The notes under the pieces: generated by a model
Database searches by the model: none
What the model was told of the DNA's origin: nothing
What the model saw: only the letters and a program-made list of their open reading frames with translations
Origin: Candidatus Magasanikbacteria bacterium RIFCSPHIGHO2_01_FULL_33_34
GTDB taxonomy: Bacteria; Patescibacteriota; Patescibacteriia; Magasanikbacterales; UBA922
Assembly (NCBI GenBank): GCA_001782825.1
Contig: MFPS01000006.1
Coordinates: 3,351 to 67,350, forward strand
Length of the DNA stretch: 64,000 bases
Reading direction: 5' to 3'
In this document: in pieces, positions 1 through 64,000 of the stretch
How the letters are laid out: each line of letters begins with the position of its first letter
How positions within the stretch are numbered: the first letter of the stretch is position 1
Program-made: the position numbers and the translations under genes

Positions 1-912
1 CTTTGATACTCCAATTGAACGCATAATACCAATCTCATTAGTTCTCTCTAATAACATAACAGTCATAGTGTTAAACATTCCAATAGCTGATACAGTTAAG
101 GCCACCATACCAAACAATCCTAAAACAATCTGAATAGTCTTAAAAATCTTTTTCACTTGATCAATAGTATCTCGCAAAGCAGAAACAAAAAAACCCATTT
201 CTATAATACTATTGCGAACATCATCCATATATAGACTATCAGAAATTTTAACTTTTGTTTCCAAATATGAATCAATCCCCACACCACTCACATTTACAGT
301 TGGAATATATACCAAACTTTCTGTATCATTTTGTACAACCCCAACTATTTTATAAGGTTCTATATCTTCAAATATTTCTATTTCCTCAACTCCTTCTTCA
401 TTCAAACTAGGAATAAAAAAAGTTACTTTAATCTCTTTGCCAATACTTGTTTCAATCTCTAGATTAAGCAATTGTGCTGCTGCAGTTGAAATAATCAAAT
501 CTTTTTCATTCACAAAAAAATCCCCATGTATTGTCTCAATACCACTCAATCTAAAAAAAGATGGATTTACCGCATACATTATTCCATCTCCAGTTAAATC
601 ATTGGAAGAAATTTGAGCAGAAGCAGTAATAACTGGACTGACTTCTTCTACATGTTCAATTTGAGCTATTTTTTGCAAACTTTCATTATCTAACTTTATC
701 AAATCAGAAGTCCCAGGATTCACATCCAACGCAAGCAATGAATCAGCCGTAGTAATACGATTCAAGATTGCATTTTGCAAACCATAACCCAATGAAACTA
801 AAAACAATACTGTACCAATACCAACTCCAACACCCAAAATAGTGAGCAATGTTCTCATTGGTCTTGTCCTAAACATTCTAGTTGAAAGTGATAATGCATC
901 TATTAGTCTCAT
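1..912 (-). CDS. ABC transporter permease, FtsX/MacB-like; partial, 3' end lies beyond the window start
   Basis: The minus-strand frame opens at ATG 912 (MRLIDALSLSTRMFRTRPMRTLLTILGVGVGIGTVLFLVSLGYGLQNAILNRIT...). It has an N-terminal TM segment followed by a large extracytoplasmic domain, which is typical FtsX/MacB architecture. It sits directly downstream of the ABC ATPase at 936-2387. Confidence 0.75.
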   Translation of the reverse strand, partial: MRLIDALSLSTRMFRTRPMRTLLTILGVGVGIGTVLFLVSLGYGLQNAILNRITTADSLLALDVNPGTSDLIKLDNESLQKIAQIEHVEEVSPVITASAQISSNDLTGDGIMYAVNPSFFRLSGIETIHGDFFVNEKDLIISTAAAQLLNLEIETSIGKEIKVTFFIPSLNEEGVEEIEIFEDIEPYKIVGVVQNDTESLVYIPTVNVSGVGIDSYLETKVKISDSLYMDDVRNSIIEMGFFVSALRDTIDQVKKIFKTIQIVLGLFGMVALTVSAIGMFNTMTVMLLERTNEIGIMRSIGVSK

Positions 913-935
913 AAATAAATGAAAAATTAATTCTT

Positions 936-2387
936 TTATTTTTTAATTGACTGAACTTCTTTTACCTTGACAGTTATCTCACGTATTTTTGGATAATTTT
1001 TTCGACTATATCTACCCAACATTATTAATTCTAAAAGTTTTGCAAACTTTCTTGCATCCTTTTTATTCAAAGCTACACCGCCATTATCAGTATTACTACT
1101 CAAAACCGCCCTCACACCTTTCATATCAGTATAACCATAAATCCTTTCTTTTATTACTCTATTTATTACATCAACCGCTTCACTATTGGTTATTTTGATA
1201 TTATTATTATCAAGCAAATAATAACGTATTTGATTTGTTAATTTGTCTATCTCTGTTATATTATTTTGTTTAGGATAAGCAATAAATCTCATTTCTTTTA
1301 CTACATCTTTTATTTTATTTACAAGTTTAATTGATGATTTTTTATCCATGCCAATCCCACCAACATTTTCATCACTATCAAGCAAAGACAACAAACTATC
1401 ATGATCTTCAACACCATTTACAATTAATAATTTTACATTATCTTCTATTCTCTCCAGTTCTTCTGTACTGAGGCCAGTCAATGACTCAATCACCACTTGT
1501 TTTGCCTTATATTCTAATAACAAACCACTAATCGGTCCCTGCTTGGTATAAGCTTTGGCAAGTAATTCTAAATCGCTTTTGCCTTTTTCTTCTTCTTTTC
1601 TTTTTTCTTCTTCTTTTTCACCAGCTTCTTTCAAGTGGAGCTCTCTGCGTTTTGCTGGTGGCAAACTACTTGGATCAATCACTTTTGGATGTGCATTGAC
1701 TTTCATGTCTGTTACTTTACCATCCTTCATATAAAATACTCGATTGGCAATCGCCAAATGAGACGGGTCATGAGTTACCAAAATAATAGTTTTCTTTTCC
1801 ATTATATTTAACTTTTGAATCAATGACAAAGTATCTTGAGCCGACTTTGAATCCAAATTTCCTACTGGCTCATCAGCCAAAATAATATCTGGATCATTGA
1901 CCAAAGAACGACAAATAGCCACTCTCTGCTGTTGTCCACCTGACAATTCTGTTGGTAATTTATCAGCCTGATCGCCAACACCAAAATATGTCATTAGTTC
2001 CATTGCTTTTTTCTTTCTAGATTTCAAAGTCTGATTGATGGCTATCTGTGGCAACATTACATTTTGTATGATAGTCAAAGAATTTATCAAATAAAAAGCT
2101 TGGAATATCATACCAATTGTTTTTTGATGATGATGTTCTAAATTTCTATCGTTTGCATTAACAATCTCTTTACCAAAAACTTTAATACTACCAGTGGCAT
2201 TTCTATCTAAACCTGCAATTGAATATAACAAAGTAGACTTTCCACAACCAGAAGGTCCAAAAAAAATAACTAACTCTCCAGGAAATATTTCTATAGAAGC
2301 GCCTATTAAAGCCTTTACTTCATTACTCTTTCCTGGAAGGTATGTTACACCGACATCTTTTGTCGTAATAATTGGTGTTATTTCCAT
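936..2387 (-). CDS. ABC transporter ATP-binding protein (MacB/LolD-like NBD) with a C-terminal extension of about 250 aa
   Basis: Walker A GPSGCGKST, ABC signature LSGGQQQRVAI and Walker B IILADEP are present. An H-loop VTHD follows. After the NBD there is a K/E-rich linker (KEAGEKEEEKRKEEEKGKS) and an extra domain. Confidence 0.9.
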   Translation of the reverse strand: MEITPIITTKDVGVTYLPGKSNEVKALIGASIEIFPGELVIFFGPSGCGKSTLLYSIAGLDRNATGSIKVFGKEIVNANDRNLEHHHQKTIGMIFQAFYLINSLTIIQNVMLPQIAINQTLKSRKKKAMELMTYFGVGDQADKLPTELSGGQQQRVAICRSLVNDPDIILADEPVGNLDSKSAQDTLSLIQKLNIMEKKTIILVTHDPSHLAIANRVFYMKDGKVTDMKVNAHPKVIDPSSLPPAKRRELHLKEAGEKEEEKRKEEEKGKSDLELLAKAYTKQGPISGLLLEYKAKQVVIESLTGLSTEELERIEDNVKLLIVNGVEDHDSLLSLLDSDENVGGIGMDKKSSIKLVNKIKDVVKEMRFIAYPKQNNITEIDKLTNQIRYYLLDNNNIKITNSEAVDVINRVIKERIYGYTDMKGVRAVLSSNTDNGGVALNKKDARKFAKLLELIMLGRYSRKNYPKIREITVKVKEVQSIKK

Positions 2388-2518
2388 TTTACAATATTCT
2401 AATATATCTTAATTATAACAGAAAAATTAATACTTATCTATGTTTATATAGACAAAATTTTAAAAGATATATATTAAAAAATACTATCTACAATAATAAA
2501 ATATATAATACTAAATAT

Positions 2519-5500
2519 TTATTGACTTTTTTCATCTAGTGAACTTTCATTTACTTTTACACTCAAAAGATGGCTCACTCCGTCACCTCCCATAGTAACG
2601 CCATACAAAGCGCTAGCCGCATGCATAGTTGCACGATTGTGAGTAATCAATATAAATTGTGAATGTTCTGACAATTCTTTCAAAATTTTATTGAACCTCA
2701 ATGTATTAGCTTCATCAAGAGCAGCTTCTACTTCATCAAGTATAGAAAAAGGTGGTGGATTAACATGCAAAATAGCACAAATAAGCGCAATAGAAGTAAG
2801 AGTTCTCTCACCACCAGACAAAGCTTGTATATCTTTTATTTTTTTACCCGGTGGACAAGCAATTACCTCCATACCTTGCAATATTTTCTTTCTTCGTTTT
2901 TTAATTTTATCTTCCTCCAAAATTTCACCTTCCTCAACTGACGCTTCATTTTCATCTTCAACACCCATAATCTCTACCAAATCAGCCTCTCCTCCATCAA
3001 AAAGCATTTTAAAATATCTCTGAAATTCTTTTTTGATTTTTTTGAAAGACTTGTCTCGACGCACTTTCATCAAATTATCTAATTCTTCAACCAATTTACT
3101 AAGGTCATCATAAGCTTTACTCAAATCATCCAATTGTACTGTCAAATCTTCATGTCTTCTTTTGGCTTCCTCATACTCTACTACCACTTCTTCATCAATA
3201 CCACCAACCAATGTAAGCTTGTACTTTAATTTTTGAATTTTTGTAACACAATCTTCAATATTATCTGTTGCAATAGACATACCACCTTTTGACAAAATAG
3301 ATTCAACTGATGAATGCAGTTCTTGATAAACCTCATTAGACAAATCTTCTTGTCTGGTATCAAGTTTGGCAATCAAAATTTGTTTTTCATTTTTTTGACC
3401 TACAATTATATTCAATTTCTCCTGAAAATTCTGCATAATATCTTGCAATTCAAAAATACGTTTTTTCTTTTTTTCTTCATCTTGATGAAAAGATCTTATT
3501 TTTGCTTCAACACCTTTGATATCTTCATCCAACAATACTATAGATTTATCAACTTCATGTTTTTCTAATTTTATAGTATCAAGAGTACTACCATATTCTT
3601 CTTTACTCATTGTATGCAATTTTAACTCTTGTTCAAGTCCAGCAATTTCCTGATTTTTTTCAATTTTTTGATTTAATAAATATGCTTTCTTTTTTTCTTC
3701 CATTTCTATTTCGGCTCTATTACTGATAAAATCATTATTTACTTTTTCATATTCAATCTCTACTTTATCAAGTTTTGTTTTTATTTCCATTATCAATTCA
3801 GTTTGATCTTCAATTGAATTACTTATACTACCCAAAGCCTGATTGCCTACAAAACTTAAACCACCAGCTTTATGTCTTCTATATCCACCCTTCATACTTC
3901 CACCCACATCCAAAATATCCCCCTCAAGGGTTACCATGCGAATTTTGCCAATACCCACTTTACGAGCAATATCAATATTTTCTACTACTAAAGTACTACC
4001 CAAAACATATGAAAAAATATTGGATAATGTAGCAGAAAAGTTTATCAGATTGATGGCTAACCCATGCACACCCTCCATATTGAGCATACTTTCAATATTG
4101 CTTGGCAAAAATCTAGGCTTAATTCTATTGACCGGCAAAAAAGTGGCCACACCCAAATGCTCTGAACGCAAAAATTTTATACACTCTTCTGCCACCAAAT
4201 CATCCGCCACAACCAATGAAGACAAATGACTCCCAGCTGCAGTATCAAGCGCAATTTGATATTTTTCTTTTACCTCACCCAATTGAGCCAAAGCGCCAAA
4301 AATCTTCCCAAACTTTTGTTTATTATCAAGCACAGCCTGAATTGATTTGAGTCCAGTCGCCACAAAAAAATTTTGTTCACTTCTAGTTTGTGTAAACTGA
4401 GTTTCCAAAGAACTAAGGCGACTTTTGAGTTCCGCTCTTTCAATGGTATATTGCTCCAAATTATTTCTATTTTTGGACTGAATTTCTCCCAAATTCAAAA
4501 TTTGATTATAAATATTTTGAATTTCATTTTGCAACTTATCCTGTTCACTTTTTAACATTGTTACTTTATTTTCAATCCAACCAACATTATGCATCCCCTC
4601 TTTATTATATTCAACTTGAATCCTACCAGAAAGTGTAGCTTTTTCTTTTTCCAAATTATTTTTCTTTTGCAAAATAGCTTGATATTCAGTTTGTAATTTC
4701 TTATATTCATCCTCACGAGAAGATTCTTTTGCCAAATTACTAAGCTCAAGCTGAATTAAATTTAATCTTTTGAAATTGTCATTATAATCATTTTCTATAA
4801 TAAGCAATTCTTTTTTAAGAATTTGTAATTGTTCTTCATTATTATTCCAAAGAGTCAAATAATATGCTTCTTGTAATTCACGCAGTTCTATCTCTACTTC
4901 TTGTCTTTCTTCCAATTTTTTTACTTGACGAGACAAACTTTTTAATCGTGGAGAAACTTCATTCAACAAAGCTTCTGCCTGTTCCATATTATCATAAGTA
5001 TGTTTTAATTTTAGAACAGACTGATGGCGTTTAATCTGAAATTCTTTTATTCCAAAAGCTTCATCAAAAAAATCTTTGCGTTCAGATGGAGTTTGCAAAA
5101 GCATTTTATCAATCATACCCTGACCGATAACACTATATGAACCTTGGCCAAATTGAGCTTTTGCAAGTAACAATTGCAAATCAAGCAATCTTACTTTGTG
5201 ACCATTGATCAAATATTCATTATCACCTGTTCTGTATGATCGCCTTGTGATCACTAATTCATCATACCCAATCGGCAATTTACCATCCTGATTATCAATA
5301 ATCATGGTTACACTCGCCATACTCATTTTTCCTTTTGATTCTGAACCTCCAAAAATAATATCATCACTCTTTTTGGCCCGCAACAATTTCATACTTTGTT
5401 CGCCCAAAACCCACCTAACAGCATCAGCTACATTGGACTTTCCACTACCATTTGGCCCAACAATCCCTGTAATACTACAATAGCCATCTTTTGATGGTGC

Positions 5501-5578
5501 AAAATTCAAAACAGTCTTATTAGAAAAAGACTTAAATCCATTAATTTCAAGAGATTTCAAATACATAACCTTAAACAT
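2519..5578 (-). CDS. smc: chromosome segregation protein SMC
   Basis: The N-terminal Walker A is GPNGSGKSN. Long coiled coils and a hinge are present. The C-terminus carries LSGGERTLTSIALICAIL...ILDEVEAALD (signature/Walker B/D-loop). Length is 1019 aa. Confidence 0.9.
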   Translation of the reverse strand: MFKVMYLKSLEINGFKSFSNKTVLNFAPSKDGYCSITGIVGPNGSGKSNVADAVRWVLGEQSMKLLRAKKSDDIIFGGSESKGKMSMASVTMIIDNQDGKLPIGYDELVITRRSYRTGDNEYLINGHKVRLLDLQLLLAKAQFGQGSYSVIGQGMIDKMLLQTPSERKDFFDEAFGIKEFQIKRHQSVLKLKHTYDNMEQAEALLNEVSPRLKSLSRQVKKLEERQEVEIELRELQEAYYLTLWNNNEEQLQILKKELLIIENDYNDNFKRLNLIQLELSNLAKESSREDEYKKLQTEYQAILQKKNNLEKEKATLSGRIQVEYNKEGMHNVGWIENKVTMLKSEQDKLQNEIQNIYNQILNLGEIQSKNRNNLEQYTIERAELKSRLSSLETQFTQTRSEQNFFVATGLKSIQAVLDNKQKFGKIFGALAQLGEVKEKYQIALDTAAGSHLSSLVVADDLVAEECIKFLRSEHLGVATFLPVNRIKPRFLPSNIESMLNMEGVHGLAINLINFSATLSNIFSYVLGSTLVVENIDIARKVGIGKIRMVTLEGDILDVGGSMKGGYRRHKAGGLSFVGNQALGSISNSIEDQTELIMEIKTKLDKVEIEYEKVNNDFISNRAEIEMEEKKKAYLLNQKIEKNQEIAGLEQELKLHTMSKEEYGSTLDTIKLEKHEVDKSIVLLDEDIKGVEAKIRSFHQDEEKKKKRIFELQDIMQNFQEKLNIIVGQKNEKQILIAKLDTRQEDLSNEVYQELHSSVESILSKGGMSIATDNIEDCVTKIQKLKYKLTLVGGIDEEVVVEYEEAKRRHEDLTVQLDDLSKAYDDLSKLVEELDNLMKVRRDKSFKKIKKEFQRYFKMLFDGGEADLVEIMGVEDENEASVEEGEILEEDKIKKRRKKILQGMEVIACPPGKKIKDIQALSGGERTLTSIALICAILHVNPPPFSILDEVEAALDEANTLRFNKILKELSEHSQFILITHNRATMHAASALYGVTMGGDGVSHLLSVKVNESSLDEKSQ

Positions 5579-5648
5579 GATTCATGAGACACGCATCATG
5601 ATTCATTTATAGCATAATGTAATGAATTATAACACGAACCAACTAACC

Positions 5649-5677
5649 TTGACAATTCTGCGTTTAGCATATATAAT
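5649..5677 (+). promoter_or_regulatory. consensus sigma70-type promoter TTGACA-N17-TATAAT, in the divergent smc/nrnA intergenic region
   Basis: ttgaca (5649-5654), a 17-nt spacer, then tataat (5672-5677). Inverted repeats at 5581-5600 and 5740-5770 flank it. Confidence 0.5.
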
Positions 5678-5779
5678 GCTATATCCCTCATTAAAAGAAA
5701 TTAAAATAAAAAGATAATTATTAATTAATATTCATTGAATCGTGTTACGTGTCTCGTGAATTATGAATAGTGTCGATGT

Positions 5780-6763
5780 ATGTACAGAATATCAAAACAA
5801 ATCCACAATAAAATTATTGATGCAAAACATATACTATTAATCCCTCACCAAAATCCAGATGGTGATGCTCTTGGTAGTCTTACAGCTTTCAAACAATATT
5901 TACATAAAATAGACAAACCACATACAGCTTTTTGTGTGACAGATGTACCCCAAAACTTTAGAGACCTGCACCATGTAGATAGTATTAGCTCCGACCAATC
6001 AATTTGGCAAAATCCCAATATAGATGTGGTTATAGTATTTGATTCAGGAGATCTACACTATGCAGGAATTGATAAATATATAGCAAAATTACCAAAACAA
6101 GTTTATATCATAAATATTGACCATCACGCAACCAATGAAAATTATGGGCATTTAAACATGGTCATTACCAGCAGTAGTTCAACTGCAGAAACTTTGTATA
6201 ACTTTTTCAAACACAATGATATTGAAATTGACAACAAAATGGCTACCTCTCTCCTAGCTGGCCTAGTAACAGATACAGACTTTTATACCAATGGCGCAAC
6301 ATCTCTATCATCTCTACAAATCACATCAAAACTAATCTCACTAGGTGGTGATTTTGCCTTAATCAAAGATATAATATTCAAAAATAAAACAATCAATGTT
6401 TTGAAATTGTGGGGAATTGTATTATCCAGACTAAAAAAACATCAAGAAATTGATCTAGTCTACACTTATCTAACCCAAGAAGATTTAGATACTTATGGCG
6501 TATCTGAATCAATTTCTGATGGGATTTCAAATTTTTTGAACAATCTAAACGATGGTGAAGTATGTCTACTATTCAAAGAACTGCCCGACAACAAAATAAA
6601 AGGAAGTTTCCGAACCACCAAAGACAATGTTGATGTATCAGCTATAGCCAAAGAACTTGGCGGAGGTGGCCACAAAAAAGCCGCTGGCTTTACCATCGAC
6701 GGACCGCTCAAAGAGGCTGCCAGAACTGTATTTGAACTCATAAAAAATAAAAATCTCAACTAA
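5780..6763 (+). CDS. nrnA: DHH/DHHA1 phosphoesterase, NrnA-like oligoribonuclease/pAp phosphatase
   Basis: Motifs present: PDGDALGS, DHHATNENYG (DHH) and GGGGHKKAAGF (DHHA1). Confidence 0.85.
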   Translation: MYRISKQIHNKIIDAKHILLIPHQNPDGDALGSLTAFKQYLHKIDKPHTAFCVTDVPQNFRDLHHVDSISSDQSIWQNPNIDVVIVFDSGDLHYAGIDKYIAKLPKQVYIINIDHHATNENYGHLNMVITSSSSTAETLYNFFKHNDIEIDNKMATSLLAGLVTDTDFYTNGATSLSSLQITSKLISLGGDFALIKDIIFKNKTINVLKLWGIVLSRLKKHQEIDLVYTYLTQEDLDTYGVSESISDGISNFLNNLNDGEVCLLFKELPDNKIKGSFRTTKDNVDVSAIAKELGGGGHKKAAGFTIDGPLKEAARTVFELIKNKNLN

Positions 6764-6841
6764 AAAATATCTTTACAAACTGGTATCTTACTGCTAAAAT
6801 AAAATTAATATGTAATAATTAATAGTATTATTTATAATCAA

Positions 6842-6944
6842 GCATTAGTTTTAATTATTTGTTTTTACGGATTTGATGTCCCAACAGACATCACCCTCGG
6901 AGCCAAAGCGAGAATGAGTAAAAACAAATAATTAAAACTAATGC
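6842..6944. ncRNA. structured repeat element copy A: perfect 27-bp closing inverted repeat around a core of about 50 nt with two small hairpins (candidate small RNA or structured motif); second copy at about 52346-52425
   Basis: Left arm gcattagttttaattatttgtttttac (6842-6868) is the exact reverse complement of the right arm at 6918-6944. The core ggatttgatgtcccaacagacatcaccctcggagccaaagcgagaatgag contains a 7-bp hairpin tgatgtc/gacatca. The core is about 90% identical to 52361-52415. Confidence 0.45.
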
Positions 6945-7002
6945 GATCATGATTGAAAATATAAACAATATCAGTATAACTTATAACTAACAATAAAATA
7001 TT

Positions 7003-7602
7003 ATGCAAACAACAGAAATAAAAAACCAATACCTTATCCCTACTGTTATTGAAAAAACCAGTTATGGTGAAAGAGCGTATGATATATATTCTCGTTTACT
7101 CAAAGATAGAATTATTTTTCTTGGTAGCGCCATTGACGACGCTGTTGCCAATACTGTCATTGCTCAATTCTTGTTTTTGGAAAATCAAGATCCAGACAAA
7201 GATATAAAATTATATATCAATTCACCTGGAGGTTCAGTCACTTCTGGTATGGCCATATATGACACCATGCAATATATAAAACCAAATGTATCAACTATAT
7301 GTATTGGCATGGCCGCCAGTATGGCTTCAGTCCTTTTGACTGCCGGTGAAAAAGGCAAAAGATTTTGTCTACCAAATAGTGAAGTAATGATTCACCAAGT
7401 AATGGGCGGAACTGAAGGCCAAGCTTCCGACATAAAAATCCATGCCGAACGAATACTAAAAATGAAAGACAAACTTAATTCTATTTTAGCAAACCATACT
7501 GGACAAGATATAAAAACCATAGAAAAAGATTCTGATCGCGATAACTTTATGACAGCCGAAGAAGCGGTAAAATATGGATTGGTAGATAAAGTGATTAAAT
7601 AG
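7003..7602 (+). CDS. clpP: ATP-dependent Clp protease proteolytic subunit
   Basis: 199 aa. Contains the GMAASMAS active-site Ser region and the His/Asp context, with full-length similarity to ClpP. Confidence 0.95.
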
Positions 7603-7642
7603 CAGAGTAAGCAGAATAGGCAGATTAAGCAAATAAAATCAA

Positions 7643-7672
7643 AGACCCTCGACTAAGTCGAAGGTCTTTTAA
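7643..7672 (+). terminator. rho-independent terminator of clpP
   Basis: Stem agaccctcgac/gtcgaaggtct with loop taa, followed by tttt. Confidence 0.6.
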
Positions 7673-7679
7673 AATTTTT

Positions 7680-8090
7680 ATAGGAATGTTCTTCTAAAAT
7701 GCTGTACCCAAGAAGGTGAGTCGTAGGAATAGACGAGCCGTAGCCTGTGCAACCCTATAACGCACCCCCATGCTTGTCGTGGATACAGAACGTTATTTAT
7801 TTTTTCAAAATATTCAACGTTCTATATCCTCGTAAATCCAACCTTATGGTTGGGTAGTGGATACAGAGAAATACTTATTTTATGATAGAAACCATTAAAC
7901 AAATATTTCTCTAAATCCAAATTATATAGTTTTAAAAAGGTGTCTGGTAAGACACGGACATAAGGTTAGTTGTGGGGGGCAACTCCTTGAATATCCGTGT
8001 CTACCAGACAGAATCGAGTTAATTACTCAACACGACAAATGAATATACCATAAAAAATTCAACTTGTCAATAGCACCCTGTGGAAAAAAA
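7680..8090. ncRNA. GC-elevated, highly structured intergenic block between convergent genes; candidate non-coding RNA(s), family not recognised
   Basis: There is no ORF of 60 aa or more here. Local GC is clearly above the roughly 30% background. Nested helices include ggatacagaacgtt/aacgttctatatcc, ccaacc/ggttgg, and a 16-bp helix gtctggtaagacacgg/ccgtgtctaccagac enclosing a G-run. The direct repeat gtggatacaga occurs twice. Confidence 0.35.
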
Positions 8091-8113
8091 TAAAAAATAG
8101 GCTAAAATTAGCC
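8084..8113 (-). terminator. rho-independent terminator of the VanW-like gene
   Basis: Hairpin ggctaa/ttagcc, followed on the minus strand by tatttttt atttttt. Confidence 0.55.
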
Positions 8114-8144
8114 ATTTTTATAATAAAGTTATTTTGTAATGTCT

Positions 8145-10133
8145 TTATTCTACAATTATAAGTGAGTTTCCATCCCCATCATCTTCCAAAGGACACTCTG
8201 CCAAAGGCAAACCACTTTCATCAAAACAATTTTCAATCTTTTCTTCAACTCCTACCAAACAAATCTCTGGCAAAGGTCTATAATAACTCTCAAAAACTGT
8301 TTCTTCTACTTCTCCACTTGATAATTTTCTAACATACTTGAAACTTGCTTCTGCACCCTTAAACGCATGCTGACATTTTTCCGTACCTACAGGCAAACTG
8401 GTTGTTTCAATATATTGAGTTGGTCCAGTTGGTATCCACTTTTCTACCACTGGAGACTCATAATAACCACTCCGACCATCACTTGTTCCCCACAAAGTAA
8501 AGTATAATTTTTGTTCTTCCAAATCCATATAAGTCTGGATCAATATATGATTGCCAGTATCATTTTTAAATCTAAAATCAGGCGCTGGATCATAAAGCGT
8601 CGCATCAGTACCCGGCAAACCATTTTGTAAATCATTATAATAATTAACTACCAAAGAATGATTTCTTCTCTCTACAATAGGCATAGCAGAATTCATCGCC
8701 ATTCTAAACAATGTAGTTCCTATTTGACACAAACCACCACCAATCTCTGGCTTAATCTCGTCCCCCTTAATAACTAATTCTGGAAAATAACCGCCTTCTA
8801 TTGTATATGGTTTTGTATATTTAATTGCAGAAAACTCTTCATTTGGTTTCAACAATATCCCATTCAACTTGTCTACACCATTTTTTATATTTTTTATTCT
8901 ATTTTGTGGACTACCTGAAAAATCTGAAATGCCCACTCCCAAAATTTCTGTAATACCTAGATTATTTGCCTCACCAGTATTTACATTTGGCTCACTTTTT
9001 TTAGTTATCACTTGGACAATTTTAGCTATACCTTCATTATGAACACTCCTATCAATTATCGCTTGATTAATTGCCTCATAGGTCTTATCAATATCCAATT
9101 CAACTCCTGCGCGAGATCCTTGAAATTCCACTACCTTACCATCATCATCTACTTGAAACTTAGCATCTCTGGCATCTATATTAATTTTTGGTGAAACCAA
9201 TGTTTCTAAATAATCAACCACTAATTTTTTATTCAATCCAAAAGCCAAGTTTTTTTCTGATACATTGTGTACTTCAAGCCAATCAGAAATTTTACCAATA
9301 TCTATCAACCAATCATAGGCTACTTTAGTTTCTGGATTTTTGTATGTAATAGAAATATTACCATTATCAAACACACTTTCAAGTCTATTGGTTATATTAT
9401 TGACATCATTTTCTAAAACTGTCGGCAAAACTTCTTTATTATTTATATTTACATAAGGTACTTCCAATACTGACCATGCAAACTTCAACTTTGCAACTGT
9501 TTCTTCATACAAATATACATTTCCAACTGATGAGCTAGTTACTTCATAATCCAATGGATTTAAATTATTTATTTTTACAGAAGCATCCATTGGCATTACT
9601 TCATATTGGGCTAACTTTTCTGATATTTCATAAATAAGTTTATCCTTGTCTATAATTATATTTTTAAGTTTGATAGACGGTTTAGAAAAACGCATTTTTA
9701 CAAAATCAATTGACCGCAATAACAATCCATTGTCTTTTTTATAATTCATTATTCTTTCTACCTCACTATCAATATCAATATACATAAACTCAATAGCATT
9801 GTCTTCTGTAACAATAACTGGTTGTAACAAAAATTCTTTTTGCTGACCACTAAAATTAAAAGTAAAATGAAAACCTTCGCTTAATAATTTGTCACTCATT
9901 GAATGCAAAAAATTTTTAAGCTGACTCTCAGTCATACCACCAACAGAAACATTGCCAATATGCAATCCAGGAGCAACTTTATTGTTATAATCTTTTGCTT
10001 GTATCAAAATAACTGCCAACAAAAAACCAAACAATAAAAGCACTACTCCCAAAAATATAAAAACACGATGCCATTTAAATACCGCCCGCTCTTTCATAAA
10101 TTTTTTATCAAACAAATCAGCCATAATTAACAT
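8145..10133 (-). CDS. VanW family protein: N-terminal TM anchor, repeated extracytoplasmic domains, VanW domain, and a Cys-rich acidic C-terminal tail
   Basis: The TM segment is VFIFLGVVLLLFGFLLAVILI. The VanW-type core is GDEIKPEIGGGLCQIGTTLFRMAMNSAMPIVERRNHS. The C-terminal 60 aa contain 5 Cys and a DDGDGN motif. Confidence 0.75.
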   Translation of the reverse strand: MLIMADLFDKKFMKERAVFKWHRVFIFLGVVLLLFGFLLAVILIQAKDYNNKVAPGLHIGNVSVGGMTESQLKNFLHSMSDKLLSEGFHFTFNFSGQQKEFLLQPVIVTEDNAIEFMYIDIDSEVERIMNYKKDNGLLLRSIDFVKMRFSKPSIKLKNIIIDKDKLIYEISEKLAQYEVMPMDASVKINNLNPLDYEVTSSSVGNVYLYEETVAKLKFAWSVLEVPYVNINNKEVLPTVLENDVNNITNRLESVFDNGNISITYKNPETKVAYDWLIDIGKISDWLEVHNVSEKNLAFGLNKKLVVDYLETLVSPKINIDARDAKFQVDDDGKVVEFQGSRAGVELDIDKTYEAINQAIIDRSVHNEGIAKIVQVITKKSEPNVNTGEANNLGITEILGVGISDFSGSPQNRIKNIKNGVDKLNGILLKPNEEFSAIKYTKPYTIEGGYFPELVIKGDEIKPEIGGGLCQIGTTLFRMAMNSAMPIVERRNHSLVVNYYNDLQNGLPGTDATLYDPAPDFRFKNDTGNHILIQTYMDLEEQKLYFTLWGTSDGRSGYYESPVVEKWIPTGPTQYIETTSLPVGTEKCQHAFKGAEASFKYVRKLSSGEVEETVFESYYRPLPEICLVGVEEKIENCFDESGLPLAECPLEDDGDGNSLIIVE

Positions 10134-10284
10134 TTAAACATGAAAACATATAAACATTTCCGACCATTCTGTGGTACATTCCCTAGACTAAGTCATGAGG
10201 ATCTATTATACCACCATCGGATCTATAATCGGGTTTGGGATGACACATGTTTGTATGTTTATATGTTTAAATGTTTGTATGTTA
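10129..10284. repeat. inverted arms of an octamer tandem repeat (AAACATAY)n / (RTATGTTT)n flanking a 70-bp core that carries an extended -10 for the VanW-like gene
   Basis: Left arm aacatttaaacatgaaaacatataaacattt lies at 10129-10159. Right arm acatgtttgtatgtttatatgtttaaatgtttgtatgtta lies at 10245-10284. The core reads TGGTATAAT on the minus strand (ccaccatcgg... gives ggtggtataat when reverse-complemented). Confidence 0.6.
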
Positions 10285-10782
10285 ATTCTCCACCACTTTT
10301 ATTTTAATCTTTGAATCCATTTTTTTCTTTGGGATTAAAATAGATAAAATTCCATTTTCATATTTTGCTTTGGCACTATCCCCTTTTACATCTACTGGCA
10401 AAACTACTGTTCTAGAAAATTTACCCCAAAAACATTCTTGATGAATAAAATTACCGTCCCCAATTTCATCTTTTGGCATAACTCGTTCGCCTTTTATAGT
10501 AAGCAAATCATTGTGAACATAAACTTCAATCCTAGAGGCATTGGCCCCAGCCATGGTTGATAATACTACAATATTTTTGTCATTATTGATGACATCAATC
10601 GCCAGTTGACCTTCTTGGTGATCTTCATGCCAATCATCTATAGTAGACTTTTCTGATAACACGGCTGACGCAAACATTGGTCTGTCTTTGGAAATATTTT
10701 TGGGATCAAAAACATAATCCCCTCCTGCGGACTTCAAAATCATCTCAAATACATCCCCATCTTTTTTATCTTGATTATACAT
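10282..10782 (-). CDS. Hsp20/alpha-crystallin family small heat-shock protein
   Basis: 166 aa. The alpha-crystallin domain region (IEVYVHNDLLTIKGER...YENGILSILIPKK) matches the IbpA/Hsp20 pattern. Confidence 0.85.
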   Translation of the reverse strand: MYNQDKKDGDVFEMILKSAGGDYVFDPKNISKDRPMFASAVLSEKSTIDDWHEDHQEGQLAIDVINNDKNIVVLSTMAGANASRIEVYVHNDLLTIKGERVMPKDEIGDGNFIHQECFWGKFSRTVVLPVDVKGDSAKAKYENGILSILIPKKKMDSKIKIKVVEN

Positions 10783-10847
10783 ATTTTTCTACTTTTATTT
10801 ATATATAATACCATAAATATTCAAACATATAAACATTTATCTTTATA

Positions 10848-10876
10848 TATTGACTTTCAACGAAAAATATAGTAAT
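10848..10876 (+). promoter_or_regulatory. candidate promoter TTGACT-N17-TAATAT upstream of the tRNA at 10964
   Basis: ttgact (10848-10853), a 17-nt spacer, then taatat (10871-10876), about 88 bp upstream of the tRNA. Confidence 0.4.
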
Positions 10877-10963
10877 ATCTGTCTATAAATACACCCTATT
10901 TTAACTACCAATTACATAAAATAGTTGCATCATGCTGTGTATATCATGCATCATGAATTTCAT

Positions 10964-11050
10964 GGAGAGATGGCCGAGTGGTTTAAGGCAGCAGTTTACT
11001 AAACTGCCGGGCTCGCAAGGGCCTCTAGAGTTCGAATCTCTATCTCTCCG
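10964..11050 (+). tRNA. class-II tRNA (long variable arm, G73; Ser-type) with anticodon loop TTACTAA, so the apparent anticodon is ACU; no encoded CCA
   Basis: Acceptor GGAGAGA/TCTCTCC (7 bp), a 3-bp D stem GCC/GGC, anticodon stem GCAGT/ACTGC, long variable arm GGGCTCGCAAGGGCC, and T arm TAGAG-TTCGAAT-CTCTA. Confidence 0.75.
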
Positions 11051-11095
11051 CTCTCACCCGCCGAAGCTTTAGCGAAGGCAGGCAACCAACAATGT

Positions 11096-11437
11096 ATGTT
11101 AATCAAAAAATCAGAAGCAAGAAAAAAACAAGCCTCCCCAGATTGTGCTGTTTGGGAGTATGAATATCCCAGCAAAAATTTTAGTTTTGCAACTTCGTTT
11201 ATTAACGGTCGCTATCCACAAGAACAAAAAGCAAGCAATACAAAATGCGAAGAAGTATATTATGTTATTTCCGGATCTGGCAAAGTCCATTCGGACAAAG
11301 GCGATTTTGTTATAAACCCTGGTGATTTATACTTTTTTGAAAAGGGAGAGATTTATTGGGTTGAAGGCAAACAATTATTGCTCTCTATAGTCAACGCTCC
11401 AGCTTGGACTCCGGAGCAGCACAAAATAATTGACTAA
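11096..11437 (+). CDS. cupin-domain protein
   Basis: 113 aa. The small beta-barrel pattern (VYYVISGSGKVHSDKGDFVINPGDLYFFEKGEIYWVEG) is typical of cupin_2. Confidence 0.55.
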   Translation: MLIKKSEARKKQASPDCAVWEYEYPSKNFSFATSFINGRYPQEQKASNTKCEEVYYVISGSGKVHSDKGDFVINPGDLYFFEKGEIYWVEGKQLLLSIVNAPAWTPEQHKIID

Positions 11438-11491
11438 ATCCTTATTTTAAGCGAAAATATTCTAGTCTTTGGCATTTAAAAGCCAACACCT

Positions 11492-11579
<88 letters not shown>

Positions 11580-11697
11580 AATTGTACTTTTTGCGAAATT
11601 GAAAAGATTCCAAAAAAACAAAACCTCCCACAACACATAGTCAAGCTATGTATTAATGAGAGGCGGAAACCACAAAGTTAAAGCATATTCAAGTCCC

Positions 11698-12105
11698 TCA
11701 CTCCTCTTTGCAAGGGCGCAAAGCTATAGCGTAATCATGTAATAACTCATCTTCCATTCTACGAAAAAAATGTTCTAGCCCACCTTCCTTATGATACGTC
11801 AGGCACGCCACAGTAGCCGGACCACCACCAGGTAGATGACAATCAGTAAATAGAAAAACCCCATCAGGAAATTTACTTAATACTTGTTGATGATAACTCG
11901 TTACATGACGCAAATGATCCTCTCCCACATTTGCACGCATTCTTTCAATTCTACCAACTATATCACCAAATTGAGCTCCTGTATCTTTCAAAATGATCGC
12001 TTCATACACACGCACATCACCAGTCTCATTACACCCAATAGATAATTTAAATATCTCTGTGTCTACCATGTTTTTCCCCTTGCTTTCTTTTTGTTGTGAT
12101 TTCAT
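11698..12105 (-). CDS. hypothetical protein (135 aa); family not recognised
   Basis: ORF with a plausible K-rich N-terminus. It carries CHLPGGGPATVAC and HLRHVTSYH motifs, with no confident family match. Confidence 0.45.
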   Translation of the reverse strand: MKSQQKESKGKNMVDTEIFKLSIGCNETGDVRVYEAIILKDTGAQFGDIVGRIERMRANVGEDHLRHVTSYHQQVLSKFPDGVFLFTDCHLPGGGPATVACLTYHKEGGLEHFFRRMEDELLHDYAIALRPCKEE

Positions 12106-12222
12106 CTACCAAAAGTAGATAAAATATAATATTATATTTTATACAATTTGTCAAGTTATAATATTTAATTGATTTAAGTATGCAAAAATGATATATTTAG
12201 TATATATATTTAATCATTAAAT

Positions 12223-13017
12223 ATGAATTTACCTTCTATCTCTCAACTCATCAATCTTAACAACAAAACCGCTATTGTAACTGGTGGCGCAATGGGTATA
12301 GGTTTTGGCATTGCCTATCGTCTAGCCGAAGCTGGAGCTAATGTAGTGATTGCCGATATCAATAATGAAGTAGGAAAAAACGCTGCAAAAAAATTAAATG
12401 ACAATGGCTGGAAAGCAGTCTTTGTAAAAACTGATGCTGCAAATGAAAAAAATGTAAAACAAACAGTTGAATTTACTATAAAAACTTATGGCGATATCAA
12501 TATATTGGTAAATAATGCCGGTATTTATCCAATCACACCTATCAAACAAATGCTACTAAGTGATTTTGAAAAAATCATGGCAGCCAACCTAAAAAGTGTT
12601 TTTATGTTTACCAAAGCAGTTACTGAAATAATGATTAAACAAGGCAATGGTGGCAAAATAATTAATATTACATCAATTGATGCCTTACATCCTTCATCTG
12701 TAGGACTAGCTGCATATGATGCTTCCAAACACGGGCTATGGGGTTTCACCAAAAATACAGCTCTAGAATTTGCATCAAACAATATACAAATCAATGCCAT
12801 AGCACCTGGCGGTATTAGTACACCAGGTACAGGGGCTGGCAAACCAACAACTCCAGAAATGAAAGTCATCCTTAAAAAATTCTTGAACAAAATCCCAATG
12901 AAACGTATGGGCGAACCAGATGACATTGGAAAAGTTGCCCTATTTCTTGCTTCTGACCTTTCAAGTTATATGACAGGTTCACAGATTGTAGTTGATGGTG
13001 GTGTTCTACTTTCTTAA
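12223..13017 (+). CDS. SDR family NAD(P)-dependent oxidoreductase (FabG/glucose-1-dehydrogenase-like)
   Basis: TGGAMGIGFGIA Rossmann motif, NNAG, and catalytic YDASKHG (YxxxK). Confidence 0.85.
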   Translation: MNLPSISQLINLNNKTAIVTGGAMGIGFGIAYRLAEAGANVVIADINNEVGKNAAKKLNDNGWKAVFVKTDAANEKNVKQTVEFTIKTYGDINILVNNAGIYPITPIKQMLLSDFEKIMAANLKSVFMFTKAVTEIMIKQGNGGKIINITSIDALHPSSVGLAAYDASKHGLWGFTKNTALEFASNNIQINAIAPGGISTPGTGAGKPTTPEMKVILKKFLNKIPMKRMGEPDDIGKVALFLASDLSSYMTGSQIVVDGGVLLS

Positions 13018-13097
13018 ATATAAATAATTAATCATAATTTAATATCTAATATAAAGAAGCCCTAGAACGGGGCTTCTTGTGAAACAACAAATTTTAC

Positions 13098-13838
13098 TTA
13101 CCATATTACTCCAATACCAAATGACAAACGAATTTCATTTTTACTATAGAATAAATCTGTTTCAAAATGTACTGGTTCAATATTAATATCAAGTGTACTA
13201 ATGCTACCTGGATATGTCTCATTACTAACATCATTAGGCAAATAAACAGTTGCCAATTCCGTCCCCAACACATAAAGATCATGAACATTATGAGTATAAA
13301 TAATTCTCCATTCATAAGCCATACCCGTTCTAAGTTCAATGTTTGTATTGAGTACCAATCTCGAACCAAAGTTCAAGTCTACATCATAACGAATTAACGG
13401 CGCTGACAGACTTGGTATGAAAATAAAAAACTTTTCCTTCTTGATTGAGATAACCTCAGCCAATCCCATTGTAAGTTCATTAACAATATTTTCACTAGAA
13501 TAAATCGTTCTGGTACCTGACAGCAAAGCTGACAAACCAAAACGAAAAAACTTATTTGGATTGGTAATAGTAAGCCTCAAACCTGTATAACGCTTACCTT
13601 TTCTTTCGCCATTGAGTATATAGCTACGTGATCTGGCAACAGTTATGTCATGTCCGCTACCCATAGTATATTTTTGCAAATGCTTTTTTTCTTCTTTTTT
13701 ATTTTTTACATCAGGAGTATTTTTATCCTGAATAGAAACCTCGCCACCACCTGGCAAATAATCCAAAAAAGTTGTCATCTTGCCTTGAGTAGAAATACAG
13801 CCAATAAAAAGAACATAAAAAACACATAAAAATTTCAC
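13098..13838 (-). CDS. secreted or lipoprotein-like beta-rich protein with a C-terminal aromatic residue (beta-barrel-like)
   Basis: The N-terminus MKFLCVFYVLFIGCIS is a signal or lipobox-like. The sequence has alternating hydrophobic beta-strand patterning and ends ...RLSFGIGVIW. Confidence 0.45.
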   Translation of the reverse strand: MKFLCVFYVLFIGCISTQGKMTTFLDYLPGGGEVSIQDKNTPDVKNKKEEKKHLQKYTMGSGHDITVARSRSYILNGERKGKRYTGLRLTITNPNKFFRFGLSALLSGTRTIYSSENIVNELTMGLAEVISIKKEKFFIFIPSLSAPLIRYDVDLNFGSRLVLNTNIELRTGMAYEWRIIYTHNVHDLYVLGTELATVYLPNDVSNETYPGSISTLDINIEPVHFETDLFYSKNEIRLSFGIGVIW

Positions 13839-13957
13839 GTTTTCCTCCTATAAAAGTAAATTGTTGTCCTATTAATTACTATAGCATTAAAAAATATCAC
13901 TAGCAAATTTATATATTGACAATCAATAAAATATAGGATATTATGTTAAAGATCAAT

Positions 13958-14047
13958 GGAAGGGTGGCAGAGCGGTCGAATGCGACGGTCTTGAAAACCG
14001 TTGAGCCTGAAAGGGTTCCGTGGGTTCGAATCCCACCCCTTCCGCCA
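13958..14047 (+). tRNA. tRNA-Ser (anticodon UGA), class II, CCA encoded
   Basis: Acceptor GGAAGGG/CCCTTCC, D stem GCA/TGC, anticodon stem-loop ACGGT-CTTGAAA-ACCGT, long variable arm, T arm GTGGG-TTCGAAT-CCCAC, G73, then CCA. Confidence 0.85.
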
Positions 14048-14057
14048 AAATATACAT

Positions 14058-14726
14058 TTACCTACCCCTAAACAATGTAAAAGCATAAATACCTTTTACT
14101 TTTTTATTTTCAAATAATTGAGAACATTCATGAATCGTAGCGCCGGTTGTATACACGTCATCAATCAATAATACAACCTTATTTGAAAAATAATATTTTT
14201 TATTTAACTCAAATGCATTTTTTATATTATCTTCTCTTTCAGATTTATTCAAACGTGCTTGATTTTTGGTATATCTGATTCTATATATTGCATCATTTAA
14301 AACTGCTTTATTTAATATTTTGCCCACAACTTGAGCTATCATTTCTGACTGATTGAAACCTCTTTCTGCATATTTGCGTGGATGCAAAGGTACTGGAATT
14401 ATAAAATCAATATTTTTAAAATACTCTAATCTTATCTCAAAATATTTTAAAATAATTGACTCAAACAAACCAAAAACTTCTTCGCTAAATTCATATTTAA
14501 AAATTTTAAATGCTTTACCCAATAATGATTCTTCATAATATTGTAATGCTGAAAATAAAACTTTTATATTAGACATTTTTTTGTCAAAAAATTCAGTAGA
14601 ATCTACTACTTCAAACCTATTTTTGCAACTCTCACAAACCCAACACCCCTCAACACCACATCCCAAACAAAAAATTGGGAATAAATAATCCTTTGCAACT
14701 TTTTTAATTTCTTTTAAAATCAACAT
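14058..14726 (-). CDS. comFC: ComF family protein (ComFC/GntX): double zinc ribbon plus phosphoribosyltransferase domain
   Basis: CLGCG...CWVCESC zinc ribbons, IPVPLHPRKYAERGFNQSE, and the PRTase motif VVLLIDDVYTTGATI. Confidence 0.8.
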   Translation of the reverse strand: MLILKEIKKVAKDYLFPIFCLGCGVEGCWVCESCKNRFEVVDSTEFFDKKMSNIKVLFSALQYYEESLLGKAFKIFKYEFSEEVFGLFESIILKYFEIRLEYFKNIDFIIPVPLHPRKYAERGFNQSEMIAQVVGKILNKAVLNDAIYRIRYTKNQARLNKSEREDNIKNAFELNKKYYFSNKVVLLIDDVYTTGATIHECSQLFENKKVKGIYAFTLFRGR

Positions 14727-14760
14727 AAATTAAATAACGAACTTTCGTTCGCTATTTTTA

Positions 14761-15369
14761 TTAATCCCATACAAATTTATCCACCAACCACTGATTTTCT
14801 ACTACCTCAACCAGATCAACATGACCTGTTTTGTATTCTATTTCTTCACTCCCTCGTTTTTTCTTGGTCACTTTTGCCTGCACTTTGATAACCGCCCTGA
14901 TATCAAACAATCTTTCCATTTCAGTTGAAAAAACTTCAGTAATAACCCCCTCATAATCCCGTGATTGTGGAATTATTTGAGTATTTATCCATTGTTCCAT
15001 TTTGTCAGTAGACATATCCAACGCATCTTGTATATGAGTATTATCATTTTGATTTGAATAACTATTAAATCTTTCAGTAAAAATACTGGCCAATTGCCTC
15101 AAATATTGCTCGGTTACATCTTGTTTTGGTACGCCATCGGCCAACAAATTAACATTGGTGTTATAGAATATTCCTGTATCAATATCTTGAAATGCTTCTC
15201 CATTTTTGCCAACGACAGGAAAAGTATTATCTTTTTGATCAATTATATTATTATTTGAGTCAATTACTTCAGGCTTATCTTTCAAAAAAAATAATAATAA
15301 AAATATTACTATAATAATCCCGGCAATTAAACCAGAAAATACGAATATTTTTTTTCTAAGTGTCATCAT
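14761..15369 (-). CDS. bitopic membrane protein; possible VirB8-like T4SS component (N-terminal TM plus an extracytoplasmic domain of about 170 aa)
   Basis: One TM segment (IFVFSGLIAGIIIVIFLLLFFL). It lies immediately downstream of the VirB4 ATPase in the same strand block. Confidence 0.4.
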   Translation of the reverse strand: MMTLRKKIFVFSGLIAGIIIVIFLLLFFLKDKPEVIDSNNNIIDQKDNTFPVVGKNGEAFQDIDTGIFYNTNVNLLADGVPKQDVTEQYLRQLASIFTERFNSYSNQNDNTHIQDALDMSTDKMEQWINTQIIPQSRDYEGVITEVFSTEMERLFDIRAVIKVQAKVTKKKRGSEEIEYKTGHVDLVEVVENQWLVDKFVWD

Positions 15370-15381
15370 ATAATTTTTTTA

Positions 15382-17253
15382 TTATTTCTGCTCCGCAGCC
15401 TCTTTTTCAAATTGTTTTTTGGCTTTTTCAATATCCAAAAGCTGTTTAGGATCAGAAGTGATTAATTGATCTTCAGTATAAGATGCGACAACTCTGATAG
15501 CCGCATGCTTAAGTCCAGCAAAAAATATTCCTTCACCCAAGGCACTTTCCAGCAACAAGAACTTCTCACCCTCTGTCAACATAAATACTTTTTGTATCAT
15601 ATCTATTGATGCTGGCGACTGTCGAAGTAATAATTGTAGAGCTGAATTTGTTACAATAGATTGTCCATAAGGTGAACGCAAAAAATCATTTACATCCTGA
15701 GTAATAGTTGTCACTCCCAAATAATATTTTCTACACCTCTTGACCAATGCATAAATAAACTTAGCACTATCTTCATGAGTCATCAACCACCATGCCTCAT
15801 CAATCACCAATATTCTTTTCTTTCTTTCAGATCGAACAACATTCCAAATATAATTTACCAAAGTATAAATCGCCATCGGACGCAACTCATCTTCCAAATC
15901 ACGAACACTAAATATAACCAACTGATTATTCATCTGCACAGTTGTTGGTGAATTAAATAATCCAGAAAAAGTACCATCAGTATATTTATGCAACAAGACT
16001 GCCAAATTCCCCGCCCCCTCCATACCTTCCAAAACATCTAACAAATCCTGCATTATCGGAGGCTCAATTGTTGCCAAATCACTACTTGACGAAATATCTT
16101 TCTTGGCAAAAGTTTCCAAAAGAGCTCTATCCATAATAGAATCTTCTTCAGTAGTCATATTGCCAAACATAATTCTAACTAAACCTTTGAGGGTAATAAC
16201 CGCGCTTCTAATAATATCTTCTGTAGAAACATCATAACCAACTGGACGTGGCAAATCAAATGGATTAACTTTACTTTCAGATGCTAATGAAATATTAATA
16301 TATGATCCACCAACCGCATCTGACATTTGTCTATATTCCATTTCAGGGTCAATGATAATCACGTCTGTCCCCATCATAAGACTGCGCAAAATTTCCAATT
16401 TTACAGCATAAGATTTTCCAGCCCCAGATGTAGCAAATACCACCATATTAGCATTTTGAAGAGAAAACCTGTCAAACAATATCAAACTATTATTATGCCT
16501 ATTTATTCCATACAATATTCCATTATCACTGCTAAGTTCTGAGGAAATAAATGGAAATGAAGATGCAATCGGGGACGAATTCATATTGAATGCTACGGAT
16601 ATTTCATCAATTGCCAGTGGTAATGTAGAATTAAATCCTTGTTCTGCTTGAAACAAAACTTTTTTTGTATTAATCAATTTGCCACCAAATATATTTTGTA
16701 CTTCATCAGTTATTCTATCCAAATCTTCAACACTCTTGGCATAAATAGTAACATAAAAAGCAAACTGAAAAAAATGTTCAGTGCCTTGAGTAAGACTATC
16801 TCGAAGCTGTTCAATATCCCGCAAAGCAGTCTCACGAACCGGATCGCGAGGAGCGCCTTTTTCTGTATCTGCTGTAATCTGAGCCTCAATTGTACCTACT
16901 TTTTTCTTCAATTGTTTCAAAATTATTGATGATTGAACTGGATAAAAAAACATTGATATATCCATACTTACATTCAAATTCAAAATAGGCGCGCTCCAGC
17001 CAACCGAAATAAATCTAGGATAAGAAACAACAAAAATTGTCCGCAAAAAAATATCTGATAATTGAATAAAATTTGGATCAACTTTAAAAGATGAAGGTGC
17101 AATTAAATCCTTGATAGTAACTGTGCCTTCGCGGTATACCCTTTCCTCTTCCAAAGTAATAAGCTCATCCTTTACATCTCTTTTCTTTATTTTACTTACT
17201 TTTTCTTTTTTACTTTCTTTTTTTAGGCTAATTGTAGGTTTGAATGCTGTCAT
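15382..17253 (-). CDS. type IV secretion system ATPase, VirB4/TraC/TrbE family
   Basis: Walker A FATSGAGKSYAV and Walker B ILVIDEAWW. The Gram-positive-type N-terminal region reads IAPSSFKV...NFIQLSDIFLRTIFVVSYPRFIS. Length is 623 aa. Confidence 0.9.
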   Translation of the reverse strand: MTAFKPTISLKKESKKEKVSKIKKRDVKDELITLEEERVYREGTVTIKDLIAPSSFKVDPNFIQLSDIFLRTIFVVSYPRFISVGWSAPILNLNVSMDISMFFYPVQSSIILKQLKKKVGTIEAQITADTEKGAPRDPVRETALRDIEQLRDSLTQGTEHFFQFAFYVTIYAKSVEDLDRITDEVQNIFGGKLINTKKVLFQAEQGFNSTLPLAIDEISVAFNMNSSPIASSFPFISSELSSDNGILYGINRHNNSLILFDRFSLQNANMVVFATSGAGKSYAVKLEILRSLMMGTDVIIIDPEMEYRQMSDAVGGSYINISLASESKVNPFDLPRPVGYDVSTEDIIRSAVITLKGLVRIMFGNMTTEEDSIMDRALLETFAKKDISSSSDLATIEPPIMQDLLDVLEGMEGAGNLAVLLHKYTDGTFSGLFNSPTTVQMNNQLVIFSVRDLEDELRPMAIYTLVNYIWNVVRSERKKRILVIDEAWWLMTHEDSAKFIYALVKRCRKYYLGVTTITQDVNDFLRSPYGQSIVTNSALQLLLRQSPASIDMIQKVFMLTEGEKFLLLESALGEGIFFAGLKHAAIRVVASYTEDQLITSDPKQLLDIEKAKKQFEKEAAEQK

Positions 17254-17267
17254 AATATATTTTAGAC

Positions 17268-17978
17268 TTATCTTTCAACTTGAATTTTACTTATATCTCC
17301 TACTGGTTCTGAAAAAGCAATATCTGGATTATATGTAGAATAATAAAGTTCAATCAATGCTTGAGTATCAAGCTGAATTACATTAAGCCCCATAGATTGT
17401 AAGCCTGATGAAACATTTGCCACGCGTAAATCTATATCTTTTTTTCTTCTTTGAAATAATTCTTCTTTGAGTTTTACTGAAATTACAGGCTTCAATACTT
17501 CCTTAAATCTAGAAAAAAATGATTTTTTAGCATTGGATAGTGGATCATAAGTCACAATAATAAAAAACTTCTTTGTCATTATATCCCCCAACTCTACATA
17601 CTCTTTTATAAATGACTTGTAATCAGCTATCTGTACCTTAAGGAGTTCATTTGTTTGTTGATTTTCTTGTGCAGTCAATTGATCGATATAATTTTGTATT
17701 TGCATTTTTCTAGACTGAACTACAATTTGTAAAGGAAAATCTATTGAATTTAAAAATGTTACATACGAAGAAATCAAAGCTATTTGCTCTTCTTCAGATT
17801 TCAAAGCAAAATTAATACTTGATGTCATCAAAATAACTCGAAGGGTTCCATCCTTCAATATGACTACCCCATCTTTGATTTCAGCTATATTAAGATGCGC
17901 TTGAGTTGGTGGAGCTTTTGGTTTTTTTCTTTTTTTATTTTTTTCTGACATATTATTCATCTGCTTTATAATATCCAC
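17268..17978 (-). CDS. T4SS-associated protein carrying a VirB4 N-terminal-domain-like motif; start uncertain (listed start is GTG, and an in-frame ATG at 17951 removes the overlap with the upstream gene)
   Basis: AEIKDGVVILKDGTLRVILMTSSINFALKSEEEQ resembles the conserved KDG..L motif at the N-terminus of VirB4/TrbE/CagE-family proteins. The N-terminus is basic (KKRKKPK). Confidence 0.5.
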   Translation of the reverse strand: MDIIKQMNNMSEKNKKRKKPKAPPTQAHLNIAEIKDGVVILKDGTLRVILMTSSINFALKSEEEQIALISSYVTFLNSIDFPLQIVVQSRKMQIQNYIDQLTAQENQQTNELLKVQIADYKSFIKEYVELGDIMTKKFFIIVTYDPLSNAKKSFFSRFKEVLKPVISVKLKEELFQRRKKDIDLRVANVSSGLQSMGLNVIQLDTQALIELYYSTYNPDIAFSEPVGDISKIQVER

Positions 17979-18381
17979 CTGTATTAACCACCAAAGAAAG
18001 GTCTCTTATATGTTGTCGCTTTACAGCTTTTTTGACTACTGCCTGCACTACTTCAATATCAGAATCAAGTTTTCTCAGCATATTTAGCTCTTTTGATTCA
18101 TAACTTTTATGCCATATCCTAAGACTAGGCTTTCTAGTAGTTTGAATGATATTTAACAAAAAATAATGAAATGTCTGACCATTTACTTTTACAAAAGCAA
18201 ACAACAAACTCAAAGAACCAACTACTGCAAGTACAAGTATGAAAGTTCCCAAATCACCAAATCTGTATCCCAAAAATATTATTATGCATCCAACTAGCAT
18301 AATTATAAATTGTCTAATAGTAACCGGACCTAAAATCTTGTCTTCTACATCAATAAATTGTGGAACAGTAAATTGTTGCAT
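17953..18381 (-). CDS. small 2-TM protein, PrgI/VirB3-like
   Basis: 142 aa with two adjacent TM helices (IRQFIIMLVGCIIIFLGY / TFILVLAVVGSLSLLFAFV), placed directly upstream of VirB4 as in PrgI-PrgJ arrangements. Confidence 0.5.
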   Translation of the reverse strand: MQQFTVPQFIDVEDKILGPVTIRQFIIMLVGCIIIFLGYRFGDLGTFILVLAVVGSLSLLFAFVKVNGQTFHYFLLNIIQTTRKPSLRIWHKSYESKELNMLRKLDSDIEVVQAVVKKAVKRQHIRDLSLVVNTGGYYKADE

Positions 18382-18382
18382 G

Positions 18383-19378
18383 CTAATATAATGTCTTACT
18401 TAATTTTAAAACTGCCTTAAATTCATCTAGTTTCATATCAGAATCAGCCATAGAACCAGACAAAACTTCAGCTACAGGTATTCTATTTTTTAATGATTTT
18501 GAAATTATATCTTGATATTGTTTGTATATAGGACTATTATACCATGCTTCCACACCTTCCATAAACATCAAATATGAGTCCTCTTGCAGATACTCAAATT
18601 TCTCTTTGACTTTTGATATTGAATCTTCAGCATTTGTACCCAAACGTCTAAAATCTTCCAATGTAAAATTAAGCATCTCATCAACTGGTCCAACACTTTG
18701 CTTTTCTACCTTTGGTGGTTTAACATCTTGTAATAATGGTTTTGTATTAAGCGGTTGCATCTCAGGTATTACTCCAGACATTTTATTATTTGTTATTATT
18801 ATACCTCTATCTACATCGAGATTTTTTGTAAATTTAGGTTTATCAAATTGAAAATTTTTATTATCACCAATCTTATTTTTATAGCCTGCTTCATTAACAA
18901 AAACATCTTTCACTGGAGTAGTGCGTGCCAATATATGTTCTCCTTCTCTTACTAATACTGGTTTTTCTTGATGAAACTCATCATCAAGCAATGATTTGTG
19001 ATCATCCTTTTCCCATCTATTTATACCTGACAATGTACTTTTATCTTTAATATTTTCAACAACATTTTGTAAACTTTTACTTACGCCATCTTTATTTCCA
19101 TAACCAGATTCTACCTTAGTAGATTTATTTTCACTTTCCTTTCTTATCTTTATGATATCATCTCTCAATTTTTGCCTTATTTCATCAGCCTTTCTTTTCA
19201 ATTCTTCCTCTTTTAACTGATTTTCTTTGTCTTCTTCTTTTTTAACTGTATTTACAACATTACTTGCACCCAAAATTTGCGTACTACTACTAGTCTTCAT
19301 TTTTTTGAATTCATCTAAAGACATGCGAACACTCATGCCATTGGCTTTTTTAACTAAAATTGTTGGTTCATTATTCAT
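18383..19378 (-). CDS. hypothetical Lys/Glu-rich protein in the T4SS-like block; preferred start ATG at 19378 (GGGGA RBS, 1 nt after the upstream stop); a longer ORF runs to 19417
   Basis: ORF with no recognised domain. The upstream stop at 19380-19382 followed by ATG at 19376-19378 indicates translational coupling. Confidence 0.5.
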   Translation of the reverse strand: MNNEPTILVKKANGMSVRMSLDEFKKMKTSSSTQILGASNVVNTVKKEEDKENQLKEEELKRKADEIRQKLRDDIIKIRKESENKSTKVESGYGNKDGVSKSLQNVVENIKDKSTLSGINRWEKDDHKSLLDDEFHQEKPVLVREGEHILARTTPVKDVFVNEAGYKNKIGDNKNFQFDKPKFTKNLDVDRGIIITNNKMSGVIPEMQPLNTKPLLQDVKPPKVEKQSVGPVDEMLNFTLEDFRRLGTNAEDSISKVKEKFEYLQEDSYLMFMEGVEAWYNSPIYKQYQDIISKSLKNRIPVAEVLSGSMADSDMKLDEFKAVLKLSKTLY

Positions 19379-19379
19379 A

Positions 19380-20516
19380 TTATTTTCCCCATTTAAAATT
19401 ACCCATACTTTCATCATAATGAACCATATCTTCTCCAGGGTAATTATTTTTATTCAAAAATTCGTCAAGATTTACAATTGCCAAAGCAATTTCAATATTC
19501 TGCAGACCATTATTACCCAATTCTGTTTGTAATAATTTTTCTAATTCTTGCCTAGCCTTAACCTTATTTTCAAATGACTGTAACCATGTCAAAAGTGAGC
19601 GAAGTGCTTCTGGTTTATTAATCCAGATTGCAAAATTAGATTTGTTTTCAATTAATCTTTCACTAAATGGAATAATCACACTTGTCTGATCTTCTTTTTC
19701 CATATCAACTTCATCCAATAAATTAAAATTATCAAAATAAAATTTTAATATATTTGCTCCAATTTCCTTTTTTGCTTTGTCAGATAATTTATCTGCAATA
19801 TTATATTTAGCATTTTCAAAATAACCCAATAAATAATCATCTATTTTAGATTCACCAACAAAAAAGGAAAATCTATCAACAAATTTTTTTGACCTCAAAG
19901 CAACATCCTTTTTTAAATTTTCATTATCCAACACAATATCATAAAATAAAGCTTTTTGTGTATCTTCAAATACTTTATATGAAGAAACATTTGCGCCATC
20001 ATCTTTTTTATTCAATAATAATCTCAAATCTGAAACTTTTAATTTTTCTCCAATATCATTAAAGGCTATTGGGTAATCAATAGACAACATTTTATTTTTA
20101 ATCTTTTTATACAAATCTTCTGCCTGATCATAATTTTTAGAAGCAAACATTTCCAACAGCTTATCATCTATATCAATAAAGGCTGATGTAGCAAAAGGCA
20201 AAGTATAACTAACAAAATCTACCAAAATTTCAGCTTTCATACCCACCAACAAATTCCAGCCGATATCCACAAATAATGGCCAAAATGTATGAGAATATTT
20301 CCTCATTATATTCTCATCAAAATTATTTTCATGAAAAAAATCATACATCGCGACAAAAGCAATTTTTGGACTTAACTTTCCTGTACTTGAACTCAAATAA
20401 TAAGAATCTCGAATTTTTTTCATTTCATCTAGAGTTACCTCATGAGGTATCAAAATATCAAGATTTTCATCAGTAATAATATTCTGTTGATTGTCTACAA
20501 CCTTGTCTTCATTCAT
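19380..20516 (-). CDS. hypothetical protein (378 aa) in the T4SS-like block
   Basis: ORF with uniform coding bias and no recognisable motifs. Its start lies 20 bp downstream of the VirB6-like gene. Confidence 0.5.
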   Translation of the reverse strand: MNEDKVVDNQQNIITDENLDILIPHEVTLDEMKKIRDSYYLSSSTGKLSPKIAFVAMYDFFHENNFDENIMRKYSHTFWPLFVDIGWNLLVGMKAEILVDFVSYTLPFATSAFIDIDDKLLEMFASKNYDQAEDLYKKIKNKMLSIDYPIAFNDIGEKLKVSDLRLLLNKKDDGANVSSYKVFEDTQKALFYDIVLDNENLKKDVALRSKKFVDRFSFFVGESKIDDYLLGYFENAKYNIADKLSDKAKKEIGANILKFYFDNFNLLDEVDMEKEDQTSVIIPFSERLIENKSNFAIWINKPEALRSLLTWLQSFENKVKARQELEKLLQTELGNNGLQNIEIALAIVNLDEFLNKNNYPGEDMVHYDESMGNFKWGK

Positions 20517-20535
20517 ATAAAATATAAACTATATT

Positions 20536-23500
20536 TTAATTATTCTTTTTTCCAGAATTAGGTGAACCTGGTTTTTCCTCTGATTTTGCTTTCAATTCTT
20601 CTACATTTATTTCTATTACCACATCATCTGAAACAATTGTTCTTTTACCAACTGTTTGACCATTTAATTTTTCATTGGCAAATTCAGCTAATTCTACTAT
20701 GCTCGCTTTTTGCACATCCTCACCCTTTATTTTAGCCACACCCAGTTGTTCAAGTCCAGTTCGCCATGCTTCAATCGCTTGCCTTCTACCTATAGTATCT
20801 TTTGCATCTAATGCATTATACCTATTGGCAAACTGTTGCATCCAGAGTGCAAGGGTAGTTTTCATTTCATCTGCTACTTGAAATTCTTTTCCATCATAAG
20901 CGACATCTGATGTTGATCCAGTTGTAAGTCCATTAAATATAGTTTTTTCCATTTGCGCTATTTTTTCAGCTGTCATTTTACTAGCAATTGCCATTAATTC
21001 TTCATAGGCTTGTTCATGTTTTAATCTAACAGCTCTACCACCCTGTAAAACACTATATGCTCTACCGTCTTTTATGCCATATCTACTAAATGAAGGTCTG
21101 GCCATCATGTTTTCTTGATATTCTCGCCATGTACTACCATCTTGATATGTACCTGTACCCAAAACTTTACCTTTACCAGCTCCAGCTTTCATATTATTGG
21201 TCATACCAAATGCACGCCTACCAAACTCATCAACACCTTCAGAAACCTGCATATATGATTCAGTTGATGTTAAACTTCTTGATGCAGAATTTAAACCTTG
21301 ACCAAGCATTCTAAACAATCTAGAATCTTTTTCTTTAAACCTTTGATGCATTTCATCTTCTACTTCTTTAAATCCTGCATCATCTTTTACATCATCCCAT
21401 TTTCTACCAGTAATAATCGCTGCAATTACTCTACCAATATTTTCTGAAGTATTGACTTTTACATCAGCAAATGAACTATCCAAATCTGCTGATAAACCTG
21501 GTATAACACCAGAATATTCTTTAGCAAAAACAGCCATATCTCTACTTAAAGATTGAGACAATGATTCTCTTGCTTTTTTATCTGCAACCGTAAATCTATC
21601 ATTTGGATCTTTTTTATCTTCTTTTTCATTTAATTTCTGAAGTTGCTTATATCTTTTTTGTATATCCCTTTCTAATTGCTCATACTCACGTTTATTATCC
21701 TCAAACTCTTGAAAAGCCTGTTTTTCTTCCCACATCCTCAATCTATCGGTTGATTTGCCTTCTATACCTCTAAAAACATCCGCCAATCTAGCCTTTTCTT
21801 TTTCATATTCAGTAATAAATTTTCTACCCCTAGTACCAGCTTTATATGATTCATACTCACCGCCCAACATAGCCACATTATCATATACACCATCTCTTTC
21901 ATAAGCTTCTGATCTTTCTTTGTCATCTATAGAGTCAACAATATATTTATCTACAACTTTTTCCTTAGTATCTGGGAAACTTTCCATAATTTTATGTACT
22001 TTCTGTTCTTTTTCTGTTACTGCTGTAGAATTTTTTGCCCAATCAATACCATACTTTTCTATCATCTCTTTATCAATTTTACTTATTTTTTCCTTTCTTA
22101 CTTTCTCAAGTATTTCATCTGCTTGGTTTGATGTTTTTATTTCACTTGTCTCTTTTTTATTTTTATTTATTTTTTCCTTTGTCTCAGCTCTTTTCATTTG
22201 CTCAGCAATTTTAGCATTTTTATCTATAACATCTAAACTTTCCCATGTACCATCACCCTCTTTATCATTCATAGCTTTCCTCAATCCACTCTCTATATCA
22301 TCCATAAGTTCTGCCATCAACTGATCAGCTTTAATTTGTCGCGCATAATCTATATAAGCTTCTTCCTGATCTGCTGATGTCATCCCTGCTTTCTTTTTAC
22401 TTACCAATTTTTTATTAGAAGCTACCATTTTATCTTCAACTTCTTTTTGTTCTAATTTTAAATAACTATGTTTAAACATGCCCTGAATTTCATCCATTCT
22501 GGCTTTTGCAGAACCCCTCTCTTCTTCTGCATACATACCTCCTAAAATTGTTGAAATCAAACGAGTACCAGAAGCTGCTTCTCTATCAATTTCTCTCTTT
22601 TTGGCTTTATACTCTTTGAGAGCCTCCTGTTTTGGTGCTGCTGCAGTAGACATACTTGACAATGAGCTTCTCATACCTGCCAAAGCTTCTTCTCTTTCCT
22701 TGTCAGTTCTAGCTGTTGTAAATGAAGCCAATGAACTTTGCAAACCTAATTCTGGTGTTTGTTCTATTTTTTCAATCATCTTACGAGCCTCAATACCCTT
22801 ACCACTTCTAACCAAATCTTGTACTTTTTTATATTTACGAATAATTTTTGGACTAACTGTTTTGTCTTTTTCCATTTTGTCAATTGCAGACGCTATTCTT
22901 TCTTCTTCATAATTTTCTTTTTCCATTTTTGCACGCATTATACCTTCTGATTCCAATCCTTCAATTATACTATTTGCTGTCATAAGATCATCATTATTAA
23001 CAGCCTTTTCTAATTCTTTGTACTTAGTATAATTTATATCTTTCTTTGGTTCTAATTCTTGAACAGCAGAAATAGCAACTTCTTTTGACTCTTCTTTATC
23101 TAAAGTAGCACCTATATCTAACAAAGCTTTATCTGCTTCATCCTTATCTGCATTAAAAATACTTTTTTGTAAATTTTCTCTTAATTTCAATTTACCAGCA
23201 TCTTTTGGTAAACTTATTTTTGATAACGCACTATTAGCTTCTGCCCAATCACCACTTTCTATTGCTTTTACTACCTTGTCATACTCATCACTCTCTCTAG
23301 CTTTAATTGCATTACGAATAGCTTCGCGTATAGGAGCAGTATCTTCTGCCTCAACACCATGGTCACGTTCTAATTCATCCAAACTTTTTTCAGCTACACT
23401 AAATTTACCCGCTTTTACAAGATCAACTACATTAGTTACGGCTTCTCTTTTGCTATCTTGTGTAGCATCTCCAATAATATCCAAAATTTGTTTTTTATCA

Positions 23501-25449
23501 TCCACTTCAGTTAAATCTGTATTACCTATTACTCTCTTCAAATCAGCAATAACTCCAATTTGCTCATCTGATTCAGCTGCTTTAATTTTCATATCAAGTT
23601 CTCCCATTTCAATTCTAGCTTTTTCATCTCCAGAAATTGCACCAGCAATTTCTTGATGAACGGACATAATAGGACTTTTCTTTTTAATAACTTCTACTGC
23701 TTTTGTTATTTCTTCTCCATCACCACTATCAATAGCCTTCTGAAGTTGTCCATAATCAAATCTATCATCCATTTCTTTTTCAATATCTTTCCACGCGCCC
23801 TCATAATCAGTATAATTACCAGCTGTAATTGCTTTTTGCAAATTATCAAAAAGTTCATTGTTTCCACCAGCATCTTTTAATGCTGTACTAATATCAATTC
23901 CTACCATTGCTTTAATTTTTTCGATATGATTCTTTGAATCTGTTTCCATATCTTCTCTATAAAAAGCTTTTGTAGCAGAATCCTTTAATCTTTGTTTTTT
24001 TGCTGATTTTCTTTGCTCTGCTAATTCTGTAGATGCTAATTGTCGTCCTAATTTTTCATCAGATGCACCCCAAAAACCAGCCCCTTGAGTTGCTGAAATT
24101 TCTTTTCCTTTAGCCTCTTTCAATTCATCAAGTCTAGACAACGCATTCCTTCGTCTTTGTGGTATATTCATAAATTGGCCCAATCTACTTTTTGGATCCA
24201 TTCTTTTTTCATGTAATTTATCTGATATACCAGTCTTACTATACGCCAATCTGGCTGTACCCTTAGCATAACCACCAACACCCTTTAATGCACGATCACC
24301 CTTTTCTAAACCTTTATCAACCAACCACCTACCAGCAGCATAACCAGATGCAATGGTAGCAGCTTTCTTTGTGAAATCCATTGCCTTACTTGTAAGACCA
24401 CCACCCACTACACCCATTCTGCCCACCATTTGAATGCCAACAATAAAAAAACCAAGCGCAATAAAATAACTTGCCAAACTTTCCCATGTACTAGCTGCGC
24501 TAGCCGATATACTAGGATCACCACTTGTACTTCCAGCTTGTGTTAACTTACTCACCTGAAGATTAATATCACTAGCAATATTAGCTGATTGCAGAGATGC
24601 AAAAGCTAACCAAGTAAAAAATACCATGACAGGACCAACCATCGCATAATTAAAAAAATTTTTCCAAAATTCACTAGAATAACCCTTTCCAAAAGGAAAA
24701 GCAGACAAAACAAAGGCCAATGGAGACAAAATCATCAACATCCACAATACTATCATTCTACCAATCATCACTATCAAATAGGCCCCCATCGTCAACATTA
24801 CCAGTAATGCCATTATAAATGAAACTACCGCCCCTATAAATAAATCAAATCTCAAACTACTGTTACTAATATCTCTATTACGTGTCATTTCAAGCAAAGT
24901 ATCAAACCTAAAAATATTTATCAAATTACCACCTGATTGCCCCTTGAAAGCCACCAAAAAAGTATCCATCAATATCTGCGCAAAATCAAGCACCAACTGC
25001 AAAATAAGTTTACTAAAATTAATGAATATGGCAGCGAATATCAATTTGACCAATGATTTTTTCCACTCATATTGTTCTACACCCAAAACTGTGCCAATCG
25101 CTATCACCATAAGAGCCACAATGAAAAACATATTGGCAAAATCCCTGATCATCACCCACCCAATAGTAACCGGTGGCGCATTCATAAAATCATTGTAAGC
25201 TGCGAGCTCAATAAAATATTCCCAACTCCACAGTGTAACATCCATACACAATCGAGCCAACCAAAATAATATTTGAGATACTACAGATATTAATCCATTT
25301 ATAATATCATTCAAAAATTCACCAGCATGAACAGAAACAAATGTTACAGACAAACCAACAGACACAAACAATACGAAAAATAAAGCCATCGTTTTTTGAT
25401 TTCTCTTTATTTTCCAAAAATTCTTAAATTTTAAGGCTATATTTTTCAT
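20536..25449 (-). CDS. VirB6/TrbL-like polytopic membrane protein with a hydrophilic charged/coiled-coil C-terminal extension of about 1250 aa
   Basis: The first 350 aa or so carry at least 7 predicted TM helices (e.g. IGWVMIRDFANMFFIVALMVIAIGTVL, IGAVVSFIMALLVMLTMGAYLIVMIGRMIVLWMLMILSPLAFVLSAF). The remainder is E/K/D/A-rich with no TM segments. The giant gene stop lies 10 bp upstream. Confidence 0.6.
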   Translation of the reverse strand: MKNIALKFKNFWKIKRNQKTMALFFVLFVSVGLSVTFVSVHAGEFLNDIINGLISVVSQILFWLARLCMDVTLWSWEYFIELAAYNDFMNAPPVTIGWVMIRDFANMFFIVALMVIAIGTVLGVEQYEWKKSLVKLIFAAIFINFSKLILQLVLDFAQILMDTFLVAFKGQSGGNLINIFRFDTLLEMTRNRDISNSSLRFDLFIGAVVSFIMALLVMLTMGAYLIVMIGRMIVLWMLMILSPLAFVLSAFPFGKGYSSEFWKNFFNYAMVGPVMVFFTWLAFASLQSANIASDINLQVSKLTQAGSTSGDPSISASAASTWESLASYFIALGFFIVGIQMVGRMGVVGGGLTSKAMDFTKKAATIASGYAAGRWLVDKGLEKGDRALKGVGGYAKGTARLAYSKTGISDKLHEKRMDPKSRLGQFMNIPQRRRNALSRLDELKEAKGKEISATQGAGFWGASDEKLGRQLASTELAEQRKSAKKQRLKDSATKAFYREDMETDSKNHIEKIKAMVGIDISTALKDAGGNNELFDNLQKAITAGNYTDYEGAWKDIEKEMDDRFDYGQLQKAIDSGDGEEITKAVEVIKKKSPIMSVHQEIAGAISGDEKARIEMGELDMKIKAAESDEQIGVIADLKRVIGNTDLTEVDDKKQILDIIGDATQDSKREAVTNVVDLVKAGKFSVAEKSLDELERDHGVEAEDTAPIREAIRNAIKARESDEYDKVVKAIESGDWAEANSALSKISLPKDAGKLKLRENLQKSIFNADKDEADKALLDIGATLDKEESKEVAISAVQELEPKKDINYTKYKELEKAVNNDDLMTANSIIEGLESEGIMRAKMEKENYEEERIASAIDKMEKDKTVSPKIIRKYKKVQDLVRSGKGIEARKMIEKIEQTPELGLQSSLASFTTARTDKEREEALAGMRSSLSSMSTAAAPKQEALKEYKAKKREIDREAASGTRLISTILGGMYAEEERGSAKARMDEIQGMFKHSYLKLEQKEVEDKMVASNKKLVSKKKAGMTSADQEEAYIDYARQIKADQLMAELMDDIESGLRKAMNDKEGDGTWESLDVIDKNAKIAEQMKRAETKEKINKNKKETSEIKTSNQADEILEKVRKEKISKIDKEMIEKYGIDWAKNSTAVTEKEQKVHKIMESFPDTKEKVVDKYIVDSIDDKERSEAYERDGVYDNVAMLGGEYESYKAGTRGRKFITEYEKEKARLADVFRGIEGKSTDRLRMWEEKQAFQEFEDNKREYEQLERDIQKRYKQLQKLNEKEDKKDPNDRFTVADKKARESLSQSLSRDMAVFAKEYSGVIPGLSADLDSSFADVKVNTSENIGRVIAAIITGRKWDDVKDDAGFKEVEDEMHQRFKEKDSRLFRMLGQGLNSASRSLTSTESYMQVSEGVDEFGRRAFGMTNNMKAGAGKGKVLGTGTYQDGSTWREYQENMMARPSFSRYGIKDGRAYSVLQGGRAVRLKHEQAYEELMAIASKMTAEKIAQMEKTIFNGLTTGSTSDVAYDGKEFQVADEMKTTLALWMQQFANRYNALDAKDTIGRRQAIEAWRTGLEQLGVAKIKGEDVQKASIVELAEFANEKLNGQTVGKRTIVSDDVVIEINVEELKAKSEEKPGSPNSGKKNN

Positions 25450-25458
25450 TTTTTGATA

Positions 25459-28400
25459 CTAAAATTCTTCTGAAGGTATAATGATTATATTACCTCTATA
25501 AGTTGTCCACGGAGTTGGTACTACACCTAATATTGGTGGTACACTACCAACATCTCTCCAAGCACACTCAGTTGCCACATCACCTGAATAACAAAATGGT
25601 CCGCCAGCTTCAGGATTTGCAGGATCGTCCGGACACCAACCATTACAATAACCCCAATTATCCAATACTTGTACACGTGGTTTAAACTGACACAAAGTAT
25701 AATCTACATCATTGGAGCTCAAATTTATCTGATCTGCAATATCTACTGACAAATTATAATTTGTAACTTCATTCAATATGATACTTTGTACATCAGAATC
25801 CAATGAACCAAATGTAATATGCGCATCAATCATAGTAGCTGTACATCTATAAGCATGTTCAAATTCAAATGGTTCAATCGTACAAGCCCGAGGTGCATTA
25901 CCAAATCTTGGCATAGCATATGTTTCAAGATCTGTTCCACCCAAAGCAAGTAACTCTTGTGTTGACATACAATCTGGATTGGTAAGCAATGGATCATCAC
26001 CAGCTTCAATAATAGACAATGGTTCAACCACATTGAAATTTTCTGGACAATCACTATCTTCTTCACAAGTAATACTAGAAGGTATATGTTTACCCTGAAA
26101 ATTCATTTTACATACAGGAACAACTTCATCTCCATTTCCACCATTTGCACAAAATGGTTTACTATTTTTGTATAAGCCTAATTTATTTTCATTGGTTATT
26201 GTACTACCATCCCCCCAATCTACAGAAACTTTCCTAATAGGCATACGATTGTCATCAGCATGCGCAAAAAATTTGACATTGGCAGTATAAGTATCAACTG
26301 AAGCTATATCAGAAGCTGCTGACCTCTCAACACTACTTATTTGACCATCATTATTATAATCTTTTAGCTCTCCAGTCGCCAAACCAACGGAAAAACTGTT
26401 ATATTCAGCCACTGTACAATCAGCCCCTTCATTCACATCATCATCTTCAGAACAAAATACTGGATTCAATGAATAAACTGCTGGTTGAGTAAGATATTCT
26501 GTAAATGAATACTCTGGAATAGGCTCACAAAATTCACAAGGCTGATGTGCTGGACGCCTTATAATAGTTTGTGCTCCATAAATTGTATTACTACGATCTA
26601 GATCAGCTAGAGGTAAAACAGCGTCAACATATTGTAATCCAGGATTTGCTCCTGCTTCATCCAAATTAACTACCCTAAATTGTTTCACAAATAACTCAAA
26701 TAATGCATCATGTGCATACCATGGCATAAGATAATAAACTGGATCATACACTTGCATACGTCCAATAGTTGATACTACACGACTGCCATTATATTCCTGA
26801 CCAACAGTTTGTCTAAATGCAAAAGTATTTCTATAAATAGTTGACTCATACGGCGCGAAAGGACAACTTCTTATATATAAATTAAGTGGTACAGATCTAA
26901 CTAAAGCATCGGCATATGACAGATTGCAAGAATATGGTATACCATCTACAAATGGATCTTGAAAACTGAAGTTCAATAACGTAGTATTATCAAGGTCACT
27001 AAGAAAATCAGCCGAAAGTCCCAATGATCCATAAGGTGCAAGTATATTATTTCTACTTACCAAAGGATATGATGATGTATCATCTGTACCAAAAGATTCT
27101 TGATCAATCGTTGCATCACGAGCAAAAGGATGAGCAAATGGCGTACCATCAATATTTCTAGCCAAAGACCAAACTCTATTTGTCCAAGCTTTATTGATAG
27201 TTCTAGCTGTACCAAAAGCTGATCTGTCATATACCTGTACTATTTCTCTACATTGAGTAGCTAAATCAGCAAATACAGCAAAACCTATACCTGATCCAAG
27301 TGATGCATTTTCATTATGAGTTAAAACATTATCAGCTGTATAACCATTACACCATTTTGTGGTATACCCAAGAAATTCTCCATTCTCTCCAAAATTAACT
27401 GATACTGCCCACCATGGATTATAATGTGCATTCTCTTCATTATCATTACTATAACCACCTCCAACATAACCCCTTTGGCAATCTGTTTGGAATGGATCAT
27501 TGACTGCAGATTGTGGTACAAAAGGCTCTGGTTGTCCTTCTGATAATATACCATTCATAAACATTGGTGCAACAGTCCTATAACCAAAAGGATCACTGGA
27601 ATCATACTTTAAGGCACCAGAAGTTTGATTTGCAAAAAACACTAAAATATATTTCTTTACTACATCTGGCTCATCCGGATAAAACAAAGAAGACTGATCC
27701 GAATTATTACGATCAAGAACATATCTCCACATCAATAAATGATTTTGTGAAAAGGATACAGGATCAGTTTTGCTAAATGTCATTGGATCACCATAATAAA
27801 TTGAAGTTTTATTTCTCAAAGAGAAATTTACTATATAATAGCCATAACCACTATTATTAAAATAGTCACTATCTGTATAATAATCACTATCTTTTCTAAT
27901 AACAACACCAGAAAACGGTACAATTGAACCATTAATATTCCCATCATTACTAGCTAAAGCTTTGATTGGCAAACGCAATACTTCATTATCCCATCTTTCT
28001 GTCCAATTGGACATATTTGGATCACCTAAATCAAGAATTGTCCTAGGAACAGCCCCGCGCAAAGTTCCTTTATAAACAGTTGGGATAAAGTAAAAATCAT
28101 TTACAGAATATTCATTAATAAAATTATCAGCTGTATTAAAATTATAAAGCCCACCATACTCACTAGTATCATTTACAACACCATCGTCATCAGTATCCAA
28201 ATCAACTGGATGAGTACGCCTATCAAAACCACCATTTTGAATTTCATATATATCAACACCTGGATTACCCCCAACCCATGGTGCAAATCGCCAAGGTGCC
28301 GTAGTACCATTTAAATCAAGGTCTTTATTTGGGTTATATTCCACTCGCAATGGTATAGCATTATTACCTATTCTATTCCAAGCATATGAAGTAAATAATT

Positions 28401-31400
28401 TTATAATAAAAGCCCCAAGATTATCCATTTCCATTCTACGTACTGTCTTCCAAGGTATGCCGGCATAAAATTGACCAGGGTTAGGAAAAGTACCTGTTAT
28501 TCCACTATCATCTGGAGCCATCGGTCTCATATAAAAACCTAATACTGAATCTATGTCATTATCATTTAAATTTTCTTCTCGATAATTACACATTAATTTA
28601 TTAAAAGTTGAAAAGGTTACTGTTCCGCCACCAGAATATCCAAAAGGTGTTTGCATACTTAGTAAAGTAATCCTATTACTAGTACTTACTGGACCAAAAC
28701 CATAACCATAATTATAATTTTGACTTGGGAATGTCTGACAAGTAAAGTGATGCAAAGATCTTCCATTAACAGGCACTACTGGATCTGGAAAATAACTATA
28801 AAGCACTTGACTACTAAAATGAGAAGTGGTTTCATTTAATTCATCATCATTAAAATCATTATAATCATATCCAACAGATGGATCAAGAATATAATCCGCA
28901 TCAAACAAACCACCACCTGATACACCAGCGCAATATAACTCACCACTGGCAAAATTTGGATTAGCATCTAATTGTGGATAATAACCAGCTTCAATATGCA
29001 AACTATTTGGGTCAATATTGGTAGCTGATGTTTGAATCGGTAACCATGTCAAACAAGCATATTCTTGATCCGCCTCATATCTAGCTTTACCATTAATTGG
29101 TCTACTAAAATCAGGTTCCAGACAAAAACCCTTTACTCCCAATCTTGTTTGTACCTGTCTCAATTTACTACATTCACCAGCAGATACAATTTCACCTCCT
29201 TCACGAACAATACAATCTAGATTTGTTTGACAAGGTTGACCATCTTTTTCACCAGTAGTACAAATACCAATTGGAATTGAAGGATTTACATATGATGTAG
29301 AAGTTGTAATAGGATAATAATCTACAAAATTACCATAATCATATTTGTTATATTCACAAGAACAATCTATTGAACCTTGACAAAGATTAGCCTCGCTAAA
29401 AAAGTTATTATAGATAGAATATTCTACTCTTGATTTTCCATTCAATTGACTACCTGCGCTTGTATTGCGTTTAATTCTACTATTGGCAGTATACGCAGCA
29501 TCCTCTTCATCAACTGGTTCTGAAGCTATATTCAAATATGGGAACGGACTTCCTTCTTCAGAAAAAATCTTACAACTTGAATCATTCAATCCATCTCTAA
29601 TTGCATTATGAATAATCAATCTCTCTTCATCCTCGTCTACAGCACCAGAAAGATTTATGTTTGGAAATGATGATCCATCAATTTTATTAACACACTTGCC
29701 CACAAAACACCTACCAGCTAAACCTGGACCACATGGATTACCATCTGTATCCCCAAATTCTGAATCACAATTGTTTGGTAACTCTCCTATATTTGGTAAT
29801 AATGCACCCAAATATTGATTTTCTGGTTCAGTTGAAAAAGTAAAATAACCAAATGTAAGTATTTGATGCTTGTTTAATAAAGAATATCCAGAATATTCAA
29901 AACCATACCATGAAATATCCCTACCTGTATATCTTTCTTCATCCAAAAATGTTTCCCCATATTGTGGTTGCACAAATGTCAAACACTCATCATCCCGCCC
30001 ACCAATTTTTAATTTTTCACAAGCTTTATACTCCGAACACAAAACTTGCTTTTCGCCTTTTTCATCTCTACTAATTAATTTATTACTACAAGTTAACCAC
30101 TCAGAACAAGCCCTATCTCTGTTAACCTTGAGTAGAAAATTGGTATCATTTGCCACTCCAGGATCAGTAGAGATTTGTGGATTTACAAAACCATATTTTG
30201 GATTTGTTTCATCACTAGCTTCATAAGTTAATGAAGCATTATAAAATTTGTTTGGTTGATCAGTCTTGTCAAACAAAACACAACCTTCTTTTAAGCTAAC
30301 CTGACCGTTACATTCACTTGTCCTCTCTGTAAGCTTATCATCAAATATCCTATAATATGGTTGACCATTTGGATTAGCATTTGATGTGTCTACCGTATCA
30401 ACTAATTCTGTACATAAATTATATTTATTTTGGCAAGAACCAACAAAACCATTATACCTATCAGAATCATTGGACCAAATACTATATATTTCATCTTTGA
30501 GATAATCATCATAACAAGGAATAGACCCAATATCTGAACAATCATTGTCCGCACAATCACTATTACTTCGACAATAATTAGACGGTTGAGATTGGCATCT
30601 ACCAAAACCTTCTATATACCATCCATCAAAACTAGCTGTATTTTCTTTGTAAGTACAAATTGAGTGACCTGTCTCTACTGGATCTCTAAAATAATAAGTA
30701 TTTGGACCGGTAGTATATTCACCACAACCAATTTTGTCTTGAGTACACAAAATTTCTCCATATCTTTCTGGATTGTCCTTTATATAAATATCACTATATT
30801 CATAACTAAGTGTAGTGGTACTTGGCATTATTTGATCTTGTAGTCCCATCAAAGTACAACCAACATCTCCTTCTGGACAATGATATTCTGTTCTATTGGT
30901 CAAAAATATTGGCGCGCCAGATTCTGGTGGAATATAAACACTAGACAAATCAATACTTATATTAATTTCACCAAAATCAAATGCCAACAAATCATTCAAA
31001 TCTCTATATTCATCATCATTAAAATCATTAGCTGTGCCATTATCATCAATTGGTAAATTCATAACTGGTATATAACAACTAGGTTCACCCTGTGGCACAA
31101 AACAACTTCCCGTAGTACCAAAATAATTTATAGAACATTCCACTCCAGATTCGCCATCATCATGAGAACAAACCAAATTATATATCTTTGGCAATCTAGC
31201 ATCTTCACCAGTCAACGTATTGTTGGTATCAAACAAAGGCTGACATCCCACTGCTTCTTCTCTACAAAGAGAAGCAAAACCTGTCAAATAATAAGTATTA
31301 CTTCTTTCATCTGTATATTCACTACAACCAAGCGCAAAACCAGGCAATAGCCCTGCTGGATTTTCACCGCTAGCAAAACAAGTTGATGGAGCATTGGCCA

Positions 31401-34400
31401 TTATAGATTCACCTTCTTCAATAGTCCCATTGCCATTCACATCATATCCTATTTCTTGTTGCCAAGAATCTTTGATCAAATATATACTATCTTCAATTTG
31501 TGATAATTGGATATTGTCCAAGAAATAAGGCGCAGCCGTTCCAACATTGTGGAAACTCAATACCACTGGAGACAATCCATCTCCAGTAAATTGTACTGGA
31601 CCAAGCCTATATTCTCTCCAATTATTACCAATTGAAATTGAGCTCAAAGCATCAGCGTTCAAAACCTCATGAGTAAATATTCCATAAGTTTCTGAGGCTG
31701 GATCAGCTAAATTATAATTATAAGCGCCATCAGAATTAGTATCCTGCATAAATCGGATTGAAATATCTTGAGGTGCTCCTCTGGCCCAGAAACTTAATTC
31801 AAACCAACCATTTGATTGTAGAGATACAAGTTCTTCTGTGGTTCCCAATTCAATCTCTCTAATCAAATATTCTTGACCAGCGCTATTACTGATTCGCAAA
31901 GAACTCTGGCCTCTTTGTAATGATTCAGATGAAATTGAAATGTTGCTTCCACTTGGCGCTAAAAGAAACCAACCATCTGTAGTCGTTGCAGATTCAAAAC
32001 CATCAGCAATAATATTTAATCTCAAGTTATTTCCGGTATTTCCAGTATAAGCGCGACATTCATTGGCCACTGCTGGACATCTAGATGATTCACTAGATAG
32101 TGATTGATAAACACAAGTATTACCATCAACCTGTCCACCGGCGTAACATCTATTACATTCTGAAACTCCATCACCATTTGAGTCCCCCCAAACACCATTA
32201 CCTTGATTAGCACAAGTAGTTCCATCTGCAATATCATTATCAACAAAAAGTCGTGGTTCAGTTTTTCTGAGTCTCCTGCACTGATCTGAAATAATAACCG
32301 TGTCCCCCATCATTCTATAATATTCATTACCAGCATTATCATAAAACTGCCTACAATCTGCTGCTGCAGAATTAGGATCAAATACATTAATAATTGCCAA
32401 AGCATAATTTGTTCTATTACATACTTCAAAATTATTTTGAATTGCCTCGCGAGTATTGTCTGAATAAGCAGGTGAACCAGGAGCAAAATCAACTGCAGAT
32501 GAACCATCTGGAACACCATTGTTATCTGAATCCCAATCAAAACCTGCTAAACCAGCTACATAAGCAGATTCACCCGCATCCATTTGTTTAAGCCTATGAT
32601 TTCTCAATACAAAACCTTCACTATGAGAGCCTTCCCATGAGAAAAATACTTTCTCTGGCACTGTATTAGGCTTTTCACAAAATCTAATATAATTGTAATA
32701 TTCTAATCTTTCTCCACCCTCAGATGATTCTTCTACATTGGTAAATTCATCACAACCAACATGTTGAGCAGAACATACCGTACCGAGTGACGGCACAAAA
32801 TGCAATGGAAATTCTTCATCTTCAAAACTTGATTCTCTTTGTTTAAATGTCTCATAACCAGCACACTCAGCCGGACAACCATTTTGCTCCTTGACCACAG
32901 CTGAAACAGTACTGCCAGTCCGTGCTGATGTATACAAACTACAACCAGCTTCTAGAGGCGCACAAACTTGCGCAAACTTTCCACATTCACTTGGTACATT
33001 CATATTCAAAATTTCAGACTCAGTCTGTGGCCAATTAATAATTGTTTCTGAACCCGCTCCAGTATTGGTATCATAACAACCCAAATAATCAGGTGCTACT
33101 TTGAGATGAATAATATCTGATGTATTTCTGATATATTCATTGTTTTTTAATGTAAACAATCCTGTATTAAAATTCCTTTGTACTCCATAAAATACTGTAC
33201 AACCTTCTGACGATGCTGAACAAGTTTCTACATTTCTATTGAAGTATATTGAACCATTTCTACCAACTGTTTTGAGACTACCCACACTATTGATATCAGC
33301 ATATGTTATCCATTCATTAGATAATTTTTCTGTTGAGTAACCCTGACAACCAACAGACTCTGGGGTGCACTGCGCAAAATCTATTGTTCTAGCTAAATAT
33401 GATGCTTTGTCACCTGATGATGTGTTTGTATATGATGTACAAGTACTATATTGAGCCGGACACTCTTGTCCATCTAACTGCCAAATATTTTTTTCCTTTG
33501 TACAATATCCCCAAGCAATACAAGTTCCATCAGCACTTTCTGATATACAAGTTTGCAAATCCATACATTCCTCTGCTCTAAATGGAGTAGAATTATCAAC
33601 TAAATTTGGCCCAAATCCTTCTGTACCACATCTAGATTGTGGCACTTTAATAATCCAGTTTGGATTAATCAAATGACATGCTTCGTGATTTGCATCAGGT
33701 TCACCATTTTCATTGCAATCATCAAAACCATTAACAACTCTATCTAATGTCCAAGGTTTATCAGGATTAGACTTCAAAGCGGCCAATTCAAAACCGATTG
33801 GTAAAATTAAGGCTTTTCTTAATTTTTGGATATTAGAATAACAATAAGCTTTGATATAGCAATCACGAGCTTCACTTGAATTTAATGCATGTGTTGGTGG
33901 AATCAATTGCCAATTGCCATGCAATAAATTGGCATCAATCGCTTCTCTAATTGTCAAAAATACTCCATCATTACTGCTACCTCTATTAATGGCTTGTTCA
34001 AAACCTGAATCAATCACTCTATTTGAGACCAAATCACCCACAATATCATAATTATCAACCTGATTTATAGACGGCGCAGTAATAAAATTAAAGGCTCTTT
34101 GGGCAGCTTTTTTGTTGTCTTGCAAAGTTGATGCAAAAAATGAAGCAATCCCACCTGAAGCACCCCCACCACCAACTTTGTCAGGATCAGGTGTATCTGG
34201 AAGTAATCCAGTCATTATTTTCTTTAACAATTGTTGACTAAGAGTATTAATAAAAATATTAGCGGCCATCAATGGTAAACTTCTAAGTTCAGAGCCATAA
34301 ATTCCGGCCATTTGTGTAGCATTCAATTTTTGCTGTTCAGCGGCTGACAAAGACTCTGCTTCTTTTCTGATTTGAGAAGCAGGAGTGAGAATCTTGCCTG

Positions 34401-35139
34401 AAATTGGACTGACAACATCTTTGAATCCTTGATTGGCTATTCGCTCTATATCAGCGGCTGCTCCTGCCCTACCTACCGCATTATCAATTTGCGCAATTGA
34501 TTCCATGGCTACACCAAAACCAGTTTCCTTAAAACTAAAACTTCCAGAAAAAACTTCTGAGGCAAAACTACTTCCACCTTCTCCATATTTTTCTTCAAGA
34601 GCAGCGATACTAAAATTGTCTTTCAATTGTTGCCATTCACATTTTGGCTGTGGGCCAATTGGAACTCCATCAGGACCTAATTTTGGATATAAATTACTCA
34701 ATCCTAATTTCAAATTGATATTTACTTGTGGACTTGGAATTTTACATAAATTTAATCCGAAAGGTTCTCCCAAAGAACCAACCAACTCACCCGCAACTGA
34801 ACCAGTCACATCACTCCAATATTGACCGGCAGATGTATCAAATGCCAATGGACTATTGCCAAAATCTCCAGTAGCTATAGCAGTCGCTGTATCAAAGGCT
34901 ACTTTGCGAACCATAAATGAAAGACTATTCATAACCGCACCCATTGCAGCCCCAGTTAACTGATTAAAAATAGTATCTTTAGCTTCTTTAACTTTCAATA
35001 TTCCATATAACCCCGGATCACTGACAACCCCACCAACTTGGGCTTTAACAGGATTTGCAAAAAGAATCATCCCAAAAACATCCATTACAAAATATGTTGC
35101 TACCAAGAATATTATAAATGATGATTTTCTTTTTTGCAT
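25459..35139 (-). CDS. giant secreted Cys/Asn/Gly/Asp/Tyr-rich surface protein (3226 aa); putative adhesin-like component
   Basis: One uninterrupted 9.68-kb ORF. The N-terminal signal peptide is MQKRKSSFIIFLVATYFVMDVFGMILFANPVKA. There are no further TM segments, and Cys residues are numerous (spaced CxxC/CxnC throughout). Confidence 0.8.
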   Translation of the reverse strand: MQKRKSSFIIFLVATYFVMDVFGMILFANPVKAQVGGVVSDPGLYGILKVKEAKDTIFNQLTGAAMGAVMNSLSFMVRKVAFDTATAIATGDFGNSPLAFDTSAGQYWSDVTGSVAGELVGSLGEPFGLNLCKIPSPQVNINLKLGLSNLYPKLGPDGVPIGPQPKCEWQQLKDNFSIAALEEKYGEGGSSFASEVFSGSFSFKETGFGVAMESIAQIDNAVGRAGAAADIERIANQGFKDVVSPISGKILTPASQIRKEAESLSAAEQQKLNATQMAGIYGSELRSLPLMAANIFINTLSQQLLKKIMTGLLPDTPDPDKVGGGGASGGIASFFASTLQDNKKAAQRAFNFITAPSINQVDNYDIVGDLVSNRVIDSGFEQAINRGSSNDGVFLTIREAIDANLLHGNWQLIPPTHALNSSEARDCYIKAYCYSNIQKLRKALILPIGFELAALKSNPDKPWTLDRVVNGFDDCNENGEPDANHEACHLINPNWIIKVPQSRCGTEGFGPNLVDNSTPFRAEECMDLQTCISESADGTCIAWGYCTKEKNIWQLDGQECPAQYSTCTSYTNTSSGDKASYLARTIDFAQCTPESVGCQGYSTEKLSNEWITYADINSVGSLKTVGRNGSIYFNRNVETCSASSEGCTVFYGVQRNFNTGLFTLKNNEYIRNTSDIIHLKVAPDYLGCYDTNTGAGSETIINWPQTESEILNMNVPSECGKFAQVCAPLEAGCSLYTSARTGSTVSAVVKEQNGCPAECAGYETFKQRESSFEDEEFPLHFVPSLGTVCSAQHVGCDEFTNVEESSEGGERLEYYNYIRFCEKPNTVPEKVFFSWEGSHSEGFVLRNHRLKQMDAGESAYVAGLAGFDWDSDNNGVPDGSSAVDFAPGSPAYSDNTREAIQNNFEVCNRTNYALAIINVFDPNSAAADCRQFYDNAGNEYYRMMGDTVIISDQCRRLRKTEPRLFVDNDIADGTTCANQGNGVWGDSNGDGVSECNRCYAGGQVDGNTCVYQSLSSESSRCPAVANECRAYTGNTGNNLRLNIIADGFESATTTDGWFLLAPSGSNISISSESLQRGQSSLRISNSAGQEYLIREIELGTTEELVSLQSNGWFELSFWARGAPQDISIRFMQDTNSDGAYNYNLADPASETYGIFTHEVLNADALSSISIGNNWREYRLGPVQFTGDGLSPVVLSFHNVGTAAPYFLDNIQLSQIEDSIYLIKDSWQQEIGYDVNGNGTIEEGESIMANAPSTCFASGENPAGLLPGFALGCSEYTDERSNTYYLTGFASLCREEAVGCQPLFDTNNTLTGEDARLPKIYNLVCSHDDGESGVECSINYFGTTGSCFVPQGEPSCYIPVMNLPIDDNGTANDFNDDEYRDLNDLLAFDFGEINISIDLSSVYIPPESGAPIFLTNRTEYHCPEGDVGCTLMGLQDQIMPSTTTLSYEYSDIYIKDNPERYGEILCTQDKIGCGEYTTGPNTYYFRDPVETGHSICTYKENTASFDGWYIEGFGRCQSQPSNYCRSNSDCADNDCSDIGSIPCYDDYLKDEIYSIWSNDSDRYNGFVGSCQNKYNLCTELVDTVDTSNANPNGQPYYRIFDDKLTERTSECNGQVSLKEGCVLFDKTDQPNKFYNASLTYEASDETNPKYGFVNPQISTDPGVANDTNFLLKVNRDRACSEWLTCSNKLISRDEKGEKQVLCSEYKACEKLKIGGRDDECLTFVQPQYGETFLDEERYTGRDISWYGFEYSGYSLLNKHQILTFGYFTFSTEPENQYLGALLPNIGELPNNCDSEFGDTDGNPCGPGLAGRCFVGKCVNKIDGSSFPNINLSGAVDEDEERLIIHNAIRDGLNDSSCKIFSEEGSPFPYLNIASEPVDEEDAAYTANSRIKRNTSAGSQLNGKSRVEYSIYNNFFSEANLCQGSIDCSCEYNKYDYGNFVDYYPITTSTSYVNPSIPIGICTTGEKDGQPCQTNLDCIVREGGEIVSAGECSKLRQVQTRLGVKGFCLEPDFSRPINGKARYEADQEYACLTWLPIQTSATNIDPNSLHIEAGYYPQLDANPNFASGELYCAGVSGGGLFDADYILDPSVGYDYNDFNDDELNETTSHFSSQVLYSYFPDPVVPVNGRSLHHFTCQTFPSQNYNYGYGFGPVSTSNRITLLSMQTPFGYSGGGTVTFSTFNKLMCNYREENLNDNDIDSVLGFYMRPMAPDDSGITGTFPNPGQFYAGIPWKTVRRMEMDNLGAFIIKLFTSYAWNRIGNNAIPLRVEYNPNKDLDLNGTTAPWRFAPWVGGNPGVDIYEIQNGGFDRRTHPVDLDTDDDGVVNDTSEYGGLYNFNTADNFINEYSVNDFYFIPTVYKGTLRGAVPRTILDLGDPNMSNWTERWDNEVLRLPIKALASNDGNINGSIVPFSGVVIRKDSDYYTDSDYFNNSGYGYYIVNFSLRNKTSIYYGDPMTFSKTDPVSFSQNHLLMWRYVLDRNNSDQSSLFYPDEPDVVKKYILVFFANQTSGALKYDSSDPFGYRTVAPMFMNGILSEGQPEPFVPQSAVNDPFQTDCQRGYVGGGYSNDNEENAHYNPWWAVSVNFGENGEFLGYTTKWCNGYTADNVLTHNENASLGSGIGFAVFADLATQCREIVQVYDRSAFGTARTINKAWTNRVWSLARNIDGTPFAHPFARDATIDQESFGTDDTSSYPLVSRNNILAPYGSLGLSADFLSDLDNTTLLNFSFQDPFVDGIPYSCNLSYADALVRSVPLNLYIRSCPFAPYESTIYRNTFAFRQTVGQEYNGSRVVSTIGRMQVYDPVYYLMPWYAHDALFELFVKQFRVVNLDEAGANPGLQYVDAVLPLADLDRSNTIYGAQTIIRRPAHQPCEFCEPIPEYSFTEYLTQPAVYSLNPVFCSEDDDVNEGADCTVAEYNSFSVGLATGELKDYNNDGQISSVERSAASDIASVDTYTANVKFFAHADDNRMPIRKVSVDWGDGSTITNENKLGLYKNSKPFCANGGNGDEVVPVCKMNFQGKHIPSSITCEEDSDCPENFNVVEPLSIIEAGDDPLLTNPDCMSTQELLALGGTDLETYAMPRFGNAPRACTIEPFEFEHAYRCTATMIDAHITFGSLDSDVQSIILNEVTNYNLSVDIADQINLSSNDVDYTLCQFKPRVQVLDNWGYCNGWCPDDPANPEAGGPFCYSGDVATECAWRDVGSVPPILGVVPTPWTTYRGNIIIIPSEEF

Positions 35140-35195
35140 ACACTTTTAGTAAATATTATTTTATCGCTTCCAATAACAGTTCTTACACAACTTTT

Positions 35196-35849
35196 TTATA
35201 AATTTATATCTTTGACCAATTTTAACAATTCTTCATCTGTTACATTTTTTAATTGTTCTTCAGTTATTTTGCCAGTTGATAATAATATCTGTCTCAACAA
35301 TTCTGGACTATTCATCAATGTTTCTAATTCAATACTCAATTGATCAGGGTCTGGTAGTTGTTCATCAGGGATCTGTTCTGACAAAGAAACTGATTCAGCC
35401 AACAAATCCAAAAAATCTGCAGCCCCACTTTCTACCGAAACAGGAGATTCAACTGCAATTTGTTCTTCCGGAGTATTGGTATCCAACAATATTTCACAAT
35501 CAGTCCCCTCAGCGCACAATGGATTAGTTCCATTTTCAATTTCAATGTTGTCATCAATCCCATCTGAATCAGTATCTGGTAAATAGGGACTAGTATTATA
35601 AAACTCCAGCTCTTCAAAATCAGTCAAACTATCATTGTCGGTATCCATCTGCTGTAACCTAGTTGAATCATCAATAAAAGCTTGTGAACTAAGATAATTA
35701 ATTGGCCTAATTACAAATGGATTATAAATAGTATTTCTCATTTGCAATGCGCCCATACTCAATGTCAAAATTCCGAATACCATTAACAAGACAAAACCTA
35801 CTTTTTGCCCAGAGCTAAGTTTTCTTGTTTGGTAATTTTCAGATTCCAT
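35196..35849 (-). CDS. acidic bitopic membrane protein with calcium-binding DxDxDGxxD (thrombospondin-type-3 / dockerin-like) motifs
   Basis: TM segment VGFVLLMVFGILTLSMGALQM, then DTDNDSLTDFEE and DTDSDGIDDNIE motifs, and a strongly acidic C-terminal half. Confidence 0.6.
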   Translation of the reverse strand: MESENYQTRKLSSGQKVGFVLLMVFGILTLSMGALQMRNTIYNPFVIRPINYLSSQAFIDDSTRLQQMDTDNDSLTDFEELEFYNTSPYLPDTDSDGIDDNIEIENGTNPLCAEGTDCEILLDTNTPEEQIAVESPVSVESGAADFLDLLAESVSLSEQIPDEQLPDPDQLSIELETLMNSPELLRQILLSTGKITEEQLKNVTDEELLKLVKDINL

Positions 35850-35956
35850 GTTTATCTAATTTAGACCTGAACCATTATCACTTTAGATTGTTCTTTATTA
35901 TTATACCAAAAAATACTAAAACAAAATAGAGATAATCGTGGATAAGTGTTTGCATA

Positions 35957-35988
35957 AAAACATACAAACATATAAACATATAAACACA
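35957..35988. repeat. octamer tandem repeat (AAACATAY)n, in the promoter region of the 35196-35849 gene
   Basis: aaaaacatacaaacatataaacatataaacac. On the minus strand the array ends 45 bp upstream of an extended -10 TGGTATAAT (plus-strand 35904-35912). Confidence 0.6.
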
Positions 35989-36005
35989 GAAGTAATCCTA
36001 AAAAT

Positions 36006-36866
36006 CTACAGGATAAACCCGCATAATTTTTTCCATTGTTCTAGACTTAATTCTTGTGCCCGGACGGTTTCTTTGAGATATGATTTTAAAAGCGCTTTCT
36101 TTATTTTTTCTCCATCAATTTTAAGGTTCACTGAAAGATTACGCCATAACTGTTTTCGTTTATTAGCAAACCCAGCCTTTACAATCTCAAAAAATTTTTT
36201 GTCAAAAGATGTTTGTATGTTTGTATGTTTGTATATTTGTATGCTCAACACGGCTGAATCAACTTTTGGCTCTGGCCAAAAATTTCCCCTAGAAACTCTA
36301 AGTACAATTTTTGGTTCCCCATAATATTGTACAGACACTGCCAAGAGACTCATATTACCCGGTTTTTCACATATACGTTCTGCCACTTCTTTTTGCACCA
36401 TCACTACTATTTTTTCCGGTTTATTTTCAAGCTCTAATAATGTCCTCAAAATATGCGAAGTGATTTGATAAGGTAAATTTGCAATTACTTTATACTTTCC
36501 TTTGAATTCAAACTCTTTATTTTTTATATTGGTAATAGCATTACCCCAAATTATGTGCAAATTAGAATATTCTTGCAATTTCTTATTCCAATAATCTTCT
36601 AGCTTTTTCTCAATTTCATAGGCAATTACTTTTTGTGCGCTATCAACTAATGCCAATGTAAGTACACCAAACCCTGGTCCTATCTCTAGTATATTATCTT
36701 TTTTATTTACTTCTGCAGTTTCAAGCATTTTTTGAATCGGATCAAAATTAACTAAATAATTCTGACCATATTTTTTTGATGGAGACAATCCATATTCTTT
36801 ACACAATTCCTTGATTTTTGTAGGTGTTAATACAGACATACAAATTATTTTAAAAACCATCTCCAT
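36006..36866 (-). CDS. rsmA: 16S rRNA (adenine1518/1519-N6)-dimethyltransferase
   Basis: KKYGQNYL, the SAM-binding motif ILEIGPGFGVLT, and the KsgA C-terminus AQELSLEQWKKL. An in-frame octamer repeat lies at 36209-36244. Confidence 0.9.
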   Translation of the reverse strand: MEMVFKIICMSVLTPTKIKELCKEYGLSPSKKYGQNYLVNFDPIQKMLETAEVNKKDNILEIGPGFGVLTLALVDSAQKVIAYEIEKKLEDYWNKKLQEYSNLHIIWGNAITNIKNKEFEFKGKYKVIANLPYQITSHILRTLLELENKPEKIVVMVQKEVAERICEKPGNMSLLAVSVQYYGEPKIVLRVSRGNFWPEPKVDSAVLSIQIYKHTNIQTSFDKKFFEIVKAGFANKRKQLWRNLSVNLKIDGEKIKKALLKSYLKETVRAQELSLEQWKKLCGFIL

Positions 36867-38103
36867 TTATAATATTACTATCAATATTCAAAATCTCTTC
36901 AAAAGATTCAACTAAAGTAGGTTTGATATCAACTAACTCAAGACCATCGGTAGAATATCTATTAGCGGCATTCCACAACATCCAGCCACCATTAGTATAT
37001 TGTTCTACAATATCAATCTGTTCTCTAATTTTGTTTGCATCATAAACTGCGCCGATATTGAATGCTTGCAACCATGGTCGCAAGACTGCCTTTTTTTCAT
37101 AAAAAAAATGAGCGCCTTTTTCCATACCATTTTTAATGACTAAACCAGGATACTCTGCTGGATTTGCAAGTCCAAGATGACCGGATGGATAATGAGATGG
37201 ATACATCATCGGAGAAATTGCATCGACCTCATCCAAGGCATCCTCAAGACGCTGGCCAATATTCATATCATCTTCACCAGTTTTTTCCATAACAAATCCA
37301 AATAAATCCAATGATATTTTGGCTGGATATTTTTTTAATTTATCATTCAAATATTCATAAAATTGTCCCATTACTTCATATTTTTTTAGTTCTCCATTGT
37401 TATATTGCAATGCACTCATATTTCCATCAGATGGAAACCTAACATAATCAAAATTTATTTCATCAAATCCCAATGAAATTGCTTCTTTGGCAATCTCTAT
37501 ATTATAATCCCAAACTTCTTTGATTGATGGATCAACCCAAGATAGACCTTTATAATCATACCAAACGCCACCATTTTTATTTTTGAGCGCCCAATCTGAT
37601 TTTTTGCGCGCCAAAATCGGATCCTGAAAAACCGTCTGTCTGGCAATCACATATATATCATATTTGTGAAGGGCTGTAATCAATTCTTCAATTTTGTTTA
37701 TTCTATAATCTTCCAACTCCAATTCATTTACAAGCTCAACATTTGAATTATACAAAACCTTTCCACTATAATCTTTGATGTCAATAATTACGGCATTCAA
37801 TTCTGTATTATTTATCAAATTTATTATTTCTGTCATTTTTTTATTGCTCCCCGCAGAATAAGCTGTCAGATATATGCCTTTTATAGTTTCTCTTTGCAAC
37901 CTCGCAACTTTTTTTTCAAAAATTTTTATTCTTTCTTTTCGAGAAGGATTTTGACTAATTTCTAATATTATCAGAGCATCTTGCTCTGCCAAAGTCATAT
38001 TCCAAAACGCATACAAAATAACACCAAACAAAAATGATATTATTACAAATACAATAATATATGCACTCGCAACCTTTTCAGTAAAAATATTTTTATAAGT
38101 CAT
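36850..38103 (-). CDS. membrane-anchored putative glycoside-hydrolase-like TIM-barrel protein (GHL10/DUF4015-like)
   Basis: N-terminal TM segment, then a region YDIYVIARQTVFQDPILARKK...VWYDYKGLSWVDP...FDEINFDYVRFP typical of this family. Confidence 0.5.
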   Translation of the reverse strand: MTYKNIFTEKVASAYIIVFVIISFLFGVILYAFWNMTLAEQDALIILEISQNPSRKERIKIFEKKVARLQRETIKGIYLTAYSAGSNKKMTEIINLINNTELNAVIIDIKDYSGKVLYNSNVELVNELELEDYRINKIEELITALHKYDIYVIARQTVFQDPILARKKSDWALKNKNGGVWYDYKGLSWVDPSIKEVWDYNIEIAKEAISLGFDEINFDYVRFPSDGNMSALQYNNGELKKYEVMGQFYEYLNDKLKKYPAKISLDLFGFVMEKTGEDDMNIGQRLEDALDEVDAISPMMYPSHYPSGHLGLANPAEYPGLVIKNGMEKGAHFFYEKKAVLRPWLQAFNIGAVYDANKIREQIDIVEQYTNGGWMLWNAANRYSTDGLELVDIKPTLVESFEEILNIDSNIINGDGF

Positions 38104-38162
38104 GAAAATAGAACTAAAATATTTTAGTAGTTTACCATAAAAACTATTATCTTTCTACAATA

Positions 38163-38286
38163 AAAAAACAAAGCCCCCATTCATGCGCATTGGTGTGTCC
38201 CAATGCGTTGAATGAAGGCTCTTCTCTATCATATGACAAAGACCCCCTTCTTTTTTTGAAAAAACTGCTTCCTCTTTTTCAAGAGG
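38163..38286 (-). terminator. tandem rho-independent terminators downstream of the lipoprotein gene
   Basis: Stem cctctt/aagagg (38271-38286) followed by a U-run on the minus strand. A second 15-bp stem cattcatgcgcattgg/ccaatgcgttgaatg (38178-38214) is followed by gggggctttgttttttt on the minus strand. Confidence 0.55.
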
Positions 38287-38334
38287 TGCGAACTTATTGA
38301 TTTCTGTCACAATCCCCCAAGATCATCCAACAAA

Positions 38335-39210
38335 TTAATTAGAACAAGTTTGCCCTGATTGATAAATACAATCAATTAATTGCCAACCAATAAGGTCATC
38401 CATCTCTACTTCTTGTACTTGATCTACCTCTACTCCAGAAAGATCAAAGACATCAGAACCCCTGACAAACGCCTTATTTACACTATGCAATCTATACTCT
38501 AGTCCAACTACAATTATAGAACTATCACCTTTCTTTAGGACATCTCCTACAGAAAGCAAAGTATTATTATTTACCTCTCTGCCATTCGGCAATTCACTAG
38601 ACAAATCCAATACACCAGAAGCATCCAAGACTGAACGAACAAATGAGTCAGACATTAGCTCACCCAAGCCCGTCCATCCTGTCCTAAACCGAGGGATAAA
38701 ATTACCTCGTACAGGGTACTCTTGTGTACCTCCATGAACCTCTAATTTAAAAGTTGGTATTGGATAACCACTGTTGTCAAATACTACTGAATATAGGCCA
38801 TCAGTAAATTCGGCGCCACGAGAAACGCCGACCAAAGTGGTATACACTCCTGCAGACCCATTTACAACAAATGAAATTGAAACCCCATTACTATCAAAGA
38901 TTGCTACATGATACTTACCAGGATCAAGTGGAATAGAAATACTTCCATCATAAAAGTATAGCATTCCCCAATCATTCTGACCTGGGTGTGCTTCTTTGTA
39001 TACTTTAGCTGTTATATTACTTTGCGGAGTAAAAAAAATATATTCACCTTCAGGTGGATTATAATCCGGATTATCCGAACCATCCGGATTAGAACTTACC
39101 GAACCATCGGGATTATTGGGATCATCAACCCCACCTTCGCCACTATGGCTACTACATCCTCCTAAGAGGAAAACAGAAACAAACAAAACACCAATCAATG
39201 ACGTTTTCAT
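38335..39210 (-). CDS. lipoprotein (start adjusted to MKTSLIGVLFVSVFLLGGCSS); beta-rich extracytoplasmic protein
   Basis: Lipobox LLGGC after a hydrophobic h-region, followed by a D/P/N/G-rich linker. The longer ORF begins with an improbable MGWSHSMFF extension. Confidence 0.6.
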   Translation of the reverse strand: MKTSLIGVLFVSVFLLGGCSSHSGEGGVDDPNNPDGSVSSNPDGSDNPDYNPPEGEYIFFTPQSNITAKVYKEAHPGQNDWGMLYFYDGSISIPLDPGKYHVAIFDSNGVSISFVVNGSAGVYTTLVGVSRGAEFTDGLYSVVFDNSGYPIPTFKLEVHGGTQEYPVRGNFIPRFRTGWTGLGELMSDSFVRSVLDASGVLDLSSELPNGREVNNNTLLSVGDVLKKGDSSIIVVGLEYRLHSVNKAFVRGSDVFDLSGVEVDQVQEVEMDDLIGWQLIDCIYQSGQTCSN

Positions 39211-39401
39211 TATCTTGCCTTTCTTTTGTGACAAAAAGAACATTGAATGAGACCATCCCATTCAGATGAATTAACCATACCATATTTTTTGCCTTTTGTC
39301 AACCTAAATTACTCATAAAATAGAAATTTTTACTATAAAAAACAACAAAAAAACTCTTTTTTTAGAGTTTTTTGTCAATATTTATCAAAAAAATATCAAA
39401 A

Positions 39402-40010
39402 TTAAACCTCAACTATCAAATCTCCTTGTCTCAATACCTCAAAATTATCTTTATCTACTTTGATAATAGTAGATGTATTTCTATGCGGAAGAGTCCCACC
39501 ATCAATCACAATATCTGGTTTTTTATCTTCACTTTCATACATACTCAAAATTGACCCAATATCATAAGGGCTCTCAAGAGTAGCAATATTGGCAGAAGTA
39601 GAAACCAAGGGAACCCCCAATTCCTTGCACAATTGATGAGCTAGATGGTGACTAGTCACTCTCAAAGCCATTGTATTGTCAGAACCCACTACCCCATCAG
39701 CCAAACCGTCCTTATACACGACCGGAGCAACCACTGTCAAAGAACCAGGCCAATATTTACTTGCTAACTCAAATATTTTTGGAGACAATTCAATATATTT
39801 TCGCACCACATCAAGACCAGACACCAAAACCAAAACTGTTTTATCTTTTTGGCGTTTTTTTATCTCAAACAATTTATCAACTGCTTTCTGATTAGTAGCA
39901 TCACACCCTAGACCATAACAAGTTTCTGTGGGATAAACTATTACTTTACCTTGTCTCAATTCATCAACAATCTCCTTAATATTTATTTCAGCTTGTTTTA
40001 TAATTTTCAT
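39402..40010 (-). CDS. tsaC: L-threonylcarbamoyladenylate synthase (YrdC/TsaC family)
   Basis: YPTETCYGLGCDA and VSTSANI motifs. Length is 202 aa. Confidence 0.85.
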   Translation of the reverse strand: MKIIKQAEINIKEIVDELRQGKVIVYPTETCYGLGCDATNQKAVDKLFEIKKRQKDKTVLVLVSGLDVVRKYIELSPKIFELASKYWPGSLTVVAPVVYKDGLADGVVGSDNTMALRVTSHHLAHQLCKELGVPLVSTSANIATLESPYDIGSILSMYESEDKKPDIVIDGGTLPHRNTSTIIKVDKDNFEVLRQGDLIVEV

Positions 40011-40015
40011 ACTAA

Positions 40016-41110
40016 TTATGCTTTAAGATTTCTCAAATATGCTTCAATCAATAAATCAAGCTCTCCATCAAGCACAGCTTCAGGATCTTGTGTCTCATAT
40101 TTACTGCGCAAATCCTTTACCATTTTATATGGATGCAAAACATAAGAACGAATCTGATTGCCCCATTCAGCATTTTTGTGTTCTCCTTTCAACTTTTCTT
40201 GTTCTTTTTTTTCTGCCTGTTCCTTTAAAAGATTAAGTTTTGAAGCCAAAATTTTCAAAGCAGTTTCTTTGTTTTGCAATTGTGATCGTTCATTTTGGCA
40301 CTGCACTGTAATACCTGTTGGCTCATGCACAATCCGTACGGCTGAATAAGTAGTATTTACACTCTGACCACCATGACCACCAGACATAAAAGTATCAACT
40401 CTCAAATCTTTTGGATCAATTTTAATTTCATCACTGTCTTCAATCTCTGGTATTACTTCAATCAAAGCAAAAGAAGTATGGCGCATCTTTTCGGCATCAA
40501 ATGGTGAAATACGCACCAATCTATGTGTACCATGCTCTGATTTTAAATGCCCATAAGCATATCTACCTTCTACCCTAAATACTGTGGACTTTATACCTGC
40601 CTCAGTACCTCTGGATTCATCCAGTATAGTAGTAGCCCAACCCTTTTTTTCGCAATAACGCAATACCATTCTTAAAAGCATTTCCGCCCAATCTTGCGCT
40701 TCGGTACCGCCACTACCAGCATGCACAGATACAATTGCATTATTCTTGTCATGCACACCATCAAGCAACATAAAAAATTCCAAACCTTCAAATTGACTTT
40801 CAATTTGTTCAACTTTCTCATTGAATTCTTTTTCCATTGTTTCATCTGGCTCCTTCTCAAGATCATGGCCAAGCTCAATCAATTCATGCACTTCCTTTTT
40901 TATATGTATCCATTTTTCTACCTCGTCTTTATACTCTTCATACTTTTTACTTACTTTCTTGGCATTTTCTTGGTCTGACCAAAAATCCTGCTCTTGCATT
41001 TCAAGTTCAAGTCCATGCATTTGAGCAATTATTTGATCAACTTCCAATAATTTCCAGGTACTTTCTATCCTACCCTCCAAATCTGATAACTTTTTTATAA
41101 CATCACTCAT
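40016..41110 (-). CDS. prfB: peptide chain release factor 2, encoded in a single frame with no programmed +1 frameshift site
   Basis: The SPF tripeptide (RISPFDA) is RF2-specific. The GGQ motif SGGHGGQSVNTT is present. 364 aa. Confidence 0.9.
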   Translation of the reverse strand: MSDVIKKLSDLEGRIESTWKLLEVDQIIAQMHGLELEMQEQDFWSDQENAKKVSKKYEEYKDEVEKWIHIKKEVHELIELGHDLEKEPDETMEKEFNEKVEQIESQFEGLEFFMLLDGVHDKNNAIVSVHAGSGGTEAQDWAEMLLRMVLRYCEKKGWATTILDESRGTEAGIKSTVFRVEGRYAYGHLKSEHGTHRLVRISPFDAEKMRHTSFALIEVIPEIEDSDEIKIDPKDLRVDTFMSGGHGGQSVNTTYSAVRIVHEPTGITVQCQNERSQLQNKETALKILASKLNLLKEQAEKKEQEKLKGEHKNAEWGNQIRSYVLHPYKMVKDLRSKYETQDPEAVLDGELDLLIEAYLRNLKA

Positions 41111-41243
41111 AAATCAACTATTTTAATAATCTCTAATTTGGAGTATACTACAATCAAATGAGTGAGCCAAGAGCTAAGTCTTATTTAAGTTCTTGCGAAC
41201 TAGTGCAAATCATTATAAATAAATTTTAAACTTATATAACAAT

Positions 41244-41486
41244 ATGAGATATATATATGGACTTATAGCCATAGTACTAGGCGTAATGTTTGTAATCAAA
41301 TCAGAATGGTTAGTTAATAATTTTGGCGCCAATGCTTGGGCAGAAGAACATCTTGGTACCAGTGGTGGTTCACGACTAATGTACAAACTAATGGGTATCG
41401 CTATCATCATACTAACAGTTATGATACTCTCTGGTATGGCCCAAGAAATATTCTTGAGTGTACTCGGTCGTACATTTGGTCTCTAA
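41244..41486 (+). CDS. small hypothetical membrane protein (80 aa, 2 TM)
   Basis: ORF with two hydrophobic helices, placed in a divergent promoter region opposite prfB. Confidence 0.4.
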   Translation: MRYIYGLIAIVLGVMFVIKSEWLVNNFGANAWAEEHLGTSGGSRLMYKLMGIAIIILTVMILSGMAQEIFLSVLGRTFGL

Positions 41487-41491
41487 TATAT

Positions 41492-42046
41492 ATGTATAGT
41501 AGTGGTAATAAACTTATAAACCCTCAATTACTTTTTGAAAAAGTAAGACTGCAGTCAAATATGCATATTGCAGATTTTGGTTGTGGAAAAACTGGTCAAA
41601 TAGTTTTTACTGCTTCCAAAATAATAGGTGAAAATGGAATAATATATGCTGTAGATATTCTCCAAGAAGATTTAGGTATCGTTGAAAAAAGAGCCAAACT
41701 TAATAACCAAACAAATATCCATACAATCTGGTCAGATGTGGAACAAGTTGGCAAAACTTCAATTCCTGCAAAAAGTTTAGATGTGATTTTTATGGTGAAT
41801 ATATTAAATCACACAACAAACACTGACAATCCCCTCAATGAGGCCAAAAGGCTACTAAAAGAAAAAGCCAGAATAATTGTTGCTGACTGGAAACACAATC
41901 ATGGTCTGTCTATAGGACCAACTGAAAACAAAACTATTAATTTTGAAAAAATAATCCAATGGGCAAACAATAATAATTTTGCAGTTCAAGAAAAATTTGA
42001 AGCCGGTAAATATCACAATGGTATAGTTTTATTTAGACACGACTAA
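41492..42046 (+). CDS. class I SAM-dependent methyltransferase (start adjusted to the ATG after the upstream ORF stop)
   Basis: Motif I DFGCGKTG and acidic motif II IYAVDI. The longer ORF from 41336 overlaps the preceding gene. Confidence 0.65.
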   Translation: MYSSGNKLINPQLLFEKVRLQSNMHIADFGCGKTGQIVFTASKIIGENGIIYAVDILQEDLGIVEKRAKLNNQTNIHTIWSDVEQVGKTSIPAKSLDVIFMVNILNHTTNTDNPLNEAKRLLKEKARIIVADWKHNHGLSIGPTENKTINFEKIIQWANNNNFAVQEKFEAGKYHNGIVLFRHD

Positions 42047-42048
42047 AT

Positions 42049-42420
42049 ATGGCAAAAACCGAAAAAAGAAAAATTGGGGATTTTGGTGAGGATTTGGCCT
42101 CATCTTTTTTAATTGAAAAAAGTTATAATATAATTGAGCGAAACTTTCTTTGTAGAGAAGGTGAAATTGACATTATAGCTTGGTATAAAATAAAAAAAAT
42201 AAAAACCTTATGCTTTGTAGAAGTTAAAACTCGCAAACAAGATGATGGTAGCGCAGAACGCGCCACAAACCAAGCAAAACTAAACCGCCTTTTTAAGGCG
42301 GCTCGTAGATATTGTATTGTTAATAATATTAATGTAGAAAAGACTCCGATACAATTTGAGCAAGTCAGTGTATTTACTTCTGATAATACCTTTGCTCATT
42401 ATATAATACCAATATATTGA
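42049..42420 (+). CDS. yraN: YraN family (UPF0102) endonuclease-like protein
   Basis: GEDLASSFLIEKSYNIIERNF...GEIDIIAW...FVEVKTR matches the YraN signature. The stop codon is TGA. Confidence 0.8.
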   Translation: MAKTEKRKIGDFGEDLASSFLIEKSYNIIERNFLCREGEIDIIAWYKIKKIKTLCFVEVKTRKQDDGSAERATNQAKLNRLFKAARRYCIVNNINVEKTPIQFEQVSVFTSDNTFAHYIIPIY

Positions 42421-42435
42421 TAATACCAACTAAAA

Positions 42436-43188
42436 CTATTGTTGATTTCCCACAATAATAACCACTTTTACTGAACTTTCTGTTTCCCCTTCTGGCATTA
42501 CATTGACCGCAGTCACACCTAAACTTTGTTCCAAATCACTCACATCATCCTCACCTAAATTAACCAAAATTGTCCCAGTATAATCATTGGTAACAGCATT
42601 TACCACTCTAACAACATTATAATTATCTTCATCTGCCAAACTATTAGCCAAATTTTGTGCCACACCTTGTACTGTACTACCATTTCTCACTTCCACATCT
42701 AAAGTTTCCACATTTTCTTCTAAATCTACAACTTCTTCAACAACCTCTTCTACCACAACCTCAGGTTGAGTATTGACTTGATTATTTTGAATATATACCG
42801 GACCAACATTTACAAGTACATCTCTTTCAGGATTATAAACTATAGCTTTGTTTGAATAAATCAAAACTTTATCCCCATTTTGTGCGCCAACAAAAAAACT
42901 TTGTTGCTGTACCAGAGCATCTATATCTTCAATTGTTGCTACAGTCGGAGTTTCATTTTCAGGTAAAATTATATGCTTACTAACTTTTTCAACTATAGCT
43001 TCGATTTCTCTTTGATTTACTTCTTGCTTACCTTCTTCTGAAGTCAATTGATAAATTTGCTGTTCAGCTTTTTGATATTTCATAAAATACCAAACAAAAC
43101 TTACCAATAAAGCCAAAAATAAAAAACCAAAAACAAATTTAATTATTACCCCTCCACTAAACCCATAATCTCGATCTTCGCTTGACAT
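42436..43188 (-). CDS. membrane-anchored LytR_C (LytR/CpsA/Psr C-terminal) domain protein
   Basis: N-terminal TM segment. The C-terminal region VEVRNGSTVQGVAQNLANSLADEDNYNVVRVVNA...YTGTILV is typical of LytR_C. Confidence 0.5.
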   Translation of the reverse strand: MSSEDRDYGFSGGVIIKFVFGFLFLALLVSFVWYFMKYQKAEQQIYQLTSEEGKQEVNQREIEAIVEKVSKHIILPENETPTVATIEDIDALVQQQSFFVGAQNGDKVLIYSNKAIVYNPERDVLVNVGPVYIQNNQVNTQPEVVVEEVVEEVVDLEENVETLDVEVRNGSTVQGVAQNLANSLADEDNYNVVRVVNAVTNDYTGTILVNLGEDDVSDLEQSLGVTAVNVMPEGETESSVKVVIIVGNQQ

Positions 43189-43392
43189 ACTTTTAATTTT
43201 AAATATTAATTATAATTTAGATTAAAATTGACTTTTTTGAAAGTATATATTTTATAGTTTATTTTGTCAAATAACCTAAAATCTTATTATTTATAATAAA
43301 AACAACCCAAGCAATATGATAAATACCCTTTACTGCATACCCACCTATATAAAAAATGTTAAAAATCACTAATAAATATATAATTTCAAAAC

Positions 43393-43421
43393 TTGACAAA
43401 TTACTCATTATGTGTTATAAT
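43393..43421 (+). promoter_or_regulatory. consensus promoter TTGACA-N17-TATAAT for nusA
   Basis: ttgaca (43393-43398), a 17-nt spacer, then tataat (43416-43421). A hairpin agtcta/tagact plus gcttttt follows in the leader at about 43436-43462. Confidence 0.55.
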
Positions 43422-43494
43422 ATATCTATATTAAAGTAGTCTAAATTAGACTGCTTTTTCTTTTACTTAAATTAAATCTAAAAATAATAAATAT

Positions 43495-44730
43495 ATGAGT
43501 GAAATATCTAAATCAATCCAACTCATCTGTGATGAAAAAGGGTTAAATTATGAAACTGTCCTAGAAGCAGTAGAATCAGCTTTGGCAGCTGCATATCGTA
43601 AAGATTTTGGTAATCGCGGACAAAATATCAAAGTAAAATTTGACGTAGAAACTGGAGACATAGAAGCTTGGGATATAAAAGAAGTGGTAGAGGATATATC
43701 AGAAGAAAAACTTGAAGCCGATCAAGAAGAATTAAGTAAGCGTCGCGAAATTGCTCGTGAAGAAGAACGTGAATTGACTGATGAAGAAACTGCTGATCTT
43801 GCTCAATTCAATCCAAAAACACAAATAATGCTAAAAGAAGCAAAAGAGCATGACAAAAAAGCTGAAATTGGAACGACTTTAAAAATTAATCTTGAAGTTC
43901 CAGGTGAATTTGGTCGTATGGCTGCTCAAACAGCCAAGCAGGTTATTATGCAAAAACTTCGTGAAGCAGAACGCAATACTGTTTTTGAAGACTTCAAGCA
44001 CCAAGAAGGCCAAATAGTTCAAGGTACAGTCCAAAGACGAGACAGAAATGGTTCTTTTATTATTGAACTTGGTAAAATTACCGGAATACTTCCTTCTGAA
44101 GAACAAATTCAAAAAGAATTTTATCGTCCTGGAGCTAGACTAAAATTCTATGTAAAATCAGTAGAAATGGGAAATCGTGGACCAGAAATTATTCTTTCTC
44201 GCGCTACCAAATCAATCATTGCTGAAATATTTCGTCAAGAAATTCCTGAAATAGAAGATGGCACCGTAATCATTGAGGATATAGCCCGTGATCCAGGCAA
44301 CAGATCAAAAATTTCTGTTTCCACAGAAGATGATTCTATTGACCCAATTGGTTCATGTATTGGCCAAAGAGGCAGTCGAATTACTACAATTATTAATGAA
44401 CTTGGTGGAGAAAAAATTGATGTAATCCAACATAATAAAGATCCAAAAGAATACATAAAACAAGCTTTGTCTCCAGCTAAAATTTTATCAGTTGAAATAG
44501 ATGATGAAGCCAAAGAAGCATTGGCAACTGTAGTAGCCGACCAATTTTCACTAGCTATTGGCCGTGGCGGACAAAATGTACGCCTAGCCGCCGATCTAAC
44601 TGGCTGGACAATCAAAGTTGTTCAAGAAGGTGGTGAAGATGTAGCTGTAAGCAGTGAAGAAGCACCCGAGAAAGTTGAAGAAAAACTTATTGAAGTAATT
44701 GGTGAATCTAATGAAGAAACAAAAGAATAA
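43495..44730 (+). CDS. nusA: transcription termination/antitermination factor NusA
   Basis: N-terminal domain, S1 domain (GQIVQGTVQRRDRNGSFIIELG), two KH domains (GSCIGQRGSRI, IGRGGQNVRLA), and an acidic C-terminus. Confidence 0.9.
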   Translation: MSEISKSIQLICDEKGLNYETVLEAVESALAAAYRKDFGNRGQNIKVKFDVETGDIEAWDIKEVVEDISEEKLEADQEELSKRREIAREEERELTDEETADLAQFNPKTQIMLKEAKEHDKKAEIGTTLKINLEVPGEFGRMAAQTAKQVIMQKLREAERNTVFEDFKHQEGQIVQGTVQRRDRNGSFIIELGKITGILPSEEQIQKEFYRPGARLKFYVKSVEMGNRGPEIILSRATKSIIAEIFRQEIPEIEDGTVIIEDIARDPGNRSKISVSTEDDSIDPIGSCIGQRGSRITTIINELGGEKIDVIQHNKDPKEYIKQALSPAKILSVEIDDEAKEALATVVADQFSLAIGRGGQNVRLAADLTGWTIKVVQEGGEDVAVSSEEAPEKVEEKLIEVIGESNEETKE

Positions 44731-44848
44731 TAAAAATAAAAAATCCCATCTGATAACAATGGGATTTTTTAATAGTAAATTTATCCATTGACCAAACAGC
44801 TCGTGAGTGCTATACTCTTTTCGTATCTTAATTTAATATTCACAAATT

Positions 44849-45688
44849 ATGAGAGAATTATTCCAAACAATTTTATACGAACCAATCTTCAATCTTTTTG
44901 TAGGCTTATACAATATCATACCTGATGTTGGTATTGTCATCTTGATTATCACCCTAGCTATCCGCATTGTATTATACCCAATGACCAAAAAGTCTATAGC
45001 TGCCCAAAAATCAATGACAGACCTCCAACCAAAACTTGAAGAATTAAAAATAAAATACAAAGGCGATCAGCAAACATTGGCCCAAGAGACAATGAAACTT
45101 TATAAAGAAAATAAAGTTAATCCTCTCGGTTCATGTCTACCAATATTAGTCCAATTACCAGTTTTTATTGCTATATACTGGGTATTACAAGAAGGTCTAG
45201 GGTCCGAACAAAACTTTGACACACTCTATAGTTTTGTTAAAAATCCTGGAGAAATAAAAACAATTTCTCTTGGATTTATTGATCTCGGTCAAAAAAATAT
45301 AATCCTCGCTGCCGCTGCTGGGCTTGCCCAATACTGGCAATCCAAAATGATGCAAAGCAAAAAACCACCAAAAGAAGCTGGTGAAGGCGCCAAAGATGAA
45401 AGTACGATGTCTATGGTAAACAAACAAATGCTATATTTTATGCCTGGATTGACCTTCTTTATTGGTATGTCATTCCCTGGCGGACTTGCTCTATATTGGT
45501 TTTTGTCAACTTTATTGACTGCTCTCCAACAAAAATATATGCTAAGTGACAAAGAAAAAAATACTGAAACAAAAGAAGAAAAAAAGATTGTAGAAAAAAC
45601 AATTGAAGGTGAAGTAGAAGAAATAAAAGATAAACCAACTGAAACAGAAAAAAAAGCTGAAGAGACAAAAGAAAATAACAATACTTAA
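44849..45688 (+). CDS. yidC: membrane protein insertase YidC/Oxa1 (short form)
   Basis: PMTKKSIAAQKSM...LQPKLEELKIKY...NPLGSCLPILVQLPVFIAIYWVL, plus a K/E-rich C-terminal tail. Confidence 0.85.
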   Translation: MRELFQTILYEPIFNLFVGLYNIIPDVGIVILIITLAIRIVLYPMTKKSIAAQKSMTDLQPKLEELKIKYKGDQQTLAQETMKLYKENKVNPLGSCLPILVQLPVFIAIYWVLQEGLGSEQNFDTLYSFVKNPGEIKTISLGFIDLGQKNIILAAAAGLAQYWQSKMMQSKKPPKEAGEGAKDESTMSMVNKQMLYFMPGLTFFIGMSFPGGLALYWFLSTLLTALQQKYMLSDKEKNTETKEEKKIVEKTIEGEVEEIKDKPTETEKKAEETKENNNT

Positions 45689-45689
45689 T

Positions 45690-45983
45690 ATGTTAACTTC
45701 CTACAATGAAATCAAAAGTAAAGTTGTAGAAACAAAATCAGGCACAAGAATAGGCAAAGTTTGTGATCTACTAATCAACACTGAACAAGACTTTATAACT
45801 CACTACGAAGTAAAAACAAAACTTGTTGGCGGTGACAATATCCTCATTAGTCGAGAACAAATTATCAGACATGAACAAAATAAAATAATAGTGGATGATA
45901 ATGTAAAATTAATAGAAGCCAAAGAAATAAAACAAAATTCAAATATCAATCCCGAACCGATTGCTATGAGTGAAACAAACTAA
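45690..45983 (+). CDS. PRC-barrel domain protein
   Basis: 97 aa. VVETKSGTRIGKVCDLLINTEQDFITHYEV resembles the PRC-barrel/YlmC pattern. Confidence 0.4.
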   Translation: MLTSYNEIKSKVVETKSGTRIGKVCDLLINTEQDFITHYEVKTKLVGGDNILISREQIIRHEQNKIIVDDNVKLIEAKEIKQNSNINPEPIAMSETN

Positions 45984-45985
45984 AA

Positions 45986-46008
45986 AATTCGCATATAGCG
46001 AATTTTTT
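45986..46008 (+). terminator. rho-independent terminator after the yidC/PRC operon
   Basis: Stem aattcgc/gcgaatt with loop atata, followed by tttttt. Confidence 0.6.
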
Positions 46009-46183
46009 ATTATTGACAAAATAATTTTATTATATATTTCAATATGGTATATTTATATTAGTAGTTCTAAAAAATGCTCTTTACAATTTACTCAAAAAAC
46101 TTATAAAACAAATTTTAATACAAAATTACAACATTTTACAAAATCAAACAGACAACACTTTTGAAACCGAAAGGAAAAGGCCC

Positions 46184-57286: not shown

Positions 57287-58048
57287 CTAATTTCTAATTC
57301 TCCAACCAATTTTAAATAAATACCACACAATAGAACCAAAAAATAAAATCAATCCCAAAATAATTGCAATCCCTATCCAAATATTTGATTCACTTACTCC
57401 AATCATTGAATAACGGAATCCATCTACAAAATAAAAAAATGGATTCAAACGCACATAAATCTGCATACCCTCAGGAAGCATATATATTGAATTGAAAACT
57501 CCTCCCAAAAATGTGAGTGGCGTAATTAAAAATGTATTCAAAAGAGACAATTGCTCAAAACTATCTGACCAAAGGCCAATCAACAAACCAAGCAGAGCAA
57601 ATATAACTGAAACTGATATAGCATAAAATAAAAACAACCAAAAATGAGAAATAGTAGCTGCGCTAAAAAATACTGCAAGAATATAAATACCAATACCTAC
57701 AACTACAGATCTTGCCACTGCTCCAACCACATAACCAACAATCATTTCCAAATAAGATATCGGCGCAGTCAAAACTTCCTCAATATGTCGAGCAAATCTT
57801 TGAAAATACAAAGAGAAAGCAGTTTGTGAAAATGATGAATTAATCAAATTGAGCATCACGATACCCGGTAGCACAAAATCAATATACTTAACTCCAGCAA
57901 TCAAATCAATCCGCGCGCCCACAACTACCCCAAATATCAAAATATATAAAGCAGCACTAATCAATGGACTTAAAATTGTCTGAACAGAAGTCCTCAAAAA
58001 TCTTTCAATTTCCCTAAATGTAAATGTCTTTAATCCAATATAATTCAT
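57287..58048 (-). CDS. ABC-2 type transporter permease
   Basis: Six TM helices, 253 aa. It lies immediately downstream of the DrrA-like ATPase. Confidence 0.8.
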   Translation of the reverse strand: MNYIGLKTFTFREIERFLRTSVQTILSPLISAALYILIFGVVVGARIDLIAGVKYIDFVLPGIVMLNLINSSFSQTAFSLYFQRFARHIEEVLTAPISYLEMIVGYVVGAVARSVVVGIGIYILAVFFSAATISHFWLFLFYAISVSVIFALLGLLIGLWSDSFEQLSLLNTFLITPLTFLGGVFNSIYMLPEGMQIYVRLNPFFYFVDGFRYSMIGVSESNIWIGIAIILGLILFFGSIVWYLFKIGWRIRN

Positions 58049-58053
58049 ACCTT

Positions 58054-58767
58054 CTATTTAATTAATTCCAAATATGTTTTTTCTAAACTCGAACCATTTT
58101 CTGTAAACTTTTCTTTTTTATCTAATGCAATGATCTCACCTTTATTTATTACAGCTATCTTGTTACACAATTGTTCAACTTCTTCCAAATAATGTGAAGT
58201 AAATAAAATAGTTTTTCCTTGTTGATTTATTTTTTTCAAATAATCCCAAAGCTCATGACGTAATTCAACATCCACCCCAGCCGTTGGTTCATCCAATATC
58301 AAAAGCTTTGGATCATGCATCATAGCTCTTGCCAACATTACTCTCCGCTTGAGCCCGCCTGACAACATTCTAAACTCTTTTTCTTTGTGACGCTCCAAAT
58401 CAAATAATTTTAATAATTCTGGTATCTTTTCTTTTCGCTCATTTCTGGTCATACCATAATAACCACCGATATACCATAATATTTTTTCCGCTGGTGCCCA
58501 GATATCGACATTGTTTTCTTGAGGAGAAATCCCTATCATCATCCTAGCCTCCCGATAATCAACTACCACATCTTTATCAAAAACTTTAATCACACCTTGA
58601 TCAAATTTCACTATACCAGTAATAGCCCCGATTGTAGTGGTTTTACCAGCACCATTTGGACCCAAGAAACCAAAAAACTCGCCTTCCTCAATATCAAAAG
58701 AAATATTATTAACAGCTACATTTTCACCATATTTTTTGTATAAATTGTCTATTTCCAAAGCTTTCAT
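58054..58767 (-). CDS. ABC transporter ATP-binding protein (DrrA/ABC-2 subfamily)
   Basis: Walker A GPNGAGKTT, signature LSGGLKRRVMLA, and Walker B LLILDEPT. Confidence 0.9.
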   Translation of the reverse strand: MKALEIDNLYKKYGENVAVNNISFDIEEGEFFGFLGPNGAGKTTTIGAITGIVKFDQGVIKVFDKDVVVDYREARMMIGISPQENNVDIWAPAEKILWYIGGYYGMTRNERKEKIPELLKLFDLERHKEKEFRMLSGGLKRRVMLARAMMHDPKLLILDEPTAGVDVELRHELWDYLKKINQQGKTILFTSHYLEEVEQLCNKIAVINKGEIIALDKKEKFTENGSSLEKTYLELIK

Positions 58768-58919
58768 ATATATAACAAATTCTTTAAATAATAACCTTCA
58801 AATGTTCAAGTATAATAACATTATATACACAAATTGAAAAGAAGCAAAAAAATAAATCAAAAACAATAATATATAACTAAATATACCCAAAAAATAATCA
58901 ACTGCCATCAAAATATATA

Positions 58920-59333
58920 CTACTTTTTTATTAATTCTATATATTTATTTTTAATCTCCTCAGGTCGCAAATCATCCCCTCTCAATCTGTCCAAATCAAT
59001 CCAATCAACTTCATGCGTTCCTTCATATTCATTATGCTCATCATATTCAGGTCCATGAGGATTACTCTCACTACCACCAATAATCTCTGCCAAATAAAAA
59101 TTCTCGTCAGCATCCATATATGATGCCAAAAAATGATAATTTGCAAAAAATTTACCAACTTTTACTTCATACCCAGTTTCCTCTTTCATTTCACGCTCCA
59201 ATGCTTCAATATCACTCTCACCTTCCTCAACACCACCACCAGGAAAGACCCAATAAATTTCTTGTGATTTTATTCTTTTGAGAACCAAAAGCTTATTATC
59301 TTTTACAGTAATTGCTCTAACAATTTTTCGCAT
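58920..59333 (-). CDS. NUDIX hydrolase
   Basis: Nudix box GGGVEEGESDIEALEREMKEETG. Confidence 0.85.
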   Translation of the reverse strand: MRKIVRAITVKDNKLLVLKRIKSQEIYWVFPGGGVEEGESDIEALEREMKEETGYEVKVGKFFANYHFLASYMDADENFYLAEIIGGSESNPHGPEYDEHNEYEGTHEVDWIDLDRLRGDDLRPEEIKNKYIELIKK

Positions 59334-59334
59334 A

Positions 59335-59691
59335 CTAATTTGATTTTTTAAACTTTACAGAAAAAACTGGCTCATACTCATTATCATATTTATCCTTTAT
59401 TTCAATAGGTTCACCTTTGGTATATTTGAGCATTGCTATATCATTCAACATTTCTTGATCACTTTCAATATCAATTTTTAAATCCTCAATTTTTGTCACC
59501 TCATTAGCACATTGACTTTGAATAGCACTCAATACAGACTTTCTTTTTTCTCTCAATACCTTCATTTTTTCTTCAATCTCTTTAAACTCAGCCGAATTAT
59601 CTTGAATTTGTTTACAAACACTCTTCAAATCTTTCAATTCTGCTTTTTTTTCTTGGATTGCGATAAAAACATCTTGTATATTGTGTTCCAT
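59335..59691 (-). CDS. hypothetical coiled-coil protein (start adjusted to MEHNIQDV)
   Basis: ORF with heptad-like charged periodicity and no recognised domain. Confidence 0.4.
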   Translation of the reverse strand: MEHNIQDVFIAIQEKKAELKDLKSVCKQIQDNSAEFKEIEEKMKVLREKRKSVLSAIQSQCANEVTKIEDLKIDIESDQEMLNDIAMLKYTKGEPIEIKDKYDNEYEPVFSVKFKKSN

Positions 59692-59821
59692 ATAATAAAA
59701 TTTAATAAAAAAAATAATGTCTAACATTTTTGATAATCTTAAAATACCACATATAAACTATAGCGTCAAAAAATACAAAAGAAGACTGCCGAAACAGTCT
59801 TCTGATACAATGAGCCCATCT

Positions 59822-60028
59822 TTATGATGTAACCTTTCTTATTAACCAACTTAAAAATCTTTTCGTAATAAGAAACGGTACAAAAACACAAATTCCAAAA
59901 AAATAACCGAATAGCTTTGTGGGTAAAAAATTCTTGTCAACAAGATATCTTGTTATCTTTGTGAGCGCTAGCTCCACTCCTTTTGTTTGTTTATAAATAT
60001 CAAGTTTTGTTCCTTTTTTACGGCTCAT
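59822..60028 (-). CDS. small hypothetical C-terminal-anchored membrane protein (68 aa)
   Basis: AGGAG RBS 7 nt upstream of the ATG. It has a basic N-terminus and a single C-terminal TM segment. Confidence 0.4.
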   Translation of the reverse strand: MSRKKGTKLDIYKQTKGVELALTKITRYLVDKNFLPTKLFGYFFGICVFVPFLITKRFLSWLIRKVTS

Positions 60029-60141
60029 CTTACACTCCTTTGTTTATATTATAATAGTATCACAAAACAATATCAAAAAAAACTTGACATTCACTAAAAT
60101 TAAGATTACTATAACCTAACATTTATTTTAAAATCATTTAT

Positions 60142-61329
60142 ATGCACAAACTTAGACTAACTTTAGGTACATTACTAACTATAGCAATTGCCATCACGAT
60201 GTCTGGAGTAGATAATCTACATGCGCAAGGCAACCCAAATAGAGTAATAGTTACCTTTGACGAAAATGTAGTAAACGAAACAGCCCAAGCATCATTAGAA
60301 AAAGTCGGTGGAGTAGTCGTAAGATTATTACCATCAGTAAATGGCGCTGTTGTAGTATTACCAGATCATGCTTCAGAAAAAGCCTTAAAAGGATCCCTTG
60401 GAATATTAAGAGTAGAAGAAGATGTTGTAGTTTATGCTACAAAAAGAGGTGAGGGAAAACCACCATCGGACAATGTACAACCACCACAAGTACTAGATTG
60501 GGGAGTTGACCGTATTGATGCTGAATTATCACCAAATACCGGCGCTGGAATAAAAGTAGCAGTAATTGATTCGGGTATTGATATGGATCACCCTGATTTA
60601 ATTGCTAATTTAAAAGGTGGCGTGAACTTTGTTTCAAAAGGTAGACTTGCTGCTGACCCAAATAAATGGGATGACGACAATGGACACGGTACTCATGTTG
60701 CTGGAACCATCGCTGCCACAAATAACGAAATTGGCGTAGTAGGCGTTGCTCCAAATACAGAACTATATGCTGTAAAATCACTTGACAGCAGAGGTAATGG
60801 TTACTTGAGTGATATAATTGCTGGCCTTGAATGGGCAGTCGCTAATGATATGGATGTAGTAAATATGAGTTTAGGCACTACTAGTGATATCCAAGCTTTT
60901 CATGATGCAATTGACGCAGCCTATAGCGCAGGTGTTGTTCTAGTCGCTGCAGCCGGAAACTCTGGAGATGGCGACCCAAATACAAATAATGTTGAATACC
61001 CAGCAAAATATTCATCAGTAATAGCAGTTGGAGCAACTGATGTAGCTGACAACTCACCATACTGGAGTTCAGAAGGCGTAGAAGTTGAAGTTTCAGCACC
61101 AGGAGTAAATATATTATCAACTTACAAAGGTGGATCTTATACAACTCTAAGCGGAACTTCTATGGCTTCCCCTCATGTAACTGGTGTGATTGCTCTACTA
61201 TTAGAGAGTAATCCTTTACTAACGCCAGTACAAGTTAGAACTACCCTACAAACCACAGCAAACGATCTAGGTGATATTGGACATGACAATGTCTATGGTT
61301 ATGGCTTGGTAGATGCTCTACTTCAATAA
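60142..61329 (+). CDS. secreted subtilisin-like serine protease (peptidase S8)
   Basis: Signal peptide, then the catalytic triad contexts VAVIDSGID (Asp), HGTHVAGTIAA (His) and GTSMASPHVTG (Ser). Confidence 0.85.
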   Translation: MHKLRLTLGTLLTIAIAITMSGVDNLHAQGNPNRVIVTFDENVVNETAQASLEKVGGVVVRLLPSVNGAVVVLPDHASEKALKGSLGILRVEEDVVVYATKRGEGKPPSDNVQPPQVLDWGVDRIDAELSPNTGAGIKVAVIDSGIDMDHPDLIANLKGGVNFVSKGRLAADPNKWDDDNGHGTHVAGTIAATNNEIGVVGVAPNTELYAVKSLDSRGNGYLSDIIAGLEWAVANDMDVVNMSLGTTSDIQAFHDAIDAAYSAGVVLVAAAGNSGDGDPNTNNVEYPAKYSSVIAVGATDVADNSPYWSSEGVEVEVSAPGVNILSTYKGGSYTTLSGTSMASPHVTGVIALLLESNPLLTPVQVRTTLQTTANDLGDIGHDNVYGYGLVDALLQ

Positions 61330-61348
61330 ATAAACAATTCCAAATAAA

Positions 61349-61378
61349 AAAGTCCATCTATCAAGATGGCTTTTTTAT
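61349..61378. terminator. bidirectional rho-independent terminator between the S8 peptidase and rlmN
   Basis: Stem ccatct/agatgg with loop atca, followed by cttttttatttctttttattttttg. Confidence 0.5.
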
Positions 61379-62388
61379 TTCTTTTTATTTTTTGTTGCTA
61401 ATTGACCACAAGCGGCGTCAATATCTGTCCCAAAAGTTTGTCGTTGCGTCACTTTTATTCCTGCGCGCAATAACAAATTTTTGAACCTGATTATAGCTGT
61501 TGCGCTTGAAGATTTATGACTGCCAGTTGGATTATATCTGATTAAATTTACTACAAACAATTTATTATCCATGAGTTCAATCAATTGTTTTGCATGAATT
61601 TCTTTGTCAGTTACTCCATCAATCAACATATACTCAAACATTACTTGTCTACCAGACTTAGCAATATAATTTTTAACCGCAAACATTAGTTCATCCAAAG
61701 GATTCAAACGATTAACCGGCATCAAAGAAGACCGAAGCTCATCATTTGGTGCATGAAGTGATATTGCCAGATTAACTTGCATTGGTTCTTTGGCAAACTT
61801 ATTTATTCCTTCTACCAAACCACACGTAGAAATAGAAATATGTCTTGCGCCAATATTCAATCCATCCTTATCATTATATATGCGAATAGCTTTCCAAACA
61901 TTATCATAATTGAGAAATGGCTCACCCATACCCATAAAGACAATATTTGTAATTCTATTATTTTCTTTACCTTCAGACTTTAAATATCTAGCAAAAAATA
62001 ATACTTGTACTACAATTTCTCCGACTGTCAAATTTCTTTCTCGTCCCATTTTTCCAGTAGCACAAAATGTACAGCCCATAGAACAGCCAACTTGTGAAGA
62101 AACACACACTGTTTTTCGTCCGTCACGATGCGACAACAATACTGACTCAATTTTATTACCATCTTCTAGGGTAATAAGGGCTTTAAGCGATCGACTTTTT
62201 TGAGAACCAAATACCTCACAAGCAATTTCCAATGGCGCCTCTGCATTCAATTTTTCTCTCAATACCTTTGGTAAAGTAGTACACTTATCCCAAGAATCAA
62301 TCAGATCAACAAAAATAGAATGCCAAACTTGCTTCATTCTATATGCAGGTTCATCAGCCAAAATTAATTTTATTTTATCTATATTCAT
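61375..62388 (-). CDS. rlmN: 23S rRNA (adenine2503-C2)-methyltransferase, radical SAM RlmN/Cfr family
   Basis: CSMGCTFCATG radical-SAM cluster motif, GMGEP, and a C-terminal conserved Cys (DAACGQL). Confidence 0.9.
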   Translation of the reverse strand: MNIDKIKLILADEPAYRMKQVWHSIFVDLIDSWDKCTTLPKVLREKLNAEAPLEIACEVFGSQKSRSLKALITLEDGNKIESVLLSHRDGRKTVCVSSQVGCSMGCTFCATGKMGRERNLTVGEIVVQVLFFARYLKSEGKENNRITNIVFMGMGEPFLNYDNVWKAIRIYNDKDGLNIGARHISISTCGLVEGINKFAKEPMQVNLAISLHAPNDELRSSLMPVNRLNPLDELMFAVKNYIAKSGRQVMFEYMLIDGVTDKEIHAKQLIELMDNKLFVVNLIRYNPTGSHKSSSATAIIRFKNLLLRAGIKVTQRQTFGTDIDAACGQLATKNKKK

Positions 62389-62465
62389 AGTTTATCAAAG
62401 ACAGCCTATAATACCCCAAAACAAAGCTTTTGTCAAGCCGATAACCCTACTATGCCAAAACACGA

Positions 62466-63578
62466 TTATTTAATAATAACTTCTGTTTCCGGCATTTTTT
62501 CAACCTGTTCAACCTCAAAAGAAACCTTCCCCAACACCTGTCCTCGTTTTGTTTCTACAAACACCCTCCATTTTCCAGGTGATACATTAGACGAAACAGA
62601 ATAACCACGATAACCGTCACTCCTTCCCCCAAAAATAGCAAAAGAAAATTTATTCATTGAAATCCATTTTTCACTACGCTCATCATATCTCTGCCAATGA
62701 TGCACAATCTCTGTGTTCAAATCAACTGGAGAAAATACAGCTGAAAAAACATATATAGATTTTTTATCTACAATATTTATTGTTAACCCCGGAATAAGTT
62801 TTTGGAATACCGATTGTTTTTCAGCAGTCAATTCATAATTTTGCCCCACATGAAAAACATTATTATATACACCAATATCACGTAAAGAAAGAGGAATTGG
62901 TGGTATTATATTCAAAAAATAAAGCCCATTTATAAAAAGAAAAATTGTTACTATATATATAATTAACCTTTTATATTTTTTTCTAATTTCGGCCACTTTT
63001 TTTGCTAAAATAAATATATAAATATATATAGCCAAAAGAGAAACAATGCCTGACAAAATAAAAATCCAAGGACTAATAGAATTGAAAACATATGGCAAAA
63101 CATAAGAAAAAAATGTTATCAATGTAAAAAAGAATACACTCAACTGAATACTGGATTTCAAATATGATTCTTTAAAAATTTCATTTGAAATCATCAAGAA
63201 AAAAATAGAGACAATAAGAGGCCAACTAACAGAAAAAACTCCTCCAAAAGAATAAAATATAAATGAAGCTGAAAGTAATGCACCAAAACTAAATTGCATT
63301 ACAAGTGGAGATAATATACGCAAATACCCCATAAATTTGCCTTGTCGTGATACCCAATGTTCATCATAAATATTAATAAAAGCAATAGCCAAACCAACCA
63401 AAATAATATGGATTATAAGCAAAACAAATGCCAATACCATATCAATACTCCTAAAAGTAATCACATCAACCACAAAACCAAAAACTAGTGCACCTGGTAT
63501 TATTTGCCTTTCATATTTTTTGTATATTAATTTTACTTTTCTATACAAAAGTAAATTTTTTACTTTATCTTTTATCAT
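62466..63578 (-). CDS. polytopic membrane protein with a C-terminal extracytoplasmic beta domain (DUF2914-like)
   Basis: Eight or more TM helices, followed by a C-terminal soluble domain of about 120 aa ending GKWRVFVETKRGQVLGKVSFEV. Confidence 0.45.
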   Translation of the reverse strand: MIKDKVKNLLLYRKVKLIYKKYERQIIPGALVFGFVVDVITFRSIDMVLAFVLLIIHIILVGLAIAFINIYDEHWVSRQGKFMGYLRILSPLVMQFSFGALLSASFIFYSFGGVFSVSWPLIVSIFFLMISNEIFKESYLKSSIQLSVFFFTLITFFSYVLPYVFNSISPWIFILSGIVSLLAIYIYIFILAKKVAEIRKKYKRLIIYIVTIFLFINGLYFLNIIPPIPLSLRDIGVYNNVFHVGQNYELTAEKQSVFQKLIPGLTINIVDKKSIYVFSAVFSPVDLNTEIVHHWQRYDERSEKWISMNKFSFAIFGGRSDGYRGYSVSSNVSPGKWRVFVETKRGQVLGKVSFEVEQVEKMPETEVIIK

Positions 63579-63717
63579 GTAAGTTTATTATATAACAAAT
63601 GTACTATAATCCCAAAAATCACCAAATTAGGTGATTTTTTACACTTCCATTATTGAACAAATTAAAAATCTTAAATCAAAAATATTTTAATTTAAATAAA
63701 ATAATATTTTTATTATT

Positions 63718-64000
63718 TTATAATTCTACTAATTGTAAACCTACCACCTTTAAATATTTAGATATTCCAATTGAAGGTTTGGTTGTCATTGGCTCGTCAA
63801 TTGCTCTATCAGCATAATTTACTATAATTTTCCCTTCCATAAAATTTGTAGTTTGTGGTGCAATTCTATCACCTAATAATATACCATTAGTTTCTACAAA
63901 ACCGTCCTCTGTCCCTAATTTGGCCTTCACATAATAAAAAGTTCCACTACCTCCACCATCTTCTGTATAAAGATAAACCACGTCTTCCTTGCCATCATTA
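63718..64000 (-). CDS. hypothetical protein, partial (N-terminus beyond the window end; the listed start is an internal GTG)
   Basis: The frame stays open upstream to the window edge (…NDGKEDVVYLYTEDGGGSG…). Confidence 0.35.
   Translation of the reverse strand, partial: NDGKEDVVYLYTEDGGGSGTFYYVKAKLGTEDGFVETNGILLGDRIAPQTTNFMEGKIIVNYADRAIDEPMTTKPSIGISKYLKVVGLQLVEL

What the first reader, a model, noticed from the sequence alone, without database searches (positions are those of the whole stretch)
6842..6944. Twice-occurring structured element of about 100 nt, with compensatory base-pair change and independently evolved closing helices
Copy A has a perfect 27-bp closing inverted repeat. Copy B (52346-52425) shares the 50-nt core at about 90% identity but has different, still complementary, flanks. 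The inner hairpin differs by a paired change (tgatgTc/gAcatca versus tgatgCc/gGcatca), which preserves pairing. This pattern is what is expected of a selected RNA secondary structure, not of a protein. Both copies sit just downstream of plus-strand genes and upstream of heat-shock genes (clpP, groES). The element has no T-run, so it is not a simple terminator. A shared peptide frame of about 20 aa exists but lacks a start codon in copy A.
Basis: seen in the sequence. Interest (0 to 1): 0.6.

Follow-up and report, generated by a model that had tools for sequence, protein, structure and literature searches.

The report
Replication-oriented structured intergenic repeat family
The two look-alike 100-nt hairpins are members of a family of at least 22 non-coding intergenic repeats in one Candidatus Magasanikbacteria genome; their branched fold is kept by many compensatory changes and all point the same way relative to DNA replication, so this looks like a new REPIN/MITE-like element and not a heat-shock RNA switch.

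Summary
Both copies exist, the core is 46/51 identical, copy A has a perfect 27-bp closing helix, and the inner hairpin differs by a compensated pair.

The two copies are not a private pair. A pattern scan, nhmmer and a covariance model found 22 distinct copies in about 170 kb of the same species, a Candidatus Magasanikbacteria with a roughly 1.17-Mb genome. None was found in related species, species-representative genomes, phages, plasmids or Rfam.

- **Two subfamilies.** Type A is about 190 nt (window 6804-6993). Type B is about 105 nt (window 52333-52437). Either type can carry an extra GC hairpin.
- **Shared fold.** A long closing helix is capped by a three-way junction with conserved loops. 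95% of pair cells are paired, although mean identity between copies is 71%. 28 of 38 pairs show double changes, and 0 of 500 shuffles reach the observed values.
- **Position and orientation.** Copies fill intergenic spacers next to unrelated genes, in either orientation to them. All 22 have their sense strand on the C-rich (lagging) strand.
- **Missing features.** I found no target duplications, no transposase and no conserved reading frame.
- **groES.** It has its own CIRCE-like operator.

Best reading: a new REPIN/MITE-like structured repeat that spreads through a strand-specific, replication-linked step. A host RNA function is not excluded.

The parts
6804..6993 (+). Full type-A element (about 190 nt): outer arms, 27-bp inner helix P1 and the 51-nt core
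   Evidence: nhmmer with a profile of family members matches 6804-6993, score 177.5. Conservation among 10 full-length copies starts near TGTAA and ends near CTTA(C/T)A.
6804..6841 (+). Left outer arm. It is conserved between copies but only loosely complementary to the right outer arm. It contains a promoter-like ATGTAA(6810-6815)-N17-TATAAT(6833-6838).
   Evidence: Family consensus tTgTAAaAATT.AaAac.TTATTTATAAT. Arm-to-arm alignment. In AT-rich DNA such promoter matches are expected by chance (3 found, 2.4 in shuffles).
6842..6868 (+). P1, 5' strand of the 27-bp closing helix
   Evidence: Pairs perfectly with 6918-6944. 22 of 27 P1 pairs show double-sided changes across the family.
6869..6873 (+). 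Junction J1/2, GGATT, nearly invariant
   Evidence: Alignments A3 and A5.
6874..6893 (+). P2 hairpin: stem 6874-6880 with 6887-6893, loop CCAACA at 6881-6886
   Evidence: 6 of 7 pairs show compensatory double changes. There are about 10 different stem sequences, and the loop is conserved as NCAAYA.
6896..6912 (+). P3 hairpin: stem CTCG/CGAG (6896-6899 with 6909-6912), 9-nt loop GAGCCAAAG
   Evidence: The stem is invariant except for two G-C to G·U changes. The loop GAGCCnnAG is conserved.
6913..6917 (+). Junction J3/1, AATGA. In 9 of the other copies the optional hairpin P4 (CCTGCCTGCCGGCAGGCAGG) sits between AAT and GA. It is absent from both window copies.
   Evidence: P4 is never found outside the element.
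6918..6944 (+). P1, 3' strand
6945..6993 (+). Right outer arm. It ends 9 nt before the clpP start codon at 7003.
   Evidence: Family consensus aTCaTGaTT.AAAaTATAAA.AAt...cTATTaTA.CTTA. ORF positions.
52333..52437 (+). Full type-B element (about 105 nt): 24-nt arms (52333-52356 and 52414-52437), a GA/GA internal loop plus two G-C pairs, and the core
   Evidence: Covariance-model match 52331-52437, 104.6 bits. The B-type arms AATTAATGATTAGAGATTATTAT recur in L060, L062 and L067.
52360..52410 (+). Core of copy B: P2 at 52366-52385, P3 at 52388-52404
   Evidence: 46/51 identical to 6868-6918.

Best explanation
Copies A and B belong to two subfamilies of a non-coding interspersed repeat. The repeat is specific to one Candidatus Magasanikbacteria species and probably has a few dozen copies per genome of about 1.17 Mb.

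Each copy folds, as a single strand, into a long AT-rich closing helix capped by a conserved GC-rich three-way junction. With the optional P4 hairpin the junction is four-way.

I think it is most likely a REPIN/MITE-like non-autonomous element. On this reading the folded single strand is what the propagating machinery recognises, which would explain why loops and junctions are conserved while stems covary. New copies would be laid down in intergenic spacers by a strand-specific step tied to the replication fork, which would explain why every copy has the same polarity relative to replication.

**Shown:** the family, the fold and its covariation, the strictly intergenic location, the lack of any link to flanking gene function or direction, and the replication polarity.

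**Inferred:** mobility, a single-stranded intermediate, and coupling to the replication fork.

Its position next to clpP and groES is incidental.
For: - **Family size.** There are 22 distinct copies: 2 in the window, 19 in the metagenome loci L056-L067 and 1 in L091. The loci come from the same species as the window. Their IleS, MurE and GT2 proteins sit on the same 1,167,158-bp contig as the window's ClpP and Wzy proteins.
- **Narrow distribution.** No copy was found in 5 loci from 3 related species. No true match was found in 185,579 species-representative genomes, where only chance or coding matches came back. Viral contigs, phages and plasmids gave nothing.
- **Fold.** 95% of pair cells are paired although mean identity between copies is 71%. 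28 of 38 pairs show double changes, and 0 of 500 shuffles reach the observed values. Even between nearest-neighbour copies, compensated changes (67) outnumber breaking ones (39).
- **Location.** Copies fill intergenic spacers, with gaps of -28 to +47 nt to at least one adjoining ORF for most copies. The 5' neighbour is co-oriented for 10 of 21 copies.
- **Polarity.** In all 12 loci, and so for all 22 copies, the sense strand lies on the C-rich strand (sign test p = 5e-4 by loci, 5e-7 by copies). Contig Ga0155850_17 carries both orientations, and the GC skew flips with them.
- **Family dynamics.** Chimeric copies (L059, L064b), the optional P4 module in both subfamilies and tandem A+B copies (L060) are typical of a repeat family in flux.
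- **Precedents.** REPIN hairpins commonly show compensatory changes (PMC3116915). IS200/IS605 elements and several other IS families have replication-linked orientation (PMC5027513, PMC3971601).
Against: - No target-site duplication or sharp conserved end was found in 10 A-type and 6 B-type copies.
- No transposase was found. No Y1/RAYT homologue occurs in the roughly 230 kb held at that point (window plus loci L001-L011 and L056-L071). Among homologues of a related species' RayT-like protein, none lies on this species' 1.17-Mb contig.
- No presence/absence polymorphism was seen. The sampled population is nearly clonal.
- No empty site is available, because the nearest relative is too distant (Wzy 57% identical).
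- 71% mean identity with 95% pairing also fits long-term selection on each copy where it sits, which would mean a host function.
- G·U pairs exceed A·C pairs on the sense strand (19:5, or 14:4 without degenerate copies, p = 0.03). This suggests that the strand that folds is the one on the leading-strand template. That is the opposite of the IS608 model, in which the active strand lies on the lagging-strand template.
Confidence: 0.5

Rival explanations
1. A structured RNA module that serves the host. It would be either a multi-copy small RNA gene with its own promoter in the left arm, or a polar RNA signal (processing site, stabiliser or terminator) that forms only in transcripts running against replication. 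Each copy would be kept by selection where it sits.
For: - Strong covariation and conserved loops despite 71% mean identity.
- A G·U over A·C excess on the sense strand, 19:5.
- A conserved TATAAT, with TTGTAA 17 nt upstream in several copies, placed so that transcription would start at the first paired base of P1. A -10-like hexamer sits at the same place in B-type copies.
- A tandem G·A internal loop in B-type P1, a typical RNA motif.
- 10 of 21 copies lie just downstream of a co-oriented (lagging-strand) gene, against 31% expected (p = 0.08).
Against: - There is no terminator or U-tract.
- Promoter-like hexamers are at chance level in this AT-rich DNA.
- The orientation ignores the neighbouring genes.
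- All copies would be transcribed head-on to replication, which would be unusual for a gene family.
- The family was not found in related species.
- No Rfam family matches.
Confidence: 0.3
2. A classical cut-and-paste MITE, derived from a DDE insertion sequence and moved in trans by that element's transposase, which binds the terminal inverted repeats.
For: - Small, AT-rich, non-coding, multi-copy and intergenic, with inverted terminal sequences: TGTAAG...CTTACA in type A and AATTAAT...ATTAATT in type B.
- Several DDE IS families also show replication-linked orientation bias (PMC3971601).
Against: - No target-site duplications.
- No longer element with the same ends, and no solo ends, in the DNA held.
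- The most conserved part is the asymmetric central core, not the termini.
- Covariation in the internal P2 hairpin has no role in double-stranded recognition of terminal repeats.
Confidence: 0.1
3. A heat-shock cis-regulatory RNA (thermosensor or leader) shared by clpP and groES.
For: Both window copies lie upstream of chaperone or protease genes and are co-oriented with them.
Against: - 20 other copies flank unrelated genes in either orientation.
- The element is absent upstream of clpP in three related species.
- Copy B lies about 390 nt from groES. A separate hairpin followed by T9, a promoter-like site (52711-52738) and a CIRCE-like operator (52750-52776) all lie between them.
- The hsp20 gene in the window has no copy.
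Confidence: 0.03
4. A small protein of about 20 aa encoded by the shared frame.
For: Copy B and most B-type copies have an in-frame ATG.
Against: - Four of the five A/B differences change the amino acid.
- L060b would encode an unrelated peptide.
- A 20-nt insertion (P4) and 1-nt length variants of P2 shift the frame in many copies.
- A-type copies have no start codon.
Confidence: 0.01

Closest known systems
REPINs / REP elements mobilised by RAYT (Y1 HUH) transposases (PMC3116915, PMC3337134)
   Same: Short, non-coding, extragenic and multi-copy. They persist within one lineage, form a long hairpin as single-stranded DNA or RNA, and commonly show compensatory changes on the two sides of the hairpin. 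They make no target duplications.
   Different: - In REPINs the conserved parts are the two terminal REP 16-mers and the middle varies. Here the conserved part is an asymmetric, non-palindromic central three-way junction and the arms vary.
- There is no GTAG or CGTC tag.
- No RAYT was found in the DNA sampled.
- The copy number is far lower.
- Polarity relative to replication is strict.
IS200/IS605-family elements and their miniature derivatives (PATEs), which transpose as single-stranded DNA at the replication fork (PMC5027513)
   Same: Orientation is locked to the direction of replication. Recognition is of folded single-stranded hairpins, not duplex sequence. No target duplications are made.
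   Different: - Those elements have no terminal inverted repeats. They carry two separate subterminal hairpins on one strand and insert 3' of a fixed tetra- or pentanucleotide.
- Here the whole element is one long palindrome around a branched core.
- The strand that appears to fold (G·U excess) lies on the leading-strand template, not the lagging-strand template.
- No TnpA was found.
Bacterial MITE-like repeats that are transcribed and fold, such as Correia/NEMIS, ERIC, RUP, BOX and Rickettsia RPE (from my own knowledge; not tested here)
   Same: 100-200 nt, intergenic, with inverted ends and stable predicted hairpins. They sit right next to gene starts and ends.
   Different: - No sequence similarity was found.
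- There are no target duplications (Correia elements duplicate TA).
- To my knowledge those families lack a strict replication polarity or this degree of covariation in a branched core.
Integron attC sites, such as the Vibrio VCR repeats (PMC5371416)
   Same: Imperfect palindromes of about 60-140 nt in which structure, not sequence, is conserved. They are strand-specific, can have a branched variable tip, lie between genes, and their orientation relative to replication matters.
   Different: - The RYYYAAC/GTTRRRY boxes are absent.
- The copies are not in a cassette array next to an integrase. They are scattered among housekeeping genes over several hundred kb.

Membership tests
Any Rfam 15 RNA family | Covariance-model score at or above the family's gathering threshold | tested here: not met
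   At gathering thresholds the whole window gives only three tRNAs. Permissive searches around both copies return only generic long-hairpin noise far below threshold, for example MIR9746 at 30.5 of 79 bits and WsnRNA46 at 19.5 of 65.3 bits.
REP/REPIN-RAYT | Extragenic multi-copy hairpin-forming doublet with compensatory changes | tested here: met
   22 intergenic copies. 28 of 38 pairs show double-sided changes. REPIN property as described in PMC3116915.
REP/REPIN-RAYT | Conserved terminal REP motif of 20-40 nt carrying a GTAG or CGTC tag (PMC3733652) | tested here: not met
   The ends are TGTAAG...CTTACA (type A) or AATTAAT...ATTAATT (type B). The termini are less conserved than the centre.
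REP/REPIN-RAYT | A RAYT (Y1 transposase) gene in the same genome, flanked by the repeats | tested here: inconclusive
   tblastn with a related species' Y1_Tnp protein finds nothing in the roughly 230 kb held at that point. None of its 41 database homologues lies on this species' 1,167,158-bp contig. Only about a fifth of the genome was available, and the protein search depends on shared words.
IS200/IS605-derived miniature element | Orientation bias relative to replication | tested here: met
   12 of 12 loci and 22 of 22 copies have the sense strand on the C-rich strand.
IS200/IS605-derived miniature element | No terminal inverted repeats; distinct subterminal hairpins at the left and right ends on the same strand | tested here: not met
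   The element is a single long palindrome around one core.
IS200/IS605-derived miniature element | Insertion 3' of a fixed tetra- or pentanucleotide, without target duplication | tested here: inconclusive
   No duplications are seen. An AAATTAAT-like sequence abuts several left ends, but it is itself palindromic and cannot be told apart from an extension of the arm.
DDE-type MITE | Terminal inverted repeats | tested here: met
DDE-type MITE | Target-site duplications flanking each copy | tested here: not met
   The flanks of 10 A-type and 6 B-type copies show no consistent direct repeat.
DDE-type MITE | A parent insertion sequence with the same ends | tested here: inconclusive
   nhmmer and covariance-model searches of the DNA held found no solo arms and no longer elements. 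The rest of the genome was not available.
Intrinsic terminator | G+C-rich stem followed by a T-run | tested here: not met
   0 terminator-like sites in 6700-7100. The closing stem is AT-rich and no T-run follows it.
Heat-shock cis-element (CIRCE/HrcA type or RNA thermosensor of a heat-shock regulon) | Association with heat-shock genes across copies and across relatives | tested here: not met
   Only 2 of 22 copies are near chaperone or protease genes. The element is absent upstream of clpP in relatives. A separate CIRCE-like site lies at 52750-52776.
Independent small-RNA gene | A discrete transcript with its own start and end | not testable with these tools
   No expression data are available. 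Promoter-like hexamers are conserved but are at chance level in this composition.

The most novel reading that the evidence does not exclude
The element is not merely selfish DNA. It may be a replication-polar, structure-selected signal kept at dozens of intergenic sites in a minimal CPR (candidate phyla radiation) genome. Examples would be an RNA structure that forms only in transcripts running head-on to the fork and stops or processes them, or a folded strand used by the replisome. Alternatively it may be a new kind of mobile element that needs neither a recognisable transposase nor target duplications and that regenerates perfectly complementary arms at each copying.
Probability: 0.2. Interest if true: 0.8.

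Novelty: new variant of a known kind. Interest (0 to 1): 0.5.

Why it matters
CPR/Patescibacteria genomes are small and tightly packed, and their non-coding content is almost undescribed. A family of a few dozen structured repeats has three features that together make it an unusually clean natural case:

- textbook-quality covariation;
- a conserved branched core;
- perfect polarity relative to replication.

It could be used to ask how such repeats spread and persist, and whether streamlined symbiont-like bacteria use them. It may also point to an uncharacterised strand-specific mobilisation route, or to a polar RNA or DNA signal.

In practical terms, the result removes a tempting but wrong 'heat-shock riboregulator' annotation. 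It also explains an assembly mis-join at the repeat.

Tried and rejected
- **Rfam.** Gathering and permissive thresholds on the window and on both copies gave only tRNAs and hairpin noise.
- **Species-representative genomes.** The pattern TTTGATG-N8-12-CATCACCCTCGG gave 44 hits. All were chance or protein-coding motifs in unrelated phyla, with no flank similarity and no covariance-model hit among the five of them searched (L012, L016, L022, L028, L054). This species is evidently not in that collection.
- **Other collections.** Viral contig scans gave chance matches only. Phage and plasmid BLAST gave no match.
- **Synteny test upstream of clpP.** The element is absent in three related species, but their spacers are too diverged to define an empty site.
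- **Empty-site test at copy B.** The nearest Wzy homologue outside the species is only 57% identical.
- **Strain polymorphism.** All sampled contigs are 99.9-100% identical and carry both copies. The apparent variant in L005 is a scaffold mis-join with an N gap at the left end of the element.
- **Target-site duplications.** None are consistent.
- **Y1/RAYT transposase.** None was found in the DNA held or linked to this genome.
- **P4 as an independent mini-element.** It never occurs outside the repeat.
- **Strand assignment by the G·U versus A·C count.**
  - 19:5 on the model-fitted alignment.
  - 14:4 without degenerate copies (p = 0.03).
  - 22:18 over whole arms in a strand-neutral alignment.
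  - Overall this is suggestive only.
- **Transition versus transversion test of compensated changes.** 30 versus 35, which is uninformative.
- **Promoter scans.** Matches are at chance level.
- **Literature.** No description of this element was found.

Full report

- The 51-nt core occurs exactly twice in the window, at 6868-6918 and 52360-52410. The two are 46/51 identical, and no match is expected by chance.
- Copy A is closed by a perfect 27-bp helix, 6842-6868 with 6918-6944. It folds at -43.2 kcal/mol, z = -9.7.
- Copy B has different arms that are still complementary (z = -4.1).
- The inner hairpin differs by a compensated pair.
- There is no T-run terminator.
- The neighbours are a DHH phosphoesterase and ClpP for copy A, and a Wzy_C protein and GroES/GroEL for copy B.

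**2. Where the window comes from.** It is part of contig MFPW01000009.1 of a Candidatus Magasanikbacteria MAG (GCA_001782875.1, Rifle aquifer; CPR/Patescibacteria). Identical proteins also lie on a 1,167,158-bp contig, presumably a near-complete genome.

**3. The two copies belong to a family.**

- A scan of JGI metagenome contigs with TCACCCTCGGAGCCNNNGCGAGA gave 16 hits on three long contigs of 504, 203 and 326 kb. After removing duplicated loci, 10 are distinct.
- These contigs are the same species as the window. Their IleS, MurE and GT2 proteins are the NCBI A2725_* proteins and lie on the same 1.17-Mb contig.
- nhmmer and a covariance model (R1) then found further, more diverged copies next to the seeds. 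A further copy turned up 5.4 kb beyond the right end of the window.
- In total there are 22 distinct copies in about 170 kb of unique sequence. The window has only the two.
- Strict-pattern copies run at about one per 60-70 kb, and about half of all copies match the strict pattern. I therefore estimate a few dozen copies per genome.

**4. Distribution outside the species.**

- The model finds nothing in five loci from three related Magasanikbacteria whose ClpP is 86-96% identical. Their DHH-clpP spacers are 98-680 nt and lack the element.
- A pattern scan of 185,579 species-representative genomes returned only chance or coding matches.
- Viral contigs, phage records and plasmid records gave nothing.
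- Rfam 15 has no matching family.
- I found no description in the literature.

**5. Anatomy.** There are two subfamilies.

- *Type A (window 6804-6993, about 190 nt).* It has outer arms that are conserved between copies but only loosely complementary (5'-TGTAAG...CTTACA-3'). Inside these is a 27-bp inner helix P1, and then the core.
- *Type B (window 52333-52437, about 105 nt).* It has 21-24-nt arms, typically AATTAAT...ATTAATT. Next to the junction sit a 2x2 G·A-type internal loop and two G-C pairs.
- *The core.* It reads J1/2 GGAU(U), then P2 (7 or 8 bp, loop NCAAYA), then J2/3 C(C), then P3 (CUCG/CGAG, loop GAGCCnnAG), then J3/1 AAU-GA.
- *Optional hairpin.* Nine copies, from both subfamilies, carry an extra perfect 20-nt hairpin P4 (CCTGCCTGCCGGCAGGCAGG) between AAU and GA. 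It makes the junction four-way and never occurs outside the element.
- *Irregular copies.* Chimeric copies exist: L059 has an A-type 5' arm and a B-like 3' arm, and L064b is also chimeric. A and B copies can lie in tandem, as in L060.

**6. The structure is under constraint.**

- On the model-based alignment of 21 copies, 95.0% of pair cells form standard pairs, against 73% when shuffled.
- 28 of 38 pairs have changes on both sides.
- The covariation score is 0.507, against 0.149 shuffled (0 of 500 shuffles reach it) and 0.04-0.10 when the partners are slid by 1-3 columns.
- A plain MAFFT alignment gives the same direction of result. RNAalifold predicts the same P1, P2 and P3 on its own.
- P2 alone has about ten different, fully complementary stem sequences under a conserved loop.
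- Mean identity between copies is only 71%.
- Even between nearest neighbours, compensated double changes (67) outnumber pair-breaking ones (39).
- Three of the A-type copies aligned have flawless 27-bp P1 helices (a fourth, in L091, was found later), and five B-type copies have flawless 21-24-bp arms. The helix sequences differ from copy to copy.

No reading frame survives the 20-nt and 1-nt length variants, so the peptide idea is rejected.

**7. Which strand folds, and is it RNA or DNA?** This is not settled.

- That alignment was fitted to a sense-strand model. A strand-neutral comparison of whole arms gives 22:18.
- Both strands fold about equally well.
- Compensated changes are transitions and transversions in equal measure (30:35), which does not discriminate between the models.

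**8. Relation to genes.**

- Copies are strictly intergenic and nearly fill their spacers. For most copies the gap to at least one adjoining ORF is -28 to +47 nt.
- Start codons of clpP, ileS, murE and others lie 3-15 nt from an element end.
- The neighbours are unrelated housekeeping and envelope genes.
- The gene on the 5' side is co-oriented for 10 of 21 copies. 31% would be expected from the gene-strand bias (p = 0.08).
- The heat-shock link therefore does not hold.
- In addition, groES has a promoter-like site (52711-52738) and a CIRCE-like operator TTATCACTC-N9-GAGTGATAA (52750-52776) downstream of copy B. A separate strong hairpin followed by T9 lies between copy B and that promoter.

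**9. Polarity relative to replication.** This is the most unusual feature.

- In all 12 independent loci, and so for all 22 copies, the sense strand of the element lies on the C-rich strand. The sign test gives p = 5e-4 by loci and 5e-7 by copies.
- This holds whether the local genes lie on the same strand as the element (L056, L057, L063, both window copies) or on the other strand (L059, L062, L064, L091).
- All copies on the 504-kb contig and all on the 203-kb contig share one orientation.
- The 326-kb contig joins sequence from both. It carries both orientations, and the GC skew flips with them.
- By the usual rule that the leading strand is G-rich, the sense strand is the lagging-strand sequence.

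**10. Interpretation.** The element has these properties:

- it is restricted to one lineage;
- it is multi-copy and non-coding;
- it is confined to spacers and indifferent to its neighbours;
- it comes in subfamilies, with a modular insertion and chimeras;
- it is locked to the direction of replication.

That profile fits an interspersed repeat laid down by a strand-specific, replication-coupled process. There are precedents. IS200/IS605 elements transpose as single strands at the fork (PMC5027513), and several other IS families show family-specific replication bias (PMC3971601). REPINs are the closest analogue in form: non-autonomous hairpin elements in which compensatory changes are common (PMC3116915).

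I therefore rank 'REPIN/MITE-like structured element moved through a single-stranded intermediate' first, at 0.5. Mobility itself is inferred. I found no target duplications, no transposase, no polymorphism and no usable empty site.

The element also fails defining features of each known family:

- it has no GTAG/CGTC tag, and its centre is more conserved than its ends (unlike REP);
- it is one palindrome, not two subterminal hairpins (unlike IS200/IS605);
- it makes no duplications (unlike a DDE-type MITE).

The main rival, at 0.3, is a host-serving RNA. That could be an independent small RNA started from the conserved TATAAT just upstream of P1, or a polar signal acting in head-on transcripts. 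High pairing despite 71% identity fits selection on each copy. Against it are the uniform head-on orientation, the absence of a terminator and the narrow distribution.

**11. Verdict.**

- The structural reading is supported.
- The heat-shock reading is rejected.
- The thing itself is a previously undescribed, structure-constrained, replication-polar interspersed repeat family in a CPR bacterium. It is a new variant of the REP/REPIN/MITE kind.
- Interest is moderate (0.5). It would be higher if the polarity reflects a function or a new mobilisation route.

Noticed in passing
window 52750-52776 (+): A CIRCE-like inverted repeat, TTATCACTC-N9-GAGTGATAA, with 2 mismatches to the HrcA operator consensus. 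It lies between a promoter-like TTGACT-16-TAAAAT (52711-52738) and the groES start codon at 52801. It is the only such site in the window.
   Followed up: partly
window 52545-52672 (+): A single-copy, very stable long hairpin (-55 kcal/mol, z = -8.5) whose 18-bp base is followed by T9. It lies between copy B and the groES promoter. It has no Rfam match. JGI annotates a 250-nt gene with an 11-residue product on the minus strand here (L088 3950-4199). It may be an unrecognised small RNA or a strong bidirectional terminator.
   Followed up: partly
L007 11300-12215 (relative, GCA_030690205.1): A 184-aa Y1 transposase (a database homologue is named RayT) lies downstream of clpP. It is flanked by G+C-rich repeats of about 60 nt in inverted orientation. 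This looks like a REP/RAYT system in a related Magasanikbacterium, unrelated in sequence to the element studied.
   Followed up: partly
L091 7380-7455 versus L092 5300-5390 (about 2-3 kb beyond the right end of the window): Two assemblies that share identical genes diverge exactly at the 3' end of a tRNA gene (anticodon GTT by eye). One carries DUF87, PDDEXK_1 and TauE genes instead. This looks like a strain-variable island integrated at the tRNA.
   Followed up: no
L005 440-528: This metagenome scaffold has a mis-join with a run of N exactly at the left end of element A. The repeat family evidently confuses assembly.
   Followed up: yes
window 10129-10289 and 35951-36243: Short AACATATAAACA / ATGTTTGTATG-type repeats, tandem and dispersed, in two intergenic regions. 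One of them is next to the hsp20 gene.
   Followed up: no
window 20536-35139 (-): Two adjacent giant ORFs of 1637 and 3226 aa. I did not examine them.
   Followed up: no
window 10964-14047 (+): Three tRNA-Ser genes (anticodons ACT, GCT and TGA as reported by ARAGORN) lie within 3 kb. Conserved promoter-like sequence precedes two of them (repeat D17: 10842-10878 and 13908-13944).
   Followed up: no

What the first reader, a model, noticed from the sequence alone, without database searches (positions are those of the whole stretch)
7680..8090. GC-elevated, helix-dense 400-bp intergenic block between convergent genes: candidate novel ncRNA
The block has no ORF of 60 aa or more. Its GC is clearly above the genome background, as rRNA/ncRNA genes are in AT-rich genomes. 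It contains nested helices, including a 16-bp helix gtctggtaagacacgg/ccgtgtctaccagac that encloses a GGGGGG run, and a duplicated gtggatacaga box. It sits between the clpP terminator and the VanW-gene terminator, so it is not a 5' leader. I looked for RNase P (AGGAAAGUCCGGGC/ACAGAAnCCGGCUUA), tmRNA (tRNA-like end, tag ORF) and SRP (GGAAGCAGC) signatures and did not find them.
Basis: partly seen in the sequence, partly recalled or inferred. Interest (0 to 1): 0.5.

Follow-up and report, generated by a model that had tools for sequence, protein, structure and literature searches.

The report
New structured RNA gene in Patescibacteria
The block is a real, separately transcribed, roughly 400-base non-coding RNA gene on the minus strand, and it belongs to an apparently undescribed RNA family kept at one chromosomal spot in at least 190 uncultured Patescibacteria (candidate phyla radiation, CPR) loci; its function is unknown.

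Summary
The clpP/VanW gap (7603-8144) has no ORF over 36 aa and folds far better than shuffles, mainly on the MINUS strand (z -12.8, versus -7.1 on plus).

It is an independent RNA gene:
- Promoter: TTGACA-17-TGgTATATT at 8070-8042.
- Predicted transcript: about 8035 to 7631.
- 3' end: the bidirectional clpP terminator.

No Rfam 15 family, tmRNA or tRNA matches, and seven text searches and look-ups found no description.

The conserved part is an 87-nt hairpin (7788-7702):
- P1, 9 bp.
- An invariant 10-nt 5' bulge, CGACAAGCAU, opposite a single U.
- P2, 57-61 nt long in 165 of 166 distinct cores, usually UNCG-capped.

Exact-pattern scans found this core in 117 species genomes (Magasanik-, Uhr-, Kerfeldbacteria and relatives) and 72 metagenome contigs. 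It occurs once per locus, nearly always between clpP and VanW, in either orientation. Covariation is strong: 94.5% of cells pair versus 42-52% in slid controls, and 16 of 23 pairs show compensatory changes.

Upstream hairpins compete with P1 for that strand.

My inference is a trans-acting RNA that docks a highly conserved partner at the bulge, gated by a P1/anti-P1 switch.

The parts
8042..8070 (-). Promoter: -35 TTGACA (8070-8065), 17-nt spacer, extended -10 TGgTATATT (8050-8042). The predicted start is about 8035.
   Evidence: 11 of 12 consensus matches plus TG. The same TTGACA-17-TGnTAnnAT lies upstream of the core in 102 of 172 distinct loci, against 7 of 172 on the opposite strand. It aligns with L007, L008 and L009.
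7631..8035 (-). Predicted primary transcript, about 405 nt.
   Evidence: Bounded by the promoter and the terminator. The minus-strand fold has z -12.8. Family-wide predicted lengths are 175-837 nt, median 312.
8013..8031 (-). 5' terminal hairpin, GUUGAGU-AAUUA-ACUCGAU.
   Evidence: Folds. A short hairpin directly after the start is seen in most relatives.
7942..8009 (-). Hairpin H2. It has a C6 apical loop and is followed by ACCUUUUU (7941-7930).
   Evidence: -36.0 kcal/mol, no strand preference. Hairpins of the same type and position, with a C-rich tip in L007 and L008, occur in L007-L009, but without sequence similarity, so covariation is untestable.
7859..7918 (-). Module hairpin H3, GGAUUUAGAG...CUCUGUAUCC. 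Its 3' arm carries the first copy of the box (UCUGUAUCCAC).
   Evidence: -26.0 kcal/mol on minus against -13.6 on plus, with 4 G-U pairs. 83% identical to L007 and also present in L008.
7838..7853 (-). Short G+C hairpin, CCAACC-AUAA-GGUUGG, between the two modules.
   Evidence: Equivalent G+C hairpins lie between the modules in L007 and L009.
7779..7831 (-). Hairpin H5 (called HX here, the anti-P1 hairpin). Its 3' arm is the P1 5' strand, so H5 and P1 cannot form together.
   Evidence: -21.9 on minus against -16.9 on plus. An upstream partner for at least 6 of the 9 P1-5' bases is found in 87% of 98 distinct long-form sequences, and it covaries (U:A 48, C:G 38).
7698..7793 (-). Conserved core as matched by model R1.
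   Evidence: 93.2 bits, E 3.5e-21, the only hit in the 64-kb window. The window sequence was itself among the 118 used to build R1. There was one hit in each of 99 of 100 sources.
7780..7788 (-). P1 5' strand, CUGUAUCCA.
   Evidence: Pairs with 7702-7710. 5 of 8 pairs show compensatory change and 97.9% of cells are paired.
7770..7779 (-). Invariant 10-nt 5' bulge, CGACAAGCAU.
   Evidence: Identical in the 8 loci found through protein synteny alone. It was fixed by the pattern in the other loci. It is unpaired in every individual fold printed (60 of 118).
7712..7769 (-). P2 hairpin. Its base is GGGG/CUUC with tandem G-U pairs, and its tip is C-UACG-G (7743-7738).
   Evidence: 11 of 15 pairs show compensatory change. 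Length is 57-61 nt in 165 of 166 distinct cores, and the loop is UNCG in about 115.
7702..7711 (-). Single unpaired U (7711) and the P1 3' strand, UGGGUACAG.
7681..7696 (-). Weak remnant of hairpin P3, which is G+C-rich in relatives, followed by an A/U-rich linker.
   Evidence: Relatives show a clear hairpin here, for example GGGGGAGUAACUUCCCUC. In the window it is barely stable (read from the sequence).
7631..7669 (-). Intrinsic terminator hairpin (7669-7641) and U-rich tail (7640-7631), shared with the convergent clpP gene.
   Evidence: 13-pair stem followed by GATTTTATTT on the minus strand. A hairpin plus U-run follows the core in 156 of 181 distinct loci, at a median of 66 nt after P1 (71 nt here).

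Best explanation
The block is the gene for a free-standing structured RNA on the minus strand, about 405 nt long in this genome. It is transcribed from its own strong sigma-70-type promoter and stopped at the terminator it shares with clpP.

It belongs to a family that I could not find in Rfam 15 or in the literature library. The family occurs in Magasanikbacteria, Uhrbacteria, Kerfeldbacteria and related Patescibacteria. There is one copy per locus, and it nearly always lies in the gap between the convergent clpP and VanW genes.

Shown: the working part is an 87-nt hairpin.
- A 9-bp helix (P1) and a roughly 28-bp helix of nearly fixed length (P2, UNCG-capped) are joined by an invariant 10-nt bulge, CGACAAGCAU, opposite a single U.
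- The flanking pairs are invariant: CCA/UGG below the bulge and GGRG/CUUC, with tandem G-U pairs, above it.

Inferred:
- This bulge-plus-ruler hairpin is the docking site for a very slowly evolving cellular partner, most likely a protein or ribonucleoprotein machine. The RNA therefore acts in trans as a scaffold, decoy or regulator.
- In long forms such as this one, upstream hairpins (7779-7831, with a paralogous module at 7859-7918) pair with the same strand that P1 needs. The docking site can therefore exist in an 'off' (anti-P1) state or an 'on' (P1) state.
For: Gene status:
- Conserved promoter and terminator.
- Minus-strand folding excess and G-U asymmetry.
- No ORF.
- Homologous core in 8 of 8 syntenic relatives fetched through VanW or ClpP proteins.
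- The core is present in 117 species genomes (118 stretches, one a chance hit) and 72 metagenome contigs. No viral contig carries it.
- One copy per locus.

Structure:
- 94.5% of cells are paired, against 42-52% for slid controls.
- 354 double-change cells, against 55-111 in the controls.
- 16 of 23 pairs have compensatory changes.
- All 60 printed cores fold alone into P1, bulge, P2 and tetraloop.

Ruler: the P2 length is fixed within 4 nt, although the search pattern allowed 22 nt of freedom.

Switch:
- An upstream partner for the P1 5' strand is present in 87% of long forms and covaries in step with P1.
- Duplex energies are comparable (-10.7 against -14.1 kcal/mol on average; in the window -12.7 against -11.9).

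Independence from neighbours: the gene is found in both orientations within the same gap.
Against: - No expression data were available, so transcription is inferred from sequence signals only.
- The partner is unknown, and nothing ties the RNA to any protein.
- Invariance of the bulge is unbiased only for the 8 synteny-derived loci. In the other loci it was imposed by the search pattern.
- A 10-nt single strand could equally serve as a base-pairing seed.
- The anti-P1 hairpin is missing in the shortest forms (Uhrbacteria type) and in some long forms. It may therefore be a by-product of module duplication or a folding intermediate rather than a regulated switch.
- The window-specific hairpins H2 and H3 have too few alignable relatives for a covariation test.
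Confidence: 0.6

Rival explanations
1. A base-pairing small RNA. The invariant bulge, which is extended when the anti-P1 hairpin forms and frees ACGACAAGCAUGG, is a seed that pairs with a conserved mRNA or stable RNA. The A/U-rich linker and terminator form the usual sRNA 3' module.
For: - The bulge is a conserved single-stranded stretch, and its complement is AUGCUUGUCG, which contains AUG.
- The 3' tail has a constant length of about 66 nt, with a hairpin, an A-rich linker and a terminator.
- H2 carries a C6 loop and pyrimidine-rich tails of the kind that pair with ribosome-binding sites (sequence).
Against: - No convincing complementary site exists in the 64-kb window.
- A seed locked between two stable helices is topologically awkward.
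- The bulge shows no variation in the eight loci retrieved independently of the search pattern, whose VanW proteins are only 46-73% identical to the window's. Such invariance is unusual for an mRNA target site.
- Complementarity of 9 of 11 bases to the universal 16S segment CAUGCAAGUCG (recalled from memory) is at chance level. My estimate is about 0.5 such matches expected in 4.4 kb of rRNA.
Confidence: 0.17
2. A lineage-specific analogue of 6S RNA. The hairpin mimics an open promoter: P2 stands for the upstream duplex, the 5' bulge for the template strand, and P1 (plus P0) for the downstream duplex. It sequesters RNA polymerase holoenzyme until a short product RNA is copied from the bulge.
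For: - The promoter is strong and close to consensus.
- Short forms are one long irregular hairpin whose ends pair.
- The single strand is on the 5' side, as in 6S RNA (established knowledge of 6S RNA).
- The fixed P2 length resembles a spacing constraint between two contact sites.
- An alternative pairing for the P1 strand recalls the 6S rearrangement on release.
Against: - The 'bubble' is one-sided (10 nt against 1 nt), whereas 6S RNAs have a two-sided central bubble.
- The Rfam 6S models, including lineage variants, do not match even at E<=10.
- Size varies through 5' insertions, which is not a 6S trait.
- I could not check whether these genomes already have a canonical 6S RNA.
Confidence: 0.12
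3. A ligand- or ion-sensing RNA built like a riboswitch aptamer. P1 would be stabilised by the ligand and the anti-P1 hairpin would be the alternative state. The output would be the RNA's own activity, or read-through antisense transcription into the convergent neighbour.
For: - Conservation is concentrated in a junction or bulge while the helices covary, which is the typical aptamer signature.
- Two mutually exclusive helices are both supported by covariation.
- The 3' end always faces a convergent gene.
Against: - No gene lies downstream on the same strand.
- The convergent neighbour differs with orientation (clpP or VanW), so there is no consistent antisense target.
- The shortest forms lack the alternative hairpin.
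Confidence: 0.07
4. Not an RNA gene. The block would instead be a decayed protein gene, a mobile-element remnant, or DNA-level palindromes that serve only as terminators or insulators between convergent genes.
For: - In one relative (L007) an IS200-type transposase gene lies in the same gap.
- The block sits between two terminators.
- Hairpin H2 shows no strand preference.
Against: - The IS insertion in L007 lies upstream of the RNA promoter and shares no sequence with the block.
- The core occurs once per locus, was absent from viral contigs, and a DNA search of the region against the plasmid collection found nothing.
- Substitutions are compensatory and G-U pairs are strand-specific.
- The promoter travels with the element when it is inverted.
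Confidence: 0.03

Closest known systems
6S RNA (SsrS; Rfam RF00013 and lineage variants such as 6S-Flavo)
   Same: - Free-standing, strongly promoted small RNA.
- The short forms are one long irregular hairpin with paired ends.
- An internal single strand on the 5' side is flanked by conserved G-C-rich pairs.
- A second conformation is possible.
   Different: - The internal loop is 10 nt opposite 1 nt, not a two-sided bubble.
- No covariance-model match.
- The bulge sequence is invariant, with no variation seen even in the eight loci found without the search pattern.
- There are large 5' insertions.
- Polymerase binding is untested.
Small SRP RNA (4.5S; Rfam RF00169) and Bacillus-type SRP RNA
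   Same: - Same overall topology: a hairpin of about 110-130 nt carrying an asymmetric internal loop whose long side is 5'.
- Larger versions add hairpins at the 5' end.
- Single copy.
   Different: - It lacks the GNAR tetraloop and the symmetric loop (GGAA...AGCA) that define the Ffh-binding helix 8.
- The tip here is UNCG, and the conserved loop lies about 28 bp from the tip.
- No model match.
Orphan bacterial structured RNAs of unknown function (for example raiA motif RNA and OLE RNA)
   Same: - Found by the same signature: a long G+C-enriched spacer, covariation, and its own promoter and terminator.
- Restricted to one lineage.
- Function not deducible from the neighbours.
   Different: - Unrelated sequence and fold.
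- A much simpler core (one hairpin).
- Strict positional conservation between clpP and VanW.
- Modular repeats with competing helices.
Protein-sponge RNAs with repeated modules (CsrB/RsmZ type)
   Same: Related species carry variable numbers of a repeated hairpin module, one to three copies in front of the core.
   Different: The repeated units are about 60-nt hairpins sharing an 8-9-nt stem base, not GGA loops. Only the last unit carries the invariant bulge.

Membership tests
Any Rfam 15 family | Covariance-model score at or above the family's gathering threshold. | tested here: not met
   Whole window: only three tRNAs. Region 7550-8200 at E<=10: only chance hits to miRNA, snoRNA and sRNA models, all far below threshold, and none on the core. 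Seven relatives: tRNAs only. A short-form relative, L049, at E<=10: nothing relevant.
6S RNA | Long hairpin with the 5' and 3' ends paired in a closing stem. | tested here: inconclusive
   Met in short forms (L049, L024, L075). In the window form the 5' end carries extra hairpins and is not paired with the 3' end.
6S RNA | Large two-sided central bubble that mimics an open promoter. | tested here: not met
   The internal loop is 10 nt on the 5' side and 1 nt on the 3' side in all 118 aligned sequences.
6S RNA | Binds sigma-70 holoenzyme and templates a product RNA. | not testable with these tools
   This needs biochemistry.
SRP RNA | Helix 8 with a GNAR tetraloop plus the conserved symmetric and asymmetric loops. 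| tested here: not met
   The tip is UNCG in about 115 of 166 cores. There is no symmetric loop, only 1x1 mismatches in P2. No RF00169 or RF01854 hit.
tmRNA | tRNA-like ends and a tag reading frame. | tested here: not met
   ARAGORN finds no tmRNA in the window. There is no cmscan hit. The short forms of about 130-175 nt are too small.
RNase P RNA | P4 pseudoknot and the conserved regions CR-I to CR-V. | tested here: not met
   No hit to the RNase P models at E<=10. The family's short forms are a single hairpin.
Riboswitch or other 5' leader | Lies upstream of, and on the same strand as, the gene it controls. | tested here: not met
   The element is followed by a terminator and then a convergent gene, in both orientations.
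IS200/IS605 or MITE-type mobile-element remnant | Multiple dispersed copies, terminal repeats, or a link to a transposase. | tested here: not met
   One copy in the window and one per locus. The chromosomal position is fixed. The only transposase seen (L007) is an unrelated insertion upstream of the promoter.
New family defined here (clpP-VanW gap RNA) | P1, then the CGACAAGCAU bulge opposite one U, then a 57-61-nt P2 hairpin, with its own promoter and terminator. | tested here: met
   The window matches model R1 at 93.2 bits (the window sequence was part of the model's training alignment) and has all of these parts.

The most novel reading that the evidence does not exclude
The RNA is the core of a previously unknown, lineage-wide ribonucleoprotein or regulatory device of ABY1-type Patescibacteria. 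One possibility is a one-sided-bubble functional analogue of 6S RNA. Another is a bistable trans-acting sensor RNA whose invariant bulge engages a core machine (RNA polymerase or the ribosome), with the anti-P1 hairpins acting as a built-in on/off gate.
Probability: 0.2. Interest if true: 0.8.

Novelty: new member of a known kind. Interest (0 to 1): 0.62.

Why it matters
Patescibacteria (CPR) make up a large share of bacterial diversity. They have tiny genomes, and almost nothing is known about their RNA biology beyond rRNA, tRNA and the universal RNAs. This RNA has four unusual properties together:
- It is single-copy.
- It has a strong, near-consensus sigma-70 promoter.
- It stays at one chromosomal address across Magasanikbacteria, Uhrbacteria, Kerfeldbacteria and related Patescibacteria.
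- Its 10-nt loop shows no variation, even in the eight loci retrieved without the search pattern.

Such an RNA is likely to do something central in these organisms. The family provides a clean alignment of 166 distinct cores with strong covariation. It also offers a simple 87-nt hairpin that could be synthesised for pull-downs, probing and structure work. A naturally bistable design (P1 versus anti-P1) makes the mechanism directly testable. If the partner turned out to be RNA polymerase or the ribosome, this would be a new solution to a known regulatory problem.

Tried and rejected
(1) Known RNA families. I ran cmscan on the window, on the region at E<=10, on seven relatives and on a short-form relative. 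Nothing matched. ARAGORN found no tmRNA.

(2) Plasmid or phage origin. A blastn search against plasmids found nothing. An exact-pattern scan of viral contigs found nothing.

(3) Pseudogene or small protein. In the window the core reads as a 25-codon ORF from the AUG of AAGCAUGG. That frame is stopped after 4 codons in relatives such as L083, and substitutions are compensatory, so I rejected it (read).

(4) Intramolecular partner for the bulge. A 5'-terminal GUCGUG could pair with CACGAC in the window, L012 and L049. In most relatives the 5' end reads GUUAY or GUCAC and forms a local hairpin instead, so I rejected it.

(5) Target search for the bulge complement in the window. There was only the self-match plus one 3-mismatch site at chance level.

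(6) Resemblances to the 16S rRNA 5' and 3' regions and to the anti-Shine-Dalgarno sequence. I compared these from memory only, and they were at chance level or in permuted order. I did not pursue them.

(7) Covariation test for the window-specific hairpins H2 and H3. Only L007 and L008 are alignable, which is too few.

(8) My first genome pattern ended in TCTTCTTGG and so excluded the window's own CCTTCTTGG variant. I covered that variant afterwards with the metagenome scan. One genome hit (L092, Microthrix) was a chance match, and the model does not hit it.

(9) Literature. Five full-text searches, including the motif sequence itself, and term look-ups in two Breaker-lab genome surveys gave nothing.

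Full report
**1. What is in the window**

The 542-bp gap 7603-8144 lies between two convergent genes. One is clpP (7003-7602, +; Pfam CLP_protease, E 1e-87). The other is a 662-aa VanW/PG_binding_4 gene (8145-10133, -). The longest ORFs inside the gap are 36 and 32 aa.

- The 15/16-bp helix 7941-7956 / 7996-8010 around a G6 run.
- The duplicated box GTGGATACAGA at 7779-7789 and 7857-7867.
- The flanking terminator hairpins at 7641-7669 and 8100-8113.

GC enrichment of the block is slight: 0.367 against 0.334 for the window. The 96-nt core at 7698-7793 reaches 0.52.

Folding is far beyond chance and asymmetric between the strands. It is -122.3 kcal/mol (z -7.1) on the plus strand and -150.9 kcal/mol (z -12.8) on the minus strand. 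Taken hairpin by hairpin, the minus strand wins because of G-U pairs:

| Element | Minus strand (kcal/mol) | Plus strand (kcal/mol) |
|---|---|---|
| H3 | -26.0 | -13.6 |
| H5 | -21.9 | -16.9 |
| Core | -32.7 | -22.1 |

**2. It is a transcription unit on the minus strand**

A near-consensus promoter sits at 8070-8042 on the minus strand (TTGACA, 17 nt, TGgTATATT; 11 of 12 matches). The clpP terminator hairpin is followed by a U-rich run on the minus strand as well. This predicts an RNA of about 405 nt, from about 8035 to about 7631. No Rfam 15 family matches, even at E<=10, and ARAGORN finds no tmRNA.

**3. Relatives**

The window is identical to contig MFPW01000009.1 of assembly GCA_001782875.1. 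VanW homologues are labelled Candidatus Magasanikbacteria.

I fetched syntenic loci through VanW proteins that are 46-73% identical to the window's (L007-L013). All seven of them, like the window, have the same layout in or next to the same gap:
- the same promoter;
- a variable set of hairpins;
- a highly conserved segment, CUGUAUCC-ACGACAAGCAU-GGGGRUG...CAYCUUCU-U-GGRURCAG;
- a terminator.

Exact-pattern scans for this segment gave these results:
- Genomes: 118 stretches in the one-genome-per-species collection, named Magasanik-, Uhr-, Kerfeld- or Parcubacteria/Patescibacteria. Many third-party-annotated (TPA) metagenome-assembled genomes (MAGs) are labelled 'uncultured Gammaproteobacteria' yet carry the same CPR gene neighbourhood. 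One hit is a chance match.
- Metagenome contigs: 72, for the window's sequence variant.
- Viral contigs: none.

Together this makes 166 distinct core sequences. A covariance model built from 118 of them hits the window once (7793-7698, minus strand, 93.2 bits). It hits each related locus exactly once.

**4. Position and orientation**

ClpP and VanW flank the element in almost every locus long enough to tell. The element lies on the VanW strand in about a third of the species genomes, as it does here, and on the clpP strand in about two thirds. The metagenome set has both orientations as well.

Close relatives with nearly the same core (L049 and L116) have opposite orientations. The small gene has therefore been inverted in place more than once, taking its promoter with it. 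This argues for an independent gene rather than a UTR of either neighbour.

**5. Promoter and terminator across the family**

- The motif TTGAC-N15-19-TRNWWT is found within 400 nt upstream in 102 of 172 distinct loci. On the opposite strand it is found in 7 of 172.
- Among those 102, the spacer is 17 nt in 85 and the extended -10 TG is present in 75.
- A hairpin plus U-run follows in 156 of 181 loci. It ends a median of 66 nt (IQR 60-71) after the core; here the distance is 71 nt.
- Predicted RNA lengths run from 175 to 837 nt, with a median of 312.
- The shortest forms (Uhrbacteria type) are essentially one long hairpin whose base is followed by a U-run.

**6. Structure of the core**

RNAalifold on a MAFFT alignment, made without any structure input, gives this arrangement:
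- P1, 9 bp including the invariant CCA/UGG.
- An unpaired CGACAAGCAU opposite a single U.
- P2, which starts with the invariant pairs G-C, G-U, R-U and G-C.

Pair counts support it:

| Measure | Proposed structure | Controls |
|---|---|---|
| Cells forming a standard pair | 94.5% | 42-52% with the 3' partners slid by 1-3 columns |
| Cells changed on both sides | 354 | 55-111 |
| Column shuffles reaching the observed value | 0 of 500 | not applicable |

In addition, 16 of 23 pairs show compensatory change. Examples are C-G 53 against U-A 53 at one P1 pair, and G-C 76, A-U 26 and U-A 12 at one P2 pair. Each sequence folded alone gives the same shape.

P2 is 57-61 nt long in 165 of 166 cores, although the pattern allowed 22 nt of freedom. 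Its tip is a UNCG tetraloop in about 115 cores. The bulge is identical in the eight loci that were found without using it. In the remaining loci it was part of the search pattern, so its invariance there says nothing.

**7.

On the minus strand the box reads UCUGUAUCCAC. The copy at 7789-7779 is the P1 5' strand. The copy at 7867-7857 is the 3' arm of hairpin H3.

In the window the RNA is built from these parts:

| Element | Coordinates (minus strand) |
|---|---|
| 5' hairpin | 8031-8013 |
| H2 | 8009-7942 |
| H3 | 7918-7859 |
| Short G+C hairpin | 7853-7838 |
| H5 | 7831-7779 |
| Core | 7788-7702 |
| Weak P3 | 7696-7681 |
| Terminator | 7669-7641 |

H5 uses the P1 5' strand as its own 3' arm, so H5 and P1 cannot form together.

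This competition is a family trait of the long forms:
- In 87% of 98 distinct upstream segments, at least 6 of the 9 P1-5' bases pair with an upstream partner about 28-46 nt away.
- That partner covaries in step with P1. At position 2 the counts are U:A 48 and C:G 38 in the upstream helix, and U:A 42 and C:G 43 in P1.
- Mean duplex energies are -10.7 kcal/mol for the upstream helix (-7.0 after shuffling) and -14.1 for P1. In the window they are -12.7 and -11.9.

The shortest forms have no such competitor. They extend P1 by a further helix instead.

**8. What it most likely does**

Shown: this is a single-copy, independently promoted and terminated, strongly covarying RNA with an invariant asymmetric loop and a length-constrained helix.

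Inferred: the loop, together with the adjacent tandem G-U pairs and the fixed distance to the tip, looks like a docking site for a very slowly evolving partner. A loop with no variation across relatives this diverged fits a protein or RNP machine better than an mRNA site. The competing upstream hairpins would make that site conditional.

I cannot name the partner. Four rivals remain, set out in the rival explanations section of this report:
- a base-pairing sRNA;
- a 6S-like polymerase decoy, where the topology fits but the bubble is one-sided;
- a ligand-sensing RNA;
- a non-RNA element.

**9. Comparison with known families**

The RNA shares its topology with 4.5S/SRP RNA and with 6S RNA, but it fails a defining feature of each: there is no GNAR tetraloop or symmetric loop, and no two-sided bubble. 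It matches none of the 4227 Rfam models. It is not a riboswitch, because no gene lies downstream on the same strand. It is not a mobile element, because it is single-copy at a fixed position.

Full-text searches found nothing. They covered the motif sequence itself, the taxa combined with RNA terms, and two genome-wide ncRNA surveys.

I therefore file it as a new family of the known general kind 'orphan structured bacterial ncRNA'.

**10. Limits**

- There are no expression data.
- The collections were searched with exact patterns, so the true phylogenetic range and any variation in the bulge are not known.
- The window-specific hairpins H2 and H3 rest on thermodynamics and on module-type conservation in L007-L009 only.
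- E-values from model R1 are rough because its calibration was shortened.

Noticed in passing
Loci L014-L131 and L132-L203 compared with the window (for example L049 against L116): The RNA gene occupies the same clpP/VanW gap in both orientations. It is on the clpP strand in about two thirds of species genomes and on the VanW strand in about one third. Near-identical cores occur in opposite orientations, so repeated in-place inversion of a gene of a few hundred bases must have occurred. No flanking inverted repeats were identified.
   Followed up: partly
L007:3222-4040 (GCA_030690205.1): An IS200/IS605-type Y1 transposase gene (184 aa) is inserted between the VanW stop codon and the VanW terminator, upstream of the RNA promoter. 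It is flanked by repeated hairpin-forming units of about 75 nt (CCAGCAGTAAGGGAACA...). It is unrelated in sequence to the RNA.
   Followed up: partly
Window 10964-11051: ARAGORN calls a tRNA-Ser with anticodon ACU (anticodon loop UUACUAA), next to tRNA-Ser(GCU) at 11492-11579 and tRNA-Ser(UGA) at 13958-14047. An unmodified A34 outside tRNA-Arg is unusual in bacteria.
   Followed up: no
Loci L014-L131 (record titles): Dozens of third-party (TPA) MAG records titled 'uncultured Gammaproteobacteria bacterium' carry the Patescibacteria-type SMC-DHH-ClpP-RNA-VanW-Hsp20 block. One record is titled Candidatus Udaeobacter. The organism labels of these records are probably wrong.
   Followed up: no
Window 7930-7950: Hairpin H2 is followed by ACCUUUUU, a terminator-like site on the minus strand. 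A second promoter-like site (TTACCA-18-TATAAT, 10 of 12 matches) ends at 7921. The first roughly 100 nt (5' hairpin plus H2, with its C6 loop) might therefore be released as a separate small RNA, and the modules plus core might have a second start. L007 has a U-run at the equivalent place but no -10 box.
   Followed up: partly
Window 38155-38334: A spacer with GC 0.40 between two minus-strand genes folds well on the minus strand (z -5.6). It is dominated by a long hairpin followed by U7, which is most simply the terminator of the gene at 38335-39261.
   Followed up: partly
Window 52295-53077 and 1-935: These are long stretches (783 and 935 bp) without an ORF of 120 aa or more and with no Rfam hit. 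I did not examine them.
   Followed up: no

What the first reader, a model, noticed from the sequence alone, without database searches (positions are those of the whole stretch)
10129..10840. Octamer tandem-repeat family (AAACATAY)n positioned about 1-50 bp upstream of TGGTAT(A/T)AT extended -10 elements
Arms of (AAACATAY)n or its complement occur at 10129-10159, 10245-10284, 10821-10836, 35957-35988 and 36209-36244. At three loci (the VanW gene, hsp20, and the acidic-protein/giant operon) an array lies upstream of a minus-strand extended -10 TGGTATAAT/TGGTATTAT: it abuts the -10 in the hsp20 promoter (1-bp gap) and ends 43 bp and 45 bp upstream at the VanW and acidic-protein loci, consistent with a shared operator, UP-element or DNA-bending module. 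Two of the regulated genes are stress or envelope-related. The inverted arms around 10160-10245 also resemble a MITE-like unit whose core carries the promoter.
Basis: seen in the sequence. Interest (0 to 1): 0.5.

Follow-up and report, generated by a model that had tools for sequence, protein, structure and literature searches.

The report
Foldback-element arms, not promoter operators
The repeated eight-base motifs are real, but they are most likely the complementary arms of small hairpin-forming insertions between genes of a Candidate Phyla Radiation bacterium, the same kind of arms that elsewhere enclose a '23S rRNA intervening-sequence protein' gene, and not a shared promoter control site.

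Summary
The five AAACATNN arrays exist at the stated places and are far beyond chance: 10 matches to a three-unit pattern against 0.09 expected. The window comes from a Candidatus Magasanikbacteria (CPR) genome.

The operator/UP-element reading is not supported.
- Only 3 of 13 TGGTATWAT boxes in the window have an array nearby.
- Orthologous promoters in relatives keep the -10 box but lack the arrays.
- One array lies inside the rsmA coding sequence.

In three relatives hsp20 and vanW overlap or lie within 18 bp. The window has a 163-bp palindromic insert there, and its closest relative has a different insert with heptamer arms.

Across many CPR phyla, arrays occur as (AAACATNN)n ... (NNATGTTT)n pairs that fill the space from a stop codon to the next start codon. 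In three loci such arms (AAACAT, or the close variant TAACAT in L133) enclose a PF05635 (23S_rRNA_IVP) gene. Of 74 metagenomic PF05635 loci, 53 have flanking inverted repeats, and 43 of these are built of tandem 7- or 8-mers (controls 4-5 of 105). The Coxiella 23S rRNA intervening sequence has the same build and is cut by RNase III.

Best reading: ORF-less, IVS-like foldback elements. Their function is inferred, not shown.

The parts
10255..10287 (-). 5' arm (in the sense of the minus-strand genes) of foldback element A: TAACATAC AAACATTT AAACATAT AAACATAC AAACAT. It contains the hsp20 stop codon (10282-10284).
   Evidence: (I11).
10158..10254 (-). Loop/core of element A. It carries a consensus extended -10 box, TGGTATAAT (10205-10213, minus strand), pointing at vanW. 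It has no ORF and no homology to the core of the L128 insert.
10125..10157 (-). 3' arm of element A: ATGTTTAT ATGTTTTC ATGTTTAA ATGTTAAT T. Its last unit supplies the first in-frame ATG of vanW (10133). The alternative start ATGGCT (10124-10122) follows directly.
10815..10836 (-). Solo array (ATGTTTAT ATGTTTGA ATATTT on the minus strand) abutting the hsp20 extended -10 box TGGTATTAT (10805-10813). It is the remnant 3' arm of a foldback that is complete in relative L128 and absent in L129-L132.
36210..36244 (-). Array inside the rsmA coding sequence (codons for S-IQIYKHTNIQT). It forms the 5' arm of pair C and is conserved at the same codons in five other Magasanikbacteria species.
   Evidence: (I5).
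35952..35986 (-). 3' arm of pair C, starting 19 nt after the rsmA stop codon (36006-36008). It is complementary to the rsmA-internal array, including the flanking GCAT/ATGC. It is present only in this lineage, so it is probably a derived inverted copy.
   Evidence: (I5).
35900..35945 (-). The conserved promoter of the acidic-protein/giant-gene operon: TTATCCACG box (35937-35945) about 31 nt upstream of TGGTATAAT (35900-35908). This part, not the array, is what relatives conserve.
5576..5765 (.). A further foldback of the same kind with heptamer arms: CATGATT CATGAGA CACGCAT CATGATT CA (5576-5605) and TGAATCG TGTTACG TGTCTCG TGAATTA TG (5736-5765), 25 of 30 complementary. It brackets the ancestral back-to-back smc/DHH promoters. 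L128 has octamer arms (GGTGATAA-like) at the same place, and L129, L130 and L132 have none.

Best explanation
The AAACATNN arrays are the inverted-repeat arms of small, ORF-less foldback elements of the intervening-sequence (IVS) type. Each arm is a short tandem array of 7- or 8-nt units, and the two arms are complementary. The same arm design elsewhere encloses a PF05635 '23S rRNA-intervening sequence protein' gene.

Shown:
- The arms are real, complementary and non-random.
- Element A is an insertion at the hsp20-vanW junction that relatives lack.
- The same arm type flanks PF05635 genes in other CPR genomes.
- Tandem-7/8-mer inverted arms are a general property of PF05635 cassettes.
- AAACAT pairs always read AAACAT first and ATGTTT second, and in tandem-gene contexts they fill the gap from the stop codon to the next start codon.

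Inferred:
- On a read-through hsp20-vanW transcript the arms pair into a stem of about 33 bp, AU-rich. This stem brings the hsp20 stop codon and the vanW start codon together and hides the start codon.
- It is the kind of duplex that RNase III cuts in rRNA intervening sequences.
- vanW would then be expressed from the extended -10 promoter carried in the loop, or through ribosomes that open the stem base when they terminate at the hsp20 stop.
- The AAACAT/ATGTTT unit recurs because the 5' arm supplies TAA/TGA stop codons and the 3' arm supplies ATG codons in all three frames. That would let the element sit between tightly coupled genes at little cost.
- New arms arise at the DNA level by templated inverted duplication of an existing array, as suggested by the rsmA pair.

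The arrays are not a promoter operator.
For: - Non-randomness.
- Complementary arms: (I5, I11).
- Predicted RNA stems use the arms: locus 1 -46.9 kcal/mol (z = -2.75), locus 2 -77.2 kcal/mol (z = -5.0).
- Insertion polymorphism: the hsp20-vanW gap is overlapping, 3 bp and 18 bp in L129, L130/131 and L132. It is about 150 bp in the window and 217 bp in L128, where the arms are heptamers (AGAATGN/NCATTCT) and the core is unrelated.
- The hsp20-upstream array occurs only in the window and L128.
- CPR-wide family: about 21 of 119 capped genome hits are Patescibacteria of many phyla. They show the stop-(AAACATNN)n-spacer-(NNATGTTT)n-ATG architecture.
- Polarity: 8 of 8 pairs detected with up to 1 mismatch per unit, and 4 of 4 strict pairs, read AAACAT first.
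- PF05635 genes lie between AAACAT/ATGTTT-type arms in L047, L115 and L133 (TAACAT variant in L133). In L126, a relative of the window, one lies between GAGATAG/CTATCTC arms at the DUF4015-rsmA junction.
- Of 74 distinct metagenomic PF05635 loci, 53 have flanking inverted repeats. In 43 both arms have tandem period 7 (34 loci) or 8 (9 loci). Shifted controls give 5 and 4 of 105.
- Published precedent: the Coxiella 23S IVS has an S23p ORF, a 28-bp terminal inverted-repeat stem and tandem heptamers (GACAGAT, 3-4 copies). RNase III cuts at the first repeat (PMC4990558).
Against: - No PF05635 gene, transposase or recombinase was found in the window, so any mobilising function would act in trans or be absent.
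- No target-site duplication is visible, and the cores of different copies are unrelated, unlike classical MITEs.
- Mismatches between arms of PF05635 cassettes show no G-U bias on the sense strand (48 G-U against 59 A-C). Complementarity therefore seems to be maintained by DNA-level copying and not by selection on an RNA helix.
- At smc/DHH the two arms lie on divergent transcripts and flank ancestral promoters (ATTGTCAAG-N14-TGTTATAAT, conserved in relatives). They cannot pair in mRNA and did not arrive as one contiguous insertion.
- The rsmA-internal array is conserved in six species, while its partner exists in only one.
- No transcript or cleavage data exist.
Confidence: 0.55

Rival explanations
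1. The octamer arrays are a shared cis-regulatory DNA module (an operator for a repressor or activator that binds tandem 8-bp units, an UP-like element, or a bending element) acting on extended -10 promoters of stress and envelope genes.
For: - Three arrays lie 1-48 bp upstream of TGGTATWAT boxes.
- The hsp20 array abuts the -10 box, in 8-nt register with it, in both the window and L128.
- Arrays of 7-8-bp units are known operator designs (MetJ metboxes, omega-protein heptads; from my own knowledge).
Against: - 10 of 13 TGGTATWAT boxes have no array.
- Orientation is inconsistent.
- Arrays are absent from orthologous promoters that keep the -10 box.
- The vanW promoter itself sits inside an insertion that relatives lack.
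- One array is coding.
- In other CPR genomes the arrays sit between the stop and start codons of tandem genes or flank PF05635 genes.
Confidence: 0.07
2. Each array acts alone in the mRNA at a gene boundary. (NNAUGUUU)n in 5' leaders would act as a start-codon-rich, U-rich ribosome landing or re-initiation pad in an organism with little Shine-Dalgarno use. (AAACAUNN)n after stop codons would act as an all-frame stop or spacer. The inverted-repeat relation would then be a by-product of the two orientations.
For: - 3' arrays end at, or supply, the start codon, often in 8-nt register (L047, L060, L077, L115, L117, L133, window).
- 5' arrays start 0-10 nt after the stop codon.
- At divergent smc/DHH both mRNAs carry the same array in their leaders. 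In L128 that array is Shine-Dalgarno-like, (GGTGATAA)n.
- No G-U bias in the arms.
Against: - Arm units are highly diverse in PF05635 cassettes (AGGCTGT, TCAGCTA, GCAGTGG and others), and most carry no ATG or stop logic.
- The L128 hsp20-vanW arms have the CAT/ATG arrangement reversed.
- In L081 and L118 the true start codon is not in register.
- Arrays also occur inside coding regions.
Confidence: 0.15
3. The pairs are bidirectional intrinsic transcription terminators or processing hairpins native to CPR. The A-rich 5' array and the U-rich 3' array would play the part of the A-tract and U-tract around an inner G+C-rich hairpin.
For: - The AAACAT-first polarity gives an A-rich 5' flank and a U-rich 3' flank on both strands.
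- Short-spacer copies have G+C-rich inner hairpins (L077, L060, L008).
- In L076 and L118 an array directly adjoins a classical terminator.
- In the window a 9-mer array after the clpP stop codon is followed by a terminator hairpin.
Against: - The consensus scan finds no terminator-like site in 9800-11200.
- Element A has a 97-nt loop with a promoter, and pair C spans 223 nt of coding sequence.
- Most PF05635 cassette arms are G-rich/C-rich, not A/U-rich.
- Relatives manage without any element at the same junctions.
Confidence: 0.1
4. The inverted arrays are recombination sites of an invertible promoter switch (an inverton) that flips the promoter-bearing core on and off.
For: Inverted repeats of 33 nt flank a 97-bp segment that holds a consensus extended -10 promoter.
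Against: - No recombinase was found among about 30 window ORFs screened.
- Three assemblies from other samples show one orientation at locus 2.
- Pair C would invert part of an essential-type gene.
- Tandem-unit arms are not typical of known invertons.
Confidence: 0.04
5. The arrays are functionless simple-sequence repeats produced by replication slippage in an AT-rich genome with weak repair.
For: - Related genomes carry many other short 7-9-mer arrays with different units, including in variable loops of RsmA.
- The units are imperfect.
Against: - Slippage alone does not produce complementary partner arrays, a fixed polarity (8 of 8), placement exactly at stop and start codons, the same unit across distant CPR phyla, or the association with PF05635 genes.
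- No copy-number variation among three assemblies.
Confidence: 0.09

Closest known systems
Intervening sequences (IVS) of bacterial 23S/16S rRNA genes that carry an S23p / PF05635 ORF (Coxiella, Leptospira, Brucella; also CPR rRNA insertions)
   Same: Terminal inverted repeats form a stem of about 28-35 bp around a loop with or without a small ORF. In Coxiella the arm is made of tandem heptamers (GACAGAT, 3-4 copies) and RNase III cuts at the first repeat (PMC4990558). PF05635 genes in CPR and other metagenomes are flanked by the same tandem-7/8-mer inverted arms, in three loci with AAACAT-type units (TAACAT in L133).
   Different: The window's elements lie between or inside protein-coding genes, not in rRNA helices. 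They carry no PF05635 ORF, their units are octamers, and excision by RNase III is untested here.
Correia repeat-enclosed elements (CREE) of Neisseria and similar bacterial MITEs (from my own knowledge)
   Same: Elements of about 100-160 bp with terminal inverted repeats lie in intergenic regions, show presence/absence between relatives, can carry outward promoters, are co-transcribed with neighbours, and form hairpins processed by RNase III.
   Different: Correia elements have a conserved full-length sequence in hundreds of copies, a TA target duplication and non-repetitive inverted repeats. Here the cores are unrelated, no target duplication is seen, and the arms are tandem octamers or heptamers whose unit differs between loci and genomes.
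REP / REPIN sequences mobilised by RAYT (Y1) transposases (from my own knowledge)
   Same: Short extragenic repeats occur as singlets or inverted doublets just after stop codons and form hairpins. A PF01797 Y1 transposase gene lies next to vanW in relative L128.
   Different: REPs are individually palindromic, not tandem-unit arrays. No RAYT was found in the window, and no link between the L128 gene and the arrays was tested.
Foldback (FB) transposons of Drosophila (from my own knowledge)
   Same: Long terminal inverted repeats are themselves built of short tandem repeats. Most copies have arms only and a minority carry internal ORFs.
   Different: These are eukaryotic, kilobase-scale elements with 10-31-bp units and a different, partly unknown, mobilising machinery. 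The resemblance is an analogy only.
Tandem-unit operators of ribbon-helix-helix repressors (MetJ 8-bp metboxes; omega protein 7-bp heptads) (from my own knowledge)
   Same: Arrays of 2-10 contiguous 7-8-bp units in direct or inverted orientation near promoters.
   Different: Those arrays overlap the regulated promoters and are conserved with them. Here the arrays are not conserved with the orthologous promoters and mostly sit at stop/start boundaries or around PF05635 genes.

Membership tests
IVS-type foldback element (rRNA intervening sequence / PF05635 cassette) | Terminal inverted repeats able to form a stem of roughly 25 bp or more | tested here: met
   Arms of 33 nt (88% complementary) and 35 nt (89% complementary). 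The minimum-free-energy folds pair the arms.
IVS-type foldback element (rRNA intervening sequence / PF05635 cassette) | Arms composed of short tandem (7-8 nt) units | tested here: met
   Octamer arms in the window. 43 of 74 PF05635 loci have period-7/8 arms against 4 of 105 controls. Coxiella heptamers are described in PMC4990558.
IVS-type foldback element (rRNA intervening sequence / PF05635 cassette) | Encloses a PF05635 (S23p/IVP) ORF | tested here: not met
   tblastn with three IVP proteins finds nothing in the window. The condition is met only in related loci with AAACAT-type arms: L047, L115 and L133 (TAACAT variant). ORF-less IVSs are known, so this makes the window copies non-autonomous at best.
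IVS-type foldback element (rRNA intervening sequence / PF05635 cassette) | Inserted in an rRNA helix | tested here: not met
   The window holds no rRNA gene. The elements lie at hsp20-vanW, tRNA-hsp20, rsmA and smc-DHH.
IVS-type foldback element (rRNA intervening sequence / PF05635 cassette) | Excised from the transcript by RNase III | not testable with these tools
   No transcript data are available. Only stem length and energy were assessed.
Bacterial MITE (e.g. Correia/CREE) | Presence/absence polymorphism at orthologous sites | tested here: met
   Insert at hsp20-vanW in the window and L128, none in L129-L132. The same pattern holds at smc-DHH.
Bacterial MITE (e.g. Correia/CREE) | Many near-identical full-length copies, core included | tested here: not met
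   Cores are unrelated: element A core against rsmA coding sequence against the L128 core. Only 64 kb of the genome was available.
Bacterial MITE (e.g. Correia/CREE) | Target-site duplication flanking the inverted repeats | tested here: not met
   The flanks of 10125-10287 are ...GGAG | element | ATGGCT..., with no direct repeat.
   The -10 box (and the TTATCCACG box) is conserved without arrays in L120, L121/122, L123 and L125. The arrays are also absent upstream of hsp20 in L129-L132, where L129 and L132 keep a TGNTATAAT box and L130/131 only GCTATAAT.
   Gaps of 1, 31-33 and 48 nt with mixed orientation. 10 of 13 TGGTATWAT boxes lack arrays.
Phase-variable simple-sequence repeat | Copy-number variation of identical units between strains | tested here: not met
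   Units differ at the NN positions. Three assemblies from other samples are identical at locus 2. Locus 1 was not sampled.
TIGR (tandem interspaced guide RNA) arrays of CPR and phages | 36-nt units with two spacers of about 9 nt each, next to a Tas (Nop-domain) gene | tested here: not met
   The period here is 8 nt with 2 variable bases, and no adjacent candidate gene is present. The TIGR features are taken from PMC12045711.

The most novel reading that the evidence does not exclude
Inverted arrays of tandem 7-8-nt units may define a widespread and essentially undescribed class of prokaryotic foldback cassettes. The PF05635 four-helix-bundle ring protein would be the cargo and possibly the arm-binding factor, with one repeat unit per subunit of the pentamer, as in TRAP-like ring proteins. 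ORF-less copies, as in this window, would be non-autonomous derivatives. They would spread or regenerate by templated inverted duplication and colonise stop/start junctions of CPR operons. There the AAACAT/ATGTTT unit would be favoured because it restores stop and start codons in every frame.
Probability: 0.2. Interest if true: 0.75.

Novelty: new variant of a known kind. Interest (0 to 1): 0.5.

Why it matters
- For genome annotation, this removes a tempting but wrong regulon call (hsp20, vanW, giant-gene operon). It also shows that much of the intergenic DNA in these very small CPR genomes is made of self-complementary insertions.
- More broadly, the PF05635 '23S rRNA intervening-sequence protein' family is abundant and has no known function. 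The finding that most of its genes are bracketed by inverted arrays of tandem heptamers or octamers gives a concrete, testable handle on how these cassettes form, move and are processed. The same holds for the ORF-less copies that sit exactly between the stop and start codons of coupled genes.
- It also bears on how operon expression is kept intact, or rewired by loop-borne promoters, after such insertions.

Tried and rejected
- Rfam: the gathering-threshold scan of the whole window finds only three tRNA-Ser genes. The permissive scan of 6700-11000 gives only implausible sub-threshold hits.
- TIGR arrays: different period and architecture.
- Phase-variable simple-sequence repeat: three assemblies are identical.
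- PF05635 gene in the window: none.
- Recombinase, transposase or RNase III among about 30 window ORFs: none found. The rest of the genome could not be read.
- Homology between the cores of the window and L128 inserts: none convincing.
- G-U against A-C mismatch test for RNA-level selection on PF05635 cassette arms: no bias, 48 against 59. The RNA-stem function therefore remains inferred.
- Literature searches for the octamer, for CPR intergenic repeats and for PF05635 flanking repeats found only the Coxiella heptamer description.
- A 24-codon ORF starting at the in-register ATG after the locus-2 arm is not conserved as an ORF in relatives. Instead, the region is the conserved promoter.
Full report
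**Observation.** A three-unit pattern, AAACATNNAAACATNNAAACAT with up to 2 mismatches, matches 10 times, only in these arrays, against 0.09 +/- 0.29 in shuffles. They are the only period-8 arrays in the window. Two inverted pairs are present: 10125-10157 / 10255-10287 (33 nt, 88% complementary) and 35952-35986 / 36210-36244 (35 nt, 89%). Three other metagenome assemblies are 100% identical across 3855 bp that include both locus-2 arrays.

**Context.** Protein names given by sources for the closest RsmA and VanW homologues place the window in Candidatus Magasanikbacteria, a CPR/Patescibacteria lineage. The genes around the arrays are on the minus strand.
- vanW is 8145-10133 (PF04294).
- hsp20 is 10282-10782 (PF00011).
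- rsmA is 36006-36866 (PF00398), preceded by DUF4015 and followed by a 217-aa acidic protein and a 3226-aa protein.
- Array 10247-10284 covers the hsp20 stop codon.
- Array 10128-10157 covers the first in-frame ATG of vanW.
- Array 36209-36238 is inside rsmA and encodes IQIYKHTNIQT.
- Array 35958-35987 follows the rsmA stop codon.

**Test of the promoter-module idea.** The three extended -10 boxes exist (10205-10213, 10805-10813, 35900-35908). The window, however, has 13 TGGTATWAT boxes, and ten of them have no array. The gaps are 1, 31-33 and 48 nt, and the orientation of the array relative to the promoter differs among the three.

Comparative data are decisive. Upstream of the acidic-protein gene, six relatives conserve a TTATCCACG box, and where the contig reaches it, TGGTATAAT (GATATAAT in L120) about 31 nt downstream. 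None has an array there. Upstream of hsp20, L129 and L132 keep a TGNTATAAT box, L130/131 has only a plain GCTATAAT, and all four lack the array. Only L128, the closest relative, has one, and there it is a complete foldback (CAATCATTAA...TTAATGATTG).

In L129, L130/131 and L132, hsp20 and vanW overlap or lie 3 and 18 bp apart. The 'vanW promoter' therefore lies inside an insertion. That insertion is the 163-bp palindromic unit 10125-10287. L128 has a 217-bp insert at the same junction, but with heptamer arms (AGAATGN / NCATTCT) and an unrelated core.

**The family.** A capped scan of one genome per species for three AAACATNN units returned 119 loci. About 21 are Patescibacteria from many phyla: Magasanik-, Doudna-, Kuenen-, Falkow-, Morani-, Portnoy-, Dojka- and Saccharibacteria.

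Read in the direction of the local genes, these loci share one layout:
1. a stop codon;
2. (AAACATNN)n starting 0-10 nt after it;
3. a spacer;
4. (NNATGTTT)n;
5. the ATG of the next gene.

The spacer can be a short G+C-rich hairpin, a classical terminator or a small ORF. The ATG is often in 8-nt register with the array, or is supplied by its last unit. Every pair reads AAACAT first and ATGTTT second: 8 of 8 with relaxed detection and 4 of 4 with strict detection. Outside coding regions almost every 5'-arm unit carries TAA or TGA. The coding array in rsmA uses NN = AC, which avoids stop codons.

**Link to intervening-sequence cassettes.**
- In L047 (Kuenenbacteria) and L115 (Saccharibacteria) the spacer between the AAACAT and ATGTTT arms is a gene of the PF05635 23S_rRNA_IVP family. 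This was confirmed above the Pfam cut-off for L047, L126, L019 and L077.
- In L126, a relative of the window, a PF05635 gene sits between DUF4015 and rsmA, flanked by GAGATAG / CTATCTC heptamer arms. Other relatives and the window have no gene there.
- A metagenome scan with an alignment of these proteins gave 74 distinct loci. Of these, 53 have an inverted repeat flanking the ORF. In 43 both arms are tandem arrays of period 7 (34 loci) or 8 (9 loci). Controls shifted by 550 nt give 5 and 4 of 105.
- Unit sequences are very diverse. The closest homologue of the L047 protein (L133, 68% identity) has TAACATNT arms that fill the gap from a stop codon to the start codon of a pilin-like gene.
- The published Coxiella 23S rRNA IVS has the same design: an S23p ORF, a 28-bp terminal inverted-repeat stem and three to four tandem heptamers, with RNase III cutting at the first repeat (PMC4990558).

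I found no paper that states this arm design as a general property of PF05635 cassettes, or that describes ORF-less copies between CPR genes. The searched library is incomplete, so this absence is weak evidence.

**Mechanism: shown and inferred.** What is shown: complementary tandem-unit arms, the insertion polymorphism, fixed polarity, boundary placement, and the association with PF05635 genes.

What is inferred:
- On a read-through hsp20-vanW RNA the arms form a stem of about 33 bp (minimum free energy -46.9 kcal/mol, z = -2.75). This stem brings the hsp20 stop codon next to the vanW start codon and occludes the start codon.
- vanW would then be expressed from the loop-borne TGGTATAAT box, or after terminating ribosomes open the stem base.
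- The stem is of the size RNase III cuts in IVSs.
- At rsmA the arms can pair across 223 nt (-77.2 kcal/mol, z = -5.0). Here the internal array is ancient: it sits at the same codons in L121/122, L123, L125, L126 and L127, with variation mainly at the NN positions. The downstream arm is lineage-specific and copies even the flanking GCAT. This points to arm formation by inverted duplication.

**Evidence that limits the RNA-stem reading.**
- Arm mismatches in PF05635 cassettes show no G-U excess (48 against 59).
- The window holds a further foldback with heptamer arms (5576-5605 / 5736-5765). Its arms lie in the leaders of the divergent smc and DHH genes and bracket promoters that are conserved in relatives lacking arms (ATTGTCAAG-N14-TGTTATAAT).
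- L128 has different, Shine-Dalgarno-like octamer arms at the same place. Those arms cannot pair in mRNA and did not arrive as one block.
- Arm complementarity therefore seems to be produced at the DNA level. Whether it serves the host is open.

**Rivals.**
- An operator or UP element: about 0.07.
- Independent boundary arrays acting in translation: about 0.15.
- CPR-type bidirectional terminators: about 0.10.
- Invertible promoter: about 0.04.
- Functionless slippage products: about 0.09.

Each is set out in the Rival explanations section with its evidence and what would refute it.

**Verdict.** The main interpretation is not supported, and the MITE-like side remark is. The arrays are best described as arms of ORF-less, IVS-like foldback elements, a new variant of a known kind. 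The general tandem-7/8-mer arm design of PF05635 cassettes appears to be described so far only for Coxiella, and it is the most useful by-product of this analysis.

Noticed in passing
window 6842-6944 and 52333-52437: Two copies of a 51-nt G+C-richer core (CGGATTTGATGYC..CACCCTCGGAGCC..GCGAGAATGAG, 90% identical). Each is enclosed by different AT-rich inverted arms, one between DHH and clpP and one after gene 51002-52294. No Rfam match. This may be a small structured RNA or another foldback family with a conserved core.
   Followed up: partly
window 52545-52663: A long hairpin (41-nt arms, 76% complementary, G+C-rich) followed by a run of T. It is a candidate small RNA or strong terminator in a 500-bp intergenic region.
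   Followed up: no
window 7601-7669: Directly after the clpP stop codon lies a 9-mer tandem array (AGCAGAGTA AGCAGAATA GGCAGATTA AGCAAATAA). It is followed by a classical terminator hairpin (7641-7669) and has no inverted partner.
   Followed up: partly
window 7700-8010: A G+C-rich, hairpin-rich stretch with no ORF lies between the convergent clpP and vanW genes, with two copies of a GTGGATACAGA-containing palindrome. In relative L128 the same interval holds a PF01797 Y1 transposase (IS200/RAYT-like) gene.
   Followed up: no
window 35937-35945 (minus strand): TTATCCACG matches 8 of 9 positions of the DnaA-box consensus. It is conserved about 31 nt upstream of the TGGTATAAT box of the acidic-protein/giant-gene operon in the relatives examined (TTATCCACC in L126). 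It is not enriched in the window overall: 3 matches against 2.5 expected.
   Followed up: partly
L121 5317-5342, L123 5312-5343, L127 1110-1144 (rsmA genes of relatives): A variable surface loop of RsmA is encoded by tandem heptamers in relatives (TTACGAG x3, AATTCAG x4.5, ATCACAT x4). In L127 that array shares sequence with the 5' arm of the hairpin downstream of the gene. Short arrays therefore also colonise tolerant coding loops.
   Followed up: partly
L126 1270-1730: In a relative of the window, a PF05635 gene with GAGATAG/CTATCTC heptamer arms is inserted between DUF4015 and rsmA. The 5' arm supplies the last codons and the stop codon of DUF4015.
   Followed up: yes
L129 8400-8490 compared with window 5560-5790: In L129 the -10 boxes of smc and DHH lie 8-9 nt from the start codons, which implies leaderless or near-leaderless mRNAs. 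In the window both genes have gained array-containing leaders of about 45-110 nt.
   Followed up: partly
PF05635 loci L133-L212: The arms have an intrinsic polarity: the first arm has G > C in 42 of 53 cassettes. Because the pair is palindromic, this holds on both strands. AAACAT-type arms belong to the minority polarity.
   Followed up: partly

Follow-up and report, generated by a model that had tools for sequence, protein, structure and literature searches.

The window analyzed here is a 64-kb stretch of DNA from a Candidatus Magasanikbacteria genome, which we take to belong to class ABY1 of the Patescibacteria (CPR). An ORF check recovered the ten genes that an initial annotation had described as a same-strand series. 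All were on the minus strand, with unchanged coordinates and sizes (Table 1).

Table 1. Genes of the minus-strand block and features within or beside it (positions in the 64-kb window)
Feature	Position	Strand	Size	Remarks
ComFC-type protein	14058-14726	-	222 aa	
Short hairpin	14732..14757	-		GC poor, GAAA loop; terminator-like; in the 34-nt spacer between the VirB8-like gene and comF
VirB8-like bitopic protein	14761-15369	-	202 aa	
VirB4 ATPase	15382-17253	-	623 aa	
TrsD-like (VirB4 N-domain) protein	17268-17978	-	236 aa	
PrgI/VirB3-like protein	17953-18381	-	142 aa	
Soluble protein directly upstream of prgI	18383-19417	-	344 aa	
unk378, acidic soluble protein	19380-20516	-	378 aa	
Extended VirB6-like protein	20536-25449	-	1637 aa	
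Giant secreted/surface protein	25459-35139	-	3226 aa	
Giant, Cys-rich conserved C-terminal domain	25462..26439	-		Residues ~2900-3226
Giant, hypervariable region	26440..28842	-		Residues ~2100-2900
Giant, CBM_4_9-like (CBM4/9/22) beta-sandwich module	31510..32013	-		Residues ~1043-1210
TSP3-repeat membrane protein	35196-35849	-	217 aa	
Intergenic region 5' of the block	35850..36005	-		Putative promoter and tandem repeat, read from the sequence

The junctions between these genes are tight. Starting from the comF side, they measure 34, 12, 14, -26, 1, -38, 19, 9, and 56 nt. A 26-nt overlap had been described, and it is present together with one of 38 nt, between the 344-aa and 378-aa ORFs, that varies with the choice of start codon. 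However, the gaps had been given as no more than 10 bp, and this did not hold, because the largest are 34 and 56 nt. We rejected shared strand and tight spacing as stand-alone evidence. The co-directional run extends past the block to position 41110, through the unrelated housekeeping genes ksgA, sua5, and prfA, and so the same-strand order is not special in itself.

The intergenic region on the 5' side of the block likely holds a promoter. It contains an extended -10 element, TGGTATAAT, with its hexamer at 35900-35905, and four tandem TTTRTATG units at 35953-35986. A terminator-like hairpin at the ksgA end (36007-36023) precedes this region. At the other end of the block, the hairpin in the spacer before comF may attenuate read-through into that gene.

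The flanks of the block consist of housekeeping genes (SMC, ClpP, Hsp20, KsgA, Sua5, RF1, NusA, YidC, and GroES/EL), in an order common to distant relatives. Relaxase, coupling protein, pilin, and peptidoglycan hydrolase had all been reported missing, and this was borne out: in profile searches, no ORF of the 64-kb window matched these families or an integrase. No ORF of at least 100 aa matched a relaxase family, and the window contained no coupling protein (T4CP) of the VirD4 or TcpA type and no element boundaries. Three tRNA-Ser genes lie nearby, with no element-bounding repeats associated with them. A VirB2-type pilin was sought both as a Pfam match and as a small two-TM ORF in the intergenic gaps of the window, and neither was found; nor was there a homologue of the L087 pilin-domain protein. 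None of the ten genes encodes a VirB1/PrgK-type peptidoglycan hydrolase. ComEC and recG/radA were absent from the window. A secreted DUF4015 GH-like protein is encoded 1 kb upstream, on the far side of ksgA.

The family calls made earlier for VirB4, its N-domain (TrsD-like), and PrgI held up in profile searches, that for ComF gained partial support, and the matches to VirB6/TrbL and TSP3 were weak. VirB4 matched PF19044 (5e-29) and, above the cutoff, NF045971 (conju_CD1110; 1e-103, 348 bits against a cutoff of 325). Its translation has intact Walker A (ATSGAGKS) and Walker B (ILVIDE) motifs. Nearly all of its nearest homologues are from Patescibacteria or Magasanikbacteria MAGs; many homologous TPA records are titled generically "uncultured Gammaproteobacteria." The TrsD-like ORF covers positions 11-137 of NF045971 and 88-282 of NF045975, and the ATPase ORF covers NF045971 from position 157 onward. 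Because the two tile one VirB4 model, the TrsD-like ORF is the VirB4 N-domain as a separate ORF. It matched the TrsD model NF041427 below the cutoff (3.6e-6), and its relatives carry the TraC-like annotation PF26593. This split arrangement is kept in all relatives, with the TrsD-like ORF conserved in 80 loci.

The PrgI/VirB3-like protein matched PF12666 (7e-10, 39.7 bits against a gathering score of 27), has two TM helices, and is 40 to 82% identical across related loci. For VirB6, the sequence evidence is weak. The match to TrbL was below the gathering score (E of 0.002 to 0.006), and TrbL was the sole recurrent Pfam family among the VirB6-like relatives (11 of 39; best, 6e-6). A profile of the TM domain had no match among PDB sequences. 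This polytopic domain is conserved (residues 1-400, DNA 24250-25449; approximately seven TMs). Residues 400-1637 are variable in length and sequence, with 35 to 48% D/E/K/R, and they are probably cytoplasmic because a basic stretch follows the last TM. Homologues are 600 to 1890 aa long.

The VirB8-like protein had been listed only as a candidate. Sequence searches (Pfam, NCBIfam, and a 33-sequence profile against all PDB sequences) returned nothing, and the informative result came from a fold search. In the predicted structure, a TM segment (residues 4-30) and a disordered linker are followed by an NTF2-like domain of three helices and four long strands. The model was built on a 10-sequence alignment and has moderate confidence (pLDDT of about 59). 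It supports a bitopic subunit with a VirB8 fold. Of the remaining two proteins, unk378 is without a family and conserved only in the closest relatives, and its position in the locus evolves fast. The 344-aa protein has relatives directly upstream of prgI in 75 related loci. Only its C-terminal ~120 aa are conserved (residues 225-344, DNA 18386-18745), and this domain has no Pfam or PDB relative.

ComFC-type proteins work in DNA uptake of transformable bacteria. The protein encoded here has an N-terminal four-Cys motif, CLGCGVEGCWVCESC, and a PRTase motif, VVLLIDDVYTTGAT (DDVYTTGAT). It matched TIGR00201 over the full length at 1.2e-30, but with 107 bits against a cutoff of 233. The match to GntX (1.7e-24) was also below the curated cutoff, and matches to Pfam PRTase families were weak. 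Of the 69 loci that have a ComF match, most carry comF directly downstream of the VirB8-like gene. A role in handling single-stranded DNA as it comes in would fit ComFC, although the protein is more likely a loosely linked neighbor than a core subunit.

The gene order of the core is conserved in relatives. VirB6-x-PrgI-TrsD-VirB4-VirB8-like-ComF was collinear in nearly all of 80 related loci. Because this synteny is maintained in approximately 80 genomes, the block is more than a chance arrangement. VirB4 is 69 to 90% identical in 80 genomes, and it is 84% identical where RF1 is 62% and KsgA 49% identical. It tracks lineage and evolves more slowly than RF1. These comparisons point to strong, even extreme, purifying selection on the core type IV secretion system (T4SS), with VirB4 more conserved than a release factor.

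At its N terminus, the giant protein has a signal or anchor segment (residues 8-26; PxxAQ conserved). Its pI is 4.4, and many of its 100 Cys residues are invariant. There was no Pfam match for the full protein, and the CBM_4_9-like assignment of residues ~1043-1210 (Pfam PF02018) is tentative. Residues 1-2070 form a conserved body. The hypervariable region is 0.08 to 0.23 identical to 24 homologues, with 30 to 55% gaps. A diversity-generating retroelement was considered as its source and rejected, with no reverse transcriptase and no template/variable repeat pair in the window. The C-terminal domain has the consensus ...FFAxADxNxMPIRxVxVDWGDG... and ends in ...DNWGWCNG...IIVxP. A PKD-like "VDWGDG" was spotted there by eye, but it has no statistical support and we do not claim it. 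We found 87 homologues of 2400 to 3800 aa, and the family has at least 1241 clusters (50% identity) at an E value of ≤1e-3 and 803 at ≤1e-30. An AF2 model of residues 1-1150 was of moderate confidence (pLDDT of 59.9), and a Foldseek search with it against the PDB returned nothing at an E value of ≤0.001. The N-terminal 350 residues were modeled as long helices with low confidence.

The TSP3 protein is acidic (pI of 4.05) and membrane anchored (TM, residues 17-35). The TSP3 profile match was weak, and an alignment of its eight-sequence family has two invariant repeats of the thrombospondin-type-3, Ca-binding type (DTDxDG..D..E ... DTDSDG..D..E). Also conserved are a Cys pair (NPxC..G..C) and a C-terminal helix motif, LRxxLLxxG...(S/T)DEELLKL.

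By homology or fold, VirB4, the TrsD-like protein, PrgI/VirB3, the extended VirB6-like protein, and the VirB8-fold protein make up a minimal monoderm inner-membrane translocon derived from MPF_FATA conjugation machinery. Our best explanation, with a probability of roughly 0.6, is that the block is a chromosomal, vertically inherited "Patescibacteria-clade" T4SS in its ABY1 arrangement, with the giant and TSP3 proteins as a docking part. A VirB4 hexamer, tethered by PrgI, would energize a channel of VirB6 and VirB8 that spans the single membrane and the wall. Exported by Sec, the giant would be a disulfide-rich protein with a hypervariable segment and a CBM4/9/22-like module for sugar binding. 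The giant and its Ca-binding, membrane-anchored partner would form an extracellular docking and host-recognition part that holds the channel against the host cell envelope. The machine would move macromolecules between host and epibiont and would not conjugate DNA.

We infer a function in host docking and in the transfer of macromolecules, with import as the most likely direction. Uptake of nucleic acid or other macromolecules from the host is plausible, if not quite an even bet. Effector protein export is more doubtful, and the same goes for some other or unknown cargo. The initial annotation had also argued against a classical conjugative element and for a dedicated surface or uptake machine, and three results support it: the lack of relaxase, T4CP, and integrase genes in the 64-kb window, the conserved order, and the structural backing for the VirB8-like candidate. 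This interpretation is not new; it has already been published for Patescibacteria (PMC12102498; PMC10633639). Treating all ten genes as one machine went too far. The core order is kept, but unk378 is not conserved, inserts occur between the giant and VirB6 genes of relatives, and the ComFC of Southlakia epibionticum is nonessential.

Those inserts bear on the best-surviving alternative, that the giant and its TSP3 partner are an independent adhesin or envelope module, located in a conserved prfA-sua5-ksgA-...-T4SS neighborhood but standing outside the T4SS. Their linkage to the T4SS rests on gene neighborhood. ksgA, the TSP3 gene, and the giant gene were adjacent in all seven giant-anchored contexts, with the TSP3 gene immediately upstream of the giant gene. 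T4SS genes followed on the same strand within 10 kb in six of the seven, at giant identities of 27 to 35%. In our window, 9 nt separate the giant stop codon from the start of virB6, and the unit has a promoter-like region of its own 5' of the TSP3 gene. Furthermore, T4SSs of the Gram-positive type depend on a surface adhesin, and the Patescibacteria clade has so far yielded none (PMC12102498). The same-strand T4SS genes, the 9-nt spacing, the promoter-like region, and the adhesin requirement argue against an independent module. However, the giant, recognized by its conserved C-terminal domain, was directly upstream of VirB6 in only 15 of the 38 VirB4-anchored loci with enough flank. In many relatives the genes between giant and virB6 are unrelated ones (toxin-antitoxin, transposase, kinase, tRNA synthetases, and an opposite-strand lipoprotein gene), and therefore the two do not form an obligate operon. 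The conserved order also takes in prfA, sua5, and ksgA, housekeeping genes without a functional tie to the T4SS, and so inherited synteny could explain the giant-T4SS linkage. Southlakia has a T4SS without the giant, and CPR genomes commonly encode big Cys-rich extracellular proteins whether or not they have a T4SS (PMC4736985). The linkage is suggestive, not proven, and an independent module has a substantial chance of being correct, slightly below one-half.

A less probable alternative is that the core exports protein effectors, toxins, or lysins into or onto the host, with the giant as an adhesin or secreted substrate. In view of the missing coupling protein and relaxase, Wang et al. favor protein export or "an alternative capacity" (PMC10633639), and T4CP-less effector systems are known (Ptl and Brucella VirB; PMC12857230). 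The ComFC gene adjoining the Southlakia T4SS is dispensable, whereas the T4SS core is essential (PMC10633639), and comEC deletion leaves Southlakia viability unaffected. However, effector T4SSs normally depend on a T4CP or on a periplasmic step that uses Sec. With a Sec-type signal of its own, the giant needs no T4SS, and no candidate effector or immunity genes were recognized within the window. We consider export possible but tentative.

It is very improbable that this is an ordinary conjugative system, either an ICE or a chromosomal transfer apparatus, with its relaxase, T4CP, and oriT outside the window. The window is 64 kb of a ~1.17-Mb genome, and a T4CP, relaxase, or pilin could sit elsewhere. 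Many Patescibacteria genomes encode T4CP homologues, usually at a long distance from virB4, and a few genomes have relaxases (PMC12102498). However, interclass transfer is rare, and relaxases occur in only 103 of 3035 genomes (PMC12102498). VirB4 is inherited with the lineage and changes more slowly than RF1, and the flanks are core genes in the same order in distant relatives. We rejected the ICE reading because the window and cluster have no relaxase, T4CP, integrase, element boundaries, or hydrolase. A decaying, nonfunctional remnant of an ancient conjugative element, to which the missing hydrolase, pilin, T4CP, and relaxase and the division of VirB4 into two ORFs might point, is effectively refuted by conservation: all ORFs, including that of 9.7 kb, and the Walker motifs are intact, the VirB4/TrsD split is itself kept in all relatives, VirB4 is better conserved across the 80 genomes than RF1, and the homologous genes are essential in Southlakia (PMC10633639).

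In the one species tested, epibiotic life depends on the Patescibacteria T4SS. Read as a Patescibacteria-clade T4SS with a docking part, our locus is not a new kind of system, but it adds structural support, from a model, for a VirB8-fold subunit in the ABY1 arrangement and a quantified estimate of the apparent purifying selection. It also brings up a large, undiscussed family of giants, with a putative CBM and with TSP3 partners, beside the T4SS, a candidate adhesin and host specificity determinant. Such a fast-evolving, sugar-binding-type giant with a Ca-binding partner adjoining this T4SS looks to be unreported. If the giant-T4SS link is true, a single hypervariable segment of one gene could reveal the host range of uncultivated ABY1 bacteria. 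A more speculative proposal, and one we think unlikely to hold in full, is that the giant/TSP3 module of ABY1 types functionally replaces the lysozyme and the array of VirB2 pilins that the Saccharimonadia T4SS has and docks the channel on host wall glycans. Residues 2100-2900 would then set host range, and the family would be a lineage-wide accessory and the first adhesin candidate.

Publications on chromosomal Patescibacteria T4SSs date from 2023 to 2025. Quinonero-Coronel et al. (2025) described the Patescibacteria-clade T4SS as conjugation derived and relaxase-less (PMC12102498). Their ABY1 arrangement and our locus share VirB4, a separate TrsD-like ORF, PrgI/VirB3, and a VirB8-like protein, with a VirB6 there and a VirB6-like protein here, and VirB8/PrgL-like matches in that study were almost confined to ABY1. 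Both are chromosomal and without a relaxase, with ksgA nearby and comF colocalized. However, neither a VirB2-like pilin nor a VirB1-like gene lies near our locus, and the window does not include recG/radA. The giant, its TSP3 partner, and the conserved domain of the protein upstream of prgI are present here but unmentioned in that study, which detected no adhesin for the Patescibacteria T4SS (PMC12102498).

The Southlakia epibionticum cluster (SEML1_0006-0019), whose T4SS genes were found experimentally to be essential for epibiotic growth (Wang et al. 2023, PMC10633639), shares VirB4 and PrgI with our locus and has an extended TrbL/VirB6 of about 1088 aa, to which the VirB6-like protein here would correspond. 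Both encode an NTF2-like protein (TraM pIP501-like in Southlakia), both are without a relaxase or T4CP, and both have Hsp20 and a ComFC-type gene (K02242 in Southlakia) just outside the cluster. In contrast, six VirB2-like pilins form an essential array in Southlakia, which also has a lysozyme/peptidase. Our locus has neither, and the Southlakia cluster has no protein of ~3000 aa to compare with the 3226-aa giant.

Among MPF_FATA systems (pCF10 Prg/Pcf, pIP501 Tra, and CTn2 CD1110), the CD1110 family NF045971 is the best curated VirB4 model for our locus. The pCF10 operon order prgH-prgI-prgJ-(prgK)-prgL parallels VirB6 - VirB3 - VirB4 - VirB8-like here, and TrsD, known in the pGO1 subclass, has its counterpart in the TrsD-like ORF. 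Unlike MPF_FATA systems, our locus has no recognized relaxase, T4CP, PrgK/TraG-type hydrolase, PrgB-type adhesin, SSB, or oriT. It is chromosomal and vertically inherited, and its VirB6-like protein has an extension of ~1200 aa. H. pylori ComB and archaeal Ced are also relaxase-less, T4SS-derived machines proposed to import, and import is likewise a proposal for the present locus. The CedB and CedD models scored 43 bits against a cutoff of 700 and 20.8 against 600, and CedA- or ComB-like subunits had no match in the locus.

Finally, the giant resembles the Cys-rich giants of CPR bacteria (Peribacteria, PMC4736985) in size class, signal peptide, high Cys content, strain- or lineage-level variability, and proposed role in attachment. 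However, those proteins are not linked to a T4SS (PMC4736985), and the giant here differs from them in its defined architecture (a CBM_4_9-like module within a conserved body of 2000 aa, then a hypervariable segment and a conserved C terminus) and in its obligate TSP3 partner gene.

The ten minus-strand ORFs of the initial annotation were recovered by ORF listing at identical coordinates and lengths. Homology or fold shows that they include genes for a membrane complex (VirB4/TrsD-PrgI-VirB6-VirB8) descended from monoderm conjugation machinery, with VirB6 a weak call at the sequence level. The 623-aa protein is a VirB4 ATPase (PF19044 at 5e-29; NF045971, "CD1110 family," at 1e-103, above cutoff) with intact Walker A and Walker B motifs. 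Its ORF aligns with the VirB4 model starting only at position 157, and the preceding 236-aa ORF, which also matches TrsD, covers positions 11-137 of the same model. Therefore, VirB4 is split into a TrsD-like N-domain and an ATPase, as has been described for the Patescibacteria T4SS clade. The 142-aa product, with two TMs, matches PrgI/VirB3 above the gathering score. In the 1637-aa protein, a polytopic domain of ~400 aa is conserved, whose sole recurrent Pfam relative over 39 orthologues was TrbL/VirB6 (11 matches, best 6e-6; the window's own protein scores weakly, at 0.002-0.006). After this TM domain comes a highly charged extension of ~1200 aa, variable in length and sequence, an arrangement that agrees with the "extended VirB6" class (reviewed in PMC12857230).

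Gaps between consecutive genes, read from the comF end, are 34, 12, 14, -26, 1, -38, 19, 9, and 56 nt. The junctions are tight, as had been claimed, but not all are 10 bp or less, since gaps reach 34 and 56 nt. Strand and spacing alone are weak evidence here because the co-directional run goes on past the block to 41110, through ksgA, a DUF4015 glycoside-hydrolase-like gene, sua5, and prfA. A terminator-like hairpin at the ksgA end is followed by a 156-nt spacer 5' of the first block gene, which encodes the 217-aa TSP3 partner. This spacer holds four TTTRTATG units in tandem and, ~50 nt ahead of the ATG, an extended -10 (TGGTATAAT), and there is a short hairpin within the 34-nt spacer ahead of comF. 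From these sequence signals, the transcription unit likely starts at ~35900 and may be attenuated ahead of comF.

Synteny was tested by tblastn of the ten window proteins against 80 VirB4-anchored loci, one genome per species. The core gene order, on which the initial annotation had made its reading depend, is kept in relatives, with nearly all of the 80 loci collinear. Where the contig allows, nearly all run VirB6 (TM domain), a variable segment, the C-terminal domain of the 344-aa protein, PrgI, TrsD, VirB4, VirB8-like, and ComF. The 378-aa protein lacks conservation, with a single weak match among the 80 loci. Conservation of the 344-aa protein is confined to that C-terminal domain of ~120 aa, for which no Pfam or PDB relative was found.

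The VirB4 is 100% identical to Candidatus Magasanikbacteria MAG proteins from the Rifle aquifer (RIFCSP series) and shares 69-90% identity with hundreds of Magasanikbacteria, Uhrbacteria, and unclassified Patescibacteria proteins. We take the organism to belong to class ABY1. All family-assigned ORFs outside the block are housekeeping or envelope-related (SMC, ClpP, VanW, Hsp20, SDR, KsgA, Sua5, RF1, NusA, YidC, GroES/EL, Wzy, ABC transporters, subtilase, and RlmN-like). No relaxase, coupling protein, integrase, or transposase was found in the 64-kb window, which extends the absence of the first two noted initially, and the window has no repeat pair bounding a mobile element. This context shows that the T4SS block is not part of a mobile element within the window.

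Other features of the window and of related loci are listed in the table. The DUF4015 protein could be a wall or polysaccharide hydrolase substituting for the missing VirB1; no link to the T4SS was seen. The unmodified-looking A34 of one tRNA-Ser is unusual for bacteria. A 51-nt element in two copies (90% identical), with an inner palindrome GATGTC-N6-GACATC and no match to the CIRCE consensus, is a candidate shared heat-shock/proteostasis operator.

Coordinates of features in the window and in related loci
Feature	Position	Strand	Remarks
51-nt element, copy 1	6868-6918		Upstream of clpP (7003)
Hsp20	10282-10782		Just beyond the T4SS
tRNA-Ser, anticodon ACT	10964-11051	+	A at position 34; anticodon loop TTACTAA; 440 nt from tRNA-Ser(GCT), small cupin gene in between
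tRNA-Ser(GCT)	11492-11579		
ComFC	14058-14726	-	222 aa; just beyond the T4SS
Giant	25459-35139	-	3226 aa
TSP3 partner	35196-35849	-	217 aa
DUF4015/GHL-type putative glycoside hydrolase	36850-38103	-	N-terminal TM or signal; just upstream of ksgA; position kept in relatives L083 and L086
308-aa protein	38335-39261	-	Between DUF4015 and sua5; lipoprotein-like signal (LLGGC); acidic Pro/Asp/Gly-rich linker; no family match, no tblastn match in seven giant-anchored loci
911-aa soluble protein	46184-48919	+	Amid housekeeping genes; no Pfam family found
315-aa protein	50053-51000	+	Amid housekeeping genes; no Pfam family found
51-nt element, copy 2	52360-52410		Upstream of groES (52801)
RelB/ParE-YafQ toxin-antitoxin pair	L086:19241-19807		Giant-virB6 spacer of a relative
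Ser/Thr kinase and Y1 transposase	L084:21214-23762		Giant-virB6 spacer of a relative
Small opposite-strand lipoprotein/secreted gene	L004:2662-3165; L035:2629-3153	-	Giant-virB6 spacer of two relatives
396-aa protein	L087:1129-2319	-	~8 kb from giant; VirB2-like T4SS pilin domain (signal and two TMs; PF18895, weak), ~260-aa Cys-rich C-terminal extension; no homologue in window

The giant has an N-terminal signal or anchor, a pI of 4.4, and 100 cysteines, dozens of them invariant over 25-43 homologues. A homologue search returned 87 proteins of 2400-3800 aa, all unnamed, some with Pfam CBM_4_9. When residues 1-660 were searched by phmmer against 1.84 billion cluster representatives, 1241 clusters matched at E<=1e-3 and 803 at E<=1e-30; among the 150 matches listed, most were 2500-3300 aa. 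All homologues share a conserved stretch at residues 1-2070. It is followed by a hypervariable one at ~2100-2900 (8-23% identity, 30-55% gaps), and conservation resumes over 2900-3226. No DGR-type repeats or reverse transcriptase that might cause this variability were found in the window. Residues ~1043-1210 align with the section of homologue P0177 that scores above the gathering threshold for CBM_4_9, and in more distant homologues a further CBM_4_9 is inserted around residue 650. As annotated publicly, the identical giant (P0121, 2888 aa, "hypothetical protein A3F93_00100") begins only at ORF residue 339 and therefore lacks the signal peptide and conserved N-terminal region. We found no description of the giant or its TSP3 partner in the literature. 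The partner is anchored by a TM segment and carries two TSP3 Ca-binding repeats, which are invariant; a pair of cysteines and a helix motif at the C-terminus are also conserved.

In all seven contexts anchored on the giant, whose identity falls as low as 27%, ksgA, the TSP3 gene, and the giant came in the same order. In six of the seven, VirB6-like, PrgI, TraC-like, and VirB4 genes came next on the same strand within 10 kb. Conversely, a giant C-terminus lay upstream of virB6 in 15 of the 38 loci with at least 1.2 kb of upstream sequence. The link between giant and T4SS is suggestive only, and the pair might simply be a neighbor with no functional tie. The same conserved neighborhood holds prfA, sua5, and ksgA, which are unrelated to secretion; the giant-virB6 spacer is an insertion hot-spot in relatives, where unrelated genes (tRNA synthetases as well as those in the table) separate the two; and the Southlakia cluster (see below) has no giant. 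Against this, the junction in the window is 9 nt, proximity is kept at very low sequence identity, the window has no pilins and no other adhesin, and an extracellular, putatively glycan-binding, hypervariable protein is what would be expected of a host-recognition device. We estimate a probability of about 50 to 60% that the TSP3/giant pair serves the T4SS as a functional accessory. That it replaces the pilus and sets host range is a bolder idea, which we consider rather unlikely.

In the mechanism that we propose, the ATPase would power assembly and translocation via a VirB6/VirB8 channel. The giant/TSP3 module would be exported by Sec, be stabilized by disulfides and calcium, and bind glycans of the host envelope, and macromolecules might then move between host and epibiont. 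We tentatively favor import of nucleic acids or other macromolecules because these bacteria are nucleotide auxotrophs, because ComFC and recombination genes recur in the ABY1 neighborhood, and because RNA feeding is the subject of a 2026 preprint. Export of effectors seems somewhat less probable, and we give other possibilities the same weight as export.

Comparison of the genome of locus L083 with the window proteins gave identities of 84% for VirB4, 63% for TrsD and PrgI, 62% for RF1, 56% for DUF4015, 51% for the VirB6 TM domain and Sua5, 49% for KsgA, 41% for the TSP3 partner, and 35% for the giant. With VirB4 at 84% and RF1 at 62%, the ATPase is therefore more tightly constrained than even a universal translation factor, which rules out a decaying T4SS remnant.

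Quinonero-Coronel et al. (2025; PMC12102498) described this system, in which the Patescibacteria VirB4 proteins form a monophyletic clade within MPF_FATA. These T4SSs are chromosomal, with TrsD, PrgI/VirB3, and VirB6 nearby and VirB8/PrgL-like matches almost exclusively in ABY1. Just 103 of the 3035 genomes have relaxases, and T4CP genes are mostly distant from virB4. KsgA is often near the T4SS, and comF, recG, and radA are co-localized in ABY1. No adhesins were detected, and repurposing to import DNA or other macromolecules was proposed (PMC12102498). The initial finding of a nonconjugative surface or uptake machine is real and was correctly interpreted, given a window without mobility genes, the kept core order, and this literature match. 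It re-derives published knowledge, and the block is an instance of an already described system.

In Southlakia, a distantly related species of the Saccharimonadia, epibiotic growth requires the homologous cluster SEML1_0006-0019 (Wang et al. 2023; PMC10633639). According to the supplementary tables, it encodes VirB4, PrgI, an NTF2-like protein, an extended TrbL/VirB6, a lysozyme, and six pilins; Hsp20 and a nonessential K02242 (ComFC) gene follow (SEML1_0020/0021). In the window, the distal protein of the block is likewise a ComF-family PRTase-like protein (TIGR00201 at 1e-30, below the curated cutoff; Cys4 and DDVYTTGAT motifs). An Hsp20/ComFC neighborhood common to Saccharimonadia and the Magasanikbacteria window suggests that the synteny is ancient and not a functional fusion peculiar to one class. 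This, together with its dispensability in Southlakia, argues against ComFC as a core subunit. Unlike the Southlakia cluster, the window block has a giant. The giant/TSP3 association and the confirmation of the VirB8 fold are modest additions to the described system and are worth following up.
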